From an uncultured delta proteobacterium (GTDB taxonomy: Bacteria; Desulfobacterota; Desulfobacteria; Desulfobacterales; JAFDCJ01): DNA of 64,000 nt. Every line of letters begins with the position of its first letter. Within the stretch, counting starts at the first letter, position 1. The notes beneath the pieces were generated by a model, which saw only the letters and a list, made by a program, of their open reading frames with translations, was not told where the DNA came from and did no database searches. The stretch is from contig CAVYNY010000022.1 of the NCBI GenBank assembly GCA_963769935.1, positions 256,001-320,000 of the forward strand, read 5' to 3'. This document shows, piece after piece, positions 1 to 64,000 of the stretch. The position numbers and the translations under genes were made by a program.

Positions 1-1
1 T

Positions 2-184
2 CATTATCCGCTGCCGCTGCATCGGCAGCCGGTATACGGTTATCTGGCATTGTCCGAGGGGGCATTGCCCGAAGCGGAGGCAGCCTGCCGGGAAGTTCTA
101 TCTCTGCCGATGTTTCCGAAAATTACACCGCCGGAAATCGAAGCAGTGGCTAAGGCCATCGGCCGGTTTTTCGAATCTCAATAA
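2..184 (+). CDS. 3' end of DegT/DnrJ/EryC1/StrS-family sugar aminotransferase (partial)
   Basis: Manual translation HYPLPLHRQPVY...PEAEAACREVLSLPMFPKIT...ESQ*, the typical C-terminus of this family; TAA at 182-184. Confidence 0.85.
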   Translation, partial: HYPLPLHRQPVYGYLALSEGALPEAEAACREVLSLPMFPKITPPEIEAVAKAIGRFFESQ

Positions 185-200
185 ACAAAGGTTTGGCAAT

Positions 201-941
201 ATGGCTAACCGAAATATAGAGATATCCGTCGTTATTCCGGTTTTCAACGAGGAAGAAAATTTAGAACCGCTGCTGGACGAGCTTTTCCCGGTCTTAAGTG
301 AAACCGGGTCCGCGTTTGAGGTCATCTGCGTAGATGATGCCAGCACCGACAACAGTTTTGCCGTGCTGCAAAGCTTAAAAGACAAATATGCGGAATTGAG
401 AATCATTCAACACCGGCTGAATTGCGGCGAAAGCGCCGCCGAGGCAACCGGCTTTGTCAATGCGCGCGGCGAATGGATTGTTACCATAGATGCGGATCAG
501 CAAAATGATCCGGCCGACATCCCGGCGCTGCTCGAGGCATCCATCAATGCGGATGCGGTGTGCGGTGTTCGCCAAACGCGTGAAGATGACTGGGTCAAGC
601 GACTTTCCTCCAGGGTTGCCAACGGGTTTCGCAACTGGGTAACCAAGGATGTAATTGCAGACGCCGGCTGCACGTTTCGGGCCATCAGAAGAGATGCACT
701 GCGCGAGGTTCCCATTTTCAACGGTATGCACCGTTTCCTGCCGACACTGCTGCGCCTGCAGGGATTTAAGGTGGTCGAAATCCCCGTCAACCATCGCCCC
801 CGAACCCGGGGGGAATCCAAATACGGAATCGGCAACCGCATGTTCCGCGGACTGGTCGATTGTTTCGCCATTTTATGGTTTCGCAAACGCTGTTTCCCCA
901 CCCGACGATTTTCTCCGCACAAAGAGGCCGCAACGACGTGA
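201..941 (+). CDS. GT2 glycosyltransferase, polyprenol-phosphate (ArnC/DPM1-like)
   Basis: SVVIPVFNEEENL, VDDASTD, TIDADQQNDPADIP, MHRFLP, HRPRTRGESKYG motifs. Confidence 0.9.
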   Translation: MANRNIEISVVIPVFNEEENLEPLLDELFPVLSETGSAFEVICVDDASTDNSFAVLQSLKDKYAELRIIQHRLNCGESAAEATGFVNARGEWIVTIDADQQNDPADIPALLEASINADAVCGVRQTREDDWVKRLSSRVANGFRNWVTKDVIADAGCTFRAIRRDALREVPIFNGMHRFLPTLLRLQGFKVVEIPVNHRPRTRGESKYGIGNRMFRGLVDCFAILWFRKRCFPTRRFSPHKEAATT

Positions 942-1705
942 AAATCATTGACCCGCTCGGCAAATCCGCCGCACAAGCAGCAGAAAAATCCGTGCCGGAA
1001 AAAAGAGAATTACGCAAAAATCTGTTCAAGGCGATATTGCTGGCTGCTTTGCTCATTACCGTGCTCGCCATTGTTCGTTTCTCCCCCCTTGCTCAACACT
1101 TCAAGGTATCCAATATGGAGGTCCTGCAGCATAAACTGTCCGAGTTCGGCAATCTGGCGCCGTTAATCTTTCTCGTCGGGGGCGCTTTGGTGATCACCCT
1201 GGGGGTGCCCCGGGCGGTAGTAAGCATTCTGGGCGGATTGGCCTTTGGTCTCTTAGGGGGTATTTTGCTGGCCTTGTTAGCCGCTCTGCTGGGCTCCAGC
1301 ATTATTTTCCTGTTGACGAAATGGCTGGGAAGGCCCTTGTTTAAACAAAAGGTCGGCGGATATTTAAAGGCCATTGAAAATCATACCAAAACGGATGGGT
1401 TTTTTATGGTGATCATCTTGCGGCAGTTACCCTTGACCAGCCTTCTGATCAATGTGTTAATCGGTCTGACCTCCATTTCCATGGGTATTTTTATTCTGGG
1501 TTCGATTGTCGGGTTATTACCCGAAATCATAATTTTTGCGCTATTCGGCAGCAGCTTGCAGGAGAGCTTTGTCCTGCGGGTATCGATCGCTTCGACGCTG
1601 TGGATTATCCTGATCCTCGCGGTCAGGTTGTTTTTTCGACGCTCGCCCCTGGCGCAGTCCATCGCCCAAAAGCTGAAGGCGATTAAATCCGGTAATGCTA
1701 ATTAA
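938..1705 (+). CDS. TVP38/TMEM64 (DedA/VTT-domain) membrane protein
   Basis: Hydrophobic ORF with VP...GGLAFG and LRQLPL motifs; GTG start at 938 overlaps the upstream TGA (GTGA). Confidence 0.8.
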   Translation: MKIIDPLGKSAAQAAEKSVPEKRELRKNLFKAILLAALLITVLAIVRFSPLAQHFKVSNMEVLQHKLSEFGNLAPLIFLVGGALVITLGVPRAVVSILGGLAFGLLGGILLALLAALLGSSIIFLLTKWLGRPLFKQKVGGYLKAIENHTKTDGFFMVIILRQLPLTSLLINVLIGLTSISMGIFILGSIVGLLPEIIIFALFGSSLQESFVLRVSIASTLWIILILAVRLFFRRSPLAQSIAQKLKAIKSGNAN

Positions 1706-1805
1706 TCTGCTCTGAAAAATAGACTCAGTCCTTTAAACAACCACGGACAAAGGACATCAGACCACATGCATTGATCGAATTCGTTCGATCTGAAAGGGTA
1801 ATCCT

Positions 1806-2780
1806 ATGAAAATCCTGCAAATTGGAACCGGGCGCTGGGGGGCCAATCATCTGAGGGTCCTGTCCAACCTGCCCGTTGAGCTTTATGTTGCCGAAACTTC
1901 TGAACCGGCCCGGCAAAAATGCCTCGAACAGGGTATCGCAAAGGATCACATTACAGATAACTATAGAGATTATCTTGAGATTGTGTCGGCAGTCGACGTG
2001 GTGACGCCGGCTTCCAGCCATTTTTCGCTGGGCCAAGAACTGCTTGAAAATGGTAAATCGGTCTTCATCGAGAAGCCTATTGCCGAGACGGCGGACGAGG
2101 CCGTTCAACTGGCCGATCTGGCTGCGGAGCGAGAGCTGGTTCTGCAGGTGGGCCATATATTTCGCTTCGATCCCGCCACGGACTTTATCAAAGCCTATCT
2201 TCAGGGCGGCGAAATGGGAGTCGTTCAATCTCTTACCGGCATATTTTCAGGATTCAAACGGCCGCGGGCTGACGGCGGTGTCGTCATTTCAGATGCCATT
2301 CATTTTATAGATTTATTCAACTACGTGCTGGAGGCCGTACCGAATAAAGTCTTGGCCCGTTGTGAAGATTTGCTGGGAAGAGGGATGGATGACATGTCCT
2401 GGGTCTGGATGGATTATGACGGCATACCGGCCCTGGTGGAGGCCAACTATTTTTCGCCCGAGAAAAAACGCCTGATTACCATCAATGGTGACCGCGCCAC
2501 GCTGGTGTGTGATTTTACATCGTCGCAGGATAAGGTAAAAATTTACCGCAACCAGCATATCTTAGACCACGACACCTGGAAATCGGTCAGCGGAGAAATC
2601 ATCAACCAGGAGATTTCCCTGGCCGAGCCGCTTTTCCTGGAATTAAAGGAATTTATCGATTGCGTCCTGAACCGCACCAGACCGCGGGCCGATGCCCGGG
2701 CCGGGGTGGACGCCATGAAAGTGGTGGAGGCGGCCATGCGGTCACATGCCGGGGACAAGGCCATCGACCTCCAGTCCTAA
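1806..2780 (+). CDS. Gfo/Idh/MocA-family oxidoreductase
   Basis: GTGRWG Rossmann motif, VFIEKPIA, VGHIFRF, DAIHFID. Confidence 0.9.
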   Translation: MKILQIGTGRWGANHLRVLSNLPVELYVAETSEPARQKCLEQGIAKDHITDNYRDYLEIVSAVDVVTPASSHFSLGQELLENGKSVFIEKPIAETADEAVQLADLAAERELVLQVGHIFRFDPATDFIKAYLQGGEMGVVQSLTGIFSGFKRPRADGGVVISDAIHFIDLFNYVLEAVPNKVLARCEDLLGRGMDDMSWVWMDYDGIPALVEANYFSPEKKRLITINGDRATLVCDFTSSQDKVKIYRNQHILDHDTWKSVSGEIINQEISLAEPLFLELKEFIDCVLNRTRPRADARAGVDAMKVVEAAMRSHAGDKAIDLQS

Positions 2781-2795
2781 TATTCATAGGATGCG

Positions 2796-2824
2796 TTGAC
2801 ACGGGATGGTCTAGTATTTATCCT
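2796..2824 (+). promoter_or_regulatory. Candidate sigma70 promoter
   Basis: TTGACA-17 bp-TATCCT upstream of the lipoprotein gene. Confidence 0.5.
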
Positions 2825-2882
2825 AGCGGTAATTGCAATAAAAAGAAAAGATTTTTACTAACATTGAAAGTCTGGTTTTCCC

Positions 2883-2945
2883 TCTCTCCGAGCTGTAGGC
2901 TCTACGAGCAGGAAGCCGGGCTGTAAGCCTACGGGCAGGAAGCCG
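2883..2945. repeat. Two tandem REP-like hairpin units
   Basis: ccgagctgtaggctctacgagcaggaagc followed by cgggctgtaagcctacgggcaggaagc; a related unit lies inside murD at about 44651-44683. Confidence 0.6.
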
Positions 2946-2998
2946 CGCCGGAATTCCTGCGGTGACAGCGGTCACCAAAATTAAAGGATTAAAATTCG

Positions 2999-3538
2999 AT
3001 GAAAACAGGCAGAGGGTCGGCAAAATTGATTGTTCAATTGAGTATTTGTTTTCTGCTGGCGGCCCTGGCAGCGGGCTGTGCGGGGAATTACGGCCGCTAT
3101 AAACTTGATGCTGAAGTCTTGCAGAGCTTTAAAGACAACCAGGTTCCGCCGGACTACAAATACTATTACTACGGTTTTGATACCAACCCCTATGCCGTGG
3201 TCGGGGTTGAAAAAAAATATAATGCCGGCTCCAACCTGTGGCGCGAAGTCGAGCCCAATTCCGAAAAATTCAAGAATATGATTCGCTGGATGTGGGCCGA
3301 TTACGGCTATTCCCCCTATGCGGCCCGAATTTTGGATCCATCCGGCAATCCGGTCGGGGTGTTGTACACGAGCATACGAGAAGTCGCCATTAAGTTTAGC
3401 GGCGATAATCGCATTATTGTAATGTTGAATACCCCTTTTCTCTGGGGACCGGCCGTAAATAATAACCCTCCCGGCCACTACGGAAGCATCGATTCAATCC
3501 ATACGCTGGCAGACCTCCGGCAGGATTCCCACCCTTAA
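2999..3538 (+). CDS. Hypothetical lipoprotein
   Basis: Signal peptide ending in lipobox LAAGC. Confidence 0.75.
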   Translation: MKTGRGSAKLIVQLSICFLLAALAAGCAGNYGRYKLDAEVLQSFKDNQVPPDYKYYYYGFDTNPYAVVGVEKKYNAGSNLWREVEPNSEKFKNMIRWMWADYGYSPYAARILDPSGNPVGVLYTSIREVAIKFSGDNRIIVMLNTPFLWGPAVNNNPPGHYGSIDSIHTLADLRQDSHP

Positions 3539-3665
3539 CATCAAGGCGTATCGCAAGGCCGCCGCTCACGCCATCGACGGGGCTGCGGCCGTGCGAAGTT
3601 GCGTAAATACCCCTGATATCAGAAGCTTCGTTTCCAAATGCCTCGGCTCTCAGTCCGGAGACTCA

Positions 3666-3809
3666 GGGCTCACTCAGAAATAACCTCACATTCTCGTTTT
3701 AAATTAAAGTTTTCACCGGTTTTGCCGATTAAATTTAAGACCTGGCTCAACAGCAGATCCGGTAAATATAAGGATATGAAGTAAACGAAGCGCAAATTCG
3801 GTCGGGCCC
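3666..3809. mobile_element. Possible divergent MITE sharing the left end of the 156-bp family
   Basis: Begins gggctcactcagaaataacctcacatt, ends gggccc, flanked by TCA on both sides. Confidence 0.4.
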
Positions 3810-3895
3810 TCAAGAAAAACGATCCCTTATTTGAATGTTTAGGGAGTGAGGACACTCGCTTTAATCAACATCTTATGTGGGAAATAAAATAAACG

Positions 3896-5536
3896 ATGAA
3901 TATGGCAAAACCGAACAATCTTATCCTAGGAAAATCCGGGAAGAATGACGGCCGCATTGGTGTTTTTGACCGCCGAGCCGCCGAGTTGACCGAATTATTG
4001 AGGGCGTGTCGAGACCTCAGTGATATTTTAAATTCCGATGAGCTTTATGCAGCATTTGTCGGGATTATCAGACATAAATTCGGGATTGCCAAGCTGGCAT
4101 TATTCGCCTTTGACCCGGAAAAAGAGACTTTTGAGCTGGTTTTCAGCTCCGGATTGGGAAAGTTGGAATATAAATTTAAAACCGGAAAGGAAAATTTATG
4201 GCAAACGATTTTGCAGGGAAAACCATTTGCCGTCGTAGACGGTTCAGGGAATCCTCTTTTCGCCAAGTTCCTGGAAAAACAGGACTTAAAGATTTTGCCC
4301 TCCGAGCTGTGGGTTCCGCTGGTCATGCGTAATGAGGTAATGGGAATTTTAACGATGGGAGACAAATCCGAAGGACATCCCTTTGACGATTTCGATCTCT
4401 ATTTTCTGCAGCAGATTACAGCCCAGGCTGCCGTTTCCATAAACACTTGCCGCATGTACGAGCGCCGTCGAAAAGAGAAAGAAGATTTGGACAACACCCT
4501 TCAAAACCTGTCGCTGCTCTACGGCATCGGCAAGGCGATGAACTACATCAGTGATCTCAAAAAGCTTCTGCAGTACATCCTGAAACAGGCGATTGATATC
4601 GCCGCGGCCGAAAAGGGCTCGCTTATGTTATACGACATTGAATCCGATCGTTTAAACATTCGGGTCCTGGCCGGGCTGGGGGATGTCGAATATCAGGACA
4701 AGGTCAATAACAACGAAATCAAATGCCGCAGTTTCAAACCGGGCGAAGGCATTGCCGGACGTGTTTTTTTAAACGCCCAGCCCATGATTGTAAATAATAT
4801 TCGCGATGACAGCCTGTTCATCGAGTCTGAAACCTCCTATGTTCGGTCCATTGCCTGTATCCCTATGGTCGTTTACAACGATGTCATCGGTGTCATCAAT
4901 GTAACCAACAAAAAAAACGGCAAAGAATTTACCGGCCTGGACATAAAGATGTTGAAAGCCGTTGCGGATCAGGCGGCGGTGGCCGTCAACAAAGCCCAGC
5001 TGTGGGATATGGCGGTTACGGATTCTCTAACCGGTCTGTATGTACGCCGCTATTTCATGGTCAAGCTGCAGGAGGAGATTCATCGGGCCGAACGATACGA
5101 CAAGATAATTTCAGTCATTATGGCGGATCTGGATCGGTTTAAAGATATCAACGACACCTATGGCCATGATGTCGGTGATCGGGCATTGGAAGCCATCAGC
5201 CAGTTTCTGCAAAAAAACATCAGAGATGTGGATACCATCGCCCGTTACGGCGGCGAAGAATTCGTTATGCTGATCCCGGATGCGGATAAGGAATCCGCCT
5301 TCAGCCTGGCCGAAAGGCTTCGCGAAGAACTTGCCCGGGTCAACCTCGACAACCTGCCGCCAATTACCATCAGTCTGGGAATTGCGACTTATCCCGCAGA
5401 CGGCACAGACATTGACGACCTGATAAAAAAAGCGGATGCTGCCATGTATGCCGCCAAAAAGGCCGGCCGCAACAATTCGGTAAAATACTCTGAAAATATA
5501 GGGCATGGGGCAAAGGGCAAGAAGGTAAGAGGGTAA
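3896..5536 (+). CDS. Diguanylate cyclase with two GAF domains
   Basis: DSLTGL, DLDRFKDINDTYGHDVGD, RxxD I-site (RDVD) and GGEEF active site; two GAF-like segments. Confidence 0.93.
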   Translation: MNMAKPNNLILGKSGKNDGRIGVFDRRAAELTELLRACRDLSDILNSDELYAAFVGIIRHKFGIAKLALFAFDPEKETFELVFSSGLGKLEYKFKTGKENLWQTILQGKPFAVVDGSGNPLFAKFLEKQDLKILPSELWVPLVMRNEVMGILTMGDKSEGHPFDDFDLYFLQQITAQAAVSINTCRMYERRRKEKEDLDNTLQNLSLLYGIGKAMNYISDLKKLLQYILKQAIDIAAAEKGSLMLYDIESDRLNIRVLAGLGDVEYQDKVNNNEIKCRSFKPGEGIAGRVFLNAQPMIVNNIRDDSLFIESETSYVRSIACIPMVVYNDVIGVINVTNKKNGKEFTGLDIKMLKAVADQAAVAVNKAQLWDMAVTDSLTGLYVRRYFMVKLQEEIHRAERYDKIISVIMADLDRFKDINDTYGHDVGDRALEAISQFLQKNIRDVDTIARYGGEEFVMLIPDADKESAFSLAERLREELARVNLDNLPPITISLGIATYPADGTDIDDLIKKADAAMYAAKKAGRNNSVKYSENIGHGAKGKKVRG

Positions 5537-5690
5537 GTGGTTGATAAGGGAGGAAAGCTGATAAGCTCGTAAGCTCTTAAGTTCGTGAGTAACAATTGGA
5601 TGATTTTTCACTCAACTAATCAACACAATCAACACAATCAACACAATCAATTCAATCAACTCGATGAACTCAACAAACTCAATAAACTCA
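5501..5690. repeat. Polarised short-tandem-repeat mosaic
   Basis: gggcatg-type 7-mers, gaaggtaa and taagctcg 8-mers, then tcaacacaa 9-mers. Confidence 0.85.
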
Positions 5691-5912
5691 CATTAACCTT
5701 TCCTTTTTTTAGCATATCTATTACAATTTCACTTGTATCCGATTTCCGGGCCTGATATTGAGCTTCTCATAAATTCGCCATTCTATGTTGAATAATTATT
5801 GAATTCTGTCTTATAGATTGTCTTGCGCTCAACGCCTTTAGAGAGGCTTTCAAAAAACGGGACGCCTCAAATATTCAATATTCAATTTTCAATTTTTTTA
5901 CCGGGAGGTCAT

Positions 5913-7262
5913 ATGACGGACATAATGGATGTTATAAAAGAAAGAGACCCACAGGAAAGAGAATTTCATCAGGCGGTTCATGAAGTCGTGGAATCCGTCA
6001 AGCCGGTTTTGGATCAGAATCCGATTTATCGGCAGGCGAAGATTCCGCAAAGACTGGTGGAGCCCGAACGGGTCATCATGTTTCGGGTGCCGTGGATGGA
6101 CGATCAGGGTAATGTTCAAATCAACCGCGGCTTTCGCATCGAAATGAACAGTTCCCTGGGACCCTACAAAGGCGGGCTGCGGTTTCATCCGTCGGTTAAC
6201 CTCGGCATTCTGAAGTTTCTGGCATTTGAGCAGACCTTTAAAAATGCCCTGACCACCCTGCCGATGGGCGGCGGAAAAGGTGGCTCCGATTTTGATCCCA
6301 AGGGCAAATCCGACAACGAAGTGATGCGCTTTTGCCAGAGCTTTATGTGTGAGCTTTTTCGGCATATCGGCCCGAACACGGACGTGCCCGCTGGAGACAT
6401 CGGTGTCGGCGCCAGGGAAATCGGATATCTCTTCGGAATGTATAAAAAGCTGCGCAATGAATTTACGGGGGTTTTGACCGGCAAAGGTCTGAACTGGGGC
6501 GGCAGCCTGATCCGTCCGGAAGCCACCGGCTACGGTTCGGTCTATTTTGCCGCTGAAATGCTGGCGACCCGCAACGAAACCCTGGAAGGAAAAACCTGCC
6601 TGGTTTCAGGCTCCGGCAACGTGGCTCAATTCACCGCCGAAAAGCTCATTGAATTGGGTGGCAGGCCGGTGACCTTATCAGACTCCTCAGGGTATATTTA
6701 TGATGAAAGCGGCCTGAATGGAGAAAAGCTCGAGTATGTGAAAATCCTCAAAAATGTCCGTCGCGGACGCATTTCTGAATATGCCGACAAATATTCCTCG
6801 GCCATATACACACCGGTTGATCCGGCATTGGACCACAATCCCCTCTGGAACCATAAAGCCGACTGTGCTTTTCCCAGTGCCACCCAAAATGAAATCAACG
6901 GCCAGGATGCCCAAAACCTGATAAACAACGGCATCATCATGGTCTGTGAAGGCGCCAACATGCCGACGGTGCCCGAGGGAATCGACATTTTCAAGGATCA
7001 CAAGATCCTATACGGACCGGGCAAGGCGGCCAATGCCGGCGGGGTTTCGGTTTCCGGTTTGGAGATGACCCAAAACAGCATGCGGCTGGTCTGGACGCGC
7101 GAAGAAGTCGACAACCGCCTAAAGCTTATCATGAAAACCATTCATCGCACCTGCGTGGATGCCGCCGAGCGGTACGGGGCAGCGGGCAATTATGAGGCGG
7201 GCGCCAATATCGCCGGTTTTGTGAAGGTTGTGGATGCCATGCTGGATCAGGGGCTGGTGTAG
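5913..7262 (+). CDS. gdhA: NADP-specific glutamate dehydrogenase
   Basis: GPYKGGLRFHPSVN, GGGKGGSDFDPKGKS, DVPAGDIGVG, RPEATGYG; GGAGG RBS before ATG 5913. Confidence 0.97.
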   Translation: MTDIMDVIKERDPQEREFHQAVHEVVESVKPVLDQNPIYRQAKIPQRLVEPERVIMFRVPWMDDQGNVQINRGFRIEMNSSLGPYKGGLRFHPSVNLGILKFLAFEQTFKNALTTLPMGGGKGGSDFDPKGKSDNEVMRFCQSFMCELFRHIGPNTDVPAGDIGVGAREIGYLFGMYKKLRNEFTGVLTGKGLNWGGSLIRPEATGYGSVYFAAEMLATRNETLEGKTCLVSGSGNVAQFTAEKLIELGGRPVTLSDSSGYIYDESGLNGEKLEYVKILKNVRRGRISEYADKYSSAIYTPVDPALDHNPLWNHKADCAFPSATQNEINGQDAQNLINNGIIMVCEGANMPTVPEGIDIFKDHKILYGPGKAANAGGVSVSGLEMTQNSMRLVWTREEVDNRLKLIMKTIHRTCVDAAERYGAAGNYEAGANIAGFVKVVDAMLDQGLV

Positions 7263-7393
7263 GAAGGTTAAAGGTCAAAGGCAAAAGGCTAAAGGATCCG
7301 GCAAAGGGTATGGCGCGTGGTGCATAGAGCTGAGGGCAAAGGGCAGGGGAAAAATGCCTAAATTGCCTAAAGTGAACTAAAATGCCTAAAATT
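7263..7393. repeat. Short-tandem-repeat mosaic
   Basis: aaaggNN 7-mers, gggcaaa/gcataga 7-mers, tgcctaaaN 9-mers. Confidence 0.8.
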
Positions 7394-7559
7394 TAAATTA
7401 GGATCAGATCTATTTTTAATCTACCACGTCTAACTGCATTGTCCGCAAGGTTTAGAAAACCCCAAAAATATTCCAAACAAAAATGTTGGGTCGGCCATCG
7501 GGTCGACCCTTTGCTTTAATACAGGGTCGACAGCCGAAACGCTCTTTTTTGATAAACCC

Positions 7560-8213
7560 ATGTCTAATGTGTTGATAATCATTTTGGCGGTCATTCTGCT
7601 GGCCGGACTGCTGTATTTTGAGAAAAAGGGCAACCAGAAGGGCAGGCTGTCCACCAAAACCATCCTTTCGTGTCTCTTCATTTGCACCGCCCTGGTTCAG
7701 GCGCATCCGATTCCCGGCTACTACCATATATTGCTGCTTGGTCTGATATTTTGCCTCGGCGGCGATGTTTTCCTGGCATTGCCGCAGGACAGAATGTTCC
7801 TCATGGGGCTGGTGTCTTTTTTACTGGGCCACGTATTTTATGTGATCTGCTTTTTTTATGTCGCCGATGTCAGTCAATGGACCTGGATCGGTTGCCTGGC
7901 CGCATCGACGGTAAGCGCGCTGGTATTTTACCGGCTGCGGCCGCATCTGGGGGACATGCTGATCCCGGTCATCGCCTACATTGTCGTGATTACCGTGATG
8001 GTTGTCGGGGCCTGGACGGTGCGGAGCGATGCCGGATTGAATTATACCGGCCGGCTGCTGGTATTTGTCGGCGCCGTGAGCTTTTATCTTTCCGATCTGT
8101 TTGTGGCCCGGGACCGGTTCTTAAAATCAGAATTTGCCAACCGCCTTTTCGGTCTGCCCATTTACTACTCCGGTCAGTTTTTGCTGGCGTTTTCAGTGGG
8201 CCTTATAAAATAG
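7560..8213 (+). CDS. YhhN-family (lysoplasmalogenase-like) membrane protein
   Basis: GDVFL, GLVSFLLGHVFY, FYLSDLFVA, YYSGQ motifs. Confidence 0.88.
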   Translation: MSNVLIIILAVILLAGLLYFEKKGNQKGRLSTKTILSCLFICTALVQAHPIPGYYHILLLGLIFCLGGDVFLALPQDRMFLMGLVSFLLGHVFYVICFFYVADVSQWTWIGCLAASTVSALVFYRLRPHLGDMLIPVIAYIVVITVMVVGAWTVRSDAGLNYTGRLLVFVGAVSFYLSDLFVARDRFLKSEFANRLFGLPIYYSGQFLLAFSVGLIK

Positions 8214-8303
8214 AACTTTTTTCAATATTCTTGACTTAATAATACATTTACGCGTATTTAAATAGAAAACCATCATTTACAATTCGAAATCGAACTGATT
8301 TTT

Positions 8304-8624
8304 ATGAATCAAAATAATCTGCAAATAATTAAAGAACTGAAGCGTCTGCTATTGAAGAAATTTAGCTTTGTTTCAAAAATTATTTTATTCGGATCTCAGG
8401 CTTCCAAAGAGATTTCAAGAAGTTCAGATTTCGATATACTTATCATTGTACGCCATGATATTTCCTGGAGACAGAAGAGAGAAATTGTGGATGAAATATA
8501 TTCAATTGATCTTAAGTACAATATACTGACAGACGTTAAAATAATTTCAGAACCACAATTAAATACATTAAGGGGAAAACAACCTTTTATCCAAAATGCG
8601 CTCAAGGAGGGAATTGCTGCATGA
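8304..8624 (+). CDS. Minimal nucleotidyltransferase (MNT) antitoxin-like protein
   Basis: LFGSQAS...SSDFDIL (GS-x10-DxD); low GC; ATGA overlap with the HEPN gene. Confidence 0.88.
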   Translation: MNQNNLQIIKELKRLLLKKFSFVSKIILFGSQASKEISRSSDFDILIIVRHDISWRQKREIVDEIYSIDLKYNILTDVKIISEPQLNTLRGKQPFIQNALKEGIAA

Positions 8625-9007
8625 AAGATGAGGATAGAAAAGCACTCATCAAACATCGCATTTCGAAAGCAAATGATGCTATTCGAGATGTTGAATTCCT
8701 GATCAAGAGTAAAAAGCCTTTGCTTGCGATTAACAGAATCTATTACGGGATTTTTTATATATTATCAGCGTTATCCTTAAAACATGATTATCAAACCTCA
8801 AAACATCAACAACTGATTGGGTGGTTCAATAAAGAATTTGTTGCCTCCGGCAAGTTGGACCCAAAATATGGTAAGATAATTCATAATGCATATAAGAATC
8901 GGTCAACAGGTGATTATGACGATTTTGCGGAGTTTGATGAGGAGGAGGTCAAGGACTCTTTTGAAGAGATGAAGGAATTCATTGCTGCTGTTCGAGCAAT
9001 GTTGTAA
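8621..9007 (+). CDS. HEPN-domain protein, partner of MNT
   Basis: NRIYYGIF, SKH, RSTGDY motifs; 128 aa. Confidence 0.88.
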   Translation: MKDEDRKALIKHRISKANDAIRDVEFLIKSKKPLLAINRIYYGIFYILSALSLKHDYQTSKHQQLIGWFNKEFVASGKLDPKYGKIIHNAYKNRSTGDYDDFAEFDEEEVKDSFEEMKEFIAAVRAML

Positions 9008-9013
9008 ATCAAC

Positions 9014-9988
9014 TCAACTATTTTTATTCAAACAGCACTTTTTATATTTTTTCCCACTGCCGCAGGGGCAAGGATCATTTCTGCCGACTTTCGGCGAATC
9101 TCTTTTAAACGGAACTACCTTTCCGCCCTCCTCAAGCGTCCCTCGTGATTTATTCTTTTTATAATTGGCCGCCAGTTCGTTTAGTTCTTTTTGCCTGGCT
9201 TTTTGTCTTTCTTCTTGTTCTTTTCGTTTTCCGAAAATATCCGGCATTTCTGGAATATTCACATTATGGATTATGCTGAGACATTCCAGATCATCCCCTA
9301 TGTAAGTTGCATCATTTTCATTGGCATAAACATGCTGCAATTTTTCAATCCCTCGAGGATCACCAATGCCTCGCAAACAACCAGCAAACAATTCATATGA
9401 ATCCATATCATAGTTTTCGTCCTCCCATCTCTGCAAAGCAAGATCATAGGCCTCAGAATAAGGAAGATACTCAAGAATTGAAAAGCTTTGCCAGTCGTCT
9501 AATTCTTTGTTTTTAATTGCAGCAAGAATAACTTCGTCTGCGGACTCATCCAGTGCATTCATTGATCTAATCGCATCACTGTAAATATAATCCATTCTGT
9601 TCTCGTTGTCGATTTTTCCAAGATATTCTAAAATACCCCAAAAAGCTTCTGCACTTTTAACAGATGAAAAATATTCGAGCATCACATCGATGGCTGGTTC
9701 ATAAAACTTATTTCCCAGAGCTATTGCACAGTTACTGGGGATATTACCGTGATCCTTTTTAAAACTATCTAAGATAGCCGGTGCGTGCTGAAAAGCTTCA
9801 TGCATCGCAAGATATCTTGGAGCAGCGCATGCCAAATGCTCGACCTCATCGCCAATAAGGATACTTACTTCGTCTGTGTACCTGTTCGGATAATGGTTCT
9901 CTATAGCTGCGAAAGCCCAGCACCGGACTATTTTATTTTGATGGGATAGATGATTTACATAGTCTTCATAATTCCAGAGTTTACTCAT
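9014..9988 (-). CDS. Helical-repeat protein with C-terminal SEC-C motif
   Basis: [20 protein letters not shown] at the C-terminus; low GC. Confidence 0.85.
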
Positions 9989-10066
9989 ATTGTTTCCTAT
10001 TCCTGCGATATTTGTTGGTCCAGTCTAAAGATTATAAGTAAATGCCATGGTTTCAAACATTTCGAT

Positions 10067-10336
10067 TCAGAAAATTCCAAAATAACTGATAAAATACAGC
10101 CACCGGACCAGAGCCGGTGAGAATATACCTGCAACGACAAAGTAGGGAAACGCCTTGGATTTCAAATAATAGACCGGAAGCGTCGGCAATGAAATAAGTA
10201 AAAATATAACGGTTCCCACCAGGGTCACCATCAACATGGCGGACGTAGCGTTGGTTCTTTCAATTGCTTTCTTCAGCAGCATCATGGTTACACCGATAAG
10301 AAAGGATGTAATTATCGCCAGGGTTGCTGCCGGCAT
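10067..10336 (-). pseudogene. Truncated EamA/DMT-family transporter (5' part only)
   Basis: 89 aa, about 3 TM helices of EamA type, ending at the edge of the low-GC segment. Confidence 0.6.
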
Positions 10337-10347
10337 GGTAGTTGCTT

Positions 10348-10503
10348 TAGTTGAATGGTTGATTAGTTGATTGAGTTTATTGAGTTGATTCAGTTGATGG
10401 GTTGACTGGGTGATAACTTAAAAATAAACCGTTGGGATTGTTGATCGTTGATGGTTGATAGCAGAAAGGCTGGAAAGCTAGGATGCCGGGAGGCTGGAAG
10501 GCG
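10348..10503. repeat. Short-tandem-repeat mosaic (left-arm forms)
   Basis: gttgattga 9-mers, gttgatN 7-mers, gctggaaN 8-mers. Confidence 0.85.
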
Positions 10504-10542
10504 GTATTCGACGAAGGAAAGAAAATCGCCGCGACCGGTTTA

Positions 10543-10566
10543 ATCGTGGTTGAAAACCGCTCCCAC
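10543..10566 (-). repeat. Single GTGG-type REP-like element
   Basis: Minus strand GTGGGAGCGGTTTTCAACCACGAT: GTGG head plus short palindrome. Confidence 0.55.
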
Positions 10567-10676
10567 CCACCATTGGATACGGCTTTGAAACATCCTCAGA
10601 CGACTTTTTCCGACCAGTTGGTTCAGTCATGTACTCCAGGATGAAAACCACTCCCGCAGCCAAAATCATTTATTAT

Positions 10677-10699
10677 ATAAAATTGTGAAACAATTTTAT
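10677..10699 (-). terminator. AT-rich hairpin at the 3' end of the BMP gene
   Basis: ataaaattgt-gaa-acaattttat perfect inverted repeat overlapping the stop codon. Confidence 0.35.
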
Positions 10700-11766
10700 C
10701 GCGGGAAGGTTTTCTTTAAGAATTTGTGGAGATCAACGGCAACCGGCATATCCACCACTTTGATTCGTCCCCCGACGATTTTCTCTTTGATATCTTTTAA
10801 TTCCACCTTCACGGAATTCGGCACGGCCCTGTTCAACTCTAAAAGATATACGGAACCATTGTCCATGCTGACCCAGTATTGCTTGCCGAATGTGCCGTCC
10901 ATATAGCTTTTAATGACTTCCTCATACACGACGGACAGGTCCATTACGACCGAGGTCAGGAGAACACCGGCCTTATCGATTGAACGTTTATCTCCGATAA
11001 CGTCAATAAACCATACCTTGCCGCCGTCTTTGGCCTTTTTGGTCGAGCAGGCCTGCAGCATGCCGAATGAGGCGCCGTCTCCCAAACCGAATATCACATC
11101 AGCCCCGACGGCAATCTGATCCTGGGCGTTGCGTTTTCCGCCGGCAGCATCCGCATACGCCGCCTCCCCGATCACACTGTAAAGGAGTCTGCTGTTCGGA
11201 TTGGAAGCATGGAGGCCCTGGGAAAATCCCGCCGACATCCGGTTCCAGGTGGGAGGTTCGGCTGAGGCAACTATTCCAACAATATTTGATCGCGTCATTT
11301 TGCCGGCCAGCCAGCCGGCCAGGTAACATCCGCCCTGGGGTTGGGTGTCGATGTCGCTGATCAGCCCCGGTGTAACGTCATGGTGATTTTCGACCGTGGT
11401 GACCTTCACGCCCGTTTCACGCGCGATTTCCGGTGCCACGGTCTGATAGCCCGATGCATGGCAAATTATCAACTCACACCCCTTGCGTACCATGTCCCGC
11501 AGGGTCGGTTTGATATCTCCATAGCCAAGGGCTTCGGCAAGTTCGATCTTGAAGCCATATTTTCGGGCGACGATTTCGAGCCCCACTTTCCCTTGTTCAT
11601 TCCAGCCCTTATCGGTGCCGGCCTCCGGCAGGGCCAGGCCCACCATTTTAGGCGGGTCCCCGGCCGAGGCAGTATTCACGGCGAAGAAGAGGAAGAATAG
11701 AAAGATGACGAATCCGCGACTATCTTTTTCCCATTTCAGTTCTCCTAGTAATGAACGATTCCGCAT
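10696..11766 (-). CDS. BMP-family (nucleoside/purine) ABC substrate-binding protein; 5' end uncertain
   Basis: DKGWNEQG, GCYLAGWLAGKMTRSNIVG, GADVIF; last gene of the ABC operon. Confidence 0.88.
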   Translation of the reverse strand: MRNRSLLGELKWEKDSRGFVIFLFFLFFAVNTASAGDPPKMVGLALPEAGTDKGWNEQGKVGLEIVARKYGFKIELAEALGYGDIKPTLRDMVRKGCELIICHASGYQTVAPEIARETGVKVTTVENHHDVTPGLISDIDTQPQGGCYLAGWLAGKMTRSNIVGIVASAEPPTWNRMSAGFSQGLHASNPNSRLLYSVIGEAAYADAAGGKRNAQDQIAVGADVIFGLGDGASFGMLQACSTKKAKDGGKVWFIDVIGDKRSIDKAGVLLTSVVMDLSVVYEEVIKSYMDGTFGKQYWVSMDNGSVYLLELNRAVPNSVKVELKDIKEKIVGGRIKVVDMPVAVDLHKFLKKTFPR

Positions 11767-11770
11767 TAAA

Positions 11771-11869
11771 GTTTGGAATTTTGAATTTCAGTCATTGTGA
11801 ATTGTCCGAAACTTGATATTTGTTATTTGGTATTTTTTTGCTGAAACCTGAACACTGACACCCGATACC
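11771..11869. repeat. Polarised short-tandem-repeat mosaic
   Basis: ttggaat/ttggtat 7-mers, then ctgaaac/ctgacac 7-mers. Confidence 0.7.
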
Positions 11870-11919
11870 TTCATTTTATTTCAGCATATTACAAGAAATT
11901 ACTTTATCAGCGCCTGCTC

Positions 11920-12858
11920 TCAATCCCCACCGCGCTTATAGGGGATGCACAAAGATGACGGCAAACTGGTCGACCTGGCAAAAAGAAGCAGGGCGGCAAT
12001 TACCACCAGGTAAGGCATCATTAGGATAAAATCCGGGCTGATGTTTATGCCTGCCACCTGCAAAGCGCTGGTCAGGGACAGGGCAAATCCGAACAGCAGT
12101 GCCCCCAGACAGACTTTGGCAGGGTTCCATTTGCCCATCATGACAACGACAATGGCGATATATCCCCGCCCCATAATCATGTCAGGCACAAAAAAGGCCA
12201 GATCACCCAGTGCCAGGAAGGCTCCGCCGAGGCTTGCCATGACCCCTCCCGTCAGGATCGCACAATAGCGGATACGATTGACATCAACGCCGGATGCATC
12301 GGCGGCCCACGGGGTTTCCCCGACTGCCCGAACCCGCAGTCCGAAGCGGGTTTTGTACATCAGACCATAAAAGGCCGGGACCAGCAGGAAGGCCGCATAC
12401 ACCAGCCAGTGCTGATTGAATAGTCCCTGTCCGATAAACGGGATCCCGGCAAGAAGCGGGATTGCATTGGTATCTCCGGCACCGAACAGGATTGGAAATT
12501 GATTTCCAAAGATCACCCGGTGAAGGAAGCTGCTCATGCTTTGGGCGAAGATGGTCAACCCCAGACCCACAACGATCTGATTGACGCGGAGCGTGATGGT
12601 CAAAATAGCAAACACGAGTCCCAACGTCAAGCCGACGACTCCGGCGGCCAAAAATCCGCAAACCGTACTGTTCAGCTTCAAAGCCACAACAAAGGATGAA
12701 AAAGCACCTGCGGTCATCATGCCTTCAATCCCCAGGTTCAGGAGGCCGGACCGTTCCACATAGGTATCACCCAGTGCGGCCAGCAGAATCGGCGTTGTAC
12801 CCCGTATGGTTGTAGCGATCACCGCCGTGATTAAAGCTGATTCTAAGATTCCATTCAT
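11920..12858 (-). CDS. Nucleoside-type ABC transporter permease
   Basis: ERSGLLNLGIEGMM, TRFGLRVRAVGE, GRGYIAI. Confidence 0.92.
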   Translation of the reverse strand: MNGILESALITAVIATTIRGTTPILLAALGDTYVERSGLLNLGIEGMMTAGAFSSFVVALKLNSTVCGFLAAGVVGLTLGLVFAILTITLRVNQIVVGLGLTIFAQSMSSFLHRVIFGNQFPILFGAGDTNAIPLLAGIPFIGQGLFNQHWLVYAAFLLVPAFYGLMYKTRFGLRVRAVGETPWAADASGVDVNRIRYCAILTGGVMASLGGAFLALGDLAFFVPDMIMGRGYIAIVVVMMGKWNPAKVCLGALLFGFALSLTSALQVAGINISPDFILMMPYLVVIAALLLFARSTSLPSSLCIPYKRGGD

Positions 12859-13889
12859 TTAAGTACCCATCGCTTTTCTAAATATTCCGAAGCAGCGAAG
12901 AATAGAAGTGTCAGTCCTTCTAAAACATGGACAAAAAAGATTGGAACACCGAGCTCCCGTCCGACAAACTCTCCGCCAACGCTCAGAAATGAAAAGAAAA
13001 AAGCCAAAGGGATGACGGCCCAGCCGTTCAATCGGGCCAGAAAAACCAAAGGAATGGCAGCCATGGCATATTGCGGATTCCAGTTGCTCTGGAAAAGACC
13101 CTTGATGGCCAGCACATCGCTGACGCCGGCCAATCCGGCCAACCCGCCGCTGATTAACAAGCCGAAAACGGTCAGACGCGCAATGTTCATTCCGGCGTGC
13201 CGGGCAGCCTTTTTATTCTCCAGCATGACGCGAAACTGATAACCCAGGGTGGTTCGCCTGATCAGCCAGTGCATACTCAGCAGCGCGACAATGCCGACGA
13301 TCAGCCCGAGGTGAATACGGGTGAAGGGTATCATCGGCATACGATACATCAGAGGAATCAGAGTCGTTTGAGCCGGTACGGTGGACAGATCATTGATGGG
13401 CCCCTTGACCAGCCAGGTGACCAAACTGATTGCCACCCAGCTCATCATCAGCGTGGTGATAATTTCGTTGGTATCGTAGCGGGCTTTGAGTAGGGCCGGA
13501 AGCAGGATCCAGGCCATGCCGCCGGCTGTGCCCAGCAAAGCCACCGCAACCAGATAGACAGGATAGGCCAGGATGGTGGACAGTAAAGGCGCCGCCCATC
13601 CCGCCAGCATAGCGCCGATAAGAAACTGCCCTTCCGCACCGATATTCCAGAGACCGGCTGAGAAGCATGGCAGCAGCCCGGCGGAGATGATCAACAGGGG
13701 CGCCATCTTGATGATGGACTCAATCACTCCCAGGGAGGTACCCATGCCCCGTGCAAAGAGAAGGCTGAAGTAAACCACGGGGTTCTTGCCGATGATGAGC
13801 AAAATAAGCCCGCCGGTGATCAGGGAGCAAAGAATTGAAAATATCGATAAAATTGCCGGTTTAAGATTGGCCAAGGCAACGTTATTCAA
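12855..13889 (-). CDS. Nucleoside-type ABC transporter permease
   Basis: WNIGAEGQ, NEIITTLMM, RTTLGYQFR. Confidence 0.92.
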   Translation of the reverse strand: MNNVALANLKPAILSIFSILCSLITGGLILLIIGKNPVVYFSLLFARGMGTSLGVIESIIKMAPLLIISAGLLPCFSAGLWNIGAEGQFLIGAMLAGWAAPLLSTILAYPVYLVAVALLGTAGGMAWILLPALLKARYDTNEIITTLMMSWVAISLVTWLVKGPINDLSTVPAQTTLIPLMYRMPMIPFTRIHLGLIVGIVALLSMHWLIRRTTLGYQFRVMLENKKAARHAGMNIARLTVFGLLISGGLAGLAGVSDVLAIKGLFQSNWNPQYAMAAIPLVFLARLNGWAVIPLAFFFSFLSVGGEFVGRELGVPIFFVHVLEGLTLLFFAASEYLEKRWVLK

Positions 13890-13897
13890 GGCAGCCT

Positions 13898-15433
13898 CTA
13901 TTCACAAATTCCGAGCATGAGTTTTGCGACTCTCTCAGTTGTCGCATCAGCCCGAGCCATCAACCCTGCGATTTGTCCATTGAATAAAACCCCGATGCGG
14001 CTGCTTAAACCGAAAAGCTCATCAATATCCGCGGTGAGCAGCAAGACGGCCGTACCTTGGCGGCTTTCTTGCACGAGCAGGTCCTGTATAAATGCAACCG
14101 TTTTGGCATCGAGTCCGTATGTCGGACTGTTGCAGACGATCAAGTCCGGGGACCCGGATAGACCGCGGGCTAGAATGAATTTTTGAATATTACCCCCGCT
14201 GAGGGTGCGGATGGGGACGTTGGGGCCGGTGGCCCGGATCCCGAAGTGTTGGATCAGGCCGGCGGCAAATGATTGTACCTTCAGTCGGTTTAAAATACCC
14301 CAGTGTGAATACGGTTGCCGGGCATAGCTTTGTAGAATGGCGTTCTCAGCCAGGTCCATATCCGGAACACAGCCTTCATTAATGCGGTCATCGGTGATAT
14401 AGCTGATGCCCAGCTCAAATCGTTCGGCGATGTCCTTTCGAGTAATGTCTCGTCCCCGATAAATCAATTGGCCCGATGTGATTCGTTGCTGTCCGCCGAT
14501 AATCTCGGCCAGCAGACGCCGGCCTTCACCCTCGACGCCGGCCAGGCCCAATATTTCACCTTTGCCGATGCTAAAAGAGATGTCTTTCAGACCGATCCGG
14601 CCGCGACTGTCCAACGCTTCAACCTGCTTTAACTCTAAAACCGGCTGATCGCCGACTACCTGTTCTACTGCAATCCCGGCTTCGGAGACGGGAACGGTTC
14701 CAAACATTAAGGCCAGAATCTTTTCCGAGGCGGCTTCGTTATCCAGGGCCGTGAGTGACCCTTTTGACAATTCGGCGGTTTTTTTCCCCGACCGCATAAT
14801 GGTGATGCGATCCGATAGCGCGAGGGCTTCCCTTAAATTATGCGTGATTAAGACAACGGCTTTACAGGCCTTGCGCAATGACAGCAACGTTTGAAACAGG
14901 CTCTCGGCCTCGGCCGGAGAAAGCATGGAAGTCGGTTCATCCAGGATGAACACATCGGAATCACGAAAGAGCATTTTCAGGATTTCGGTCCGTTGGCGGT
15001 CACTGATCGAAAGATCCCGGATCTCTCTGTCGGGATCGATGAGGAGACCGTATGTTTCAGTGATTTCCTGAAATTTCCGGCGTGCCTTTTTATTGTTCAA
15101 GAAAAAACCGTCCTCGAATCCGAGGATGAGGTTTTCAATAACGGTTAAATTGGGCACCAGGGTAAAGTGTTGATAGACCATCCCGATTCCCAGTCTCAAG
15201 GAATCCCGGGGTGAGCGTATCCGGACCGGTTGATCATGGACACGTATGGATCCGGTATCCGGCTGGTAGACCCCCGAAAGGATCTTCATCAGGGTTGTCT
15301 TGCCCGCACCGTTTTCCCCCAGAATACTGTGAATTTCACCGGGGTGCAGGTCAAAATCGACATTATCGTTGGCGACCACGCCCGGGAAGCGCTTCGTAAT
15401 GCCGGTTAATTGCACGAGCGAATTAACGTTCAT
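13898..15433 (-). CDS. Nucleoside/sugar ABC transporter ATP-binding protein (tandem domains)
   Basis: GENGAGKTT, LDEPT, LSGGNIQK. Confidence 0.93.
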   Translation of the reverse strand: MNVNSLVQLTGITKRFPGVVANDNVDFDLHPGEIHSILGENGAGKTTLMKILSGVYQPDTGSIRVHDQPVRIRSPRDSLRLGIGMVYQHFTLVPNLTVIENLILGFEDGFFLNNKKARRKFQEITETYGLLIDPDREIRDLSISDRQRTEILKMLFRDSDVFILDEPTSMLSPAEAESLFQTLLSLRKACKAVVLITHNLREALALSDRITIMRSGKKTAELSKGSLTALDNEAASEKILALMFGTVPVSEAGIAVEQVVGDQPVLELKQVEALDSRGRIGLKDISFSIGKGEILGLAGVEGEGRRLLAEIIGGQQRITSGQLIYRGRDITRKDIAERFELGISYITDDRINEGCVPDMDLAENAILQSYARQPYSHWGILNRLKVQSFAAGLIQHFGIRATGPNVPIRTLSGGNIQKFILARGLSGSPDLIVCNSPTYGLDAKTVAFIQDLLVQESRQGTAVLLLTADIDELFGLSSRIGVLFNGQIAGLMARADATTERVAKLMLGICE

Positions 15434-15747
15434 GATCGTTGAGATCGTTGAGATCGTGAAATATGCACTTTGCGCCTTACCCTATACTTTATACTTTAAT
15501 ATCTTATACCCTATGCTCTTTGCCCTCTGCCCTATGCTCCATGACCTTTGCTCCATGCCCTATGCCTTTTGCCCTATGGTCTATGCCTTCGCCTCTTTCT
15601 TAGCCTTCCGTCATTCCAGCTTCCCATCTTTTCCTTATTCTCACTCTCTCACCATGTACCACTTTCCCCGTTTCCCCGTTTCAATCTTTTCAAACTTTCT
15701 GATCTTCTAATCTTCTGCTCTTCTCGTCTTCTAACCCTCTCACTCTC
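15434..15747. repeat. Polarised short-tandem-repeat mosaic filling the whole spacer
   Basis: gatcgttga 9-mers, then ccctatg 7-mers and cttccagc, ttctcacN, tttccccg, ttctNNNc 8-mers. Confidence 0.9.
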
Positions 15748-17608
15748 CCATATCATCCAGTTCTTTTAACTCACGATTAAACTCAGCATTTCGAGTGTCC
15801 AACTCACCGGTGACTTTTTCAAGTTCATTAAACAGGTAGTCAATTGCCGTTTGACAGGCATGGATGGAGCGGGAGAGCCCGGCGATGCGGATCCCGTCCT
15901 GTTCCTCGGAAGCCTGCTGCATGGCGCGGTTGAGTTGATCCAGCTCGATTTCGCGGGTTTCGATTTCGTTTTCAATACTCTTGATACGCTTTTCAAGCGG
16001 TTTTACCGTTTTCGATCTCAGGTTGGTGATCTCGGATCTTTTGCGCCGCATTTCTTTTCTGGTCTGTTTGGCCGCTGCTGTTTTGAAAGTGATTTTTGAC
16101 CGGCCGGCCGGTATGGCTGAATTTTCATCCTGCCAACCGCCCTTTTCGAGAAACTCCTGATATCGACCGTCGAATGTTTCGATTCGATCATTTTGAAATA
16201 CAACCAGTCTTTCAGCCAGGGAATGCAAAAACATCTCATTGTGGGTCACCATGATTACGGTTCCCTCAAAAAGGTCGATGGCGGCCAGCAATGCATCGCA
16301 GGATTCCATGTCCAGGTGGTTGGTCGGTTCATCAAGAAGCAGCAGGCTGACCGGAGTGGCCAGCAGCTTTCCCAGCATTACCCGGCTTTTTTCGCCGCCG
16401 GACAAGACGCTGATTTTTTTTAAGGCATCATCCCCGGAAAACATCATGGCACCGCAAATATTGCGGGCCCGCTGCCGGTCAATATCCGGGTGGGAATAGA
16501 GTATTTCCTCCTCGACCGTTCGGGTATCCACCAGGCTCCTGACGTTGGTTTGTTCAAAAAAGCCCTTGATCGTGGCCGGATGATATTCAACCGTTCCGGA
16601 CCGCGGCCTCAACTCGCCGGCCAACAGTTTGAGCAGGGTGGTTTTGCCTTTGCCGTTTTTCCCGACAACACAGATCCGCTCCTGCGCACCGACTGTGATG
16701 CTGAAGTCCTTTATAACATGACGCTGGTCGGTATAGCCAAACGCGAGATTGCGGGCGCTCAAGACCTGTTTGCCGGGAAACGGGCTACTGCGAAAAGAAA
16801 AGTCCAGGAATTTGACCTCCTCCAGCTTTTCTTTTTTCTCCAATTTTTTAAGGGTCTTGACGCGGGACTGGACCAGATTTGCCAGCCTGGCCTTGGCGCG
16901 AAAGCGGGTGATAAATTGCTGAATTTCTTTGCGGCGGCGTTCATCGTTAATTCTGGTTTTTTCGTATACTTCTTCATCCTGAGCGATCTGGTTGTAGTAC
17001 TTGGCGGTGTCGCCGGCAATTTTACGCAATTTGCGGCGATGGATTCCCATGGTGTGGGTGACCACTTTATCCATAAAACTGCGATCATGGGTAATGAGCA
17101 TCAGCTCATGCGGCCAGGTGCTCAAGAACTGCTCGATCCATCGAATGGAAGTGATGTCCAAAAAGTTGGTCGGTTCATCCAAAAGCAGCAGGTCCGGTTC
17201 CGCAACCAGGGCTTTGACAAGATTCAAGCGCACCTGTAGTCCACCCGAAAATTCTGCGGGACGGCGACCAAAGTCTTCCTGGCTGAAGCCCAGTCCGGCA
17301 AGAATCTTTTCAACCTTCCAGTAGTGATCCTTCTCATGGGCGGGAAGTGCGAGTATTCCTTCTTCAAGCGCCGTATCGGCCGAAAACGAAAGCTGTTGCT
17401 GAACATAAACCATGCGGTAGTTCTTCGGAATAACGATCGCGCCTGAATCCGGCTGCTCTTCTCCGGCGATCAGCCTGAAAAGGGTTGTTTTGCCATGGCC
17501 GTTTTTCCCCACCAGCCCCACCCGCTGTCTCTGGTTGATGGAAAAGGCAATGCCGTCAAAAAGGATTTGACCACCGAAACTTTTTGTCAGATTTTCTACG
17601 CGAATCAT
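15740..17608 (-). CDS. ABC-F family ATP-binding protein
   Basis: Two ABC domains (GKNGHGKTT, GKNGKGKTT, LDEPTN twice), no TM segments, coiled-coil C-terminus. Confidence 0.93.
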   Translation of the reverse strand: MIRVENLTKSFGGQILFDGIAFSINQRQRVGLVGKNGHGKTTLFRLIAGEEQPDSGAIVIPKNYRMVYVQQQLSFSADTALEEGILALPAHEKDHYWKVEKILAGLGFSQEDFGRRPAEFSGGLQVRLNLVKALVAEPDLLLLDEPTNFLDITSIRWIEQFLSTWPHELMLITHDRSFMDKVVTHTMGIHRRKLRKIAGDTAKYYNQIAQDEEVYEKTRINDERRRKEIQQFITRFRAKARLANLVQSRVKTLKKLEKKEKLEEVKFLDFSFRSSPFPGKQVLSARNLAFGYTDQRHVIKDFSITVGAQERICVVGKNGKGKTTLLKLLAGELRPRSGTVEYHPATIKGFFEQTNVRSLVDTRTVEEEILYSHPDIDRQRARNICGAMMFSGDDALKKISVLSGGEKSRVMLGKLLATPVSLLLLDEPTNHLDMESCDALLAAIDLFEGTVIMVTHNEMFLHSLAERLVVFQNDRIETFDGRYQEFLEKGGWQDENSAIPAGRSKITFKTAAAKQTRKEMRRKRSEITNLRSKTVKPLEKRIKSIENEIETREIELDQLNRAMQQASEEQDGIRIAGLSRSIHACQTAIDYLFNELEKVTGELDTRNAEFNRELKELDDMGE

Positions 17609-17850
17609 AGGTGAACGAAAGCCTTGTGTGCTGGAATATTTAAATCTGAAACTCGAAAAATAAACTATTTTTAAAAATTATGCAATTATCTCCTTTCGGG
17701 TTCATGCTTCACGTCAATCGAGGCCTACCGGGTTTCAGTCCAGATCGCCACAATTGTCAACAGAATACCACCTAAGCCGCGACTTGTCATCTTGAAAACC
17801 CTGTCCGGGCGCTCGGCAGCCAAACTGTCATCGCGGGGTGTAATCGGATC

Positions 17851-17878
17851 TTGACAAATGTTTGTAAATTAGTATGTT
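17851..17878 (+). promoter_or_regulatory. Candidate sigma70 promoter of the DUF1844-ispE-prs operon
   Basis: TTGACA-16 bp-TATGTT. Confidence 0.45.
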
Positions 17879-17976
17879 ATAAGCGCAAATTCCGGAGTAA
17901 GAAACGAAATGGCGATTGTCGAATGAAGATTAAAGCAATGCTTCAAATTCGGAGTCGACGGTGTGAACCGAACTTA

Positions 17977-18132
17977 GGGCTCACTTAAAAATAATTTCAC
18001 ATTTTATACGCCGCTGCATCCCACCTGGCTGCGTTGCGAAAGCTCGGAATATCCAGATATTCCTGCGTTTTCGCGCCTTGCCAGCCGGGCGTCGCAACGC
18101 CTAAAATTGTGAACTTACCTTTTCGTGAACCC
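17977..18132 (+). mobile_element. 156-bp hairpin MITE, copy 1
   Basis: Ends GGGCTCAC...GTGAACCC; TTA duplicated at 17974-76 and 18133-35; closely similar to copies 2 and 3. Confidence 0.88.
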
Positions 18133-18209
18133 TTAGCAATCAAGCATTCGACTTTCGAGCGTCGGGGTTTATCATTCAACTACACGGGTTGGAGAGGAGG
18201 AGGCCGCCT

Positions 18210-18659
18210 ATGTCAGAGGACAAAAAAGATTTTGTGGTAAAGGATCGCCGAAGATTTTCCCTGGAAAGCCGGGAAGGTGAAGCCAAAGACGAGCACTCAG
18301 AGGACGGCGCCGTTCAGGCAGAAGAACCTCAAGCATCTCCATCAGGTGAGCAAAGCCGCAAATCAGAGGCCCGGAAGAAAGCTGATGCCAGTGAGGAAAA
18401 GGAACAAACGCTGCTGCCGGAAATAAATTTTGCGACCTTCGTCGTTTCTCTTAACGCATCCGCTCTGCTGCATCTGGGTGCCATCGAGGACCCTGCCACC
18501 GGCAAATCCGATAAAAATCTGCCGATGGCCAAACAAACGATCGACATTTTATGCATGCTCGAGAATAAGACGGCGGGTAACTTATCCAAAGATGAAGATA
18601 GTTTACTGAAAAATATTCTTTACGATCTCAGAATAATCTACGTCAAAGAGTCGGGGTGA
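18210..18659 (+). CDS. DUF1844-domain protein
   Basis: INFATFVVSL..SALLHLG, AKQTIDIL.ML..KTAGNL; GGAGG RBS. Confidence 0.85.
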   Translation: MSEDKKDFVVKDRRRFSLESREGEAKDEHSEDGAVQAEEPQASPSGEQSRKSEARKKADASEEKEQTLLPEINFATFVVSLNASALLHLGAIEDPATGKSDKNLPMAKQTIDILCMLENKTAGNLSKDEDSLLKNILYDLRIIYVKESG

Positions 18660-18695
18660 TTCATGCCATTCAGCCCGGGTGCTCCGTAATCGTTA

Positions 18696-19556
18696 ATGAA
18701 AATCTTGTCTCCCGCAAAAATCAACCTGTTTCTGCAGGTAACCGGAAAGCGAGCGGACGGCTATCACGACCTGTTTTCATTAATGTGCTGTGTGAGTCTT
18801 TGCGACACGATTGAGCTTCAATTCGGCGGCAAGACGATCGAAATTGATTCTACTCACCCTCAGATTCCCCTTGATGAAACCAATCTCGCCCACCAAGCGG
18901 CAGCCCTGTTCTTTAAAAAACTGGATATAGACAGCGGCGTAAAAATAACCATCGAAAAATCAATACCGGTTGCAGCCGGCCTTGGCGGCGGCAGCAGCAA
19001 TGCCGCCAGTGTCCTCCAAGGGCTTAACCGCCACTATAACTTTCCTTTTTCCAGCAACCAGTTGATGTCCATGGGGCTTAGGCTGGGAGCTGATGTTCCC
19101 TTCTTCCTGTTTGAGAAACCGGCCTTGGCTTCCGGAATCGGTGAGCAGCTGGAAGAATATCCGGATTTGACACCATATCATGTAATTCTGATATATCCGG
19201 GCTTTGGGGTTTCGACCGCAGAAGTTTTTCAAAATCTGAATTTAAGATTGACAAAATGTAAAAAAAAAATTAAAAAATCCACTTTCAGGAAAATCGGTTA
19301 TGATGTTTCACGGCATTTGTGCAACGATCTCGAAGCAGTGACGGCATCCAGATACCCGGTGATAAGTTCCCTTAAGAATCAGCTTCTCGGACATGGGGCA
19401 CTGGGGGCATTGATGTCAGGGAGCGGACCGACCGTATTTGGCCTGTTCTCCGAGCAGGACAAAGCCGCGGCAGCAATGCAGGTGTTCGGCAGAGATACCC
19501 GCTGGAAGTCGTATCTTGCCGAAATTATAAATGAAAGGCCTCCTGCCGACAAATGA
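18696..19556 (+). CDS. ispE: 4-diphosphocytidyl-2-C-methyl-D-erythritol kinase
   Basis: PAKINLFL, KSIPVAAGLGGGSSNAA, LGADVPFF, MSGSGPTVF. Confidence 0.97.
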   Translation: MKILSPAKINLFLQVTGKRADGYHDLFSLMCCVSLCDTIELQFGGKTIEIDSTHPQIPLDETNLAHQAAALFFKKLDIDSGVKITIEKSIPVAAGLGGGSSNAASVLQGLNRHYNFPFSSNQLMSMGLRLGADVPFFLFEKPALASGIGEQLEEYPDLTPYHVILIYPGFGVSTAEVFQNLNLRLTKCKKKIKKSTFRKIGYDVSRHLCNDLEAVTASRYPVISSLKNQLLGHGALGALMSGSGPTVFGLFSEQDKAAAAMQVFGRDTRWKSYLAEIINERPPADK

Positions 19557-19626
19557 TGTTCGCCGTGGGCCGCAAATGAACCCCGGTGTTTCTGCCGGTT
19601 CAGACAGGATTTTGCTCCCGGAATGG

Positions 19627-19701
19627 TGGGGCGTCGTCAAGTGGTAAGACACAGGATTTTGGTTCCTGCATTCGGAGGTTCGAATCCTCCCGCCCCAGCC
19701 A
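19627..19701 (+). tRNA. tRNA-Gln (TTG)
   Basis: Acceptor stem tggggcg/cgcccca, anticodon arm cagga-ttTTGgt-tcctg, GGTTCGAATCC T-arm, encoded CCA; canonical ispE-tRNA-Gln-prs position. Confidence 0.97.
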
Positions 19702-19707
19702 CTATCC

Positions 19708-19820
19708 ATTGAAGATTGAAAATTGAAGAATGAATATTTAATGAATTCTTTCCGCTTTTAAATTTAAAAGAGGAGGGAGCGAAGCGACATTCACAAATAT
19801 TCAATCTGCAATCTTCAATT
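19708..19820. repeat. Inverted 7-mer arrays around a short core
   Basis: attgaag-type array...gaatattt / aaatattc...cttcaat-type array; the right arm recurs at 5868-5893. Confidence 0.75.
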
Positions 19821-19886
19821 TCGCTTTTAATTGAGGATCTTCCGGCCGGTTGCAGGTTAAAACAAAAAAAATAGATAAATAGATAA

Positions 19887-20837
19887 ATGGTGGCACAAAT
19901 GGAAGGTATGGCCATATTTACAGGGAACTCAAATCCCGCGCTGGCGCATAAAATTTGCGATTATCTCAGTCAGCCCCTTGGCGGGGCCAAGGTGAAAACC
20001 TTTAGCGACGGGGAAATCCAAATTGAAATCCATGAGAATGTCCGGCTGAAAGATGTTTTTGTGGTGCAGTCAACCTGTTCACCGGTCAACGACAATCTAG
20101 TTGAACTGTTGTTGATGATCGATGCGTTTAATCGTTCTTCAGCCAAAAAAATTACAGCCGTTATTCCCTATTACGGCTATGCCAGGCAGGATAAAAAAGT
20201 AGCGCCCAGGGTGCCGATCAGTGCCAAACTGGTTGCCGATATGCTGACCGTTGCCGGAGCCAATCGTATCATTACGATAGATCTGCATGCCGGCCAGATT
20301 CAAGGTTTTTTCAACATCCCGGTGGACAATCTATTTGCGGCACCGGTTCTCATCGATTTTATACGTGCTAATATCAGGGACAATATGGTTATTGTCTCAC
20401 CGGATGCGGGCGGGGTTGAAAGAGCGCGCGCCTTTGCCAAACGGCTGAATGCGGATCTGGCCATCATCGACAAACGACGGGACGCACCCAATCAGGCCAA
20501 AGCGATGGCCGTCATCGGTGATGTGACCGATAAAGTCGCTGTTATTCTGGATGATATGGTCGATACGGCCGGAACCCTGACCGAAGCTGCCGATGCTCTC
20601 AAGAATGCCGGTGCCAGGGAGATTCATGCCTGCGTCGCCCATCCTGTCCTTTCAGGCCCGGCAATCGAGCGGATTACCAATTCATGTCTTAAAAGCATGG
20701 TCGTAACCGATACGATTCCTTTAAGCGAGCGGGCCGCCGCCTGCGAAAAAGTTAAAGTGCTGACCATCTCACAGCTGGTCGGCGAGGCGATTATTCGCAG
20801 CTTTCGCGGAGATTCGGTGACATCTTTGTTTGTATAA
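19887..20837 (+). CDS. prs: Ribose-phosphate pyrophosphokinase
   Basis: [35 protein letters not shown]. Confidence 0.97.
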
Positions 20838-20845
20838 AGATTTAG

Positions 20846-21190
20846 TTTCAGAGGTTTGGGGCTTCGCGCTGTGCGCTTCCGACTTCGCTCTTCGAGCTAC
20901 GACGGGACAAGGCGACCCCACACGCAGGGTTCAGAGGTTCGCGGTAAATTGGTTCTGAGAATTGGAATTCAGGGGCTAAGGGCTCACTCAAAAATAACTT
21001 CACATTTTATACGCCGATGCATCCCGGCTGGCGGCGTTGCGAAAGCTCGGAATATCCAGATATTCCTGCGTTTTCGCGCCTTGTCAGTCGGGCGCCTCAA
21101 CGCCTAAAACTGTGAATTAATATTTTCGTGAGCCCTAAGGGGGTCGAACAACTCCAACCCTGAACGTTGAAACGCAGAACCTCGGAACCT
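20846..21190. repeat. Composite spacer: 7-mer arms, nested REP-like units and MITE
   Basis: ttcagagg arms on the left, ctgaacg/cagaacc on the right, nested cttcgc...cgac..ca(a/c)g units at 20857-20924. Confidence 0.7.
20980..21135 (+). mobile_element. 156-bp hairpin MITE, copy 2
   Basis: GGGCTCAC...GTGAGCCC perfect 8-bp TIR; TAA duplicated at 20977-79 and 21136-38. Confidence 0.9.
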
Positions 21191-21222
21191 ACAACTATTA
21201 ACTACATAGGAGGTCACTTCTT

Positions 21223-21879
21223 TTGGAACAATTTGAAATTCATGCAACAGTAAGAAAGACAACGGGCAACAGCCCGGCCCGGGTGTTGAGACGGAGCGGT
21301 CAAATACCTGCTGTTTTATATGGACCCAAAACCGAGCCGGTTTTATTGGCTGTAAATGTCAAAGAATTTGATCAGATCCTCAAAAAAGGCAATATTGGCT
21401 CGATTATTTTAAACCTGGTGATTCAAAACGGCAAAAAAGTTACCAAACCGGCCATGATCAAGGAGCTTCAAAGCCACCCGGTTTCAGGGAATTTTCTGCA
21501 CGTTGACTTCTATGAAATCGACATGCAGCGCAAAATCAATGTCATGATTCCGATCATAGCGAAGGGCCAAGCCAAGGGAGTCGAAGCTGGCGGTTTATTG
21601 CAGATTGTCCGGCGGGAGCTCGAAGTGCTCTGTCTGCCTGGCGATATCCCGCACGCCATTGAGCTTGATATCACGGATTTGGATATCGGTGATGCCATCC
21701 ATGTCGAAGACATAAATTTAGGCGAAAACGTGGAGATTCCGGCTGACGTTAATTTTACCGTCATCACCGTTGTCAGCCCGAAGCTCGAGGCGCTGGAAGC
21801 CGAAGAAGGAGCTGAGGAAGCAGAAGCAGGAGTGGCAGGAGAGGCTGAAGAAGAGGCCGAAACTAAAGAGGAAAGCTAG
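21223..21879 (+). CDS. rplY: 50S ribosomal protein L25/Ctc
   Basis: LRRSGQIPAVLYG, LHVDFYEI, acidic tail; AGGAGG RBS with TTG start. Confidence 0.96.
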   Translation: MEQFEIHATVRKTTGNSPARVLRRSGQIPAVLYGPKTEPVLLAVNVKEFDQILKKGNIGSIILNLVIQNGKKVTKPAMIKELQSHPVSGNFLHVDFYEIDMQRKINVMIPIIAKGQAKGVEAGGLLQIVRRELEVLCLPGDIPHAIELDITDLDIGDAIHVEDINLGENVEIPADVNFTVITVVSPKLEALEAEEGAEEAEAGVAGEAEEEAETKEES

Positions 21880-22124
21880 AATTTCGGTAGGCTGGAGAGC
21901 GCGCACGGCAACGGCCGATGAAGGCGGTTTTGGGGCAGGCTATCCAGCCATCTGCTATGATGGCGCTGACAGGCGGTCTATCGACAATTTGTTGTCGACT
22001 ACTTCGAAGGTGTCAGGTTTCAGCACCGCCTGTGGCCGCGAACATCCGGTTTGATCGTATAAGAAACTTTATGAAGTTTCACAACAAGCTGTTGGAAAAA
22101 ATGGCCTAAGCGCCTATATTTTCT

Positions 22125-22721
22125 GTGCCCTCAAATAAATTAAAATTGGTGGTCGGTCTCGGTAATCCGGGAGCGGAATACCGGAGCACGCGGCATAATG
22201 CCGGGTTCATGGTTGTCGATAAAATCGCACTGGATTTCAATATTGCGGTTACGGACAGAAAATTCGATTCGGTTTTCGGGCGCGGCTGTGTGCAAGATGT
22301 CGAGGTTCTGCTGGCCAAACCGATGGCTTTCATGAATCGCAGCGGACCGCCGGTTCAAAAACTGGCCAATTTTTACCGAATACAATGCGAGGATATGTTG
22401 GTCATTCACGACGACATCGACCTTGCCTATGGAAGATTAAAAATAAAAGAGAAAGGAGGGCATGGCGGACACAATGGCATAAGGTCGTTAATGGATGCCT
22501 TTGGTAAGGGCGATTTTGTGCGCCTTCGGATCGGCGTCGGACGTTCCAAGACCGGAGATAATGTAACGGGTCATGTTCTGGGCAGATTTTCTCAGGCCCA
22601 ATCGAAAGACTTGGACCGCATCATCAGCGGCGCCCGGGATGCAGCCATTGCGATTCTTAGCCAGGGTACTAAGGCGGGTATGAATTTATATAACGGCAGA
22701 AATCTAACGCTTACAGAGTAA
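22125..22721 (+). CDS. pth: Peptidyl-tRNA hydrolase
   Basis: VGLGNPG.EY..TRHNAGF, KPMAFMNRSG, GGHGGHNG. Confidence 0.96.
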   Translation: MPSNKLKLVVGLGNPGAEYRSTRHNAGFMVVDKIALDFNIAVTDRKFDSVFGRGCVQDVEVLLAKPMAFMNRSGPPVQKLANFYRIQCEDMLVIHDDIDLAYGRLKIKEKGGHGGHNGIRSLMDAFGKGDFVRLRIGVGRSKTGDNVTGHVLGRFSQAQSKDLDRIISGARDAAIAILSQGTKAGMNLYNGRNLTLTE

Positions 22722-22748
22722 CTCAAAATTTATGACTTGGAGGAAAGG

Positions 22749-24773
22749 ATGAACTATCTATTACCGCTGATATGCACACTGGTAGGCATAGCAGGTGTGA
22801 TCTTTTCACTTATTATCGCGAGTATGGTTAAAAGTGCCCCGGCCGGCAACGAAAAAATGCGTGAAATCGCAAATGCCATCAAAACGGGTGCCGTGGCCTA
22901 TTTAAACCGGCAGCTCAAAAGCATGGGGATGGCCGGAATCATACTTTTTGTAATCATCGGCGCTGCTTTGAGCTGGAAGACAGCCCTCGGTTTTTTGGTT
23001 GGTGCGATTGCCTCGTTTGCGGCCGGTTACATCGGTATGCGGGTATCGGTGATCGCCAACGTGCGAACCGCTGAAGCAGCCAAGAGCGGCCTGGCCAAAG
23101 GCCTGGCCATGGCATTTAGAGGCGGATCGGTGACGGGTATGATCGTGGCCGGTCTGGCGCTGACGGCTGTGGCCGGCAGCTACACGGTACTGATCGCCAG
23201 CGGATCTGAACCCAGGCATGCGGTCATTGCTCTGGTAGCCCTGGGATTTGGCGGCAGTCTGATTTCTATTTTTGCACGACTGGGCGGCGGCATTTTCACC
23301 AAGGGTGCGGATGTCGGCGCCGACCTGGTAGGAAAAGTTGAAGCCGGCATTCCGGAAGACGATCCGCGCAATCCGGCGGTTATCGCCGACAACGTCGGGG
23401 ACAATGTCGGTGACTGTGCCGGTATGGCAGCCGATTTGTTTGAAACCTACGCCGTTACCGCAGTTGCCGCCATGCTGCTGGGTAACCTGCTTTATCCCAC
23501 CTTGTCCATTGCGACTCAATTTCCGCTTGTGCTGGGTGCCATTTCGATTGTTGCTTCCATGATCGGCATCTTTTTTGTCAAACTCGGCAAAAACGAATAC
23601 ATCATGGGGGCCCTCTATAAAGGCATGTTCGGATCCGCCATCCTGGCGGCCATCGCATTTTTAGTGGCCTGTGTCACCATGTTCAGCGGCGTGGCGGAGC
23701 TTTCCGGCATGCGCATTTTTCTGGCGGCACTCGTCGGGCTGGTTCTTACCGTCGTGATCGTTGTCATCACCGAATACTACACCGGAATTCGCAAGCCGGT
23801 TAAATCAGTGGCGGAAGCTTCCACCACCGGTCACGGCACAAATATCATCGCCGGTCTGGCCGTCAGCATGGAATCCACGGCCCTGCCGGTGCTGGCCATC
23901 TGTTGTGCCATCGGTATCGCCCACTGGGCGGCAGGCTTGTACGGCATTGCCATGGCGGCCATGTCCATGCTTTCCATGACCGGTATGGTCATTGCCATCG
24001 ACGCCTATGGTCCGATTACCGACAATGCCGGCGGAATTGCCGAGATGGCCGGGATGGATGAGAGTGTGCGGGCGGTCACCGACCCGCTGGATGCCGTGGG
24101 CAATACCACCAAAGCAGTCACCAAGGGCTATGCCATCGGTTCGGCCGGCCTGGCGGCCCTGGTGCTGTTTGCGGCCTACACCCAGGAATTCGCACTGCAA
24201 GGCGGCGGCGTGGCCCTGCGGTTTGATCTGAGCGATGTGAGGGTCATCATCGGTCTTTTCATCGGCGGATTGCTGCCGTTCCTGTTTGCTTCGATTGCCA
24301 TGCGGGCGGTCGGCAAGGCCGGCGGAGCCGTGGTGGATGAAGTCCGACGCCAGTTTCGCGAAATTCCGGGTATTATGGAAGGAACCGCCAAACCGGATTA
24401 TGCCCGGTGTGTGGATATCGTCACCCGCTTTGCCCTTAAAGAAATGATCGTGCCGGCCTTATTGCCCGTGGTGACCCCGATTTTGGTTGGTCTGATTCTC
24501 GGCAAAATTGCTCTGGGCGGGGTGCTTATCGGCAGTATCGTTACCGGTCTTTTTCTGGCCATTTCCATGACCACCGGTGGCGCGGCCTGGGACAACGCCA
24601 AGAAATACATCGAAGACGGCCATCTGGGCGGCAAAGGCAGTGATGCCCACAAGGCTGCCGTAACCGGTGATACCGTCGGCGATCCTTACAAGGATACCGC
24701 CGGACCTGCGATTAACCCGATGATCAAAATTCTGAATGTTGTGGCGCTCTTGCTGGTACCTTTCTTAGTGTAA
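22749..24773 (+). CDS. hppA: Membrane ion-translocating pyrophosphatase, K+-independent type
   Basis: [37 protein letters not shown]. Confidence 0.95.
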
Positions 24774-24800
24774 GCGCTTATTTTAATCTCAGAAACACCC

Positions 24801-24834
24801 AAAGGATTGGCGTGGCTTTGCGCCAATCCTTTTT
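24801..24834 (+). terminator. Intrinsic terminator after hppA
   Basis: aaaggattggcg-loop-cgccaatccttt followed by T-run. Confidence 0.85.
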
Positions 24835-24927
24835 ATTTATTGATTGTTTACAAAATATATGCTATTAGAGACGGTACCCTGAGGATCAACTTCCAATGAT
24901 GTCTTTAAAATAGGTGATCGGTGGAAT

Positions 24928-25482
24928 ATGGCAGAAAAAAAAGTTAACGAAACAACACAGAGTTTGAAACATAAAAACCGGCCTTTCCAGGTAGGCGACC
25001 TGGCTGTTTATCCCGCGCACGGCGTCGGCGAGATCAAAGCCATTGAAAGCCGGGTGGTCAACGGTGAAAGGCATGATTTTTATATCATGAAAGTTCTTGA
25101 AAACGGCATGGTGATCATGATTCCCATCAGCAACGTCGAGTCCGTCGGGTTAAGAGATATCATCGATAAAAAGGAGATTCCCAAGGTATACGAAATCATG
25201 AAATTCCGTAAAGACGGGCTGCCGGACAACCAGACCTGGAACCGGCGTTACCGGGAGTACATGGACAAAATCAAAACCGGATCCCTTTATGATGTGGCCG
25301 AGGTGTTCCGGGATCTATTTCTGCTCAAACTCACCAAAGATCTTTCATTTGGCGAGCGCAAACTATATGATACCGCCCAGGTTCTACTGGTACGAGAGCT
25401 GTCGACCGCCAAGAACACAGACGAAGACACCATCATATCAGAGATAGAATCCTTATTTGTTGCGGATAGCGCAGAAAATTAA
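24928..25482 (+). CDS. carD: CarD-family transcriptional regulator
   Basis: FQVGDLAVYPAHGVG, TWNRRYREYMDKIKTGS, LSFGERKL. Confidence 0.93.
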   Translation: MAEKKVNETTQSLKHKNRPFQVGDLAVYPAHGVGEIKAIESRVVNGERHDFYIMKVLENGMVIMIPISNVESVGLRDIIDKKEIPKVYEIMKFRKDGLPDNQTWNRRYREYMDKIKTGSLYDVAEVFRDLFLLKLTKDLSFGERKLYDTAQVLLVRELSTAKNTDEDTIISEIESLFVADSAEN

Positions 25483-25497
25483 TCCTGCCCCAGCAGC

Positions 25498-26481
25498 ATG
25501 TCTGTGAATGGCGCCTTTACCATTATCGCCGGCGAATCCGATGCCGGCCGTCGGCTGGATACCGCCGTTGCCTCGCACATCCCCGATTGTTCCCGTTCGC
25601 TGGCTGCCAATTTAATTACCAGCCAATGCATTCTTGTCGACGGCCGGCCTCGAAAACCCGGTTATCGGGTAAAATTCGGCGAAACCATTCAGGGCCAAAT
25701 TCCGCCCCCGGCCCCTGTCGACTTCGATCCCGAACCTATCCCAATCGATATCATCTATCAGGATGAGCAGATCGCCGTTATCAACAAACAGCCGGGACTC
25801 GTCGTTCATCCGGCGCCCGGCCACGCCGGCGGCACGCTGGTCAACGCACTGCTCTACCACTGCCCTGATCTTGGGGCGATCGGCGGGGAAGTCCGGCCGG
25901 GAATTGTCCACCGCCTTGATAAAGATACATCCGGCACCATGGTCATTGCCAAAAATTCGGCTGCGCACGAAGAATTATCCCGTCAGTTCAAGGCCCGTGA
26001 AGTTCAAAAAAAATACCTGGCCCTTGTGTACGGAGAGCCGTCCGCCGATCAGGGGACCATTCATCTGCCCATCGGCCGGCACCCCGTAGATCGCAAGCGA
26101 ATGTCGACCACCACCCGCCGGGGGCGGGATGCCGAAACCATCTGGAAGGTACGCGAGCGGTTTGCCGGTATCACCCTGCTTGAATTAACTTTAAAGACCG
26201 GCCGCACCCATCAGATTCGCGTGCATTGTGCGGCCATGGGCCATCCGGTTGCGGGCGACCCTGTTTACCGTTCGCGCAAGTTGTTCATCAATCTGCCACA
26301 TATATTGCCCGACCTTTCACCGGCGGTTATCCCCGCACTCAAATCGATACCCCGGCAGATGCTGCACGCCTGGCAACTGGGGTTCACCCATCCCGCTGAA
26401 AAAACCTTTCTTGTCTTTGAATCCCCCCTGCCGCCGGACATGGCCGACGTGATCAATACCCTGCGGCGTGCCCAACTATGA
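25498..26481 (+). CDS. rluD: RluA-family 23S rRNA pseudouridine synthase
   Basis: S4-like N-terminus, NKQPGLVVHP, HRLDKDTSG, TGRTHQIRVH. Confidence 0.92.
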   Translation: MSVNGAFTIIAGESDAGRRLDTAVASHIPDCSRSLAANLITSQCILVDGRPRKPGYRVKFGETIQGQIPPPAPVDFDPEPIPIDIIYQDEQIAVINKQPGLVVHPAPGHAGGTLVNALLYHCPDLGAIGGEVRPGIVHRLDKDTSGTMVIAKNSAAHEELSRQFKAREVQKKYLALVYGEPSADQGTIHLPIGRHPVDRKRMSTTTRRGRDAETIWKVRERFAGITLLELTLKTGRTHQIRVHCAAMGHPVAGDPVYRSRKLFINLPHILPDLSPAVIPALKSIPRQMLHAWQLGFTHPAEKTFLVFESPLPPDMADVINTLRRAQL

Positions 26482-26520
26482 CTGCTTTTTTGCCGTTTTC
26501 CCAACGGAGCACGCAGTGAT

Positions 26521-26790
26521 GTTGGAGGTTTGAGGTTGGAGGCAGAAAGATAAAAAATACCAGGCTTAAGTACAAGGTGCAGGGTTTCGGGTTTGCAGCA
26601 GGGTCTACGGGGCCGGCTGATAGTTGATGGTTGATTGGGTTGCCGGAAAGATGGGTCCCCGCAATGCTCATGAGCTTTGATGCTCACGGACTAAGAACTC
26701 ATGAACTTCTGAGCTTACGAGCTTGCAAACTTAGTATCTTCCAACCTCCCAACTTTCCAGCTTCTGTTATCTGTCCTCTGTCTTCTGTTC
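26521..26790. repeat. Polarised short-tandem-repeat mosaic between convergent rluD and rnfA
   Basis: gttggag, aggtNcN, gNtgatN 7-mers, then gagcttNN and cttccaNc 8-mers and tctgtNN 7-mers. Confidence 0.85.
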
Positions 26791-27365
26791 TACACCATCC
26801 CCTTGAAGGCTAAAAAGGTAAGGGAGAGAACCCCGGCCGTCACCAGGGCGATGGAGGTGTCCTGCAGAGGACGCGGGACGCGGGCCAAAAGGATTTTTTC
26901 CCGGACACCGGCGAATAGGACCAAGGCCAGGCCGAACCCCACCGCGTAGGCGAAGGATGCCACCAGCGTCTGCATGAAGTTATACTCTTCGTTGATATTA
27001 ATCAGGCACACGCCCAAGACGGCGCAATTGGTGGTAATCAACGGTAAAAAGATGCCCAATCCCGCATAAAGGGCAGGGATGCTCTTTTTTAAAAACATCT
27101 CCACAAACTGGACCAGTGAGGCGATCACCAGAATAAACGCTACGGTTTGAAGGTATTTCAGATCATATTTGACCAGGAAGTAGGTGTAGGTCATCCAGGT
27201 GAACACGCCGGCCAGCACCAGGACGAAGACCACCGCCATGGCCATGCCGATGGCGGTTTCCATTTTCTTGGATGTCCCTAAAAAGGGGCAGTTGCCCAGA
27301 TACTGGGCCAGCAAAATATTATTAATCAGGATACAGCTGATGGCAAGAACTAATAAATCACCCAT
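26790..27365 (-). CDS. rnfA: Rnf complex subunit A
   Basis: QYLGNCPFLG, LGIFLPLITTNCAVLG. Confidence 0.95.
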   Translation of the reverse strand: MGDLLVLAISCILINNILLAQYLGNCPFLGTSKKMETAIGMAMAVVFVLVLAGVFTWMTYTYFLVKYDLKYLQTVAFILVIASLVQFVEMFLKKSIPALYAGLGIFLPLITTNCAVLGVCLININEEYNFMQTLVASFAYAVGFGLALVLFAGVREKILLARVPRPLQDTSIALVTAGVLSLTFLAFKGMV

Positions 27366-27374
27366 GATTGTCTC

Positions 27375-27980
27375 CTATTTTTTCCCCGCAATATTCATGA
27401 GGCACAGCATTAAACCCAGGGCCATGAAGGCGCCGGGGGCTTGGACCATGAATTTAAAAGGTTGAAACGAAGGCCCCAATATCTGAATCGGTGTTCCCCA
27501 GAACGTCAAGGCACCGGTTCCGAGTAATTCACGGACAGCCGCCAGAGACATCAAAGCTAAGGTATACCCGATCCCGATACCCAGCCCGTCCAACATTGAT
27601 CGATACACGCCGTTTTTAGAGGCGAAAGCTTCGGAGCGGCCCAGTACGATGCAGTTAACCACAATCAACGGGATAAATATGCCAAGTTTGAGAAAGAGCG
27701 GATAGGTGTACGCCTGCATGAGCAGTTCCACAACGGTAACGAAGGTGGCGATGATCACGATGTAGCAGGCAATTCGGACTTTCGACGGGATAAGTTTGCG
27801 CAAGGCCGACACCAGCACGTTGGAGCCCACCAGAACAAAGGTTAACGCAACGCCCATTCCGATCCCATTTTCTACGGATTTGGTCACTGCCAGCGTGGGG
27901 CAGAGGCCCAGCACCAGCCGAAAAGGCGGTATTTCATCCCAGAGTCCCTTAACAAATTCCTGTGTCAGAGATTTCGCCAT
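27375..27980 (-). CDS. rnfE: Rnf complex subunit E
   Basis: LGLCPTLAVT, FIPLIVVNCIVLGR, RELLGTG. Confidence 0.95.
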   Translation of the reverse strand: MAKSLTQEFVKGLWDEIPPFRLVLGLCPTLAVTKSVENGIGMGVALTFVLVGSNVLVSALRKLIPSKVRIACYIVIIATFVTVVELLMQAYTYPLFLKLGIFIPLIVVNCIVLGRSEAFASKNGVYRSMLDGLGIGIGYTLALMSLAAVRELLGTGALTFWGTPIQILGPSFQPFKFMVQAPGAFMALGLMLCLMNIAGKK

Positions 27981-27990
27981 AAAGTTCCCC

Positions 27991-28584
27991 TTATTTTTTA
28001 AAGCCCTTTAATTTGTCATCGATCTGAGGTTTGAGTTTCGCATATATTTTTTCGGCGTCCGTGGCCGCGGCCGACACGGCGCGTGAAGTGATGGTCGCCC
28101 CGCTGAGGGCATTGATGGAGCCGCCGTCAGCCGTCACTTTAAATGGTTCTTTTACCGATAGGTCTTTAAATTGTGATACAAAGTTGGGATCGGTTTTCGC
28201 CCTGGCGCCCATGCCGGGTGTCTCACTTTGGGTGGTCACGCTGACGCCCAGCAGTTTATCATCTTTCACGTTGATACCGACCATCAACCCGACATCGCCG
28301 CCAAAGCCCTTAGCCGAAGTCTCAAAGGCAACTCCCTTAGGCTCACCATCGTAAATCCCGACAAAAAACGTTCTTTCAACATCGCCGTCCTTTAACTTAA
28401 AGCGGTCGGTAATGGGATTGTTGCTGGTCCCTTCGAAAATAGCCCGGATGGCCGGCCCTTTGACAAATTCCAGCACCTGATTATCGATCCGATCCTGGGT
28501 GTTGCTGCGCAGGTAGGCAAGTACGCCCCCTGAAAAGCAGCTCAGAATGGTAAGAACGAGGATCATTTTTATCATTTCACGCAT
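27991..28584 (-). CDS. rnfG: Rnf complex subunit G
   Basis: N-terminal anchor, ETPGMG, FMN-attachment motif SGATITS. Confidence 0.93.
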   Translation of the reverse strand: MREMIKMILVLTILSCFSGGVLAYLRSNTQDRIDNQVLEFVKGPAIRAIFEGTSNNPITDRFKLKDGDVERTFFVGIYDGEPKGVAFETSAKGFGGDVGLMVGINVKDDKLLGVSVTTQSETPGMGARAKTDPNFVSQFKDLSVKEPFKVTADGGSINALSGATITSRAVSAAATDAEKIYAKLKPQIDDKLKGFKK

Positions 28585-28585
28585 G

Positions 28586-29545
28586 TTATACAACCTTTCC
28601 CAAAGCTTTTGGTCGAATTTTATCCAGCAGCGGATGGATGAGATTGATGACCAGGACGGCCAGGATTACACCGTCGACATAGGCGCCGATGTTGCGGATC
28701 AATACCGTCATGATTCCACCGACGGCGCCATAGATGAGCATGGGGACAAACCAGACCGGTGAGGAAGAGTCATCGGTGGCCAGGAAAAAGGCCCCGATCA
28801 AGGTATAGCCTGTAAAAATATGAAATCCGGGCCCGGCGAACCGAACCGGGTCAGCTATATTGAACAAGAGGGCGGTGAGATACACCCCGGCGATAAAGGT
28901 AAGGGAAATTTCCCAGCGGATGAATCCGCGGATCATCAGATAGATGCCCCCGATGACCAGACCTAATCCGAATGTAGCTCCGAGGGCGCCCGTTTGCCGG
29001 CCCATCATCAGATCACCCAGGCTAAAGGATTCAATAGATGACGTTCCGAAATGTTTAACGGCGGCCAGCGGAAAAGCGGCAGTGAAGTTAAAATTGTAGT
29101 TCAACAGCATGCCGTTAAAATCGAACAGGTCCTTCCAGGAAATCATCATGATGGCTATGGCCAGGGCCACCGGATTAAAGGCATTGCTCCCGATTCCGCC
29201 ATAAATATGTTTGCCGACCACCAGCGCGATAAAAGTACCGGTGATGACGGCCCACCACGGCATTGTGGCCGGAAGCATCATTGCCAGGAGCAAGCCGGTC
29301 AGGGCGGCACTGCCGTCACCGATGGTGGGTGCTTTTTTCATCACCTTATTGATGGCCAGCTCCCAGAGCATGGCCGAGGCCACAGCCAGGCTGACAACTC
29401 CGATGACCGGCACGCCAAAGTAAACGACGCCTGCGATAACCGCAGGCAGGGCGGCCAGCATCGTGTGATAGCTGCGTTCGGTGACCCTGCTGCCGCTGTG
29501 CCAGAAGGGGGCATGAGAAACGATTAGTTTTTTTTGCTCAAGCAT
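28586..29545 (-). CDS. rnfD: Rnf complex subunit D (atypical; FMN-Thr motif not evident)
   Basis: KHIYGGIGSNAFNP, GAFFLATD..SSP, PLLDKIRPK; TAAFPL where SGATPL is expected. Confidence 0.9.
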   Translation of the reverse strand: MLEQKKLIVSHAPFWHSGSRVTERSYHTMLAALPAVIAGVVYFGVPVIGVVSLAVASAMLWELAINKVMKKAPTIGDGSAALTGLLLAMMLPATMPWWAVITGTFIALVVGKHIYGGIGSNAFNPVALAIAIMMISWKDLFDFNGMLLNYNFNFTAAFPLAAVKHFGTSSIESFSLGDLMMGRQTGALGATFGLGLVIGGIYLMIRGFIRWEISLTFIAGVYLTALLFNIADPVRFAGPGFHIFTGYTLIGAFFLATDDSSSPVWFVPMLIYGAVGGIMTVLIRNIGAYVDGVILAVLVINLIHPLLDKIRPKALGKVV

Positions 29546-30821
29546 CCGTTGCCTCCGCGGTTTTAGCCCGGTTCAATTCATATTTGGCTAACCTGATGTA
29601 CTGAAAAATCGGTATCTTGGATACACAAACATAGCTGCACAGTCCGCATTCGATGCAGGAATACAGATCGTAGCCGTCGGCAGCTTCCTGATAGTGTCCG
29701 GCTTCTAAAAATCTGACCAGCATGTTGACTGACATTTGAGCAGGACAGGCCCGCACGCAATTGCCGCAATTGATGCAGGGATAATCGGATGTGGAGGCGG
29801 CCTTGGTCCGATCCAGCACCATAATGGCATCGGTGTCGGGCAAAATCGGTTGGTCCAGCGAATACACCGCCGTACCCGTCATGGGTCCGCCGAATATTAT
29901 GCGGTCCGCTTCGTTGATGGTGACATCATAAGCTGAAAGAATATCGCGGATGGGCGTTCCGATCGTCGTTTCAATAATTCGCTGATTTTCTTCTTTGGTT
30001 ATCAGGGTAAGGACCTTGCGAACCGGGATCTGGCCGCTCTCGTAGGCGCTGCCGAGGGAGACCACCGCTTCGACGCTCATAAAGCAGACACCCAGATCTT
30101 CACAGCTTTTGCCGGCCGGCACGATCTCTCCCAGGACATTTTTCATGATCATCTGGGGCAGGGCGGCCGGATAGGTGGTGTCAATGCTTTTGCCATCGGC
30201 TCCGATATGACCGAAACCTTGAAGGGCATCCCGGGCCGTCACCAGAATAACGCGTTTGACGCCGGTAATTTGCTTCAGGATCTCAATGCCGCCTTTTAAA
30301 TCGGCGATGCGGGTTTTGGTAATATACTGCCGGGTTCCGACCAGCAGATCGCTGTCGGCGCCCGTTATGACAATGGCTTTGACCGGATGTTCTGATGCCG
30401 CCAGCTTTGCCAGCGGGGGACTGCCCGGTGTGAATGCAAGAAAGTCAAGGGCATTCGCCAGTGTGACGGTCTGACATTGCGCCGCAAACTGGTCGTCTAT
30501 GGTTTCATTTTTATCGATATCGATGGTGACGGCGCTGTAGGTTTTGCCGAAATCACCGGTGTGCGGCGCGATGCCGGAAATGGTGCCGCCGGCACTGGCA
30601 ATGATATAGGCCGGGTCAGCCGCATACAGCGAAATTTTCTGGCCGGTTTTAACCTTGTCGCCGATGTGGAAGGCGGCAGGTGCCTTTTGAGCGGCCTTTT
30701 TAGGATGGTAAAGCGTAACTGTTTTTGATGCCGTCACCCTTTCAGGCGCAGGCAGTCGTGTGGGGAGCAGCCGGTATTGAAATTGCGGAATGTAAAGGCC
30801 GACAAACGATTTTTTAAGCAT
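29538..30821 (-). CDS. rnfC: Rnf complex subunit C-like (FMN/NAD motifs degenerate)
   Basis: GDKVKTGQ N-terminus, GGPMTG, two CxxCxxCxxxC motifs; position in operon. Confidence 0.85.
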   Translation of the reverse strand: MLKKSFVGLYIPQFQYRLLPTRLPAPERVTASKTVTLYHPKKAAQKAPAAFHIGDKVKTGQKISLYAADPAYIIASAGGTISGIAPHTGDFGKTYSAVTIDIDKNETIDDQFAAQCQTVTLANALDFLAFTPGSPPLAKLAASEHPVKAIVITGADSDLLVGTRQYITKTRIADLKGGIEILKQITGVKRVILVTARDALQGFGHIGADGKSIDTTYPAALPQMIMKNVLGEIVPAGKSCEDLGVCFMSVEAVVSLGSAYESGQIPVRKVLTLITKEENQRIIETTIGTPIRDILSAYDVTINEADRIIFGGPMTGTAVYSLDQPILPDTDAIMVLDRTKAASTSDYPCINCGNCVRACPAQMSVNMLVRFLEAGHYQEAADGYDLYSCIECGLCSYVCVSKIPIFQYIRLAKYELNRAKTAEATDA

Positions 30822-30894
30822 AGCACAACCTTTTTTTGTAATGCTGGGAAATTAGATCTCTGCGTCGCGGGCGGCAGTCACGTGATTTTCCGAT

Positions 30895-31284
30895 TTACCT
30901 GACATGGCACGCCGTACAATCTTTTTGGGACGGTCCGGAACCATAGGCCTCGTGACAGCCGCCACACTGCTTGTGGATAGCGTCCGCGAGTGCCGGAACT
31001 TCTTCATCGCCCTCATCCGGTGAATGACATTCGCTGCACGATTGGGCATTATTGTATTCATCTTCAGCGAGCGTGTGATGACAGTCACCGCATGACAACC
31101 CGTAGCCCGCGGCCGAATAATGCTTTTTGTGGTCAAAGATTACATTTCCCGCGGTGACTTCATACTTTATGCGAATCGGATCATGGGGCTTTTGGGGAGG
31201 AAATGCCGCATAACACAACACACCGACGAAAAGAAAATAGATGATCAGACCGTATGCCAGTTTCAGCTCGTTTTTTGAAAACAT
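30895..31284 (-). CDS. Tetraheme cytochrome c3 (class III) with N-terminal hydrophobic segment
   Basis: VIFDHKKH plus four CxxCH motifs (CGDCH, CSECH, CGGCH, CTACH). Confidence 0.9.
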   Translation of the reverse strand: MFSKNELKLAYGLIIYFLFVGVLCYAAFPPQKPHDPIRIKYEVTAGNVIFDHKKHYSAAGYGLSCGDCHHTLAEDEYNNAQSCSECHSPDEGDEEVPALADAIHKQCGGCHEAYGSGPSQKDCTACHVR

Positions 31285-31518
31285 ATTCCGTCCATACCTT
31301 AGATTCTAGTTTTGAAAACCTGATTTTCCGGGCCAGGTCAGTCCGCATGAGCCGCATTGCTGCAGTTGAACGCCATGGGGTACTGGAATAATGAAATGTT
31401 GGAGTGCTGGGTTTGGCGGACTGCGATCTATTGTAAACAGCATTCCTCAGAAATTCAAAGTTCGACTACCACAATGCCATAAAGCTTTCAAGAATTTTTT
31501 TATGGGATGTAGTGCCAA

Positions 31519-31674
31519 GTGCTCACTCAAAAATAACTTCACATTTTATACGCCGCTGCATCCCGCCCGGCAGCGTTGCGAAAGCTCGAAATATCCAGAT
31601 ATGCCTGCGTCTTCACACCTTGCCGGACAGGCGCCGCAACGCCTAAAATTGTGGATTTAATTTTTCGTGAACCC
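31519..31674 (+). mobile_element. 156-bp hairpin MITE, copy 3 (more diverged)
   Basis: GTGCTCAC...GTGAACCC; flanks CAA/TAA; same length as copies 1 and 2. Confidence 0.85.
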
Positions 31675-31695
31675 TAAATCAAACGGTCGTTCGTG

Positions 31696-33813
31696 TCAGG
31701 CGGTCTCGGATTGGGTGCGCAAATCCTGAAGCAATGCCTTATCAGCGTAGGCCTTGTCCGGGTTGTAGCAGGTGAGACAGCAAAAAAGGCACCGGTTGCT
31801 TTCTCCCCGGGCGGCTTCTTCGCTTAATACCTGATCGACCTCGATAAAAGAATGAATACGTTCCTCAACCGGCAATTCCGGCATGTGAGTTCTTCGGCTT
31901 TTAACGATTCCCGGAACCTGGTCGAAGATGGTTTCAGCAATCAGATCTTTAGCCAACTCTTTTGGATCCGCACTGACCGGCAATCCCGTGACATACTGGT
32001 GAATCGAGCGGGCCGCCCGCCGTCCGCCGCCGATGGCAGTCACTACCAGACTGGGACCGGTGGCCGCATCCCCCGCAGCAAAGATGTGGGGAATATTGGA
32101 TTGCAGGGTAGCCGGATCAACTTCAATCGTATTCCAGCGGGTGGTTTTGAGTTGCATGACCTGTTCCATGATGCCTTCGGTGAAGGAAACTTCCGGGGAC
32201 TGGCCGATGGCTGTAATGACCATATCCGTTTCGATCAGGGTCTCAGAACCTTCAATGGGGACCGGTCTTCTTCTGCCGCTGGCATCCGGTTCTCCCAGCT
32301 CCATTTTTAAGTATTCCAGATGGGTGACGTTGCCGTTTTCATCTCCAATGACGCGAACCGGAGCCGCCAGAAACTGAAATTTGACCCCTTCCTCCTCAGC
32401 GGCGTCAATTTCTACCTCGTTGGCCGGCATTTCGTTGCGCGTTCGGCGATAGACGATGTAAACGTTTTCGACCCCCAACCGGAGCAGGTTGCGGGTACAG
32501 TCAATGGCCGTGTTTCCGCCGCCGATGATAACGGATGATCGGCCGACCGGTATTTTTTCACCGCCGGCCAGACGCGATAAGAAGTCAATGCCCGTGTAAC
32601 ATCCTTTTAAATTCTCGCCTTCCACCCGCAGTTTTGAGTCCTGCCACGCGCCGATACCAAGGAAAACGGCATCATAATTTTTGGCTGCCAGGGATGCCAG
32701 GTCAAAATCGCGACCGAACTTCATATTGGTGTGGGCCTCGATGCCAAGATTGAGGATGCCTTCGATTTCCCAGTCCAGCACTTTTTTTGGCAGCCGGTAC
32801 TCAGGAATCCCATAGCGCAGCATGCCGCCCAATTTGGGCATGGCTTCATAAATCGTTACATCGTGGCCCAGTCTTCGCAAAAAGAAAGCGCAGGTGAGCC
32901 CTGCCGGACCGCCGCCGACAACTGCCACATGTTTGCCCGTGGACGGAGCCACCGGCACCGGCACCCGTTTGCCGGCGTTCATTTCATAATCGGCAGCAAA
33001 GCGTTTCAGCTGATTGATGGACACCGGATCGTCTTCGATGCCCCGCCGGCAATTCTCCTCGCAGGGATGCGGACAAACCCGGCCGCACGCCAGCAGCAAA
33101 GGGTTGCGCTCCCGGATGGTATTGACGGCACCTTCATAGTCGCCCTCACGTATTTGAGCGATGTATTTGGGAATATCGATTTCAGCCGGGCAGGTTTGGC
33201 GGCAGGGCGCCAATCGATCATCGGATTGGTTGAAATGCAGAATGCGTTGGGATGCCGTGGTTACATTCATCACGCCTTTCGGGCAGATCAGCTCGCATAC
33301 GCCGCAGCCGACACATTTTTGTCTGTCGACCACCGGATATCCCGCCGGCCCCATCGTTAACGCACCAAACATACAGGCCCGCACACAATCGCCCAAACCC
33401 AGGCATCCGACGCTGCAAACCCGCTGGCCGCCGGACATGGCAGCCTGGGCACTGCAGGTGTTAACGCCCACGTAAACGAATTTATTCTCGGCCCGGTTCC
33501 CGCCGGTGCAGGTATTGTAAGATTTGAGCGGCTCGGCCATGCCGACTTCCATACCCATGACAGCGGCCGCCCCTTGGGCGGAATCCGCGCCTCCAACCAC
33601 ACACACGCTGGGAGCTGCTTTACCTGCTACCACCGCAACCGCTGCTGCCGAGCATCCGGCATACCCGCAACCGCCGCAGTTTGCACCGGCTAAACATGAC
33701 TCGACCTCGGAAATACGAGGATCTTCCCAGACATAAAATATTAGCGACGCTGCGCCGAGCACAATTCCACAAATTGCACCCAGCGCCAGCATGAAAATTG
33801 TTCCTTCAAACAT
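31696..33813 (-). CDS. rnfB: RnfB fused to a GltD/NfnB-like FAD/NADPH oxidoreductase
   Basis: TM anchor, LAGANCGGCGYAGC and ferredoxin motifs; then PCRQTCP, CGRVCPHPCEENC, GGGPAG, GGGNTAIDC, VYRR, FAAGD. Confidence 0.92.
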   Translation of the reverse strand: MFEGTIFMLALGAICGIVLGAASLIFYVWEDPRISEVESCLAGANCGGCGYAGCSAAAVAVVAGKAAPSVCVVGGADSAQGAAAVMGMEVGMAEPLKSYNTCTGGNRAENKFVYVGVNTCSAQAAMSGGQRVCSVGCLGLGDCVRACMFGALTMGPAGYPVVDRQKCVGCGVCELICPKGVMNVTTASQRILHFNQSDDRLAPCRQTCPAEIDIPKYIAQIREGDYEGAVNTIRERNPLLLACGRVCPHPCEENCRRGIEDDPVSINQLKRFAADYEMNAGKRVPVPVAPSTGKHVAVVGGGPAGLTCAFFLRRLGHDVTIYEAMPKLGGMLRYGIPEYRLPKKVLDWEIEGILNLGIEAHTNMKFGRDFDLASLAAKNYDAVFLGIGAWQDSKLRVEGENLKGCYTGIDFLSRLAGGEKIPVGRSSVIIGGGNTAIDCTRNLLRLGVENVYIVYRRTRNEMPANEVEIDAAEEEGVKFQFLAAPVRVIGDENGNVTHLEYLKMELGEPDASGRRRPVPIEGSETLIETDMVITAIGQSPEVSFTEGIMEQVMQLKTTRWNTIEVDPATLQSNIPHIFAAGDAATGPSLVVTAIGGGRRAARSIHQYVTGLPVSADPKELAKDLIAETIFDQVPGIVKSRRTHMPELPVEERIHSFIEVDQVLSEEAARGESNRCLFCCLTCYNPDKAYADKALLQDLRTQSETA

Positions 33814-33993
33814 AGACCGACTCCTTGAAATTATTCAGATCACAAGCACGATCGCGCAGCATCCGGCAGGCGACTTTCAGACTCAGCTTGCTTAAGGGTG
33901 CTGCATAGCGACCGTTTTTTTCGAAAGACGGCATATTATCACCATAGATAAAATATTTCAAGTTTAAACAAAGATTTTAGTACAAATTTGACC

Positions 33994-34318
33994 AGCTGGT
34001 CGGCAGGCGGTTAGAGCGGCGAAGGCGGGAGACTGGGAAGCGGAAGGGCATGGGGCGCAGGGCATAGAGTATAGGGAATGAGCATGGGGCAAAGGGCATT
34101 GAGCATAGGGCGTGGGGTAAAGAGTTAGAGCGAAGGCCATAGCGTCCATTTGGTCGATTGGATTGGGGCTTACGAACTCCCGAGCTTATGTTATGAGCTT
34201 ACCAGCTTACCAGCTTTCAAGCCTTCCAACTTGCCGGCCTTTCTGCGACTCACTATTAACTCAATAAACTCAATAAACACAACAAACACAACAAACTCAA
34301 AAGACCCAATCAACCAAG
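33994..34318. repeat. Polarised short-tandem-repeat mosaic
   Basis: G-rich 8-mers and gggcatg 7-mers, then agcttacc 8-mers and ctcaataaa/cacaacaaa 9-mers. Confidence 0.9.
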
Positions 34319-34320
34319 CA

Positions 34321-36039
34321 TCAGCACACACCGCACATCCGGCAGGTATCCACCTGGCAGTCCGGTGTGGCCAGGCCTTTGACAGCGCGCTGCCACTCCT
34401 TTTGCAGAAATGATTTTTTGATGCCGTGATCGATGAAATCCCACGGAAGCAGTTCGTCCGGATCACGTTCCCGCAGAACATAAAAGTCCGGGTTGACGGG
34501 AACAGTTTTAAGCGTCGTGGCCCAGTTGCCTCCGTTGGCATGGGCCAGCGCAAGGATATCGGCGACTTTGCGATCGCCGCGCGACAGCAGAGCCTGAATG
34601 TAGCCCCAGCGGGGGATATCAGAATTTATCCGGAGGTTGGCTACCTTGTTCAACTCACTTTTTATTTTTTTTATTTTGTTCTTCAGTACGCCGACGCCCT
34701 CCATTGCCGCCCATTGAAAGGGGGTAAACGGTTTCGGCACAAATGAGTTGAGGCTGACGGTTATGGTGCCGATTCTTTGGCGGGTGCGGCTGGAAGTTAA
34801 AAAGCGATGTTTGATTTTTTTGACCAACGTAATAATCGCATCGACATCCGCTTCGGTTTCGGTCGGAAGTCCGACCATAAAATACAGCTTTATATTCGCA
34901 ATTCCATTTTCGACCAGAACCGACGCGGCATTCAGCACGTCATTTTCAGTGATGCCCTTGTTGATGACCTGGCGCATGCGTTGCGAGCCGACTTCCGGCG
35001 CGATGGTAGCCGTTTTCACATTGCTTTGTTTCAAGGCTGCGACCAGCCCATCCGTTAAACGGTCGGCGCGCAGGGAACTGAATGAAAGTCTGATATCCTG
35101 ATCCCGGAATTTCTTGCATAGTTCTTCGATTCCGGGCAGATCCGATACCGCCGCCCCCACCAGCCCGATGCGATCGGTGATTTGAGCACCTTTTTTTATG
35201 GTTTGTTCAAGCAGCGGGACGGAGCGAAATCTGGGCGGCCGGTAGATAAATCCAGCACTGCAAAAGCGACAGCCGTGGGGACAGCCGCGGCCGGTTTCGA
35301 CTAAAAATGTTTGATCAAAGGTTGTGTCAAGGGCTACGATCGAGCTGCAGGTGGCCGATTGGTCCAGCTCTTTTGTATGCACGCGTTTTATTTTGCGGGG
35401 CACGTCCGCCAGAGGTTTAAAGTCCGCCAGAGTACCGTCGTCATTGTAGCGGGTCTGGTAAAGCGCCGGGACATACGCACCCGGGACGTTGCGGGCCAGG
35501 TTTATCAAAACGCGTCTTTTTATCTGCAGCCGGATCAAAAGTTTGAATAAAAGGCGGGAGCATCTCTTCGGCTTCGCCGATGAAAAAACAGTCGATAAAA
35601 GCGGACATCGGTTCGGGATTTAAAAAGCATGCCACGCCGCCGGCGATAACCAGCGGGTGCCGGTGATCTCTGTCACTCGGCTTGCAGCGGGATACCGGCC
35701 TTTTCCAGCATGGCCAGCACATTGGGATAGTCGTTTTCAAATGACAGGGAAAAGGCGATGATATCGGCCGCGGCAACGGGCCGGCCCGACTCCATGGTAG
35801 TCAGAAGCGGTCGGCCGAGACGGGCTTTCATCCGGCAGAAAAACCCTTTCACATACCACGTGATCATATCGGTTGAAAAGCCCATACAGGGTCAGAAACC
35901 CGAGGTTGGACATGCCGACATGATAGCGGTTGGGGTACGCCAGGGCGATACTGACTCTGGAATTCCAGGATTTTCGGATGGTTCCGATTTCGGCCTTACC
36001 GTGAGGGCGGTTACGCGTTTATCTGATTTTGCGCGGCAT
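34321..36039 (-). CDS. Radical SAM protein (B12-binding-like N-terminus) with several frameshifts in the 5' third
   Basis: RGCPHGCRFC; N-terminal pieces YPNRYHVGMSNLGF, AFSLSFENDY and IAGGVACFLNPEP lie in different frames; probably sequence errors. Confidence 0.8.
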
Positions 36040-36402
36040 ATTGTCGCCTGTCCGTTTTCGCAGCGAAGATGACCGGATCGTTACAGAACATCAGAGGGGT
36101 ACGTGGTCCGTTGCGTTGGTAAAAAAGGGATAGGACCTCAATTCACTTGCGAACTGATTCCCCAATGGTTGTTGCAGCAAGATTGCATCAAGAAAAGTCA
36201 TTCATTACCGTATAATGATGCTGTTCCGGTCAGCAGTCAACAACCCCAATAAGATGCCGTTTCAGACACTTTGAAAATACTGCCGCATCGAAAAACAATC
36301 CTCCCTTCCGCAACAACAGACATTGGATATTTTAGCGAAGGCCCGTGAACATTGAATAATGAACAACAGACGCAAACAGCCGACAACTGACAACGGACAT
36401 TC

Positions 36403-37580
36403 CTAATCAGCTTTTCTTCTTAAGAAAGTCGGGACATCCAAATCGACCGTCATTGACGATCACACCGCTGGTGCCGCGGTAAATGGCCCCCGACGATTCT
36501 CCGACCGCCCTTTTCTGGCGGATAAAGGTCGGCTCATCATAATCGACAATTTTTTCCAGATCTTCAGGGGTGATGTCCCTGATTTTTCCCCGCAGCGGCT
36601 GTACCAGCGGCTGTTCCGTTGACCGGTTCTTTGCCGATGCCGGTTGCGATAACCGTCACCCGCATCTCATCGCCCAGGCTGTCGTCCAATGAGGTACCCC
36701 AGAAAATTTCAGCGTCGTCGCCCACTTCTTTGTGAATGAACTCGGATGCCTCGGCAACCTCTTCGAATTCCATGTCGCTGGTGGCGGTGATATTCATCAA
36801 TACTCCCTTGGCGCCTTTAATGGGAATGTCCTCCAGCAGGGGATGGGAGATCGCTTTTTCGGCAGCTTCCACCGCCCGATTTTCACCCGATGCGATGCCA
36901 ATGCCCATCAGGGCCAAGCCGGCCTTGGACATGGTGGTTCTGACATCGGCAAAATCAAGATTAACCACACCCGGCATCATAATCAGATCCGTGATTCCTT
37001 TAACCGAATGCAGCAGGATTTCATCGGCCTTTACAAACATTTCCATCAAGGTGGCTTTTTTGGATGCCAGACCCCGCAGCCGGTCATTGGGAATGGTGAT
37101 GGCGGTATCCACGACCTTCTTCAGAGCCTCGATGGCATCGTCGGCCACTTTGGCGCGCTTTTTACCTTCAAAGGAAAACGGCCGGGTTACCACTGCCACC
37201 GTCAAAGCCCCCAGGTCTTTGCTGATTTCCGCAATGACTGGGGCCGCGCCGCTGCCGGTGCCGCCGCCGAATCCGGCAGTAATGAACACCATGTGACTGT
37301 CGGCCAACGCCTGTCTGATTGCTTCTTCGTTTTCCAGGGCGGCATCCCGGCCTACCTGGGGATTGGCCCCGGCTCCCAAGCCCTCGGTAATATGTTCTCC
37401 CAGCTGAATCCGGACCGACGCTTTGGAAATTTCCAAAGCCTGGGCATCTGTATTGGCCGCAATGAATTTAACTCCCTGAAGATTAGATGCGATCATGTTG
37501 TTGATAGCGTTGCCGCCTGCGCCGCCAACTCCGATAACCTTGATTTTCGCTGATTTTTCCTTGTCCACATAAGTAAACAT
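36403..37580 (-). CDS. ftsZ: Cell division protein FtsZ (two apparent +1 frameshifts in the C-terminal tail)
   Basis: VIGVGGAGGNA, GGGTGSG; conserved tail DLDVPTFLRRKAD* found out of frame, ending at 36403. Confidence 0.95.
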
Positions 37581-37603
37581 GTTTTGCCCTCCTACCGAGT
37601 ATA

Positions 37604-37791
37604 GTTATTGGTTATTGGTTTTCGTCGTTTCTGAATTCTATCCTCTATCTTCACGAAGGCTGGGAAGCCGGGAAGCTGGGAGGCTGGGAAGTTGCGAAAC
37701 AGAACCCTTTGCCCCGCATTTTGCCTTCCGACTTCGCACACCTCCGACCTCTGTTCTCTGTTTTCTGACATCTGTCTTCTGTCTGTCTGTC
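37604..37791. repeat. Polarised short-tandem-repeat mosaic between ftsA and ftsZ
   Basis: gttattg 7-mers and gctgggaa 8-mers, then tctgNNN 7-mers. Confidence 0.85.
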
Positions 37792-37792
37792 T

Positions 37793-39020
37793 TCAAACCA
37801 CATCATGAAACCACTTCTTCATCGTGGTCATGACACGATTGAATATGTTTTTGTCCCGGATCCTGAAATTTCTTTGAATCGCGGTTGCGGGCACCGAACA
37901 GAACCAACCCCACTCCGGTGGCGTACATGGGATTGTTGACCACATCCACCAGGCCTTTGATTCCCTGCGGCTTGCCCAGACGGGTGGGCAGCTTGAAAAC
38001 CGATTCCGCAACTTCCGAGACCCCTTCCAGCAGGGATGTCCCGCCAGTTAAGACAACTCCGGAATTGATGGAATTCTCCATCCGGGCCCGATAAATTTCC
38101 CGATAAACCAGCTCGAAAATTTCCTCCAGCCGGGGTTCCAGTATTTCTCCAAGGATTTGCCGCGGAAGTTTGCGGGATTCACGACCACCCATTCCTGATA
38201 CCTCTATGGATTCATCACTGCTGATATCCCGAGCCAGACAGGTGCCGTATTTTTTCTTAATTTTTTCGGCTTCGGCCTGAGGCGTGCGCAACCCAATTGC
38301 GATGTCGTTGGTCAGGTTGTTGCCTCCCAAAGCCAGCACAAAGGTATGCTTTATATTTTTTCCGGAAAAAACGGCCAGGTCGGTGGTTCCGCCGCCAAGA
38401 TCCAGTAGGGCGGTGCCCAGTTGTTTTTCTTCGTCGGTCAGGACGGCTTCACCGGATGCCAGTGACTCCAGCACAATATCGGAAACATCGAGTCCTGATC
38501 GATTGGCACATTTCACAATATTGTGGGCCGACGCGACGGCCCCGGTAACGATGTGAATTTTGGCCTCCAACCGCACCCCGGCCATTCCCACCGGGTTTTG
38601 AATGCCCGTCTCGTCATCGACAATAAATTCCTGGGGCAGCACATGAATGACTTCACGATCCATGGGAATCGCAACTGCTCTGGCGGCATCGATAACCCGT
38701 TCGACATCGTTTTCGGTGATTTCCGGACCTTTGATGGCAACAATACCGCGGCTGTTAAATCCCGTGATGTGCCCGCCGGCAATACCGGTACACACCGAAG
38801 AAATCTCACAGCCCGCCATTAGTTCAGCCTCTTCTACCGCTTTTTTAATTGATTCCACCGTCGATTCGATATTGATGACCACTCCCTTGCGCAACCCGAT
38901 GGAAGGGTGCGTTCCAATGCCGATAATGCTGATATCCGCCCCGGATGCTTCACCCACTACAGCACAGATCTTGGTCGTTCCGATATCAAGGCCCACGATA
39001 ATATCGTCTGCTCGCCGCAT
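37793..39020 (-). CDS. ftsA: Cell division protein FtsA (one apparent +1 frameshift near the 3' end)
   Basis: GLDIGTTKI, DLGGGTTD, VLTGGTS; amphipathic tail IFNRVMTTMKKWF out of frame; GAGGAGG RBS. Confidence 0.95.
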
Positions 39021-39093
39021 TCTATTCCTCCTCATGATCCCTGCCGGATTGTCGCATGGCTCCTGTCAATGTCGGCAATAGAACCCGCCCGTT

Positions 39094-39951
39094 TTACTGC
39101 AAGCCCAGGGGGTGCACCACGACACGCTCTAAATTGTTCAGATCAATGCGATCAAAATCCAATATGTTCGGTTGACGTTTAAGATATGAAAATAAATTCG
39201 CCAGCATATGATACTTGCCGGGAAAATCGCTGTATCCAAGATTTATGGCTTTGATGCCGTCAAAGGCGTAAACCGTAAGACCGATTTGCCGATCGACTTT
39301 AATTTGCCGGACGAGACGATTCGGCAAAATGCTGCCCTGCTGCAAGCCCATTTGCAATACCTGCATCACCGCTTTAAACGATGCCGAGTGCCCCGATGTT
39401 CGATTTTTCTCTGATGATTGCGGCTGGTCCCATACCGTCAAATCCGAGACATCGAGGCCGCTGACCACCGGCAGATCCGCAGGATCCGATGGATCCCATG
39501 CTTTAAATATCTGGCCCTGACGGTTGATCAGAAATTTTTGCCCGAAATCCACCATTGCCAGTGCATCTTGTTCTTTGATGCGTATGATCAGCCGGGATGG
39601 AATCTCCCGGCGGACCTCGGCTTCGGCAATCCACGGATGGGCCAGCAGTCGTTTGCGAACCAGTGACAGATTAATCGCCAGGATATTATCGCCCATGCGG
39701 ATACCGGCTTGCCGGGCGACAGTCTCCGGCGTTAATCGCTGTGTGCCTTCAATGCTCATCTGCCGGGCCGCAAAATAATCACATTGGGTTGCCAGATCGT
39801 ACACCAGAATGAAAAAGCCGGTCACCGCCGCCAATACAAAGACTGCCGCCAGCGCCTGGCCTGCCAGCATGATGCCCTGTAAGAATTTATTGCGCCGTTC
39901 GGCTCTCAGGGATTTGCGATAATTTTTGCGCGGCTTATTTCGTAAAAACAA
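39094..39951 (-). CDS. ftsQ: Cell division protein FtsQ/DivIB
   Basis: Single TM plus POTRA-like segment (HPWIAEAEVRREIPS); dcw position. Confidence 0.9.
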   Translation of the reverse strand: MFLRNKPRKNYRKSLRAERRNKFLQGIMLAGQALAAVFVLAAVTGFFILVYDLATQCDYFAARQMSIEGTQRLTPETVARQAGIRMGDNILAINLSLVRKRLLAHPWIAEAEVRREIPSRLIIRIKEQDALAMVDFGQKFLINRQGQIFKAWDPSDPADLPVVSGLDVSDLTVWDQPQSSEKNRTSGHSASFKAVMQVLQMGLQQGSILPNRLVRQIKVDRQIGLTVYAFDGIKAINLGYSDFPGKYHMLANLFSYLKRQPNILDFDRIDLNNLERVVVHPLGLQ

Positions 39952-39965
39952 TTTTAGCAGGCCTT

Positions 39966-40172
39966 TTAGTTGATTCAGTAGACTAAGTTTATTGAGTTCA
40001 TTGGGTTCATTGAGTTGACTAAGTCTATTAAATTAATTGAGTTGATAGGTCCTAGTTGATAGCTTCCAGGCTTCTCAGCCTATCTAGATTCTCAACCTCT
40101 CGCTTTCTTATCTTCTCATCTCCTCTTTGTCTGCCATTCTCTCACCTTCTCACCTTCTCACCTTCTCAACTT
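39966..40172. repeat. Polarised short-tandem-repeat mosaic between murC and ftsQ
   Basis: ttgagttca-type 9-mers, then ttctcacc 8-mers. Confidence 0.9.
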
Positions 40173-41554
40173 CTTTTCCCCCCGCCTTCCAACTCCTGCA
40201 GCAGCAACTCCCCCACCTTCCAGACATCTCCGGCGCCAAGGGTCAGCAAAACGTCGGCCGGTTTTAAATTTTGCTTCAGGTAAGCCGCCGCATCTTCGAT
40301 CCCCGCCGCATAAACTACTTCCCTGTGGCCGTGAGCCTGAATGCCTTCACCCAGCAACCGGCCGGATACACCTTCGATTTCTTTCTCGCTGGCGGCATAA
40401 ATCGGCAATACGAGCAGAACATCGCATTGGTAGAATGAACGCGTGAAATCATCAAACAGGGCCCGGGTCCGGGTGTAGCGATGCGGTTGAAAAACGACCA
40501 CTTTGCGTCGGCCGGGCCAGCATTTCTCAACTGCCTCCAGGGTGCTTTTAATTTCGGTGGGATGATGCCCGTAATCATCCACCACCGTGATATCATTTGC
40601 CTCACCCTTGATTTCCAGCCTGCGCTGGACGCCTTCAAGGGTTTCCAGCGCTTTTTTGATGGCTGCGAAAGGCACATCCAACTCGATGCCCACCGCGATA
40701 CTGGCCGTGGCGTTGTAGACATTGTGAAGGCCGGGCAGATTCAGGGTAATGCGGCCAAGCTTCTGCCCGTGGCAATAGACGGTGAACCGGCTTTGCCGCT
40801 TCTCAAACGTCACATCCCTTATCTGGAAATCGGCTTGGGAGTTCATGCCATAGGTTGTATAGCGTTTTTTAATTTTAGGGATCAAATCCTGGATCGGCTC
40901 GTTGTCCAGACAAAGGACGGCCAGACCGTAAAATGGTATCCGATCGATAAAGCTCAGAAAGACAGACTTGATGGCATCCAGGTCCGCATAAAAATCCAGA
41001 TGCTCACGATCAATATTCGTGACCACGGCTATGGCGGGCGAGTATTTCAAAAATGATCCATCGCTTTCATCGGCTTCGGCCACGATAAAATCACCCTGGC
41101 CCAAAACGGCGTTGGATCCGATACTTTTCAGCTTCCCGCCGATGACCACCGTCGGATCAAGCCCCCCACGGGCCAATACCGACGCCACTATCGAGGTCGT
41201 TGTGGTTTTACCGTGCGCACCGGCGATGGCCACACTGTATTTTAACCGCATCAACTCGGCCAACATTTCAGCCCTTGGAATTACCGGAATCGATGCCTGC
41301 TCGGCAGCCAGCACCTCGGGGTTGTCGCGGCTGACGGCCGACGAGGTTACGACCACATCGGCGCCGCTGATCTGGTCTGCCAGATGCCCTTCAAAGATAA
41401 TGCCGCCCAATGCTTTGAGCCGCTCGGTGATATCGGAGGATTTCAAATCTGACCCGGATACCCTGTAGCCCAGATTGAGCAGCAACTCGGCAATGCCGCT
41501 CATTCCGATGCCGCCGATTCCGACAAAATGGATGTGATATTTTTTTCGATACAT
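40166..41554 (-). CDS. murC: UDP-N-acetylmuramate--L-alanine ligase
   Basis: IHFVGIGGIGMSG, GAHGKTTTT, EADESDGSF, DDYGHHPTE. Confidence 0.97.
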   Translation of the reverse strand: MYRKKYHIHFVGIGGIGMSGIAELLLNLGYRVSGSDLKSSDITERLKALGGIIFEGHLADQISGADVVVTSSAVSRDNPEVLAAEQASIPVIPRAEMLAELMRLKYSVAIAGAHGKTTTTSIVASVLARGGLDPTVVIGGKLKSIGSNAVLGQGDFIVAEADESDGSFLKYSPAIAVVTNIDREHLDFYADLDAIKSVFLSFIDRIPFYGLAVLCLDNEPIQDLIPKIKKRYTTYGMNSQADFQIRDVTFEKRQSRFTVYCHGQKLGRITLNLPGLHNVYNATASIAVGIELDVPFAAIKKALETLEGVQRRLEIKGEANDITVVDDYGHHPTEIKSTLEAVEKCWPGRRKVVVFQPHRYTRTRALFDDFTRSFYQCDVLLVLPIYAASEKEIEGVSGRLLGEGIQAHGHREVVYAAGIEDAAAYLKQNLKPADVLLTLGAGDVWKVGELLLQELEGGGKRS

Positions 41555-41555
41555 T

Positions 41556-41610
41556 GTTTCGAGTTCCGTGTTACGGGTTGCGCGTTTTGCACTGCGTGTT
41601 TCGCGCTTTG
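41556..41610. repeat. 7-mer tandem array (gttNcgN)
   Basis: gtttcga gttccgt gttacgg gttgcgc. Confidence 0.65.
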
Positions 41611-41620
41611 GTTCGACTGG

Positions 41621-42736
41621 TCAACCTTTCAAATCATCAATCAACCGATAACAATCATCCACAATAAGCTTGGCGGCATCCGGCCTGCCGAAACGGCGGG
41701 CCCTGGCGGCCATATCATTCAAAGCTGCCGGGTGCGCGGCATAATACGCTATTTTTTCACTTAGAATTTTGCCGTTGAGATCTTTTTCATAAATCATTTC
41801 GGCGGCGCCTTTTTCTGTGAGGCTGCGGGCATTAAACACCTGATGGTCATCCGCCGCGTAAGGGAACGGGATGAATATGACCGCTTTGCCCAGGGCAGTT
41901 ATCTCGGCAACCGTTGTTGCGCCGGCGCGACATATCAGAAGGTCAGTCCGGCTGTAAATTTCGGCCATGTTGTCGAAAAAGGGTTGAACCGTGCAGCCAA
42001 TTTGATTCCGGCGGTAGGCTTCGCCGACCGTCGCTGCGTCCGTCGCGCCGGTCTGATGGACGAAATGCAGGTGTTCTCTTTCTTTCAGATTCGGCAACGC
42101 TTCCATGACCGCCATGTTTATCCTGTGGGCGCCCTGACTGCCGCCGATAATCAGAATCGTAAAATGCCGGTTGCCGCCGGCGTTTTTTTGCCCGTTTTGA
42201 CTGCGATCGGCACCTGCCAGCAATTCACGGCGCACCGGGTTGCCCGTCCACAGGATTTTTTTCGATTGCAACCGCGATCTAGTATTTTCAAACGAAATGT
42301 AAATACGTTTGGCAAAACGCGATAAAATTCTGTTGGTTATACCCGGCAATATATTTTGTTCATGAACAACAGTCGGTATTCGCTGCAGCCAGGCACCGAT
42401 TATTACCGGTCCGGCAGAATAGCTTCCGAGCCCGATAGCCAGATCCGGCCGGAATTTTTTAATGATCTGCCGAGATTGCGAAATTCCGATGGGAATTTTT
42501 ACGGTCGATTTCAGCTGATTCCATATTCCCCGGCCCTTAATGCCGGCGGCTGTGATACAGTCAAGTTCGAAGCCCGCTTTGGCAAGCACCGATCTCTCCA
42601 GCGGATTGCCGGTGCTTACAAAAATGATCCTGGTTGCTGCATTCCGGCACCGGAACTCCTGGGCAATGGCAATTCCGGGAAACAGGTGGCCGCCGGTTCC
42701 ACCGCCGGCGATCAGGATGCCGAGCGCACGATTCAT
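41621..42736 (-). CDS. murG: Lipid II GlcNAc transferase MurG
   Basis: GGGTGGHLFP, HEQN, GNPVR, GGSQGA, RAGATT; start set at MNRALG because the ORF-track extension is repeat-derived. Confidence 0.95.
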   Translation of the reverse strand: MNRALGILIAGGGTGGHLFPGIAIAQEFRCRNAATRIIFVSTGNPLERSVLAKAGFELDCITAAGIKGRGIWNQLKSTVKIPIGISQSRQIIKKFRPDLAIGLGSYSAGPVIIGAWLQRIPTVVHEQNILPGITNRILSRFAKRIYISFENTRSRLQSKKILWTGNPVRRELLAGADRSQNGQKNAGGNRHFTILIIGGSQGAHRINMAVMEALPNLKEREHLHFVHQTGATDAATVGEAYRRNQIGCTVQPFFDNMAEIYSRTDLLICRAGATTVAEITALGKAVIFIPFPYAADDHQVFNARSLTEKGAAEMIYEKDLNGKILSEKIAYYAAHPAALNDMAARARRFGRPDAAKLIVDDCYRLIDDLKG

Positions 42737-42791
42737 TGTACTGCCAGCATCATTTAAAGCGCTCTTTTCCTTAAGGCCGGCTTGCCCTATT

Positions 42792-42894
42792 GCTGATAGG
42801 CTTAAGGATTTTAAAAAAGCTGATAGCCGATAGCTGACAGCTGATTGTCTGAATGATGCAATCCTTGCTTTTCCATGAGCTATGAGCAATGGGC
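42792..42894. repeat. 7-mer tandem arrays (gctgata, atgagct)
   Basis: gctgatagccgatagctgacagctga; catgagctatgagcaatgggc; same families at 48288-48352. Confidence 0.75.
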
Positions 42895-42923
42895 TGGAAG
42901 CGTGCATCTTTTAACCTGTACCT

Positions 42924-44078
42924 TTATCTGCTCCGGTCGCCTTTTCTTTCCGCTGGATTTGAATATCGGTTCCCGGCGGCGCTGATATTCATCAAAATTC
43001 CAACCGATGCCATATTCAGCAACAGAGAGGTGCCGCCATAACTTAAAAAGGGCAGGGTGAGGCCCTTGGTCGGCAGCAAACCCAAGGTGACACCCATGTT
43101 GATGCATATTTGGAGACCCATGGCGACCGTCAGTCCGACGGCCATCAGCGATCCAAACGTGTCCGGCGCATGGCGTGCGATTTGAATGCCTTTGAAAAGA
43201 ACTACCACATAAAGCACGACGATAATCAGAACGCCTAACAGACCGAACTCTTCTCCAATAATTGAAAATATAAAATCCGTGTGGGGTTCGGGCAGATAAA
43301 ACAGTTTTTGATAACCTTTGCCGATTCCCACACCCCACAATCCTCCTGTGCCGAATGCCATCAGGGAGTGGACAATCTGATAGCCCTCATCGGCCGAGTA
43401 TTGCCAGGGATGAATAAAACTTAAAATCCTCTTCATCCGGTACTCGGCGCCGATTAAAAAGAAATAAGCAAATGGAATCAACAACAGCAATGATCCGAAA
43501 AGATGCCGGCAGGGCACCCCTCCGACGAACAGCATCAGCCATGTGAGCGTCGCCAGAATGACAACCGAGCCAAAATCGGGTTGTCTGATAATAAGGACGG
43601 CAAACACGGCCAAGACGACAAAATGCGGTATAAATCCAATGGAAAATTTTTTGAGTTTGTCACCTTTTTTTTCCAGTGAATACGCCAGAAATATTACCAG
43701 AGCAAAACGTGCAAATTCCGACGGCTGAAACGAAAATTTGCCGAACCGCAGCCATCTGGTAGAACCACCGGCCTCCAGACCGAGGCCGGTGAATTGAATC
43801 GCGATCAGGAAAATAAGGGCCAGCACCAGCAAGGGGTAGGTCAGCGGGCGATACCAGCGATACGGAAAATGCCGGCAGATGACCAGCCCGATAATTCCTA
43901 TCAGGGCGAAAAGCGCCTGCTTTTTCAAAAATAAATTGTCAGTGCCGAATTTTTTTAAGGCCACCGCCGAGCTGGCGCTGTAAACCATAACAATTCCAAT
44001 CCCGACCAGAAAAAGCACGGGAAAAAGCAGTCCGATGTCATAGGAAATATTATGTGCGATTTGTTTGTCGGAATTCAT
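42924..44078 (-). CDS. ftsW: Peptidoglycan polymerase FtsW
   Basis: MVYSAS, FQPSEFAR, QPDFGS, YLPEPHTDFIF, LPFLSYGGTS. Confidence 0.96.
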   Translation of the reverse strand: MNSDKQIAHNISYDIGLLFPVLFLVGIGIVMVYSASSAVALKKFGTDNLFLKKQALFALIGIIGLVICRHFPYRWYRPLTYPLLVLALIFLIAIQFTGLGLEAGGSTRWLRFGKFSFQPSEFARFALVIFLAYSLEKKGDKLKKFSIGFIPHFVVLAVFAVLIIRQPDFGSVVILATLTWLMLFVGGVPCRHLFGSLLLLIPFAYFFLIGAEYRMKRILSFIHPWQYSADEGYQIVHSLMAFGTGGLWGVGIGKGYQKLFYLPEPHTDFIFSIIGEEFGLLGVLIIVVLYVVVLFKGIQIARHAPDTFGSLMAVGLTVAMGLQICINMGVTLGLLPTKGLTLPFLSYGGTSLLLNMASVGILMNISAAGNRYSNPAERKGDRSR

Positions 44079-45514
44079 GATTTTTGCAATTTCAACTTTT
44101 CGACCGCCCGCCGGAAATCATCACCCCGCTGGGCATAATTGTCGTACATATCGAAGCTGGCGCAGCCGGGCGACAACAGAACGACATCACCCGGATTCCC
44201 CGTCTCATAAGCCTGGTCAACCGCGTCCGCCATGGAATCAGCCGCAGACGTTGCTGTGATATCCTCTAAGGCCTTGCGGATAAGATCCGCGGCCCGGCCC
44301 ATGACAATCAATTTTCTGGTATGCCGGGCGACGACCTCCCGGAGTTCCCTGAAATTGCCGCCTTTATCCAGTCCGCCCATGATCAAAACTACCGGCGCGT
44401 CAAAGCATTCCACCGCCCGGGCCACGGCATCCACATTGGTTGCTTTGGAGTCATTGAAAAATTCAACACCGTTTATCTCATCAATGTACTCCAGCCGGTG
44501 GGCACTGCCCTTGAATTGATCCAGGGTGTCCTGAATCGCCTGTGATCGGGCACCCAATGCCAGGGCCGCCAGGCCGGCGGCACAGGCGTTCTCAAGATTG
44601 TGCCGGCCCCTGAGTTTGATATTGGCTAGACTAAACGATATCGGATTGCGGCCTCCGGCCTCAAGGAGCCTGCGCCCGGGTGGAATACCGGAATTTACAT
44701 TTTGGATTCTTGCGGCCTCAGCGGTTAATTCATCCGAGCGCAATGTGATATGTTGATCATTTAAAATTGCACCTTCTTCATCAGGTGCCGGGTTTGGATA
44801 AATCAATTTACGCGCCTTGATATTGCCGGCCAGGGAACGAATTATTGGATCAGCGCCATTTAAAACGGCAACATCGTCGGCCTGCTGGTTTTCAAAGAGC
44901 CGCATTTTAGATGCGGCATAGGCGGCAAAATTCGGATAGCGATCCAGATGATCGACTGTGATATTCAACAGCACGCCAACCTGCGCCCTGAAACTTTTGA
45001 TGGTGTCCAGCTGAAAACTGCTGATCTCGGCTACGATGACATCCACCGGCTGCCTGCCGTTCACGTAGTCGATGAGCGGATTGCCGATGTTGCCGCCGAC
45101 AAAAACCTTAAAACCGGATCGGACCAGCATATCGCCCACCAGCTCGGTCGTAGTCGTTTTGCCGTTGGTGCCGGTGATCGCCACAATGGGCTGCCGGATA
45201 AAACGCGAAGCCAGTTCAATTTCGCCGATCACCGGAATTCCGCGTTCCCGGGCCTGAATGACCGGCTCGATCGTATGGGAGACGCCCGGGCTCAAGACAA
45301 TCAGGTCTGCTGCCTTAAAGGTTTCCGTCCGGTGTCGGCCCAGCTCCATGGGAATGCCCATGGCTTGGATTTCATGCGCCTGAGACGCCAGTTTGCTTTC
45401 GGCCGCCATGTCGGTTGCCACAACCGCCGCCTCCCTGTTCTTCAGGAATCGGGCTACGGCAATACCCGTTTTTCCGAGGCCTACGACAACAATTTTTTTT
45501 CCGGCAAGCTGCAT
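44075..45514 (-). CDS. murD: UDP-N-acetylmuramoyl-L-alanine--D-glutamate ligase (with repeat-derived in-frame insert)
   Basis: GLGKTG, ITGTNGKTTTT, EISSFQL, NDSKATN, LSPGCASFD. Confidence 0.97.
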   Translation of the reverse strand: MQLAGKKIVVVGLGKTGIAVARFLKNREAAVVATDMAAESKLASQAHEIQAMGIPMELGRHRTETFKAADLIVLSPGVSHTIEPVIQARERGIPVIGEIELASRFIRQPIVAITGTNGKTTTTELVGDMLVRSGFKVFVGGNIGNPLIDYVNGRQPVDVIVAEISSFQLDTIKSFRAQVGVLLNITVDHLDRYPNFAAYAASKMRLFENQQADDVAVLNGADPIIRSLAGNIKARKLIYPNPAPDEEGAILNDQHITLRSDELTAEAARIQNVNSGIPPGRRLLEAGGRNPISFSLANIKLRGRHNLENACAAGLAALALGARSQAIQDTLDQFKGSAHRLEYIDEINGVEFFNDSKATNVDAVARAVECFDAPVVLIMGGLDKGGNFRELREVVARHTRKLIVMGRAADLIRKALEDITATSAADSMADAVDQAYETGNPGDVVLLSPGCASFDMYDNYAQRGDDFRRAVEKLKLQKS

Positions 45515-45560
45515 AATCAATAATTTTACTAAAATGGTCGATTATTCATGTAGTTCCAAT

Positions 45561-45620
45561 CCGACCGCCTCGCTCTTGCTGGCAGGAGGGCAGGGCCTGA
45601 GCAAGGGCAGAGGCGGTCGG
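45561..45620. repeat. GC-rich hairpin element between mraY and murD
   Basis: ccgaccgcctc/gaggcggtcgg 11-bp perfect IR plus inner cttgct/agcaag. Confidence 0.7.
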
Positions 45621-45627
45621 AGCTTGG

Positions 45628-46707
45628 CTATCTGAGTTTCAGCGTACTCATGGCCAAAAGAGCCAGGGCAATGGCAATGATCCAGAAGCGGACGATTACC
45701 TTGGGCTCCGGCCAACCCTTGAGTTCAAAATGATGGTGCAGCGGCGCCATTTTAAATATTCTTTTGCCGCTGGTCATTTTAAAAAAACCGACCTGGAAAA
45801 TGACCGACAGTGCTTCAATGACAAACAATCCGCCCACCAGCGCCAATAAAATTTCCTGTTTAATTATAACGGCCACCGTTCCCAGCGCTGCACCCAGCGA
45901 CAGGGAGCCGACGTCGCCCATAAAAATTTCGGCGGGATAGGAGTTAAACCACAGAAAACCGAGGCCCGCCCCGGCCAGAGCCCCGCAGAAGATCGTTAAT
46001 TCTCCTGCGCCGGCCACGTAGTTTAACTGCAGGTAACCGGCGATTTTGACATTCCCCGTCACATAGGCAAAAATCATATAGGTTGCCGCTGCGATGATCA
46101 CCGGACCGATGGCAAGTCCGTCGAGACCATCGGTCAGATTGACGGCGTTGGACGCGCCGACAATGACAAATATTGCAAAAATTATATAGCCCCAGCCGAA
46201 ATCCGGTGAAATATTTTTGAAAAAGGGCAGGGTAACCTGCGTTGAAAAATTCGGGCTGGCATAAACCAAAATTCCGGTGATCAGAGCGACAATCACCTGC
46301 AACAGCAGCTTGCGCCGAACGGTAAGTCCTTTGCTTTGTTTTTTGACCTGCATCAAATAATCATCGATAAATCCGATCAACCCGAAACCCAGCAGAACAA
46401 GAAGTACGATCCATACAAATAAATTGGTCAAGTCACTCCACAGGAGAACGGAAACCGTAATGGCCAGCAAGATCAATGTGCCGCCCATGGTCGGTGTGCC
46501 GGCTTTGCCAAGGTGGGTTTTGGGACCATCATCGCGTATGTATTGTCCCACCTGCATCTTTGCCAGTTTGCGGATCATCCAGGGACCCAGCAGAAAGCAA
46601 ATGAAAAAGGCCGTCAGACTGGCATAGATGGTCCTGAACGTGATGTAGCGAAAGACGTTCAAGACCGTAAATGTCGTGTGCAGTGGATACAACAGGTGAT
46701 AAAGCAT
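45628..46707 (-). CDS. mraY: Phospho-N-acetylmuramoyl-pentapeptide transferase
   Basis: [37 protein letters not shown]. Confidence 0.97.
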
Positions 46708-46798
46708 TTTTAATCCCTACATTGCCTAAATTGTCTAAAATTAAGGGTGCTAACCATTTTTATGATCGCTGTATCCAATGACTAATAACAAATAACCA

Positions 46799-48229
46799 TT
46801 AACTTTTTATCTCTCCCGCCCGATCCTTCAGCCCCTGGACCACCTTTTCCATGGCCATGCCGCGTGAACCTTTTACCAGGACCCAGTCGCCGGGTTGCAA
46901 CCGGGCGATCAGATCTTCGACTATCTCCTCGCGGGATCCGGTGATGAAATCGGCCTCCGGCAGACCTGCATTGCGGGCGCCGGCTGCCACAGAATCGGCA
47001 TATTCTCCGTAGGCATATAATCGGCTGATTCCGGATTGGGCGGCCAGAGCACCGACCTGGCTGTGCAGCGGCGCCGCCTGCCGGCCGAGCTCCAGCATAT
47101 CCCCGGCGACAAAAATTCCTCTGGCCCCGGCGCGCACCGTGTTAAAGGCTGACAGGGCGGCCTTCATCGATTCCGGATTGGCATTGTAGGTATCGTCGAT
47201 AATGTGGATCCCGTTGGGTGTATGATGGATGTTCATCCGGCCACTGACCGGTTCAACCGCCTCCAACCCGGCTTTAATGTCAGCGGCCGACACCCCCAGC
47301 AGATTCCCGACAGCCGCCGCGGCCAGGGCATTGGTCACCATAAAGCGGCCGGGAGAATTCAGGCGGATGGATATGCGCGCTTCAGCAAGCTTCAGCATAA
47401 AGCATATTCCATTTTCTTTCTCGGCGACATCCTCCGCTCTGACTGCGGCATCCGGCGCAAGACCATAGAGACGCACTTGGTGGGCAGTTTGGCGGGCCAG
47501 TTGCCGTACCCGGGAATCGTCGGCATTGAGAACTGCTTTGCCGTTTGGGCGCAGACTATTCAATAGAGACCCTTTTTCCCGTGCGACCCCTTCAATTGAT
47601 CCCAGGCCTTCCAGGTGGGCCGGGCCGATATTGGTAATGACAGCGATATCCGGCATGCAGATTTCGGCCAATCTTGCGATTTCCCCCGGGTTGTTGGTGC
47701 CCAGCTCCACGACGGCCCATTGATGATCGGGCTCAAGACCCAGCAGGGTCAAGGGCAAGCCGATCTGGTTATTGAAATTTCCGGCCGTCGCCAGCGTGTT
47801 GTACTGCCGTGAGATGACAGCGGCGGTCAATTGACGGGTGGTGGTTTTGCCGTTGGAGCCCGTAATGGCCACAACCGAAGCCTTGGAGCGCCGGCGGTTG
47901 AAGGCCGCCATATCACCCAGGGCGCGGGTAGTGTCTTTCACCGCGACGGCCGTAACACCTTTTTGTTTCCACTTTGCGACAGGCAGTTTGCCAGCTTCCC
48001 GGCGGCTGATCACCAACCCCCGTCCCCCCTGTTCGACAACATCCGATGCAAAGGTATGGCCGTCATGAATCTCGCCGATAATGGCTATAAAAACGCCGTC
48101 GGCAGTGACTTTGCGCGAGTCGATAAAGATCCCCGCAAACGACTGCTGCAATTCGCCGCACAAAAGCTTACCACCGGTGGCTTCAAGGATCTCCCTGGTT
48201 GTCCAGGGTATGGGTCTGTCGCTGCTCAT
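46799..48229 (-). CDS. murF: UDP-N-acetylmuramoyl-tripeptide--D-Ala-D-Ala ligase
   Basis: ITGSNGKTTT, NFNNQIGLP, DDTYNANPESM, VKGSRGM. Confidence 0.96.
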   Translation of the reverse strand: MSSDRPIPWTTREILEATGGKLLCGELQQSFAGIFIDSRKVTADGVFIAIIGEIHDGHTFASDVVEQGGRGLVISRREAGKLPVAKWKQKGVTAVAVKDTTRALGDMAAFNRRRSKASVVAITGSNGKTTTRQLTAAVISRQYNTLATAGNFNNQIGLPLTLLGLEPDHQWAVVELGTNNPGEIARLAEICMPDIAVITNIGPAHLEGLGSIEGVAREKGSLLNSLRPNGKAVLNADDSRVRQLARQTAHQVRLYGLAPDAAVRAEDVAEKENGICFMLKLAEARISIRLNSPGRFMVTNALAAAAVGNLLGVSAADIKAGLEAVEPVSGRMNIHHTPNGIHIIDDTYNANPESMKAALSAFNTVRAGARGIFVAGDMLELGRQAAPLHSQVGALAAQSGISRLYAYGEYADSVAAGARNAGLPEADFITGSREEIVEDLIARLQPGDWVLVKGSRGMAMEKVVQGLKDRAGEIKS

Positions 48230-48287
48230 TATATTTTTACTTTTTTGAGGTTTCTCCTCTTCACTTTTTCGGAGAAATTATCAACTA

Positions 48288-48435
48288 TTAGCTGATAGCT
48301 GATAGCTGATGGCAAGATGGATTTTGGCCTGCTTTACTATGAGCTATGAGCTCTTGTATCTCAGTCCTCAGCACTTAGTTCCGAGCTCCGAGCGTCCGGC
48401 ATCGAGAATCAGGTATCCAGCATCAAACATCCAGC
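48288..48435. repeat. Polarised short-tandem-repeat mosaic between murE and murF
   Basis: gctgata x3 and atgagct x2, then ctcagNN, tccgagc, tccagca 7-mers. Confidence 0.8.
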
Positions 48436-50072
48436 TTCGCCAGCGCTTTTCTGGCCTCTTCCCGGTCATCAAAGTCTATCGTTTTCTTCCCGATAATCTG
48501 GTACGTTTCATGTCCTTTGCCGGCAATTATTACGGCATCGTTCGGCCTGGATGCCATTATGGCCAGCTCAATAGCGCGTCGACGGTCCGGTTCAACGATA
48601 TATCCTTTTTTATCAATCCCAGTTTTCACATCCTGCACTGAATATTGGATGCCGCCCGCCGCTTTGATCCCCGGTAATATCTGATCGATGATGGCAGCCG
48701 GCTCTTCGGTACGCGGGTTGTCCGATGTCACGATCGCCAGATCGCAAAGCCGGGCGGCAATCTCTCCCATCTGAGGGCGCTTGTCCCGGTCGCGGTCCCC
48801 ACCGCAGCCGAATACGCAGATGATCCCGGCCGGGGCAATTTGCTTTAAGGCGGACACCGCATTTTTCAGGGCATCCGGTGTATGGGCATAATCCACGTAG
48901 ACAAAACGTTCTGTAGCATTTTCGATCCGCTCAAGGCGGCCGGGTATGGCCGATAGTGATTCGACGCCGGCTTTAATTGCGGACAGAGGTATTTTCAGCG
49001 CTGCAGCCGTCCCGGCGGCACTGAGAATATTTGCGAGATTATGTATTCCCACAAGGGGAGTTTTGAAATCAAAACTCCCCTGTGGGGTGGAAACCCTCCC
49101 CTGGGTGCCCGTTAATCCATAGCGGGAGGTTTCGGCCTTAATTTCACAAGCAGGGGTCGATCCGGTTTTAATAATCGGCAATGACAGATCTTTCGCCAGC
49201 TCTGCCCCTTTGGGATCATCACAATTGATAACGGCCACCGCTTTATCTTTTTTGGGTCCGCAGTTCAGATACTCGGTAAATAGGCGCTTTTTGCAGGACC
49301 AGTACGCTTGCATGTCGCCATGAAAATCGAGGTGATCCTGGCTCAAATTCGTAAAGACGGCCACATCAAACCGGCAGTTTCTGATCCGGAATAGCGCCAT
49401 GGCATGGGAAGACGCTTCCATTACGACATGGGTGACTCCGGCCTGCAGCATTTCCGACATAATGCGCTGGAGATCCAGGGATTCCGGAGTCGTCACAGGA
49501 TTGGGGAACGTTTTGTCAGCATAGCGATAATTTATGGTTCCAATTACACCAACCTTAAAATCGGCGGCCGACAGGATACTTTCGATTAAATAAGCGACGG
49601 TGGTCTTACCGTTGGTGCCGGTGATGCCGATCAGGGTCATATGATCCGACGGCCGGCTGAAAAAACAGGCGGCCAAATCAGCCAGTGCCGTGCGGGTATC
49701 CCGCACGTGGACGATGATCGGTTGGCTTTGTGGCAACGTCGACCGGCCTTCTTTAAGAAAGGATCGATCCGGTTTCTTTTGGACCACCACGGCTGCCGCT
49801 CCCCTTGCCAGTGCCTGACCGATAAAATCATGGCCGTCCGCCCTGTGACCCTCAATGGCAACGAAAAGGCCATTTGGCTCCACTTCCTGGGCTCGGCAAT
49901 GAATTGAACTGATGTCGGTATCCGGCGAGTCGGCAGTGGGCATAGGACCAAGGGTATAGCGCACCTTGGCAACGCTTTTTGCGCTTTGCGCTTTGCCTTC
50001 TGCCTTCAGGCTGAATATTCCAATGGGTTCAATCGCTTTTAGTAAGGTTGAAAGCTGCACCTGCTCACCCAT
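48423..50072 (-). CDS. murE: UDP-N-acetylmuramoyl-L-alanyl-D-glutamate--DAP ligase (with repeat-derived in-frame insert)
   Basis: ITGTNGKTT, TTPES, VDYAHTPDAL, DNPR (DAP specificity), AGKGHE. Confidence 0.96.
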   Translation of the reverse strand: MGEQVQLSTLLKAIEPIGIFSLKAEGKAQSAKSVAKVRYTLGPMPTADSPDTDISSIHCRAQEVEPNGLFVAIEGHRADGHDFIGQALARGAAAVVVQKKPDRSFLKEGRSTLPQSQPIIVHVRDTRTALADLAACFFSRPSDHMTLIGITGTNGKTTVAYLIESILSAADFKVGVIGTINYRYADKTFPNPVTTPESLDLQRIMSEMLQAGVTHVVMEASSHAMALFRIRNCRFDVAVFTNLSQDHLDFHGDMQAYWSCKKRLFTEYLNCGPKKDKAVAVINCDDPKGAELAKDLSLPIIKTGSTPACEIKAETSRYGLTGTQGRVSTPQGSFDFKTPLVGIHNLANILSAAGTAAALKIPLSAIKAGVESLSAIPGRLERIENATERFVYVDYAHTPDALKNAVSALKQIAPAGIICVFGCGGDRDRDKRPQMGEIAARLCDLAIVTSDNPRTEEPAAIIDQILPGIKAAGGIQYSVQDVKTGIDKKGYIVEPDRRRAIELAIMASRPNDAVIIAGKGHETYQIIGKKTIDFDDREEARKALAKLDV

Positions 50073-51792
50073 TTGCCTTGATTTCCAGGGATACCCTTAA
50101 TTTGGTTTTGTCACTTTCAGGAGCGACATTTAAATAGTTGAGCGTTTGCTGGGCGATATCTTTAAATACCGGTGCGGCAACTGCGCCCCCGTAATAACTT
50201 TCCTTGGGTTCATCGATGACGACCAGAATCGCTATTTGCGGATGATCGGCCGGCGTAAATCCCACAAAAGAGGCCATATGTTTGCTGTTCGAATATTTTC
50301 CATTTTCATCGAGCTTGCGGGTGGTGCCTGTTTTACCGCAAACCGAATATCCATCCAGAGCGGCATTTACGCCGGTGCCGCCCTCGGTAATGACGGACTG
50401 CATTATTTTTTTTACAATGCCGGCTGTTCGGGCGGAAACGACACGCCGCACCTGCTGTGCCTTGTAGGTTTTAACGGGAAGACCGTTTTGATCGGTCAGC
50501 TCCTTTACAATATAAGGTTTCATGAGGATTCCGTCATTGGCGATAGCCGAAACCGCCGTTATCAATTGAACGGCTGAAACGGCCAATCCATGACCGAAAG
50601 AAATGGCACCGATGTCTATATCCGACCAGGAGGAATAATAGGAGAGACTGCCGGTTGTTTCACCGGGGCAGTCAATGCCTGTTTTCTCGCCAAAACCAAA
50701 GCTGTGAAATGTTTGATAAAGCTTTTTGGCTCCCACCTTTTCACCGACTTTTGCAGCCCCGATGTTACTGGAGAACTTAATGATTTGCCGCAGCGACAGC
50801 CAGCCATGCCGTTCGATATCATGAACGACATTTCTCCCAATTTTATAGGCGCCGTTCTCACAATAAAAAATGTCGTCTGGTTTGATGTTGCCATATTCCA
50901 GTGCTGCCGCCGCGCTGAAAATCTTGATGGTTGAGCCCGGCTCAAATGGATCGGTGATGGCCCGGTTGCGCCAGAGGGATCGGTCGTATTCCAAATAGGA
51001 ATTCGGATTGATCGTCGGATATTGAGCGATCGCCAGAATGGCGCCTGTCTGCGGCTGCATGACAATTGCCAAAGCGGATGCCGCTGAATATTGATCAACA
51101 GCCTGCTGCAGGGCGTTTTCAGTTATATACTGGATGGTGCTGTCAATGGTCAGTACCAGGTTATGCCCGCTGTCGGCCGTCATTTGCCGGTTTTCGGGAC
51201 TAAAACCGTTGCCCAGGGCATCCTGGAAGAACGTAAAATTATTGTGATTTCCTGTCAGCTGACGGTTGTAGAAAAATTCAATACCTTCCAAGCCCCCGCC
51301 ATCCAAACCGGTAAAACCCAGCGCCTGGGCCGCTAAAGTCGTATTGGGATAATAGCGGTTGTATTCCTGGACAAAATCGATGCCCGGCAACTCAAGATCT
51401 TTAACCAGGCTGGTTTCTTTGGCCGTTGTTTGGCGCTTGATCCAGACAAAGGATTTGTCGATTGTGAGCCGTTTTTTGACAGCACGCGCGTCCAACTTCA
51501 AAATTTTAGCCAGAGCCTTGGCACTTGCGTTAATATCCTTTATCCGGGACGGGTAGGCAGCAATCGATGTCACATTCACGCTGACGGCCATTTCCCGCAT
51601 ATTGCGGTCATAAATAATGCCGCGCTTGCCGGATGTGGTTAACGATTTTTCATACTGACCGGTGGCTATCTGCGACAGCCACTGACTCCGATAAACTTGC
51701 AACTGTACCGCTTTGGCGACAATGGCCGCAAAGGCCCCCAGAAAGATGAGACCCACCAGCAGGATTCGCATTTTGAAATATTTATTTTCCAT
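50065..51792 (-). CDS. ftsI: Penicillin-binding protein FtsI
   Basis: RGIIYDRN, EPGSTIK (SxxK), SSN, KTGT. Confidence 0.95.
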   Translation of the reverse strand: MENKYFKMRILLVGLIFLGAFAAIVAKAVQLQVYRSQWLSQIATGQYEKSLTTSGKRGIIYDRNMREMAVSVNVTSIAAYPSRIKDINASAKALAKILKLDARAVKKRLTIDKSFVWIKRQTTAKETSLVKDLELPGIDFVQEYNRYYPNTTLAAQALGFTGLDGGGLEGIEFFYNRQLTGNHNNFTFFQDALGNGFSPENRQMTADSGHNLVLTIDSTIQYITENALQQAVDQYSAASALAIVMQPQTGAILAIAQYPTINPNSYLEYDRSLWRNRAITDPFEPGSTIKIFSAAAALEYGNIKPDDIFYCENGAYKIGRNVVHDIERHGWLSLRQIIKFSSNIGAAKVGEKVGAKKLYQTFHSFGFGEKTGIDCPGETTGSLSYYSSWSDIDIGAISFGHGLAVSAVQLITAVSAIANDGILMKPYIVKELTDQNGLPVKTYKAQQVRRVVSARTAGIVKKIMQSVITEGGTGVNAALDGYSVCGKTGTTRKLDENGKYSNSKHMASFVGFTPADHPQIAILVVIDEPKESYYGGAVAAPVFKDIAQQTLNYLNVAPESDKTKLRVSLEIKANG

Positions 51793-51896
51793 CACGAATC
51801 AGGTTCTCATTTTTTCTACTCTGATAATTTATAGCCAATGCCTGATACAGAATAGCTTGGGTTTTAGGTTCCTTATTAAAAAGGCTATCATCATTA

Positions 51897-51937
51897 ATTT
51901 TAGGCAATTTAGGCATTTTAGTTCATTTCAGGCATTT
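51897..51937. repeat. 9-mer array, reverse complement of the tgcctaaaN family
   Basis: ttttaggcaatttaggcattttagttcatttcaggcattt. Confidence 0.75.
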
Positions 51938-51941
51938 ATAT

Positions 51942-52253
51942 TTATGGCATCACGATTGTTTGTTTCGCCCTCGGCGAAATCAAACCCAGCTGCTCTCTGG
52001 CTATTTTGGCAATGCGCCGGGGAGATTTAAGACGCGCCAGTTCAATTGTTAAGTTATCCTGCATCGCGGAGAGTTGTTGGACGGTTTGGGCCTGCTTGGC
52101 GATATCATACTTAACCTGGGTGGACTGTACCCGACACCACGTGTAAAAAAGGAGTTCGGCGATGAATACGGCCATCAAAACCAGACAGGTCATAACCATT
52201 TTCGGGTTGCGTTGCTTGCGCTTCCGGTTGCTGATCTTTACGTTTTTGGCCAT
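51942..52253 (-). CDS. ftsL: Cell division protein FtsL
   Basis: 103 aa, single TM, coiled coil, SPRRIAKIAREQLGL; between rsmH and ftsI. Confidence 0.88.
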   Translation of the reverse strand: MAKNVKISNRKRKQRNPKMVMTCLVLMAVFIAELLFYTWCRVQSTQVKYDIAKQAQTVQQLSAMQDNLTIELARLKSPRRIAKIAREQLGLISPRAKQTIVMP

Positions 52254-52267
52254 CGTATGAAAGATTC

Positions 52268-52453
52268 AGTTGATTCGATTACTGGTTGATGAGTTATAAA
52301 GGATCGTTTAGTACGTTTTGATCGTCCCGGTTAAACAAAAGACAAAAAGGTTTAACGGGATAAATTCGGATCGTTAAGGTCGTCACCGTCTCATCTTCCC
52401 GGCTTCTGATCTTCTCAACTTCTGAGGTTCTAATTTTCTCACCTTCTGTCTTC
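52268..52453. repeat. Polarised short-tandem-repeat mosaic between rsmH and ftsL
   Basis: gttgat and gatcgtt units, then ttctNNNc 8-mers. Confidence 0.7.
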
Positions 52454-53391
52454 TATAACTTCTCCGCGGCCCGCAGACGTGTGCTGCGGGCCATGGGGTT
52501 GGCCGTGATTTCTTCTGCCGTCGGCCGGACCACTTTTTTTGTCAGAATTCGAACCTGCGGTTTTTGACCGCAAACACAGCGGGGCAGCTGCGGCGGACAG
52601 GTGCATCCTTTCTCGAGCGCTTTCAGCCGCTGTTTTACGATGCGGTCTTCCAGCGAATGAAAGGACAGCACACACAGACGGCCCCCCGGGTTTAAAAAAT
52701 CCGCAGCGGATTCCAAAAACGTCTTGAGGGTATCCAGTTCTTTGTTTACGGCGATTCGCAGGGCCATAAACACCCGGGTGGCAGGGTGGATCTTTTGCCT
52801 GGACGCCGCCTGCCGCGGAATTGAATCAACCACAATTTGAGCCAACTGTTTGCTGGTATTGATTTTTTTCTGTCGTCTTACTTTTACGATGTTGCGGGCA
52901 ATTTGTCTGGCCCAGCGCTCCTCGCCGTATTCTTTGAATATTTTTTGCAGATCATCCTGCGCTGAATTGTTGACGAGCATTTCGGCCGTTTCCCGTGTTT
53001 GAATATTCATCCGCATATCAAGCGGCTCTTCTTTGCGGAAGCTGAATCCCCGACCGCTGTCCTCGAGCTGATGCAGCGATACGCCCAGGTCCAGCAGCAG
53101 GCCGTCGACTGCATTAATATTTAATTGTGAAAGAAACTCAGGGAGACGAACAAAATTGCCGTGTATGAGGTGAATGTGTAAGGAATAATTTTGCAGGGCG
53201 GTCTTCGCATGATTGATGGCATCGATGTCCTGATCAATTCCGACAAACACACCGCCCGGGGTTATTTTGCCGCAGATCGCGCCGGCATGTCCTGCACCGC
53301 CCAGCGTGCCGTCGACATATATTTTGCCGGGCCGGCAATTCAGGTAGAAAACCACCTCGTTTAGCATTGCTGGGATATGCCTGTAAGACAT
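52453..53391 (-). CDS. rsmH: 16S rRNA C1402 N4-methyltransferase
   Basis: DGTLGGAGH, DLGVS, PLDMRM, HPATRVFMALRIAVN, SFHSLEDRIVK. Confidence 0.97.
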   Translation of the reverse strand: MSYRHIPAMLNEVVFYLNCRPGKIYVDGTLGGAGHAGAICGKITPGGVFVGIDQDIDAINHAKTALQNYSLHIHLIHGNFVRLPEFLSQLNINAVDGLLLDLGVSLHQLEDSGRGFSFRKEEPLDMRMNIQTRETAEMLVNNSAQDDLQKIFKEYGEERWARQIARNIVKVRRQKKINTSKQLAQIVVDSIPRQAASRQKIHPATRVFMALRIAVNKELDTLKTFLESAADFLNPGGRLCVLSFHSLEDRIVKQRLKALEKGCTCPPQLPRCVCGQKPQVRILTKKVVRPTAEEITANPMARSTRLRAAEKL

Positions 53392-53395
53392 CGGT

Positions 53396-53842
53396 TTAAA
53401 TTCCTAACTTGGCAATTTCGTTTCTGAGCTCCTCCTTTTGCATGTTTTTCTGCAAAGCCATTTGCTGCTTTTCCCATTTTTCCAGCGACCAGATTTCAAA
53501 GTGCCGCAATACGCCGACCAGAGCGATCTCTTTTTCTAACTCGGCCTGCTGTCTGAGGGTCGGCGGAATGAGAATCCGCTCCTGTTTGTCGCATAAACAT
53601 TCAAACGCACCGCCGATGAAGACCCGTCTGAATTGGCGCATGTACTCGTTTGTTTCAGCCAGGGATAAAATTTTATTCTCTATTTTGTGCCACTCTTCAA
53701 AGGGATAGGCGAACAGACAACTATCCATGGCCGAGACCATCACGCCGGAATTTTCATCCGATTTAATATGATCACGAAACCGGGCCGGTATAATGATGCG
53801 GCCCTTGGCGTCGATTGTATGATGAGAAGATCCGCGGAACAT
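53396..53842 (-). CDS. mraZ: Division/cell-wall cluster repressor MraZ
   Basis: MFRG...DAKGRIIIP, DKQERILIP, FEIWS. Confidence 0.95.
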   Translation of the reverse strand: MFRGSSHHTIDAKGRIIIPARFRDHIKSDENSGVMVSAMDSCLFAYPFEEWHKIENKILSLAETNEYMRQFRRVFIGGAFECLCDKQERILIPPTLRQQAELEKEIALVGVLRHFEIWSLEKWEKQQMALQKNMQKEELRNEIAKLGI

Positions 53843-53845
53843 TTA

Positions 53846-53881
53846 TTCCAATATTCTCCACAATTATCCACTTTGCTCCCC
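53846..53881 (-). promoter_or_regulatory. MraZ-binding direct repeats
   Basis: Four (G)TGG-type boxes at 10-bp periodicity (plus strand tcca at 53847, 53857, 53867; tccc at 53877) just upstream of mraZ. Confidence 0.75.
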
Positions 53882-53910
53882 ATTAAATTACAGATTCCTG
53901 AGAGTGTCAA
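53882..53910 (-). promoter_or_regulatory. Sigma70 promoter of the dcw cluster
   Basis: Minus strand TTGACA-17 bp-TTTAAT, adjacent to the MraZ boxes. Confidence 0.7.
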
Positions 53911-54274
53911 GAGAATTTTGAAATAAATTTTCTAATTTCTAAAATAATTTTGAACTGTTAAAAGATTTAATACCCGCCAAAATAGGGCGGAGTGATTAGG
54001 CTTTTAAATCAGCCTGGGACAATGAGCCATAGATAACGGACAAAACAAATTGACTCGTTTTCAACAATGATTTGAGCGTCAATAATCTGTCGTGACGCTT
54101 CGATATTCATCTTTCCTAATTGTAATCCGCAGGTTCCAACTAAATCCCGGTGATTTCCTAATTGCCCATGGCCGTCTCTAACTTATTTAATTTCAACATG
54201 TTAATCATTGCAGCGAGAAATAGACGGACTCACGAAAAATATTCAATCCACTCTGGATTGCAGAATAAATCCAA

Positions 54275-54291
54275 TAGGCATGTAATTTGCA
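54275..54291 (+). promoter_or_regulatory. Candidate sigma54 (-24/-12) promoter
   Basis: taGGcatgtaatttGCa: GG-N10-GC spacing with TTGCA. Confidence 0.5.
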
Positions 54292-54680
54292 GTAATTACT
54301 GCAATTTGTATACGAACGGCTGATTCATTCTTGTTATGCCCGCTAATCCATCAGCCACGCTTTTCCTTGCAAGCCGGAATCAGTTCGGCGCGAGTACTCA
54401 ATTGCCGTTTAGTACAACCGAGTCAGCCCGGCTAGATTAAAAATATTATTTTAATTCGGGATGATACATCAATTTTTCGGATGTAATTGACAAGGCGGAG
54501 CTGCAATATTTGAGGCAGGTTTCCCTTGGTCTGCCGTGGATATCTTGCAGACCGAATAGCCGGTCCGGTCAACCAAACTCTTCGTCATAGGTTTTTATCC
54601 CATCCTGCCTCTTCAAGGTTTAAGGGATTGATTCTAAACGAACGAATTCGGCTATTATTTTAACAAGCGCTGGGAATCGA

Positions 54681-55761
54681 ATGAATAAGCCAACTTTTCC
54701 ACTCCTATCGGTCATTGTGCCCTGTTATAACGAACAGGATGTTATCAACGCGACACATCAGAGGCTTATGGAGACCCTCGGTGATAATCCTGAGTTTACG
54801 CTTGAGATCATCTATGTGAACGATGGCAGTCGTGATCAGACCGAGGCGTTGCTTTTCGACCTGGCCGGCGGCGACAGTAGAGTAAAGGTGATCTCATTGT
54901 CGCGAAACTTTGGTCATCAACCTGCGGTAACCGCAGGCCTGGCATATGCAACCGGCGATATAATTGGGATCATCGATGCTGACCTGCAAGACCCGCCTGA
55001 GGTGATCCTTCAAATGATAAACAAATGGCGCGAAGGGTTTGATGTCGTTTACGGTATTCGTACCCATCGCAAAGAGGGCCTGTTTAAACGTCTCTCTTAC
55101 GCAAGCTTCTATAGACTGTACCGATCACTTGCCAGCGTTGACGTGCAACTTAACAGCGGGGATTTCGCCCTGCTGGATCGGCGCGTAGCCGATGTGCTGA
55201 ACTCCCTGCCCGAGAAAAACCGGTTCATCCGCGGACTCAGGGCGTGGACCGGTTTTAGACAGACCGGTTTGGTTTATGAAAGAGCGGTCCGTGCTGCCGG
55301 GGAGTCCAAGTATTCCTTCAAAGAACTTATCAAACTCGCTTTTGACGGGATTTTCAATTTCTTCTACCGCTCCACTTACAATCATTTTCATAACCGGAAT
55401 CGTTACCGCTTTTACAGCCGTTGCCGCTGCATTTGTATACCTGCTGGCCCGTCTATTCAATTATACAATCTTTGGCAACAGCCCAGGGGATGTACCCGGC
55501 TTTTCTACCATTATTATCGCAATTTTGTTTTTCAGCGGTGTGCAGCTGATTTCAGTCGGCATTCTGGGAGAATACCTTGGGAGGCTTTACCAGGAGGCCA
55601 AAATGCGTCCTCCATTTATCGTCAAGGAAGTGCGAGGTCTGAAGTCATTAGTCTCAACCCGGAGTGATTTACCGGGTTTCCGCCTCCCGCACCTGTCAAA
55701 CTTACCGGCTGCCGATGAGCCATTCGAAGGATCATCAACTATAGATCAATGGAAAAAATAG
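54681..55761 (+). CDS. GT2 bactoprenol glycosyltransferase (GtrB-like), frameshifted at about 55361
   Basis: VPCYNEQ, SRNFGHQPA, DADLQDPPE, SGDFALLDR; C-terminal TMs and GILGEYLGR...RP continue in another frame. Confidence 0.88.
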
Positions 55762-55867
55762 CACGGATACTGAAGCTGAAACAGCCCCAAATGGTCTTGA
55801 GCGGTCTGAACCATAATTTTCTTTATGGTGTCCTTCCCGGCGATTTCAACTTTTCGCTGATTCCAAG

Positions 55868-57657
55868 TTGTCAATTTCATATCCAAAGAAAAAGTCGCAG
55901 ATAGTGAGAGAAAAAGGATTCTTAAGTTCGAGTAGAAGCACCTGGTCTCTGGTAGCCGTAGGATTGGCGTTATTGGCTCCTATTTTAGTGTATCAAGGTT
56001 TAATGCTGGGCGGCGATGATGTTCTATATGCCAAATTGGCAGCCAATATGGCATCCGGTAAACCCACTTTCGGCATTAACACACATACATTCCGTTTGGG
56101 ATTCATCGCGCCAATAGCAGGCTTGTACGCAATCTTTGGGATCCACGATTGGACAACCCTCGCCTTTCCAATACTGTGCACCCTGCTTGCCGTATTATTA
56201 GCCGCCTATGCGGCCTACAGGTTAAATGGCGTATCAGCTGCTGCCTGGGCGGCACTAATATGTGGGTTTAACCCGATTTTATTCAGAAATGGTTTGACCG
56301 CTATGCCGGATCTTCCGGCTGGCTTTCTTTATGGTTTATTTATCGTGGCCTGGTTGCTGCTGACGGCCGATCGTGTTCAAAAAAGGCGGCTTTGGGCCTT
56401 TATTGCGGGTCTCGCGTGCGCCTGGGCCATTGCCACCCGTATTAGTATGGCGCCGATGGTAATGATGACCCTGCTGGGGTTCTTGGTCTGAGCCGGCGAC
56501 GATCCGCCGGGCGTAAGTTCCCTTTTACTTATTTTTTCTTCGGCGGCTGTTTGGTGGGGATCCCTTTTTTGCTGTCCTTCTGGTACGGCACCGGCACGCC
56601 GTTATATTTTTTAGATGCCGCCCAAGGGGGGTATAATGCTGACGGTGCTCCCTGGCTGAAACCATTAACAGGATTACGACTATGGACCAGGTTATCCGGA
56701 CTATCCATCCTTAAGGCGTCGGTTGAGGGTTATCTGTTCGCAGTCTTCCCGATAATAGTGACGATGATTACCCTCGGCAGAGATCCAACTGCTGCAGATT
56801 TAAACGACGTTCGCAGGCATCTCTTGCTTGCCATTATCTCCCCGCTGCTCATTTTAAGCCATTTTTCAACCAGTTTTTCGCATTGGCAGCCCGTTCACCT
56901 GGATCTTCGCTTCGGCAGCGCCATTATTATTCCAGCTGCAGTATTAGCAGCAGATGCCTGTGAAAACCTGACGAGATTTCGGTTTTCCAGTTTGACGAAG
57001 TTCGCATCGATTTTAGCCTTATTAGTTTCCGCGTTTTTCCTGGCAATTGGTATATTGCAGCATAATTTCTGGACCATTGCAGGGGCGGCGGCATCCCTAA
57101 TCGTCAGCGTAGCGATTTTGAATGCACAACGCTGGCCTGGATACCTTCTTCCCACTTTGGTCGTGATGACTCTGTCGTTAAACTGGGGGTACTACATCCG
57201 TCACGATTACCGGGACGAGATGGCACAGTACCGCAGGATGCGCATTGAGGCTGAGGCGGTGCCATGGGATTCTAAAATACCGATTCTAACCGATAGTGTT
57301 ACGGCACAATATCTTCCGTATTTGAAATCTTTCACCATTGAGCCGAAAGTCGCCCGCTGGAAGGGCGAGGGGGAAACCAGCCCGCCCTTCCAGTGGGCCG
57401 ATCAACGCGATGCCCCCTGGCCGGGGAAATATATTTTAGTGTGGTATCCGCAACGGGCCTATTTTCAAACGAGACGGTGGGGAGGAAATCTGCCGCAATG
57501 GGTATTAGACCAAGCTGCTGCGGGTAAGTTGCTTTATCAGTTCCAATTTGAGTCTGTTGAGTCAACCCACAATGTATTTGATCGTCGCAGGACGCGGAGC
57601 AACGAATACCTGACCTGGCCGCGAGCCGGAATTTATCTGGTCAACGGACAATCATGA
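55868..57657 (+). CDS. GT-C (ArnT/PMT-like) membrane glycosyltransferase, frameshifted at about 56485
   Basis: DD motif after the first TM (GGDDVLY), many TMs; two ORFs (55868-56491, 56551-57657) join with a 1-base correction. Confidence 0.65.
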
Positions 57658-58436
57658 GCGAGGAACCAAGTCGACAGCTAAAAGCGCCTGATTTTGCAAA
57701 AACGCGATACAACCGGACCATGCGCAAGATCTGGCCCTGGCCGATGGTATTACTGGAGGAAATTGCGGCATTGTTGGATGATCTGCCCGGCGGTTTGTGG
57801 CTAGACGCCGGTTGCGGAGATGGACAACTCGTAGATTTGGCCGGAAGGCATCGGCCGGTTGTCGGTCTGGATTTAGACGAAACCAGGCTTGGACGTGCCC
57901 AAGCTCGTCCTTACCTTTCTGTCGTGCAGGGCTCCGTTGCATCTTTGCCGTTCGCGCAAGAAAGTTTAAGCGGAATTATGTGCATTGAGACGTTAGAGCA
58001 CATTTTGGACCTGACGGCGGTCCTAAAAGAATTCCACCGTTGTCTGCGCCCCGATGGATTTCTCCTGATCAGTATGCCGTCGGTGACTCTGCGCAGCCGC
58101 TGGCAGATGAAATGTTCGGGGAAGCCGGTTTACTGCTCTCCCGCGGAACACGTTCGCGAACTTTCAGCTGTTCCAATATCCGGATATCCAAACCGGTTTA
58201 AGACATGGGAATGGCTGGAAAGAATTATGCTCCAATCCGGCTTTAAAAAGATAAGACAAGGCGGGGTTGGGTATTTATTTCCGATGTGGCGGGGAAAATT
58301 AAGCTGGTGGGAGCATTTTATGAATATTCTTTACCGGGAAAAAATCAATCGATTGATCGGAAAGCTTCCGGCAGTCCGAAATTACCCCTACTATTGTATT
58401 TACCTGTTTCGCCGGAATATCAGCGTCAGTTCCTGA
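57654..58436 (+). CDS. Class I SAM-dependent methyltransferase
   Basis: LDAGCGDG, LPFAQES, ETLEHI, LRPDG. Confidence 0.88.
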   Translation: MSEEPSRQLKAPDFAKTRYNRTMRKIWPWPMVLLEEIAALLDDLPGGLWLDAGCGDGQLVDLAGRHRPVVGLDLDETRLGRAQARPYLSVVQGSVASLPFAQESLSGIMCIETLEHILDLTAVLKEFHRCLRPDGFLLISMPSVTLRSRWQMKCSGKPVYCSPAEHVRELSAVPISGYPNRFKTWEWLERIMLQSGFKKIRQGGVGYLFPMWRGKLSWWEHFMNILYREKINRLIGKLPAVRNYPYYCIYLFRRNISVSS

Positions 58437-58491
58437 AGGCCTATAAATTTTAAGAAAATTTTTAACCCTCAGCTTATATATTTACTGGTGG

Positions 58492-59142
58492 ATGAAGGCC
58501 CCCGGTTTAGGCTTTCTATGTCAAAGACAGCGTTCAGCCATCCACCTGACACGTTTCTATATGTACCGGCATTTAGAAAAAGTATTGTCTGAATTATCTG
58601 TTGGCGGACAAGTCCTATCCATAAGCGGTCTGGGACCTATTCCTGAGATGCTGGCTACCCGGGTATCTCATATTGTAGAAACCAAGTATCCCGAAGCGGA
58701 TATTCAGGCGTTGCCTTATGAAAATGACAGCTTTGATATCGTAGTATCCGATCAGGTTTTGGAGCACGTATTCGACCCTGTCCAGGCTGTCAACGAGAGC
58801 TTGCGAGTGGTCCGACCCGGTGGGTTGATCATTCACACCACATGCTTTATGAATCCGATTCATCTTTATCCGGTAGACTTGTGGCGCTTCAGCCCAGGGG
58901 CTTTGGCTCATCTATCTCGAAACGCCGAAATCATCGATACCGGAGGATGGGGCAACCGATCGGCGTTGTTATTCGTACTCATGGGCGTCGGCCATCATCT
59001 GATACCGCTGCACCCCCATCATCCGCTGCATCGGATTGCTTTATATAATGACGAGAAATATCCGATCGTATCATGGCTGGTTGCGCGGCGACCTTTGGCA
59101 AACGGCGCGACAACACCCCATGCCGGCCGACAGGCCTATTGA
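58492..59142 (+). CDS. Class I SAM-dependent methyltransferase (type 11-like); start uncertain
   Basis: LPYENDSFDIVVSDQVLEHV, RVVRPGG, DLWRFSP. Confidence 0.82.
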   Translation: MKAPGLGFLCQRQRSAIHLTRFYMYRHLEKVLSELSVGGQVLSISGLGPIPEMLATRVSHIVETKYPEADIQALPYENDSFDIVVSDQVLEHVFDPVQAVNESLRVVRPGGLIIHTTCFMNPIHLYPVDLWRFSPGALAHLSRNAEIIDTGGWGNRSALLFVLMGVGHHLIPLHPHHPLHRIALYNDEKYPIVSWLVARRPLANGATTPHAGRQAY

Positions 59143-59268
59143 TGCTGTTTGGGAATCTGCCGACACGCTGCAAAAGAGCATGCAGCACTTCGGCTTTATT
59201 CGCTCCCCATTTTCAATGATGGTGCCCTTTCTAAATAATTTCCATTTTTTTACTGAGGATCATCTAAG

Positions 59269-60435
59269 ATGCGCATCGCCTATACTGCGTTGATTGAGAT
59301 AGATGTATCGAATGCCTGTTTGATTCACACACGTGAGATAACGGAGCAAATTGCTGCTCTCGGCCATGAAGTGATCTTGTTTTTACCGAATCCGCTACGC
59401 TTTCAAAAGTGGAAGCAGATAAATCATGTTTGGGTTAAACAGTGGGGATTTGGCGGTATTAAAGAAGCACTGTTTCATCTCGAAAGTTTTTTGCGTCTTT
59501 TTCAGATTCATTTAAAAAAGCGCTTTGACTTGCTCTATTTAAGGGAAATGTTTCACAATGGCTTGATTCCATATTTGTGCAAGTGGTTGCATCTGCCCCT
59601 GTTTGTTGAAGTGAACGGCTGGCTGCTTGATGATTTGCGGCTTAGAGATGCTTCTCCCAAAAATATCGCGCGGGCCGCCGAAAGGCAGCGGCGGCTCTTT
59701 CATCAGGCCACCGGTATCGTCGCAAGTACCTTCGGCGTTGCTGAGGATATAGCAGAAATTTACGGTGTGGATAGACATAAAATCTTTGTGCAACAACTCG
59801 GTTCGAATCCGGTTCTATTTAAGCCTGGAGATAAAAGGAGGTCTCGTGAAAAACTAGGTCTGCCGGCCGACGCCGAGATATTCCTGTTTGCAGGCAGTTT
59901 CTCGAAGAACCACGATTTAAACTTGTTGCTGTCTGCCTTCAGTCTCTTTTCAAACAACAGGCCGCAATCCATTCTTGTTCTGATAGGTGATGGAACGACG
60001 CGTAAAGAAATGGAAAAGAAAGCCGGCGATCTCGGTACCTCGGAGAAAGTATTATTTGCCGGCTCGGTTTCTTATGAAAATGTAGGAATTTGGATGCAAG
60101 CAGCAGATGTCGGTATCATACCGCTTACCGACTGCAATATACGTCGGCGCAATGGGTGTATGACCCTGAAGCTGTGGGATTACCTTGCTTCCGGCTTGCC
60201 GGTAATTGCCACCGACTTACCCGGCACCCGGACCTATCGTGATCTCATGGATTACGTAATTTCTGTCGAGCCCAATAATGAAAAAATGATGGCTGAAGCC
60301 ATGCTGCAGCTTATGGAAAATTCCGAGAAAAGAAGACGGTTTTCTGAAAAAGGCAGACGCTTGGTAACGCAACAACGATCCTGGAAGCAGGCAGCACTGG
60401 AAACGGATGCCTTCATCCAGCGGCTATTGAGATAA
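59269..60435 (+). CDS. GT4-family glycosyltransferase
   Basis: EVNG, LIGDG, LKLWDYLASGLPVIATD. Confidence 0.88.
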   Translation: MRIAYTALIEIDVSNACLIHTREITEQIAALGHEVILFLPNPLRFQKWKQINHVWVKQWGFGGIKEALFHLESFLRLFQIHLKKRFDLLYLREMFHNGLIPYLCKWLHLPLFVEVNGWLLDDLRLRDASPKNIARAAERQRRLFHQATGIVASTFGVAEDIAEIYGVDRHKIFVQQLGSNPVLFKPGDKRRSREKLGLPADAEIFLFAGSFSKNHDLNLLLSAFSLFSNNRPQSILVLIGDGTTRKEMEKKAGDLGTSEKVLFAGSVSYENVGIWMQAADVGIIPLTDCNIRRRNGCMTLKLWDYLASGLPVIATDLPGTRTYRDLMDYVISVEPNNEKMMAEAMLQLMENSEKRRRFSEKGRRLVTQQRSWKQAALETDAFIQRLLR

Positions 60436-60521
60436 AGACTTCGGACAAATGCAAAGCAAAATACCATCTCAACCCAACGATTGCGCCAATTCCGCCGCCG
60501 TGGTAAATTGCCTTCCAAGCA

Positions 60522-61970
60522 ATGACTGCTGACCTTTCACTTCAAACCAAGGTGATCAGAGGCGGTTTCTGGATAAGCCTGGGCTATGCTGCGCAGCAAG
60601 GCCTGGCAGTTTTGAGGACATTTGTACTGGCCCGGCTGTTAACTCCGGAAGATTTCGGCGTTATCGGGCTGGCTGTTCTGATTCTCTTTGCCGGCAATAT
60701 CCTGACCGAGTTGAACATCGGCACTGCACTGATCCAGAATCCAAAGCCTTCCGAACGCTTTATCCATACCGCTTGGACTTTATCCCTTCTGCGAGGGGTT
60801 ATCCTGGCCGCCGGACTTGTCGCGCTGGCTCCCTGCCTTGCAGAAATACTGAGATACCAGGAATTGGTCCACTATTTGCGGGTCGGCGCCCTTAATTTTA
60901 TACTGGTCTCTATTCCGGCGGTACCGTTGTCACTTTTAATGCGGCATTTGGAATATAAAAATCGTGTGGTACTGGATATCGTTCGTGAAATGGTCACGGT
61001 CACGCTGTCCATTTTGCTCGCCCTATGGCTGCACAGTGCCTGGGCCCTGCTATTGGGACTTCTGGGAGGCCAATTTGTGGTCGCAGCCGGTATTTGGTTC
61101 ATTGTCGATTACAGGCCCCGCTGGGTGCTCGAGCGCAAATCGTTGAGTGAGCTCTGGAAATTTGGAATTCCTCTCTATATAAGCGGCCTGCTAACCTATT
61201 TAGTCACGCGGGGTGACGACCTGGTGGTCAGCAAATTAAAAGGCGTCACTGTGTTAGGTCAGTACCAGGTGGTGTTCTCCATCGCCGAAATGCTGACCCG
61301 CGGGCTAAGCGACGTAATCTCCAGGGTTGTCTTTCCCGCGTATTCGAGGATTGCCAGCGACAGGAGAGACTTGCAGGAGGGTTTTAGCGAGGTCTGGCAT
61401 GTTTTGGTGCTTTTGATTCTGCCTGTCGCCGGCATCATCGTCGTGTTTCCTTCCGAAATGATTTATATCCTGCTGGGCAGCCAATGGTTAAGTGCGGCAC
61501 CGGCCCTGATGCTTCTTATGGCTGGCGAATCGATACGCGCGATGTGCGTTCCCTTCGGAATTATCATCATCGCCAGCGGTAATACGGCAAACATGTCACG
61601 AATTAAATTAATAGAAGCAGTTGTATTCAGCCTACTCATATTTCCATTGACCTATCGGTGGGGCATTGCAGGCGCTGCGGCATGCCTGATCATCGTCTAC
61701 AGCTTTTCTCTGGCTGGATGCATTTACATGGCCAACCAGGTGGCCCGTATCTTACGCCCCTTGATTTACGGACTCGGAGAGCCTTTATTAATCACGATCA
61801 TCATCGCACTATTGGCCGGCCAAATTCCAAATCCTAATCCGTTGCTGACAGCAATTTCAGCGATGATCTGGGTTTTTTGCTGGGGCATTTACATAGTTGT
61901 CCGGCATGGCGAGCTGGTAGCCAAGATTTTTTCCGCTTTCAGACGAGATCTGGTATTCAACCAGGAGTAA
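60522..61970 (+). CDS. Polysaccharide flippase (Wzx/WzxC-like)
   Basis: LARLLTPEDFGVI, VVFPAYSR, many TM segments. Confidence 0.88.
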   Translation: MTADLSLQTKVIRGGFWISLGYAAQQGLAVLRTFVLARLLTPEDFGVIGLAVLILFAGNILTELNIGTALIQNPKPSERFIHTAWTLSLLRGVILAAGLVALAPCLAEILRYQELVHYLRVGALNFILVSIPAVPLSLLMRHLEYKNRVVLDIVREMVTVTLSILLALWLHSAWALLLGLLGGQFVVAAGIWFIVDYRPRWVLERKSLSELWKFGIPLYISGLLTYLVTRGDDLVVSKLKGVTVLGQYQVVFSIAEMLTRGLSDVISRVVFPAYSRIASDRRDLQEGFSEVWHVLVLLILPVAGIIVVFPSEMIYILLGSQWLSAAPALMLLMAGESIRAMCVPFGIIIIASGNTANMSRIKLIEAVVFSLLIFPLTYRWGIAGAAACLIIVYSFSLAGCIYMANQVARILRPLIYGLGEPLLITIIIALLAGQIPNPNPLLTAISAMIWVFCWGIYIVVRHGELVAKIFSAFRRDLVFNQE

Positions 61971-62027
61971 ACCAAATTGCTGAAGTTAAATTAGGGAACA
62001 CAACATCCAACCTGTCAAGAACTATCT

Positions 62028-63890
62028 ATGTGCGGAATTGCCGGAATAATCGCGCCGGACCTGTCGGCAGCTGAGCTGGAAGGTGCGGTGTTAAAAATGC
62101 GCGGGAGTCTTCGTCATCGGGGACCTGACGATGAAGGCTTATTTGCAGCTGATGGGGTTGCCATGGGGCACACCCGTTTGTCGATCATAGATATCGAGGG
62201 CGGCCATCAACCCCTTTCAAATGAAGATGAAACCATTCAACTCGTTTTCAATGGAGAGATATACAACTATAAAGCCTTGCGGCAAAAGTTGTCGTCACGG
62301 GGGCATCATCTGCGCAGCCAAAGCGATGGCGAAGTGATTGTTCACCTTTATGAGGATGAAGGCGAAAGCTGCCTGGAAAAATTGGAAGGTATGTTCGCCT
62401 TCGCTCTTTGGGATGGCCGCCAAAAAAAAATGCTCCTGGTGCGGGATCGGTTTGGCATAAAACCATTATATGCCGCGGTCGCTGACGGCAGGGTGTGCTT
62501 CGCTTCCGAGCTGACTGCCATTATTCACGGCGGTTTGATCAGGGCCGAAGTGGATCCACTGGCAATTTTTGCATACATGGCTTTTTCCTATGTACCGGGA
62601 CCCTTGAGCATATTAAAAGCCGTTCGAAAAGTTCAACCGGCCGAAAAGATCAAGGTGCAGGGAGGTGTCGTCAAAAATGACATTTATTGGAAACCCGGCA
62701 GGGTCCGTGTACCGCGAATCAAATCTCAGGCGGCCGAAGAGCTCCATCAGCGCCTGGAGGAGAGCGTATGTTCACACTTGATATCGGATGTGCCGGTTGC
62801 AGCCTTTTTATCCGGCGGGGTCGATTCATCAGCCATAGTGGCATTGGCACGGAAGCACATGGAATTGGAAACTTTTTGTGCTTCGTTCCTCCAGGCCGGC
62901 GTCGACGAGGCCCCGGTATCGCGGCGGGTAGCGCACCACTTGGGATCACGACACAGAGAGGTCAGCATAGCGATCGATCCCGCGGAGTTGATCGATGAAA
63001 GTATCAAGTTTATGGATGAACCCTTTGGGGATTCGTCGGCGCTTGCTACCTTCGCGCTGTGCCGTGAAGCGCGCAAAGTAGCCAAGGTTGTGCTTTCAGG
63101 CGACGGCGGCGATGAAGTTTTCGGCGGATATACCGGGCGTTACCGGGTCGCGGCCCTCAAAGCCGCTTTGCCCGTGCCCGGAGGCATCGCACGTGTTCTG
63201 CGCCAGCTTCCCCCCTGGCGCACCGGCCGGCGTCGCTCGCTTCCCGCAATGCTGGACCGGGCCGCTTTGTCAGATGAAGAGCGGTATGTTTTCGAAAGGC
63301 AGATTACTTCAGCGTCAGATCGCACCGCGCTATTTGGCCACAAACAGGCCTTTGAATTTGAACCCTATCTGCAGGTATCTGCAAAGCGGCCGCTTGCGCA
63401 ATGTGATCACAAGCACCCGGTCCACCGGGCACTTTGGCTGGATCTTTTAACTTCGCTGAGTGACGATATGCTGTTCAAAGTGGACCGCATGAGTATGGCG
63501 CATGGGTTGGAAGTGCGGGTCCCCTTTTTGGATCATCGACTGGTCGAGTTTGCGCTTTCGCTGCCGCCATCCTGGCTGGTGAGTCCGCTGCCGGTCGAAG
63601 GCAAACGGCTGCTAAGAAAGGTCGTGGCCCCCTATTTGCCCAGGAGTATTCTTAATCGGCCCAAACAGGGATTTGTCGTTCCCCTAAACGATTGGCTGAA
63701 GAATTCCCTGCTGGCAATGTTCGATACATTTTGCATGGATACTAGCTCCTGTCTCGCAGGGCTGCTTGACCGGAAAGCCTTGCAAATGTTGCGCCGCAGG
63801 GGCCTGGGCAATGCCCCCCGGCAAGATCTCTATGCGCTGGTCATACTCGAAATATGGCTGCGCCGGCTGCGCTCAATTCGAAATTCATGA
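62028..63890 (+). CDS. asnB: Asparagine synthase (glutamine-hydrolysing)-type amidotransferase
   Basis: MCGIAG, HRGPDD, FNGEIYN, LSGGVDSS, SGDGGDE, EVRVPFLD. Confidence 0.93.
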   Translation: MCGIAGIIAPDLSAAELEGAVLKMRGSLRHRGPDDEGLFAADGVAMGHTRLSIIDIEGGHQPLSNEDETIQLVFNGEIYNYKALRQKLSSRGHHLRSQSDGEVIVHLYEDEGESCLEKLEGMFAFALWDGRQKKMLLVRDRFGIKPLYAAVADGRVCFASELTAIIHGGLIRAEVDPLAIFAYMAFSYVPGPLSILKAVRKVQPAEKIKVQGGVVKNDIYWKPGRVRVPRIKSQAAEELHQRLEESVCSHLISDVPVAAFLSGGVDSSAIVALARKHMELETFCASFLQAGVDEAPVSRRVAHHLGSRHREVSIAIDPAELIDESIKFMDEPFGDSSALATFALCREARKVAKVVLSGDGGDEVFGGYTGRYRVAALKAALPVPGGIARVLRQLPPWRTGRRRSLPAMLDRAALSDEERYVFERQITSASDRTALFGHKQAFEFEPYLQVSAKRPLAQCDHKHPVHRALWLDLLTSLSDDMLFKVDRMSMAHGLEVRVPFLDHRLVEFALSLPPSWLVSPLPVEGKRLLRKVVAPYLPRSILNRPKQGFVVPLNDWLKNSLLAMFDTFCMDTSSCLAGLLDRKALQMLRRRGLGNAPRQDLYALVILEIWLRRLRSIRNS

Positions 63891-64000
63891 CGACCGGGCA
63901 AATTAAATCATTTTAAGAAATACCGGCCTGGATACCAGCTCTACTGGATCTTCGTTTAACTCACTATAATGCAGAACTATATCGGGAAAGTCAGGGACAG

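Follow-up and report, generated by a model that had tools for sequence, protein, structure and literature searches.

The tandem arrays of 7–9 nt units that lie between core genes in the window (the whole stretch of 64,000 nucleotides analysed) match, family by family, the inverted arms that bracket PF05635 four-helix-bundle genes and GxxExxY genes in the genus. They are probably the remains of such cassettes: after landing close to the end of a host gene, a cassette would have lost its own gene, and newer cassettes of other families would then likely have entered at its centre. Scars of small cassettes bounded by inverted arrays had been one of two explanations put forward in the initial annotation, and this one is supported by the flanks of 111 loci, the match between protein clade and repeat, orthologous junctions, ORF stubs and the typing of arms. 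Intergenic repeats of 7–9 nt, long noted, are in this way tied to two uncharacterised protein families.

A genome-wide periodicity scan disclosed 2,124 arrays of period 7, 8 or 9 in 1,265 of 5,082 spacers, far above the 39 arrays in 38 spacers of a control shuffled in blocks of two. Array density for the three periods is 737, 341 and 203 per Mb of spacer, and 7, 6 and 33 per Mb of coding DNA. Arms were detected with 34 family profiles at score 17; in a calibration on 250 spacers, score 16 gave 199 real and 7 shuffled calls, and score 18 gave 171 and 1. In total, the profiles called 3,301 arms in 1,524 of 4,885 spacers (31%). Between 5.4 and 52.5 kb of the window, arms are present in 20 of 28 spacers (Table 1), in agreement with the roughly 20 array-bearing spacers initially annotated, and the arrays described for six example intervals were found in all of them. 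The statement that most spacers are occupied thus holds for the window but not for the genome. The emptiness noted at 54–64 kb is also borne out, as none of the 17 spacers from 54 to 80 kb carries an arm. Arrays have a median length of 4.0 units, and the units vary at fixed positions. Adenine-specific variation, as in diversity-generating retroelements (DGRs), was rejected because adenine positions are mostly invariant. No ORF remnant was found in the window spacers, and one tRNA was the only match in an Rfam search of the window.

Contigs from other sequencing runs match positions 33754-34124 and 37362-37715 without differences, 46631-47641 with 1 difference, 47971-48554 with 1 plus 2 gap letters, and 51550-52000 with 2. 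The arrays are not an assembly artefact, as these independent contigs bridge several of them, although not every one.

Table 1. Repeat arms in the window; all were called with family profiles, and further evidence is given in the last column.
Position	Strand	Arms	Location	Further evidence
5501..5590	+	Left arms gggcatg, gaaggtaa (GAAGGTGA family), GTAAGCTC	Reading frame of the upstream GGDEF gene runs on for 12 codons within the arm; stop at 5536	
5618..5690	-	Right arm, gttgattga family		
5870..5896	-	Right arm, attgaag/GAATATT family	Before gdhA	
7264..7392	+	Three stacked left arms: AAAGGTT, gggcatg, tgcctaaaN	Start is the gdhA stop	
10340..10504	+	Left arms gttgattga, gctggaag		
11772..11870	-	Right arms AAATxxC, CAGGTGT	Within ABC operon	AAATxxC part aligns to an arm of the cassette of relative L177
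15434..15751		Mosaic: left gatcgttga; right gggcatg, gctggaag, AAACGGGG, AAGATCAG; no common family		
19708..19821		Matched gene-less hairpin, attgaag family	tRNA gene-prs spacer	Predicted RNA stem, z = -3.7
26517..26791		Six-family mosaic; no common family	Convergent rluD/rnfA	
31375..31410	+	Left arm, GGAGTATT/AATAATGG group		
34015..34314		Mosaic	rnfB-radical SAM gene spacer	Genus comparison
37602..37783		Mosaic: left gttattg, gctggaag; right GAATTCG, ACAGAGG	ftsZ-ftsA	
39965..40174		Mosaic: left gttgattga; right GAAGGTGA group	ftsQ-murC	
41556..41605	+	Single left arm, GCGGGTT family	murC-murG	
42818..42895		Matched hairpin, gctgata family	murG-ftsW	
46712..46804		Left tgcctaaaN, right gttattg	mraY-murF	
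48289..48435		Matched gctgata pair; outer right arms ACTGAGG, GGATGCT	murF-murE	
51897..51937	-	Single right arm tgcctaaaN	ftsI-ftsL	
52301..52453		Left gatcgttga, right AAGATCAG	ftsL-rsmH	

In an untrained test, 311 of 354 spacers have the G-rich unit on the left and the C-rich unit on the right. The left form is mostly G-rich, as first described, although a few families (e.g. tgcctaaaN) have a C-rich left form. Orientation was also learned on one half of the contigs and applied to the remaining half, where all left forms preceded all right forms in 347 of 377 spacers, with 14 reversed and 16 mixed; this holds in every gene-orientation class. Profile calls, with four families of ambiguous orientation omitted, place every left form before every right form in 649 of 664 two-armed spacers (664 left-to-right and 15 right-to-left transitions). 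Independence from the direction of flanking genes is confirmed by its occurrence in all four gene orientations. Since an arrangement of left followed by right form reads identically on both strands, replichore or transcription skew cannot generate this polarity, and an explanation by skew is ruled out. The two arms had been said to belong often to different families; this is so in the window, where 7 of 11 two-armed spacers share none, but genome-wide 372 of 649 are simple matched hairpins of one family.

Cassettes are built of a left-form arm, a gene and a right-form arm. In this genome, 6 of 7 PF05635 genes have matched inverted arms; of seven short genes between matched arms in G000, five belong to PF05635 and two are unannotated. 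The family is present in all 23 genomes of the genus. At 111 four-helix-bundle loci, upstream arms are left-form in 119 cases vs 5 and downstream arms right-form in 108 vs 15, and the same family was called on both sides of the gene in 63. Flanks of this kind had been described for four-helix-bundle and GxxExxY genes in the initial annotation. All ten families initially named flank PF05635 (S23p/Avd-like) genes in this genus, and three further ones flank GxxExxY genes, which were found by family model after a motif scan with mostly false matches was dropped. For five profile families (GTAAGCTC, ACTGAGG, GTCTGTT, ACGGCGC and GATAGTT), no cassette was found in the sampled loci. A quick tree shows one repeat family per protein clade; the protein alignment (A1) contains a few ORFs with uncertain starts. 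Among relatives of one protein (59–82% identity), hosted by Bacteroidota, Planctomycetota, Cloacimonadota and others, the ATT[GT][AT] heptamer is kept in 62 of 80 loci, compared with 2 of 92 loci of other clades. The central genes of cassettes, located outside the window, score above the PF05635 cut-off and fold like pentameric 2GSC/2RLD. The protein may read its own repeat, with about one unit per subunit of the pentamer. Each clade has a predicted ligand, its own repeat, which makes binding directly testable.

A relative carries the gene at 29 junctions; in this genome, we observed arms only in 18 of these cases, the gene in 4, a tight spacer without arms in 3 and a longer one without called arms in 4. 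One and the same junction can be tight, gene-filled, stub-bearing or arms-only across different relatives. At C2:18198-18498, the downstream arm is joined directly to what is left of the gene, its first 20 codons. Only about 7 non-self ORF stubs were found genome-wide; two of these run antisense to the host gene. Such stubs indicate that whole cassettes do insert and decay. Arms occupy dcw/rnf junctions in 84 of 181 cases within the genus vs 3 of 78 at the order level, where arms of other families would escape profiles trained on this genome; the ftsA-ftsQ junction has arms in 1 of 17. Turnover is high even inside the cell-division operon: among 118 orthologous arm-bearing spacers of this genome and its congener G022, 30 have an arm in common and 88 differ wholly. 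We propose that insertion would proceed at the DNA level in either orientation, the ORF being kept only in those copies into which the upstream host gene reads through, and that gene-less arms would decay almost neutrally. The nearest genome used at junctions is ~80% identical, which is too distant to resolve target-site duplication. Frequent flipping of the interior was rejected on few cases: of 7 pairs of orthologous hairpins, 4 or 5 are informative, and in these the orientation is unchanged.

Central insertion combined with arm loss is the likely mode of growth of mismatched mosaics. New cassettes would land inside older ones, with the left arms already there on one side and the right arms on the other, and later deletions would remove single arms, so that the order within a polarised mosaic may be roughly a record of age. 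Outer arms are present in more genomes than inner ones (18 vs 5, with 7 ties; the genomes are not independent). In the spacer that separates rnfB from the radical SAM gene, this genome shares its two outer right arms with G008 and G022, while the innermost right arm is different in all three genomes. Of the left arms between ftsZ and ftsA, gttattg occurs in 9 of 19 genomes of the genus and gctggaag in 2. In G007, one copy of the element lies inside an older hairpin (L361), with the left arm of the hairpin on one side and its right arm on the other. A test of centre growth against G022 gave only 12 vs 7, and an inner/outer count with a coarse detector gave 6 and 7 of 111, with no clear difference. 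No family is common to both arms in 192 of 277 multi-family spacers genome-wide, so pure nesting requires heavy loss of single arms. The same count is in line with chimeras, in which recombination anchored in a flanking core gene joins the left arms of one strain to the right arms of another; gene-bearing chimeras were found (L188, L119), and the same unmatched pair occurs at mraY-murF in G000 and G012. We consider such an origin unlikely, in view of directly nested pairs (7 nested vs 3 crossed, not independent) and the one central insertion seen.

The absence of a responsible enzyme from the window is confirmed. One protein clade, that of AATAATGG, rides an IS91-type element with arms at its bounds: among 71 assessable loci from metagenomes, its Y2 HUH transposase (PF04986) follows the PF05635 gene in 31. 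The transposase adjoins only 4 of 116 loci, all of one clade; no linked Y2 transposase was found for other arm families, and the mobilising enzyme is identified for this family only. The target tetranucleotide GTTC/CTTG/GTCC lies beside one end in 23 of 33 ends. The small ORF directly upstream of the transposase, and the lack of target duplication in six G007 copies, resemble the IS91 family with orf121 (PMC13181058), and the flanking GAAC/CAAG/GGAC is the complement of the IS91-family targets GTTC/CTTG/GTCC. Unlike in IS91 as described, the small ORF is assigned to PF05635, both ends are inverted tandem arrays, and the tetranucleotide is on the small-ORF side, opposite to the IS91 layout. Full-text literature yielded no paper linking S23 ribosomal protein to IS91 transposase. 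As the first complete enzyme-carrying member found, this element offers a transposition assay. For the other families, our best guess is a candidate single-strand cut-and-join enzyme acting in trans; for most four-helix-bundle families no conserved outer terminus was found.

Gene-less hairpins might themselves be mobile units moved in trans, like REP doublets, with gene-bearing cassettes as rare masters and little ORF loss on site. This is possible, if rather doubtful. About 3,300 arms stand against 7 genes, and gene-less hairpins are randomly oriented to the upstream host gene (49 vs 45), whereas intact cassette genes are co-directional with it in 66 of 67 classifiable loci. In addition, internally deleted IS91-type copies multiplied in G007, and MITE-like siblings of 90% or more interior identity occur for 31 of 63 hairpins in three GxxExxY-type families. 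The four-helix-bundle families have near-identical siblings for only 2 of 281 hairpins at the same level, and the ORF stubs, including the two antisense ones, speak for insertion and decay of whole cassettes. The two routes are compatible and could coexist, mobile hairpins being the second.

A host function could keep the arrays in place, with RNA hairpins serving as RNase III sites or terminators, or with operons using the arrays as binding sites of regulators; this would account for the folding of matched hairpins (z = -3.7), for the position of 605 of 1,297 arms facing a gene 3' end, which overlap the stop or sit within 10 bp of it, and for their depletion in divergent spacers (18% vs 33–35%). 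In the stem of the Coxiella IVS, the RNase III cut also falls at the first heptamer (PMC4990558). We nevertheless find such a host function quite improbable: an arm pairs no better with its own partner than with that of another copy (17.9 vs 18.8 for gene-less pairs; -74.4 vs -73.2 kcal/mol for cassette arms, 7.8% of permutations being as good), and mismatched mosaics do not fold, as illustrated by ftsQ-murC, with no stable predicted hairpin (z = +0.45). Only the 30 of 118 orthologous spacers mentioned above share an arm with G022, and invariant arm positions diverge by 18%, compared with 24% for other spacer DNA. The second explanation initially offered, a telomerase-like reverse transcriptase (RT) that extends both 3' ends of a break with repeats before they are joined, agrees with the head-to-head geometry, the mostly G-rich left forms and the fold in common with Avd, an RT accessory. 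It is unsupported by the further data and extremely improbable. Two arms of a single type would be expected, but of 140 classifiable gene-less pairs, 114 combine an upstream-type with a downstream-type cassette arm (108 of 115 in the four best-behaved families; typing is unreliable for several, namely GGATGCT, GCGGGTT and CAGGTGT). Their units are degenerate at fixed positions rather than near-identical, and their interiors, with a median of 72 nt, bear cassette-like inner motifs where little interior would be expected. An RT search returned ten hits, of which the six scanned all match group II intron RTs best, and no dedicated RT with near-identical units on both ends was found. Single arms have no downstream bias (77 vs 94), which also speaks against 5'-truncated retro-copies.

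The cassette explanation can be compared with several known systems. REP/RAYT/BIME systems (PMC2817692) likewise have a gene with inverted cognate repeats co-varying with the protein, many gene-less doublets, hybrid mosaics, and gene stubs trapped between repeats. REP is a palindrome and RAYT an HUH Y1 nuclease, whereas the ends here are tandem non-palindromic units of 7–9 nt, no catalytic activity is known for the four-helix-bundle protein, and the arms do not alternate but run all-left-then-all-right. No imperfect palindrome unit of 20–40 nt was found, and among the short genes between matched arms in G000, none of the seven is annotated as an HUH Y1 gene. Eleven Y1 matches exist. Heptamers of Xanthomonas (GGGAATC) and Nostoc (PMC4692102) and of Beggiatoaceae (TAACTGA; PMC4679880) are also intergenic, about four units long, near gene ends and often in convergent pairs, but comprise one or two families per genome instead of some 30; main-text passages of both papers name no linked gene. 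Avd of DGRs shares the PF05635 fold in a weak match (TM-score 0.76, 12% identity, E 0.016), and Avd holds flipped-out RNA bases between subunits, via the same residues from different protomers (bioRxiv 10.1101/2023.10.23.563531). Unlike in the Avd setting, no DGR RT or template/variable repeat was met at cassettes in searches that were not DGR-specific.

As a speculation that we would not expect to hold in full, PF05635 proteins might form a large family of sequence-specific repeat readers (a pentamer on ~4–5 units, with a clade-specific unit) that provide target recognition to mobile elements of a class both widespread and undescribed. They would borrow an HUH-type transposase (in cis in one clade) and insert into the loops of older copies, so that core operons would come to hold a chronology of some 30 element families, read from the outside in. 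Full-text literature contained no paper joining four-helix-bundle, TIGR02436 or intervening sequence protein to intergenic or flanking inverted repeats. The only precedent found in open full text is the heptamers of the Coxiella burnetii 23S rRNA intervening sequence (IVS). There (PMC4990558), an S23p ORF of the same protein family lies in the loop of terminal inverted repeats, with tandem GACAGAT heptamers just upstream that are handled as a single-locus feature. The window arms sit between protein genes and not inside an rRNA gene, and the cassettes here, unlike that IVS, comprise some 30 families, mostly gene-less and stacked. Intervening sequences of rRNA that bear an ORF may be just one of the landing sites used by a much larger class of cassettes. 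GACAGAT and the arm unit of cassette L095 are rotations of one another, and GACAGAT groups with the ACAGAGG family at 26761-26791 and 37741-37783.

The tandem arrays of 7, 8 or 9 bp described in the initial annotation were found at their reported positions in the window, which contains an ABC operon, prs-rplY-pth, rnf genes and the dcw cluster of an 8.0 Mb genome (G000) assembled in 41 contigs (window: C22, 256001-320000). Its gene content appears to be that of a deltaproteobacterium. Genes were called by a simple codon model, and spacer limits are therefore approximate. Family profiles placed arms (arrays of a single repeat family) in 20 of the 28 spacers of the flagged range, and the reported lack of arms in 54-64 kb was reproduced (0/17 spacers past 54 kb). 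The genome-wide periodicity scan proposed earlier revealed 2,124 arrays with a period of 7, 8 or 9 in 1,265 of 5,082 spacers, while shuffled spacers contained only 39. With the profiles, 3,301 arms were mapped in 1,524 of 4,885 spacers. Five array-bearing stretches of the window are reproduced by contigs of other runs with 0-2 substitutions, and the ftsZ-ftsA spacer is near-identical in G022, the genome of a relative.

The arrays are real and polarised. The left-form precedes the right-form, its reverse complement, in 311 of 354 spacers without training; in cross-validation, 347 of 377 spacers were correct, 14 reversed and 16 mixed. When four families of ambiguous orientation are set aside, family profiles give 649/664, and left-to-right transitions outnumber right-to-left ones by 664 to 15. 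Polarity was observed in all four orientations of flanking genes, as had been claimed from the window alone.

Arms of this type are components of cassettes, in which a left-form arm, a small gene and a right-form arm follow each other. Of the seven genes of the four-helix-bundle family PF05635 in G000, six follow a left-form array and precede an array of the same family in reverse; the remaining one, near a contig end, is broken. The family is present in 23/23 genus genomes, and 116 loci, the higher-scoring part of ~160 matches, were fetched. Among the 111 with an ORF of at least 95 residues, upstream arms are left-form in 119 cases vs 5, and downstream arms right-form in 108 vs 15. A quick tree shows one repeat family per protein clade, and each of the ten families named in the initial annotation has a genus cassette. 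Three more families (CGCAGAGAT, AACAGGATT, AAAGCACG) flank GxxExxY genes, placed by Pfam among PD-(D/E)XK nucleases. Here the labeller detected matched arms at 6 of 21 loci, with related 9-mers seen by eye at others. For five profile families, no cassette was found among the sampled loci.

The arrays are best read as stacked remains of such repeat-armed four-helix-bundle and GxxExxY cassettes, and the cassette ancestry of gene-less arms is well supported. With relatives' cassettes as a reference, 114 of 140 classifiable gene-less pairs combine one upstream-type and one downstream-type arm (a further 164 pairs were wholly or partly unclassifiable). Of 105 relatives' loci, those mapping to adjacent G000 genes gave 29 junctions, with arms only in 18, the cassette gene in 4, tight spacing in 3 and longer spacers with no arms called in 4. 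About a third of the 18 arms-only junctions hold the relative's own family and the rest another one, indicating that insertion sites are reused. A tblastn search for ORF stubs returned 14 matches in G000 spacers and none in reversed spacers; 7 were judged true non-self stubs, and window spacers contained none. The arm typing, the 18 junctions and the 7 stubs all favour the earlier proposal of scars left by small cassettes bounded by inverted arrays. Arms occupy 84 of 181 dcw/rnf junctions within the genus vs 3 of 78 in order-level relatives, in which these genes are mostly tight. Cases restricted to a single genome, such as ftsA-ftsQ in the relative G018, point to gain. Divergence of gene-less arms is only slightly lower than that of other spacer DNA (18% vs 24%; 31 alignments, each counted both ways).

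Simple matched hairpins account for 372 two-armed spacers, while 192 of 277 multi-family spacers have no family common to both sides. New material would enter between existing left and right arms, because side-by-side insertion would produce right-to-left transitions, which are nearly absent. Such growth from the centre is also suggested by nested pairs (7 vs 3), by outer arms being commoner across genomes than inner ones (18 vs 5, 7 ties), and by the rnfB spacer, where two outer right arms are common to three genomes and the innermost differs in each. One insertion was observed in the loop of an older hairpin; a pairwise test against G022 gave a weak result (12 vs 7). The scarcity of matched families in mosaics would require heavy single-arm loss or recombinational chimeras.

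The alternative that repeats are templated onto both 3' ends of a break gained no support from reverse transcriptases, since the six scanned of ten matches in G000 are all closest to those of group II introns. We infer a general mobiliser of cassettes. Most families showed neither an enzyme nor an outer terminus, and no target duplication was seen for them in comparison with the nearest genome used, whose identity (~80%) is too low to resolve junctions. In one clade, the relative G007 carries six copies (at least 99% identical, four internally deleted) that open with a left arm and place a Y2 transposase between the gene and the right arm. Among metagenome loci of this clade, 31 of the 71 assessable have a Y2 gene or its stub after the four-helix-bundle gene, and 14 of 15 long copies have a right arm beyond it. 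Left ends in this clade adjoin GAAC, CAAG or GGAC in 23 of 33 cases, the complements of IS91-family targets (PMC13181058). Because only 4 of 116 genus loci are Y2-linked and neither of the two Y2 matches in G000 adjoins a four-helix-bundle gene, this association may represent capture by IS91, and not the general mechanism.

Repeat units vary at fixed positions; in GAA-N-ATT, for example, the other six positions stand at 91-98%. Relatives of one protein from several phyla keep the repeat core in 62 of 80 loci, vs 2 of 92 in other clades. Shared descent alone could produce this match of protein and repeat; retention of the core despite ~60% protein identity suggests selection. Pairing of an arm with its own partner is no stronger than with the partner of another copy, which agrees more with a role as binding site than with an optimised stem. 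The structure model of a PF05635 protein (L001; pLDDT 96.5) aligns with the pentameric structures 2GSC and 2RLD, and weakly with Avd, for which subunit-by-subunit reading of RNA bases is described (bioRxiv 10.1101/2023.10.23.563531). The four-helix-bundle protein is accordingly predicted to read its own repeat. Intact cassette genes share the direction of the upstream host gene in 66 of 67 cases, and gene-less hairpins in 49 of 94.

Among published cases, the 23S intervening sequence of Coxiella comes closest: there, GACAGAT heptamers precede the S23p gene in a stem cut by RNase III (PMC4990558), and the same unit flanks one cassette here (L095). REP/RAYT/BIME sequences (PMC2817692) behave similarly, but their defining features are absent here. 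Paired intergenic heptamers also occur in Xanthomonas, Nostoc (PMC4692102) and Beggiatoaceae (PMC4679880), with no linked gene named in the parts available. Full-text searches found no paper on a general link between intergenic arrays and PF05635/GxxExxY cassettes.

Features located in the window and in related loci
Feature	Location	Description
IS91-type element	L360-L365 (G007); L394-L473	left arm, four-helix-bundle gene, IS91-type Y2 transposase, short Cys-rich ORF, right arm
Decayed IS91-type element	L165 (G022); G000 C13 near 346,500; G000 C24 near 9,900	
Core-gene last codons made from an arm	window 5498-5536	
Nucleotidyltransferase and HEPN gene pair	window 8304-9007	likely toxin-antitoxin module
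165-bp element	window 17972-18136, 20976-21140, 31517-31677; partial copy 3660-3692	terminal inverted repeats, TAA/TTA-like flanks; 75 full-length genome copies
GAGCG(A/C)AGCGA motif	window ~19780	
1-base indels	window 35512/3, 35677, 35809, 36618, 37865	relative to four other runs
murD-mraY hairpin	window 45546-45627	GC-rich, ~70 nt, kept in most genus genomes; no Rfam match at gathering score
Polysaccharide gene cluster	window 53.8-64 kb, on to 80 kb	arm-free; perhaps a recent arrival

The 165-bp element, separate from the arrays, looks like an ordinary MITE, and the murD-mraY spacer turns over outside its hairpin. The single-base indels suggest assembly errors as the cause of the split in the radical SAM gene and of the short ftsZ in the window. 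The motif GAGCG(A/C)AGCGA is found in 133 of 1,524 arm-bearing spacers vs 45 of 3,361 others, and its complement also starts the IS91-type element. Some family pairs keep a fixed order genome-wide (ACAGAGG outside the GAAG group, 23 vs 2; GGATGCT outside xAGGxTT, 11 vs 0), which would point to activity in waves or to composite arms. Arms likewise supply the last codons of murF in G020 and of murG in G022 and G006, and 251 arms overlap a stop codon genome-wide.

Follow-up and report, generated by a model that had tools for sequence, protein, structure and literature searches.

The Rnf2 complex of sulfate reducers, as described for the Desulfobacula toluolica Tol2 type, has an RnfB of ~700 aa with nucleotide sites, an RnfC without the NADH domain and a cytochrome (PMC5109826, PMC11887813), and is reported to be part of the Desulfobacteraceae core genome and to be made constitutively (PMC11887813). 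In the papers that we consulted, we found no measured reaction for Rnf2. For the canonical complex of Acetobacterium woodii, the Na+ pump is attributed to RnfA/E, with RnfD conducting electrons only (PMC11889175), and the Desulfovibrio locus dhcA-rnfCDGEABF has been modelled in print as ferredoxin (Fd):NAD+ (PMC4841214, PMC4215793). Here we describe an rnf locus found in a window of 64,000 nucleotides (the whole stretch of DNA analysed) from an uncultured delta proteobacterium. Judged from sequence by the features described for this type, it is an intact copy of the Rnf2 already described; an earlier note on this DNA mentioned reports of second rnf clusters with cytochromes in sulfate reducers and could not say whether the coordinated motif loss had been described, and the architecture has been published as Rnf2 of Desulfobacteraceae. 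In itself the locus is a further example of a known system, to which our analysis adds the loss of four residues at the RnfD FMN site, the kept Na+ residues of RnfA/E and the NADPH-type fused domain resembling StnC/NfnA.

Gene content and conserved core

The operon consists of seven stop-free ORFs, all on the minus strand, that span 26790..33813 in the order rnfB(fused)-cytochrome c3-rnfC-D-G-E-A (Table 1). All six Rnf subunit families are present, and the close relatives are from Desulfobacterales (Desulfosarcina, Desulfococcus, Desulfatibacillum, Desulfobacteraceae). For rnfG, the likelier start codon is the ATG at 28584. Between rnfB and the cytochrome gene lies a gap of 411 bp; the sigma-70-like site before the latter gene is weak, since consensus matching found 11 such sites where 6.2 were expected. 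No Rex-type operator was matched near the operon (7 weak matches in the window vs 3.5 expected).

Table 1. Positions of the operon's genes and of selected features within the window
Feature	Position	Strand	Remarks
rnfB fused to GltD-like module	31696..33813	(-)	705 aa; 21 Cys columns invariant in 80/80 fused homologues
GltD-like FAD/NADPH domain of RnfB, residues 198-685	31759..33222	(-)	PDB matches
sigma-70-like site, gap before cytochrome gene	31430..31458	(-)	consensus match only
tetraheme class III cytochrome c, 129 aa	30895..31284	(-)	
rnfC, 427 aa, without FMN/NAD motifs	29538..30821	(-)	191 bits, cut-off 246
RnfC two-cluster 4Fe-4S domain, C349-C399, retained	29625..29777	(-)	
rnfD, 319 aa, RnfD fold	28586..29545	(-)	FMN pocket lost, riboflavin-side N124 and D258 kept
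RnfD F158 codon, position of the FMN-carrying Thr	29072..29074	(-)	alignment to 7zc6_D, 9eri_D
rnfG with flavinylation motif SGAT	27991..28593	(-)	RnfG_DVU2794 259 bits, cut-off 205
SGAT motif in rnfG	28093-28104	(-)	
rnfE with C27/C110 and Na+/gating residues	27375..27980	(-)	each in 109/109 relatives
rnfA with C26/C114 and Na+/gating residues	26790..27365	(-)	each in 104/104 relatives

In agreement with the earlier note, which had reported four kept Fe-S cysteines in RnfA/E, an SGAT motif in RnfG, a flavo-oxidoreductase fused to RnfB and a co-encoded tetraheme c3, the cysteines of RnfA and RnfE align to the A. woodii cluster ligands, SGAT lies at residues 164-167 of RnfG (with Thr/Ser at the motif in 117/117 relatives), the RnfB N-terminus is joined to a GltD-like C-terminal module, and a class III cytochrome with four CxxCH motifs is encoded between rnfB and rnfC. 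The Na+/gating residues are also kept, as L23, E89, L109, T111, T112, N113 and R155 in RnfA and as L24, R69, L105, V108, N109 and E117 in RnfE; among the A/E residues named for A. woodii, the exceptions are Y105, replaced by F, and K32, which is variable. In the alignments, the B-A/E-G half is fully conserved. The cytochrome is closest to a type II c3 structure and acidic (pI 5.4 as computed from residue 31 onward); H52, H55 and H70, conserved in the alignment, are candidate distal His ligands, H104 is the likely fourth, and the conserved N-terminal hydrophobic helix may be an anchor or a signal.

Lost flavin sites and retained ligands in RnfC and RnfD

The loss of flavin motifs from RnfC and RnfD, also claimed previously, is confirmed. 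RnfC has 0/3 of the FMN/NAD motifs (Complex1_51K, 21.7 bits, below the 31.2 cut-off), and the three are absent in 119/119 related loci of the same type but kept in 33 canonical loci. In RnfD, which has a TM-score of about 0.8 against canonical RnfD, F158 aligns to the FMN threonine T153 of C. tetanomorphum (alignment to 7zc6_D and 9eri_D), and I130, A190 and I294 align to R130, E185 and S284; T153, R130 and E185 are each found in 33/33 canonical loci. The commonest substitute of the threonine is Tyr (69/119 loci), and in NqrB a Thr-to-Tyr swap (T236Y) is reported to remove FMN and disrupt electron flow (PMC12901251). One locus (L096) has Ser at the Thr column, with the flanking residues missing. 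Mean identities indicate that RnfC and RnfD are drifting faster than A/E in loci with both fusion and cytochrome (0.40 and 0.58 vs 0.76 for RnfA and 0.74 for RnfE); in canonical loci, C/D (0.48, 0.47) match A/E (0.50, 0.47).

We rejected decay of a single genome as the cause of the motif loss, since the loss extends across the clade and the reading frames are unbroken; nor is the loss due to chance, with the RnfC motifs missing from every related locus of this type and T153, R130 and E185 present in every canonical one. That the complex is an ordinary ferredoxin:NAD+ Rnf with divergent motifs is highly improbable given the missing RnfC motifs and RnfD threonine, even though the six subunit families are present, the operon's rnfD is the genome's only RnfD-family gene, and Rnf2 is still linked in print to NADH and ferredoxin pools (PMC11887813). 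Within the papers and passages that our search covered, we found no report of RnfD FMN-residue loss in Rnf2; it may be described elsewhere in the Rnf2 literature, including the supplement of PMC11887813.

The further claim of the earlier note, that the D-C arm is redox-silent, is unproven as stated, because the two 4Fe-4S clusters of RnfC and the riboflavin ligands of RnfD remain. All eight RnfC cysteines are kept, each in at least 118/119 loci, and the operon's RnfD has both N124 and D258; these residues were missing from that note. The riboflavin aspartate (D248) is an acid in 118/119 relatives, and N124 is kept in 98/119, including 29/29 in the tetraheme subset. Such conservation suits the main alternative to the single crossing proposed below, a less likely one, in which the U-shaped path would survive in shortened form. 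RnfG FMN would pass electrons directly to RnfD riboflavin, from where they would reach the two RnfC clusters and then a cytoplasmic partner that takes part in one-electron transfer and is not NAD+; NADPH would serve the RnfB end, and the cytochrome would be an optional side branch. RnfC is indeed said to need a donor or acceptor other than NAD (PMC5109826), and in an AlphaFold model of a different RnfD-like protein that lacks the Thr, the partner's FMN comes close to the flavin site. On the other hand, the NqrB T236Y swap disrupts flow, the riboflavin aspartate is Glu in 94/119 relatives (vs Asp in 33/33 canonical loci), N124 is replaced in 21/119, the RnfD pocket is filled with bulky residues, off-path Fe-S clusters needed for assembly have a reported precedent in StnC (PMC10482914), and no gene for such a partner accompanies the operon among the loci listed.

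The fused RnfB

The domain order in RnfB is a membrane anchor, a mobile 4Fe-4S domain (C46/49/54/71), further Fe-S clusters and the FAD/NADPH domain. The GltD-like domain carries the motifs GGGPAG 300, GGGNTA 431 and YRR 455, and its best PDB matches are 9bov_A, NfnA 9n5u and 8oh5_C (E < 1e-122), the last of which was taken as StnC from its length and K170. The counterpart of StnC K170, the non-bifurcating type, is K270, and 79/80 fused RnfB homologues have Lys in this column. By these motifs, the fused domain resembles NADPH-binding, non-bifurcating StnC/NfnA. Electron bifurcation is not favoured, K270 being as in StnC: it stands in place of the Glu ligand that bifurcating NfnB-type proteins have at the FAD-proximal cluster, and the operon has no NfnA partner gene. 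The placing of NADP(H) at this domain, another proposal of the earlier note, fits the operon's own RnfB, which has the NADPH fingerprint, but is not general, the fingerprint being found in 59/80 fused RnfBs (this one included) and absent in 21/80.

With ferredoxin-type clusters and an FAD domain on one chain, RnfB might itself be chiefly a membrane-anchored ferredoxin:NADP+ oxidoreductase, passing electrons from ferredoxin along its Fe-S chain and FAD to NADP+, the membrane core serving as a secondary outlet. A soluble RnfB-GltD paralogue without the anchor adjoins nuoEF-like genes in the genome, and a membrane-bound NADPH dehydrogenase and Fd:NADP activity were reportedly described in Desulfobacter postgatei in 1988. 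We nevertheless think this unlikely, since it explains neither the unfused members of the clade nor why the RnfG Thr/Ser, the mobile cluster of RnfB and, in A/E, both the cluster and the gating residues are invariant. Quite unlikely, too, is an Nqr-like NADPH:menaquinone reductase in which RnfD would reduce quinone directly. This would parallel the Rnf-to-Nqr change, in that a domain oxidising a nucleotide occupies the place of RnfB and RnfC is poor in cofactors, and the RnfD riboflavin ligands are partly kept; NqrB, however, is reported to keep and need its FMN (PMC12901251), and its quinone site uses N-terminal helices that are missing in RnfD (319 aa vs 415 aa). Nor does the operon encode a Na+-NQR, which has an NqrF subunit, a flavinylated NqrB with quinone helices and an NqrA free of cofactors: all Nqr models scored below cut-off, and RnfC keeps its Fe-S cysteines.

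Distribution across genomes

The earlier note's expectation that C/D motif loss would co-occur with the RnfB fusion holds in one direction: the loss is seen in 32/32 fused loci of the phylum sample, but 12 unfused (short-RnfB) loci, Desulfovibrio-like ones included, are equally degenerate. Because the loss maps to one branch, the co-occurrence amounts to one evolutionary event, and by this mapping the motif loss arose once. Strict coupling of the loss to the fusion was rejected, as short-RnfB members are nested inside the clade and a tree uniting all 22 fused loci is rejected at p-AU 0.003 (a group named after the tree was seen). Strict coupling to an adjacent cytochrome was rejected as well, 14/32 fused loci of the sample having no cytochrome gene beside rnfC, and so was strict coupling of this Rnf type to Qrc, as 10/58 genomes have no QrcD. 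Of 16 fused loci without the cytochrome, 8 have Thr at the RnfD column, though without A152, R130 or E185; these, the cytochrome-less loci in general and the reported dispensability of dhcA in D. alaskensis all speak for the path through RnfD and RnfC to a cytoplasmic partner.

The genome encodes QrcABCD, all four above cut-offs, together with a further c3 and the small subunit of a hydrogenase of periplasmic type. QrcD occurs in 48/58 genomes with this Rnf type vs 0/22 without it, and 24/84 QrcD genomes in a 400-genome draw have no RnfD match; relatedness among the genomes and their common sulfate respiration confound the Rnf-Qrc association.

A proposed single crossing to cytochrome c3

The reading that we prefer, and to which we give about an even chance, is that Rnf2 without the C/D flavin sites would move electrons from NADPH to cytochrome c3 in a single passage through the membrane, exporting Na+ and supplying Qrc and menaquinone. 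The loss of return-path flavin residues alongside kept sodium-pump residues points to such a single crossing. Electrons would pass from NADPH through the fused domain, by way of its FAD and Fe-S chain, to the mobile RnfB cluster, the A/E 2Fe-2S cluster, RnfG FMN and cytochrome c3, with Na+ leaving with the electron by the A. woodii mechanism, so that the step would be electroneutral and reversible; on H2 the direction could reverse, forming NADPH. Return would be from periplasmic c3 through QrcABCD to menaquinone and Qmo/Dsr, which would make Rnf2 and Qrc a split NADPH:menaquinone reductase, and RnfC and RnfD would be mainly scaffold.

Consistent with a single crossing are the kept A/E pump residues, the joint change of four RnfD FMN-pocket residues, the faster C/D drift, the NADPH-type fused domain and the presence of QrcABCD. 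The donor of Qrc in Desulfobacteraceae is presented as an open question, Rnf2 and Qrc both being constitutive (PMC11887813), an exit from RnfG to a cytochrome has been proposed for Methanosarcina acetivorans (PMC4023990, bioRxiv 2022.07.20.500911), and Fd:NAD+-coupled gradient assays are reported to have failed in D. alaskensis vesicles. Against it, the near-invariant RnfC cysteines, the RnfD acid and the mostly kept N124 fit a working D-C arm. D. alaskensis dhcA mutants are described as having no rnf phenotype and rnfD mutants as having one (the strain's RnfD sequence lies outside our comparison), and the ion in that organism appears to be H+. The fused loci without a cytochrome and the RnfBs without the NADPH fingerprint also count against it, as does the frameshift in the only apbE found in the assembly; the QrcD genomes without an RnfD match and the Rnf genomes without QrcD weigh against the Qrc link.

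If the cytochrome exit is real, Rnf2 would be the unidentified electron donor of Qrc, and a route would be explained for cytoplasmic NADPH from complete oxidation to sulfate reduction; the complex would then offer a natural test of whether RnfA/E pumps Na+ by itself, as claimed, and energy models giving Desulfovibrio Rnf an Fd:NAD+ activity would need revision. At somewhat less than an even chance, we extend this reading to one Desulfobacterota Rnf lineage, including the Desulfovibrio-type complex that is usually drawn as an Fd:NAD+ reductase. Its complexes would act as electron/cation symporters with one crossing, linking cytoplasmic NADPH (or ferredoxin) to the periplasmic c3 pool; with Qrc they would form a split NADPH:menaquinone pump, and in sulfate reducers that oxidise completely they would be the donor of Qrc that is still missing.

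Comparison with known systems

The decaheme-led loci of the Desulfovibrio dhcA-rnfCDGEABF layout (PMC4841214, PMC4215793) fall inside the clade and have the C and D losses in common with our operon, whereas the Desulfovibrio RnfB, as described, is short and without the NADPH domain, and the cytochrome has ten hemes. In Desulfovibrionaceae-like RnfDs, the Thr column is occupied by Asp in 125/125 cases, in a set that does not include the model strains' sequences, and RnfGs of the clade score 185-288 bits against RnfG_DVU2794 vs 76-133 bits for Thr-bearing loci. In the M. acetivorans MmcA-Rnf, NAD is likewise reported not to be used, and the proposed acceptor of RnfG is a multiheme cytochrome encoded in the operon; that system differs in its ferredoxin donor and methanophenazine acceptor, and its B, C, D and G cofactor sites are reported as conserved. 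StnC/NfnA (PMC10482914; PDB 8oh5, 9n5u, 9bov) share with the fused domain the FAD and NADPH motifs, two 4Fe-4S clusters and the Lys at the proximal cluster, but are described as soluble and as partners of a HydBC-type bifurcating module rather than of a membrane Rnf core. With the canonical Na+-Rnf of A. woodii and Clostridium tetanomorphum (PMC11889175, PMC9588780), as reported, the operon shares the six subunits, the RnfD fold, the A/E 2Fe-2S ligands, the Na+ gating residues, the RnfG motif and the RnfC ferredoxin domain; it differs in having no FMN site in RnfD or RnfC and in adding the FAD/NADPH domain and the cytochrome. The passages considered on Tol2-type Rnf2 (PMC5109826, PMC11887813) make no mention of RnfD FMN loss, NADPH specificity or a cytochrome exit, and the operon departs from that type in having rnfB first rather than last, as in 14/70 related loci. 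As described there, Rnf2 shares with the operon an RnfB of ~700 aa (here 705 aa) with NAD(P)-binding and Fe-S domains, an RnfC without NADH/FMN-binding features and, within the cluster, a gene for a small, acidic cytochrome c.

Locus and cofactor sites

All subunits of the operon could be assigned to their families with Pfam and NCBIfam profiles: RnfA, RnfD, RnfE and RnfG score above the profile cut-offs (RnfG also above that of RnfG_DVU2794), and RnfC below (191 vs 246 bits). The operon has the GC content of its flanks, and no second RnfD-family gene was found in the 8.0-Mb assembly, the locus rnfD being the only one detected. We are nearly certain that the locus is real and belongs to the known Rnf2 type. 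A membrane protein 2 kb away resembles, by its motifs, a membrane-bound pyrophosphatase of the HppA type.

Coordinates of the rnf operon and other features of the source genome
Feature	Position	Strand	Remarks
rnfB	window 33813-31696	-	intact ORF, 705 aa
cytochrome gene	window 31284-30895	-	intact ORF, 129 aa
rnfC	window 30821-29538	-	intact ORF
rnfD	window 29545-28586	-	intact ORF
rnfG	window 28593-27991	-	intact ORF
rnfE	window 27980-27375	-	intact ORF
rnfA	window 27365-26790	-	intact ORF
membrane protein	window 22737-24773	opposite to rnf	678 aa
nuoE-like, nuoF-like and anchor-less RnfB-GltD genes in a row	L217:3549-8454 (G000:C9:291548-296453)
apbE	L214:3874-4877 (G000:C19)		split in two reading frames by a frameshift
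dense multiheme cytochrome gene cluster	G000:C17:103000-168000		up to 26 CxxCH motifs

Key residues were transferred through PDB alignments from PMC9588780 and PMC11889175. As the earlier note had claimed, RnfA and RnfE retain all four cluster cysteines, and RnfG its SGAT motif; the residues assigned to Na+ and gating in A. woodii are also kept in RnfA/RnfE, except that Y105 is replaced by F. The flavo-oxidoreductase fused to RnfB is confirmed as a C-terminal module whose best matches are the NADPH-binding domains of NfnA and StnC and which carries GGGNTA, YRR and the lysine of non-bifurcating StnC, and the co-encoded tetraheme cytochrome is indeed of class III, closest to type II c3, with a conserved N-terminal helix. 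The proposed loss of flavin motifs holds as well: RnfC lacks the glycine loop, the ECEP motif and the YPxGxEK motif and retains eight cluster cysteines, and in RnfD, F158 occupies the position of the FMN threonine, whose neighbours R130, E185 and S284 have become I, A and I; RnfD does retain N124 and D258, its riboflavin ligands. The predicted structure (pLDDT 81.6; TM-score about 0.8 vs 9eri_D, 8ahx_D and 7zc6_D) indicates that this protein still has the RnfD fold.

Distribution and history of the motif loss

We compared 70 loci retrieved with the locus RnfD (60 with near-complete RnfC and RnfD) and 100 loci from genomes of the phylum (98 usable). An RnfD match was obtained in 160 of 401 genomes; the 100 loci were hand-picked from these, relatives being over-represented, so that their frequencies are not phylum-wide. 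Both RnfC and RnfD lack the flavin motifs (are degenerate) in 59 of the 98 and are canonical in 33; the other 6 pair a degenerate RnfC with a Thr-bearing RnfD. The expectation that motif loss accompanies the fusion stood in one direction: all 32 fused loci are degenerate, but so are 12 with a short RnfB (9 of these with a cytochrome). In a further 15 degenerate loci, the operon as covered by the retrieved stretch contains no intact rnfB, and 14 of the 32 fused loci lack a cytochrome gene before rnfC.

Across 119 degenerate loci, the RnfD threonine column holds Tyr in 69 loci and Thr in 8. At the R130 column W, V, I and Y lead, and R is not common. An acidic residue stands at the D248 column in 118 loci, and none of the RnfC cluster cysteines is missing from more than one. 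In this clade, though not in canonical loci, RnfC and RnfD are less conserved than RnfA and RnfE. All 125 relatives of the decaheme-led RnfD, which where named are Desulfovibrio, Bilophila or Desulfovibrionaceae, have Asp at the threonine column.

The operon cytochrome has 4 to 8 hemes in Desulfobacterales loci (L032-L121) and reaches 10 in Desulfovibrio-like loci, with the same N-terminal helix. In L149 and L195, the tetraheme gene before rnfC appears, judging from N-terminal sequences, to be the last of a tmc-like operon, and its adjacency may be of other origin.

An RnfA+RnfE tree (56 rows thinned from 99; the locus itself was dropped, two close relatives are in) places all 38 degenerate rows on a single branch (100/100), so that the flavin loss occurred a single time and its co-occurrence with the fusion is likewise one event, not many. 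A single group of fused loci was rejected by the tree test. Given this rejection and the nesting of short-RnfB members inside the degenerate branch, the fusion was probably lost afterwards, at least twice.

Two further variants were seen. In ten loci (L159, L161, L168-L170, L172, L175, L179-L181), RnfC and RnfD are canonical, RnfE lacks its second cluster cysteine, RnfA has an N-terminal extension of roughly 120 aa, and the rnfG position is occupied by an ORF of about 300 aa with TGAT; as Rnf2 is present too in six of these genomes, the two variants resemble halves that complement each other. In five others (L151, L163, L167, L200, L201; gene order G-E-A-B-C-D in four), the RnfC FMN/NAD motifs are gone and the RnfD threonine is kept, a loss that arose independently and outside the Rnf2 clade.

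Possible electron routes

According to PMC11889175, Na+ crosses with the electron via RnfA/E in A. woodii, and RnfD merely returns the electron. Compared with that complex, the pumping half is intact here, whereas the returning half lacks FMN-binding residues. Replacing the equivalent threonine of NqrB with Tyr removed FMN and disrupted electron flow (PMC12901251), and exit from RnfG to a cytochrome has been proposed for M. acetivorans (PMC4023990, bioRxiv 2022.07.20.500911). The simplest reading is that electrons would leave at RnfG for the cytochrome here too. This single crossing, put forward in the earlier note, is in our view the best mechanism, ahead of a shortened D-C arm, and has about an even chance of being correct. 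With electron and Na+ exiting together, the step would be electroneutral and also near equilibrium, since NADPH (about -320 mV) and c3 hemes (-200 to -400 mV) have similar potentials; charge separation would arise when Qrc passes electrons back to menaquinone.

Genes for QrcABCD, TmcA, another c3 and a hydrogenase are present in the genome. Of the 58 genomes with a degenerate locus, 48 have QrcD (47 hits exceed the cut-off and one is truncated at a contig end), as against none of the 22 where only Thr-bearing loci were seen (some second RnfD hits are unclassified). The link is confounded by kinship, and it is not obligate, since an RnfD match is lacking in 24 of the 84 genomes with QrcD. The only apbE found lies near a contig end, and its split is either a real lesion or an assembly error. 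The genome also has a multiheme cytochrome cluster (table).

A shortened but working D-C arm, which we hold to be less likely than the single crossing, would fit the invariant RnfC clusters and the retained riboflavin ligands, and is also implied by PMC5109826; clusters kept for assembly alone nevertheless exist in StnC (PMC10482914), so the invariance is not decisive. Evidence against the single crossing also comes from D. alaskensis, an unfused relative compared here without its sequence: the cytochrome gene is dispensable there and rnfD is not, and the ion appears to be H+; a gradient driven by Fd:NAD+ was not demonstrated in the same work (PMC4841214, PMC4215793). Insertions can break complex assembly, however, and the role of the cytochrome could be taken over by a soluble c3. 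A branched complex would combine the single crossing with the shortened arm.

Returning to the single crossing, its NADPH entry is complicated by the 21 of 80 fused RnfBs in which the NADPH fingerprint is missing; in a subsample, most of these fall on a branch apart from the others, joined there by the GltD domain of the soluble, anchor-less RnfB-GltD paralogue from the source genome. The gene row of that paralogue looks like a soluble Stn/Nfn-Bfu-type complex.

Relation to known Rnf2

Our literature search, with the supplement of PMC11887813 outside its scope, found no paper on the RnfD flavin-residue change in Rnf2. That article describes Rnf2 as constitutive and part of the family core genome, and Qrc there as requiring a donor different from hydrogenase. 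The system is not new: the locus has the same build as the D. toluolica-type Rnf2, which according to PMC5109826 works in another, as yet unverified way, with RnfC serving a partner that is not NAD. The residue pattern renders a question in sulfate-reducer bioenergetics directly testable.
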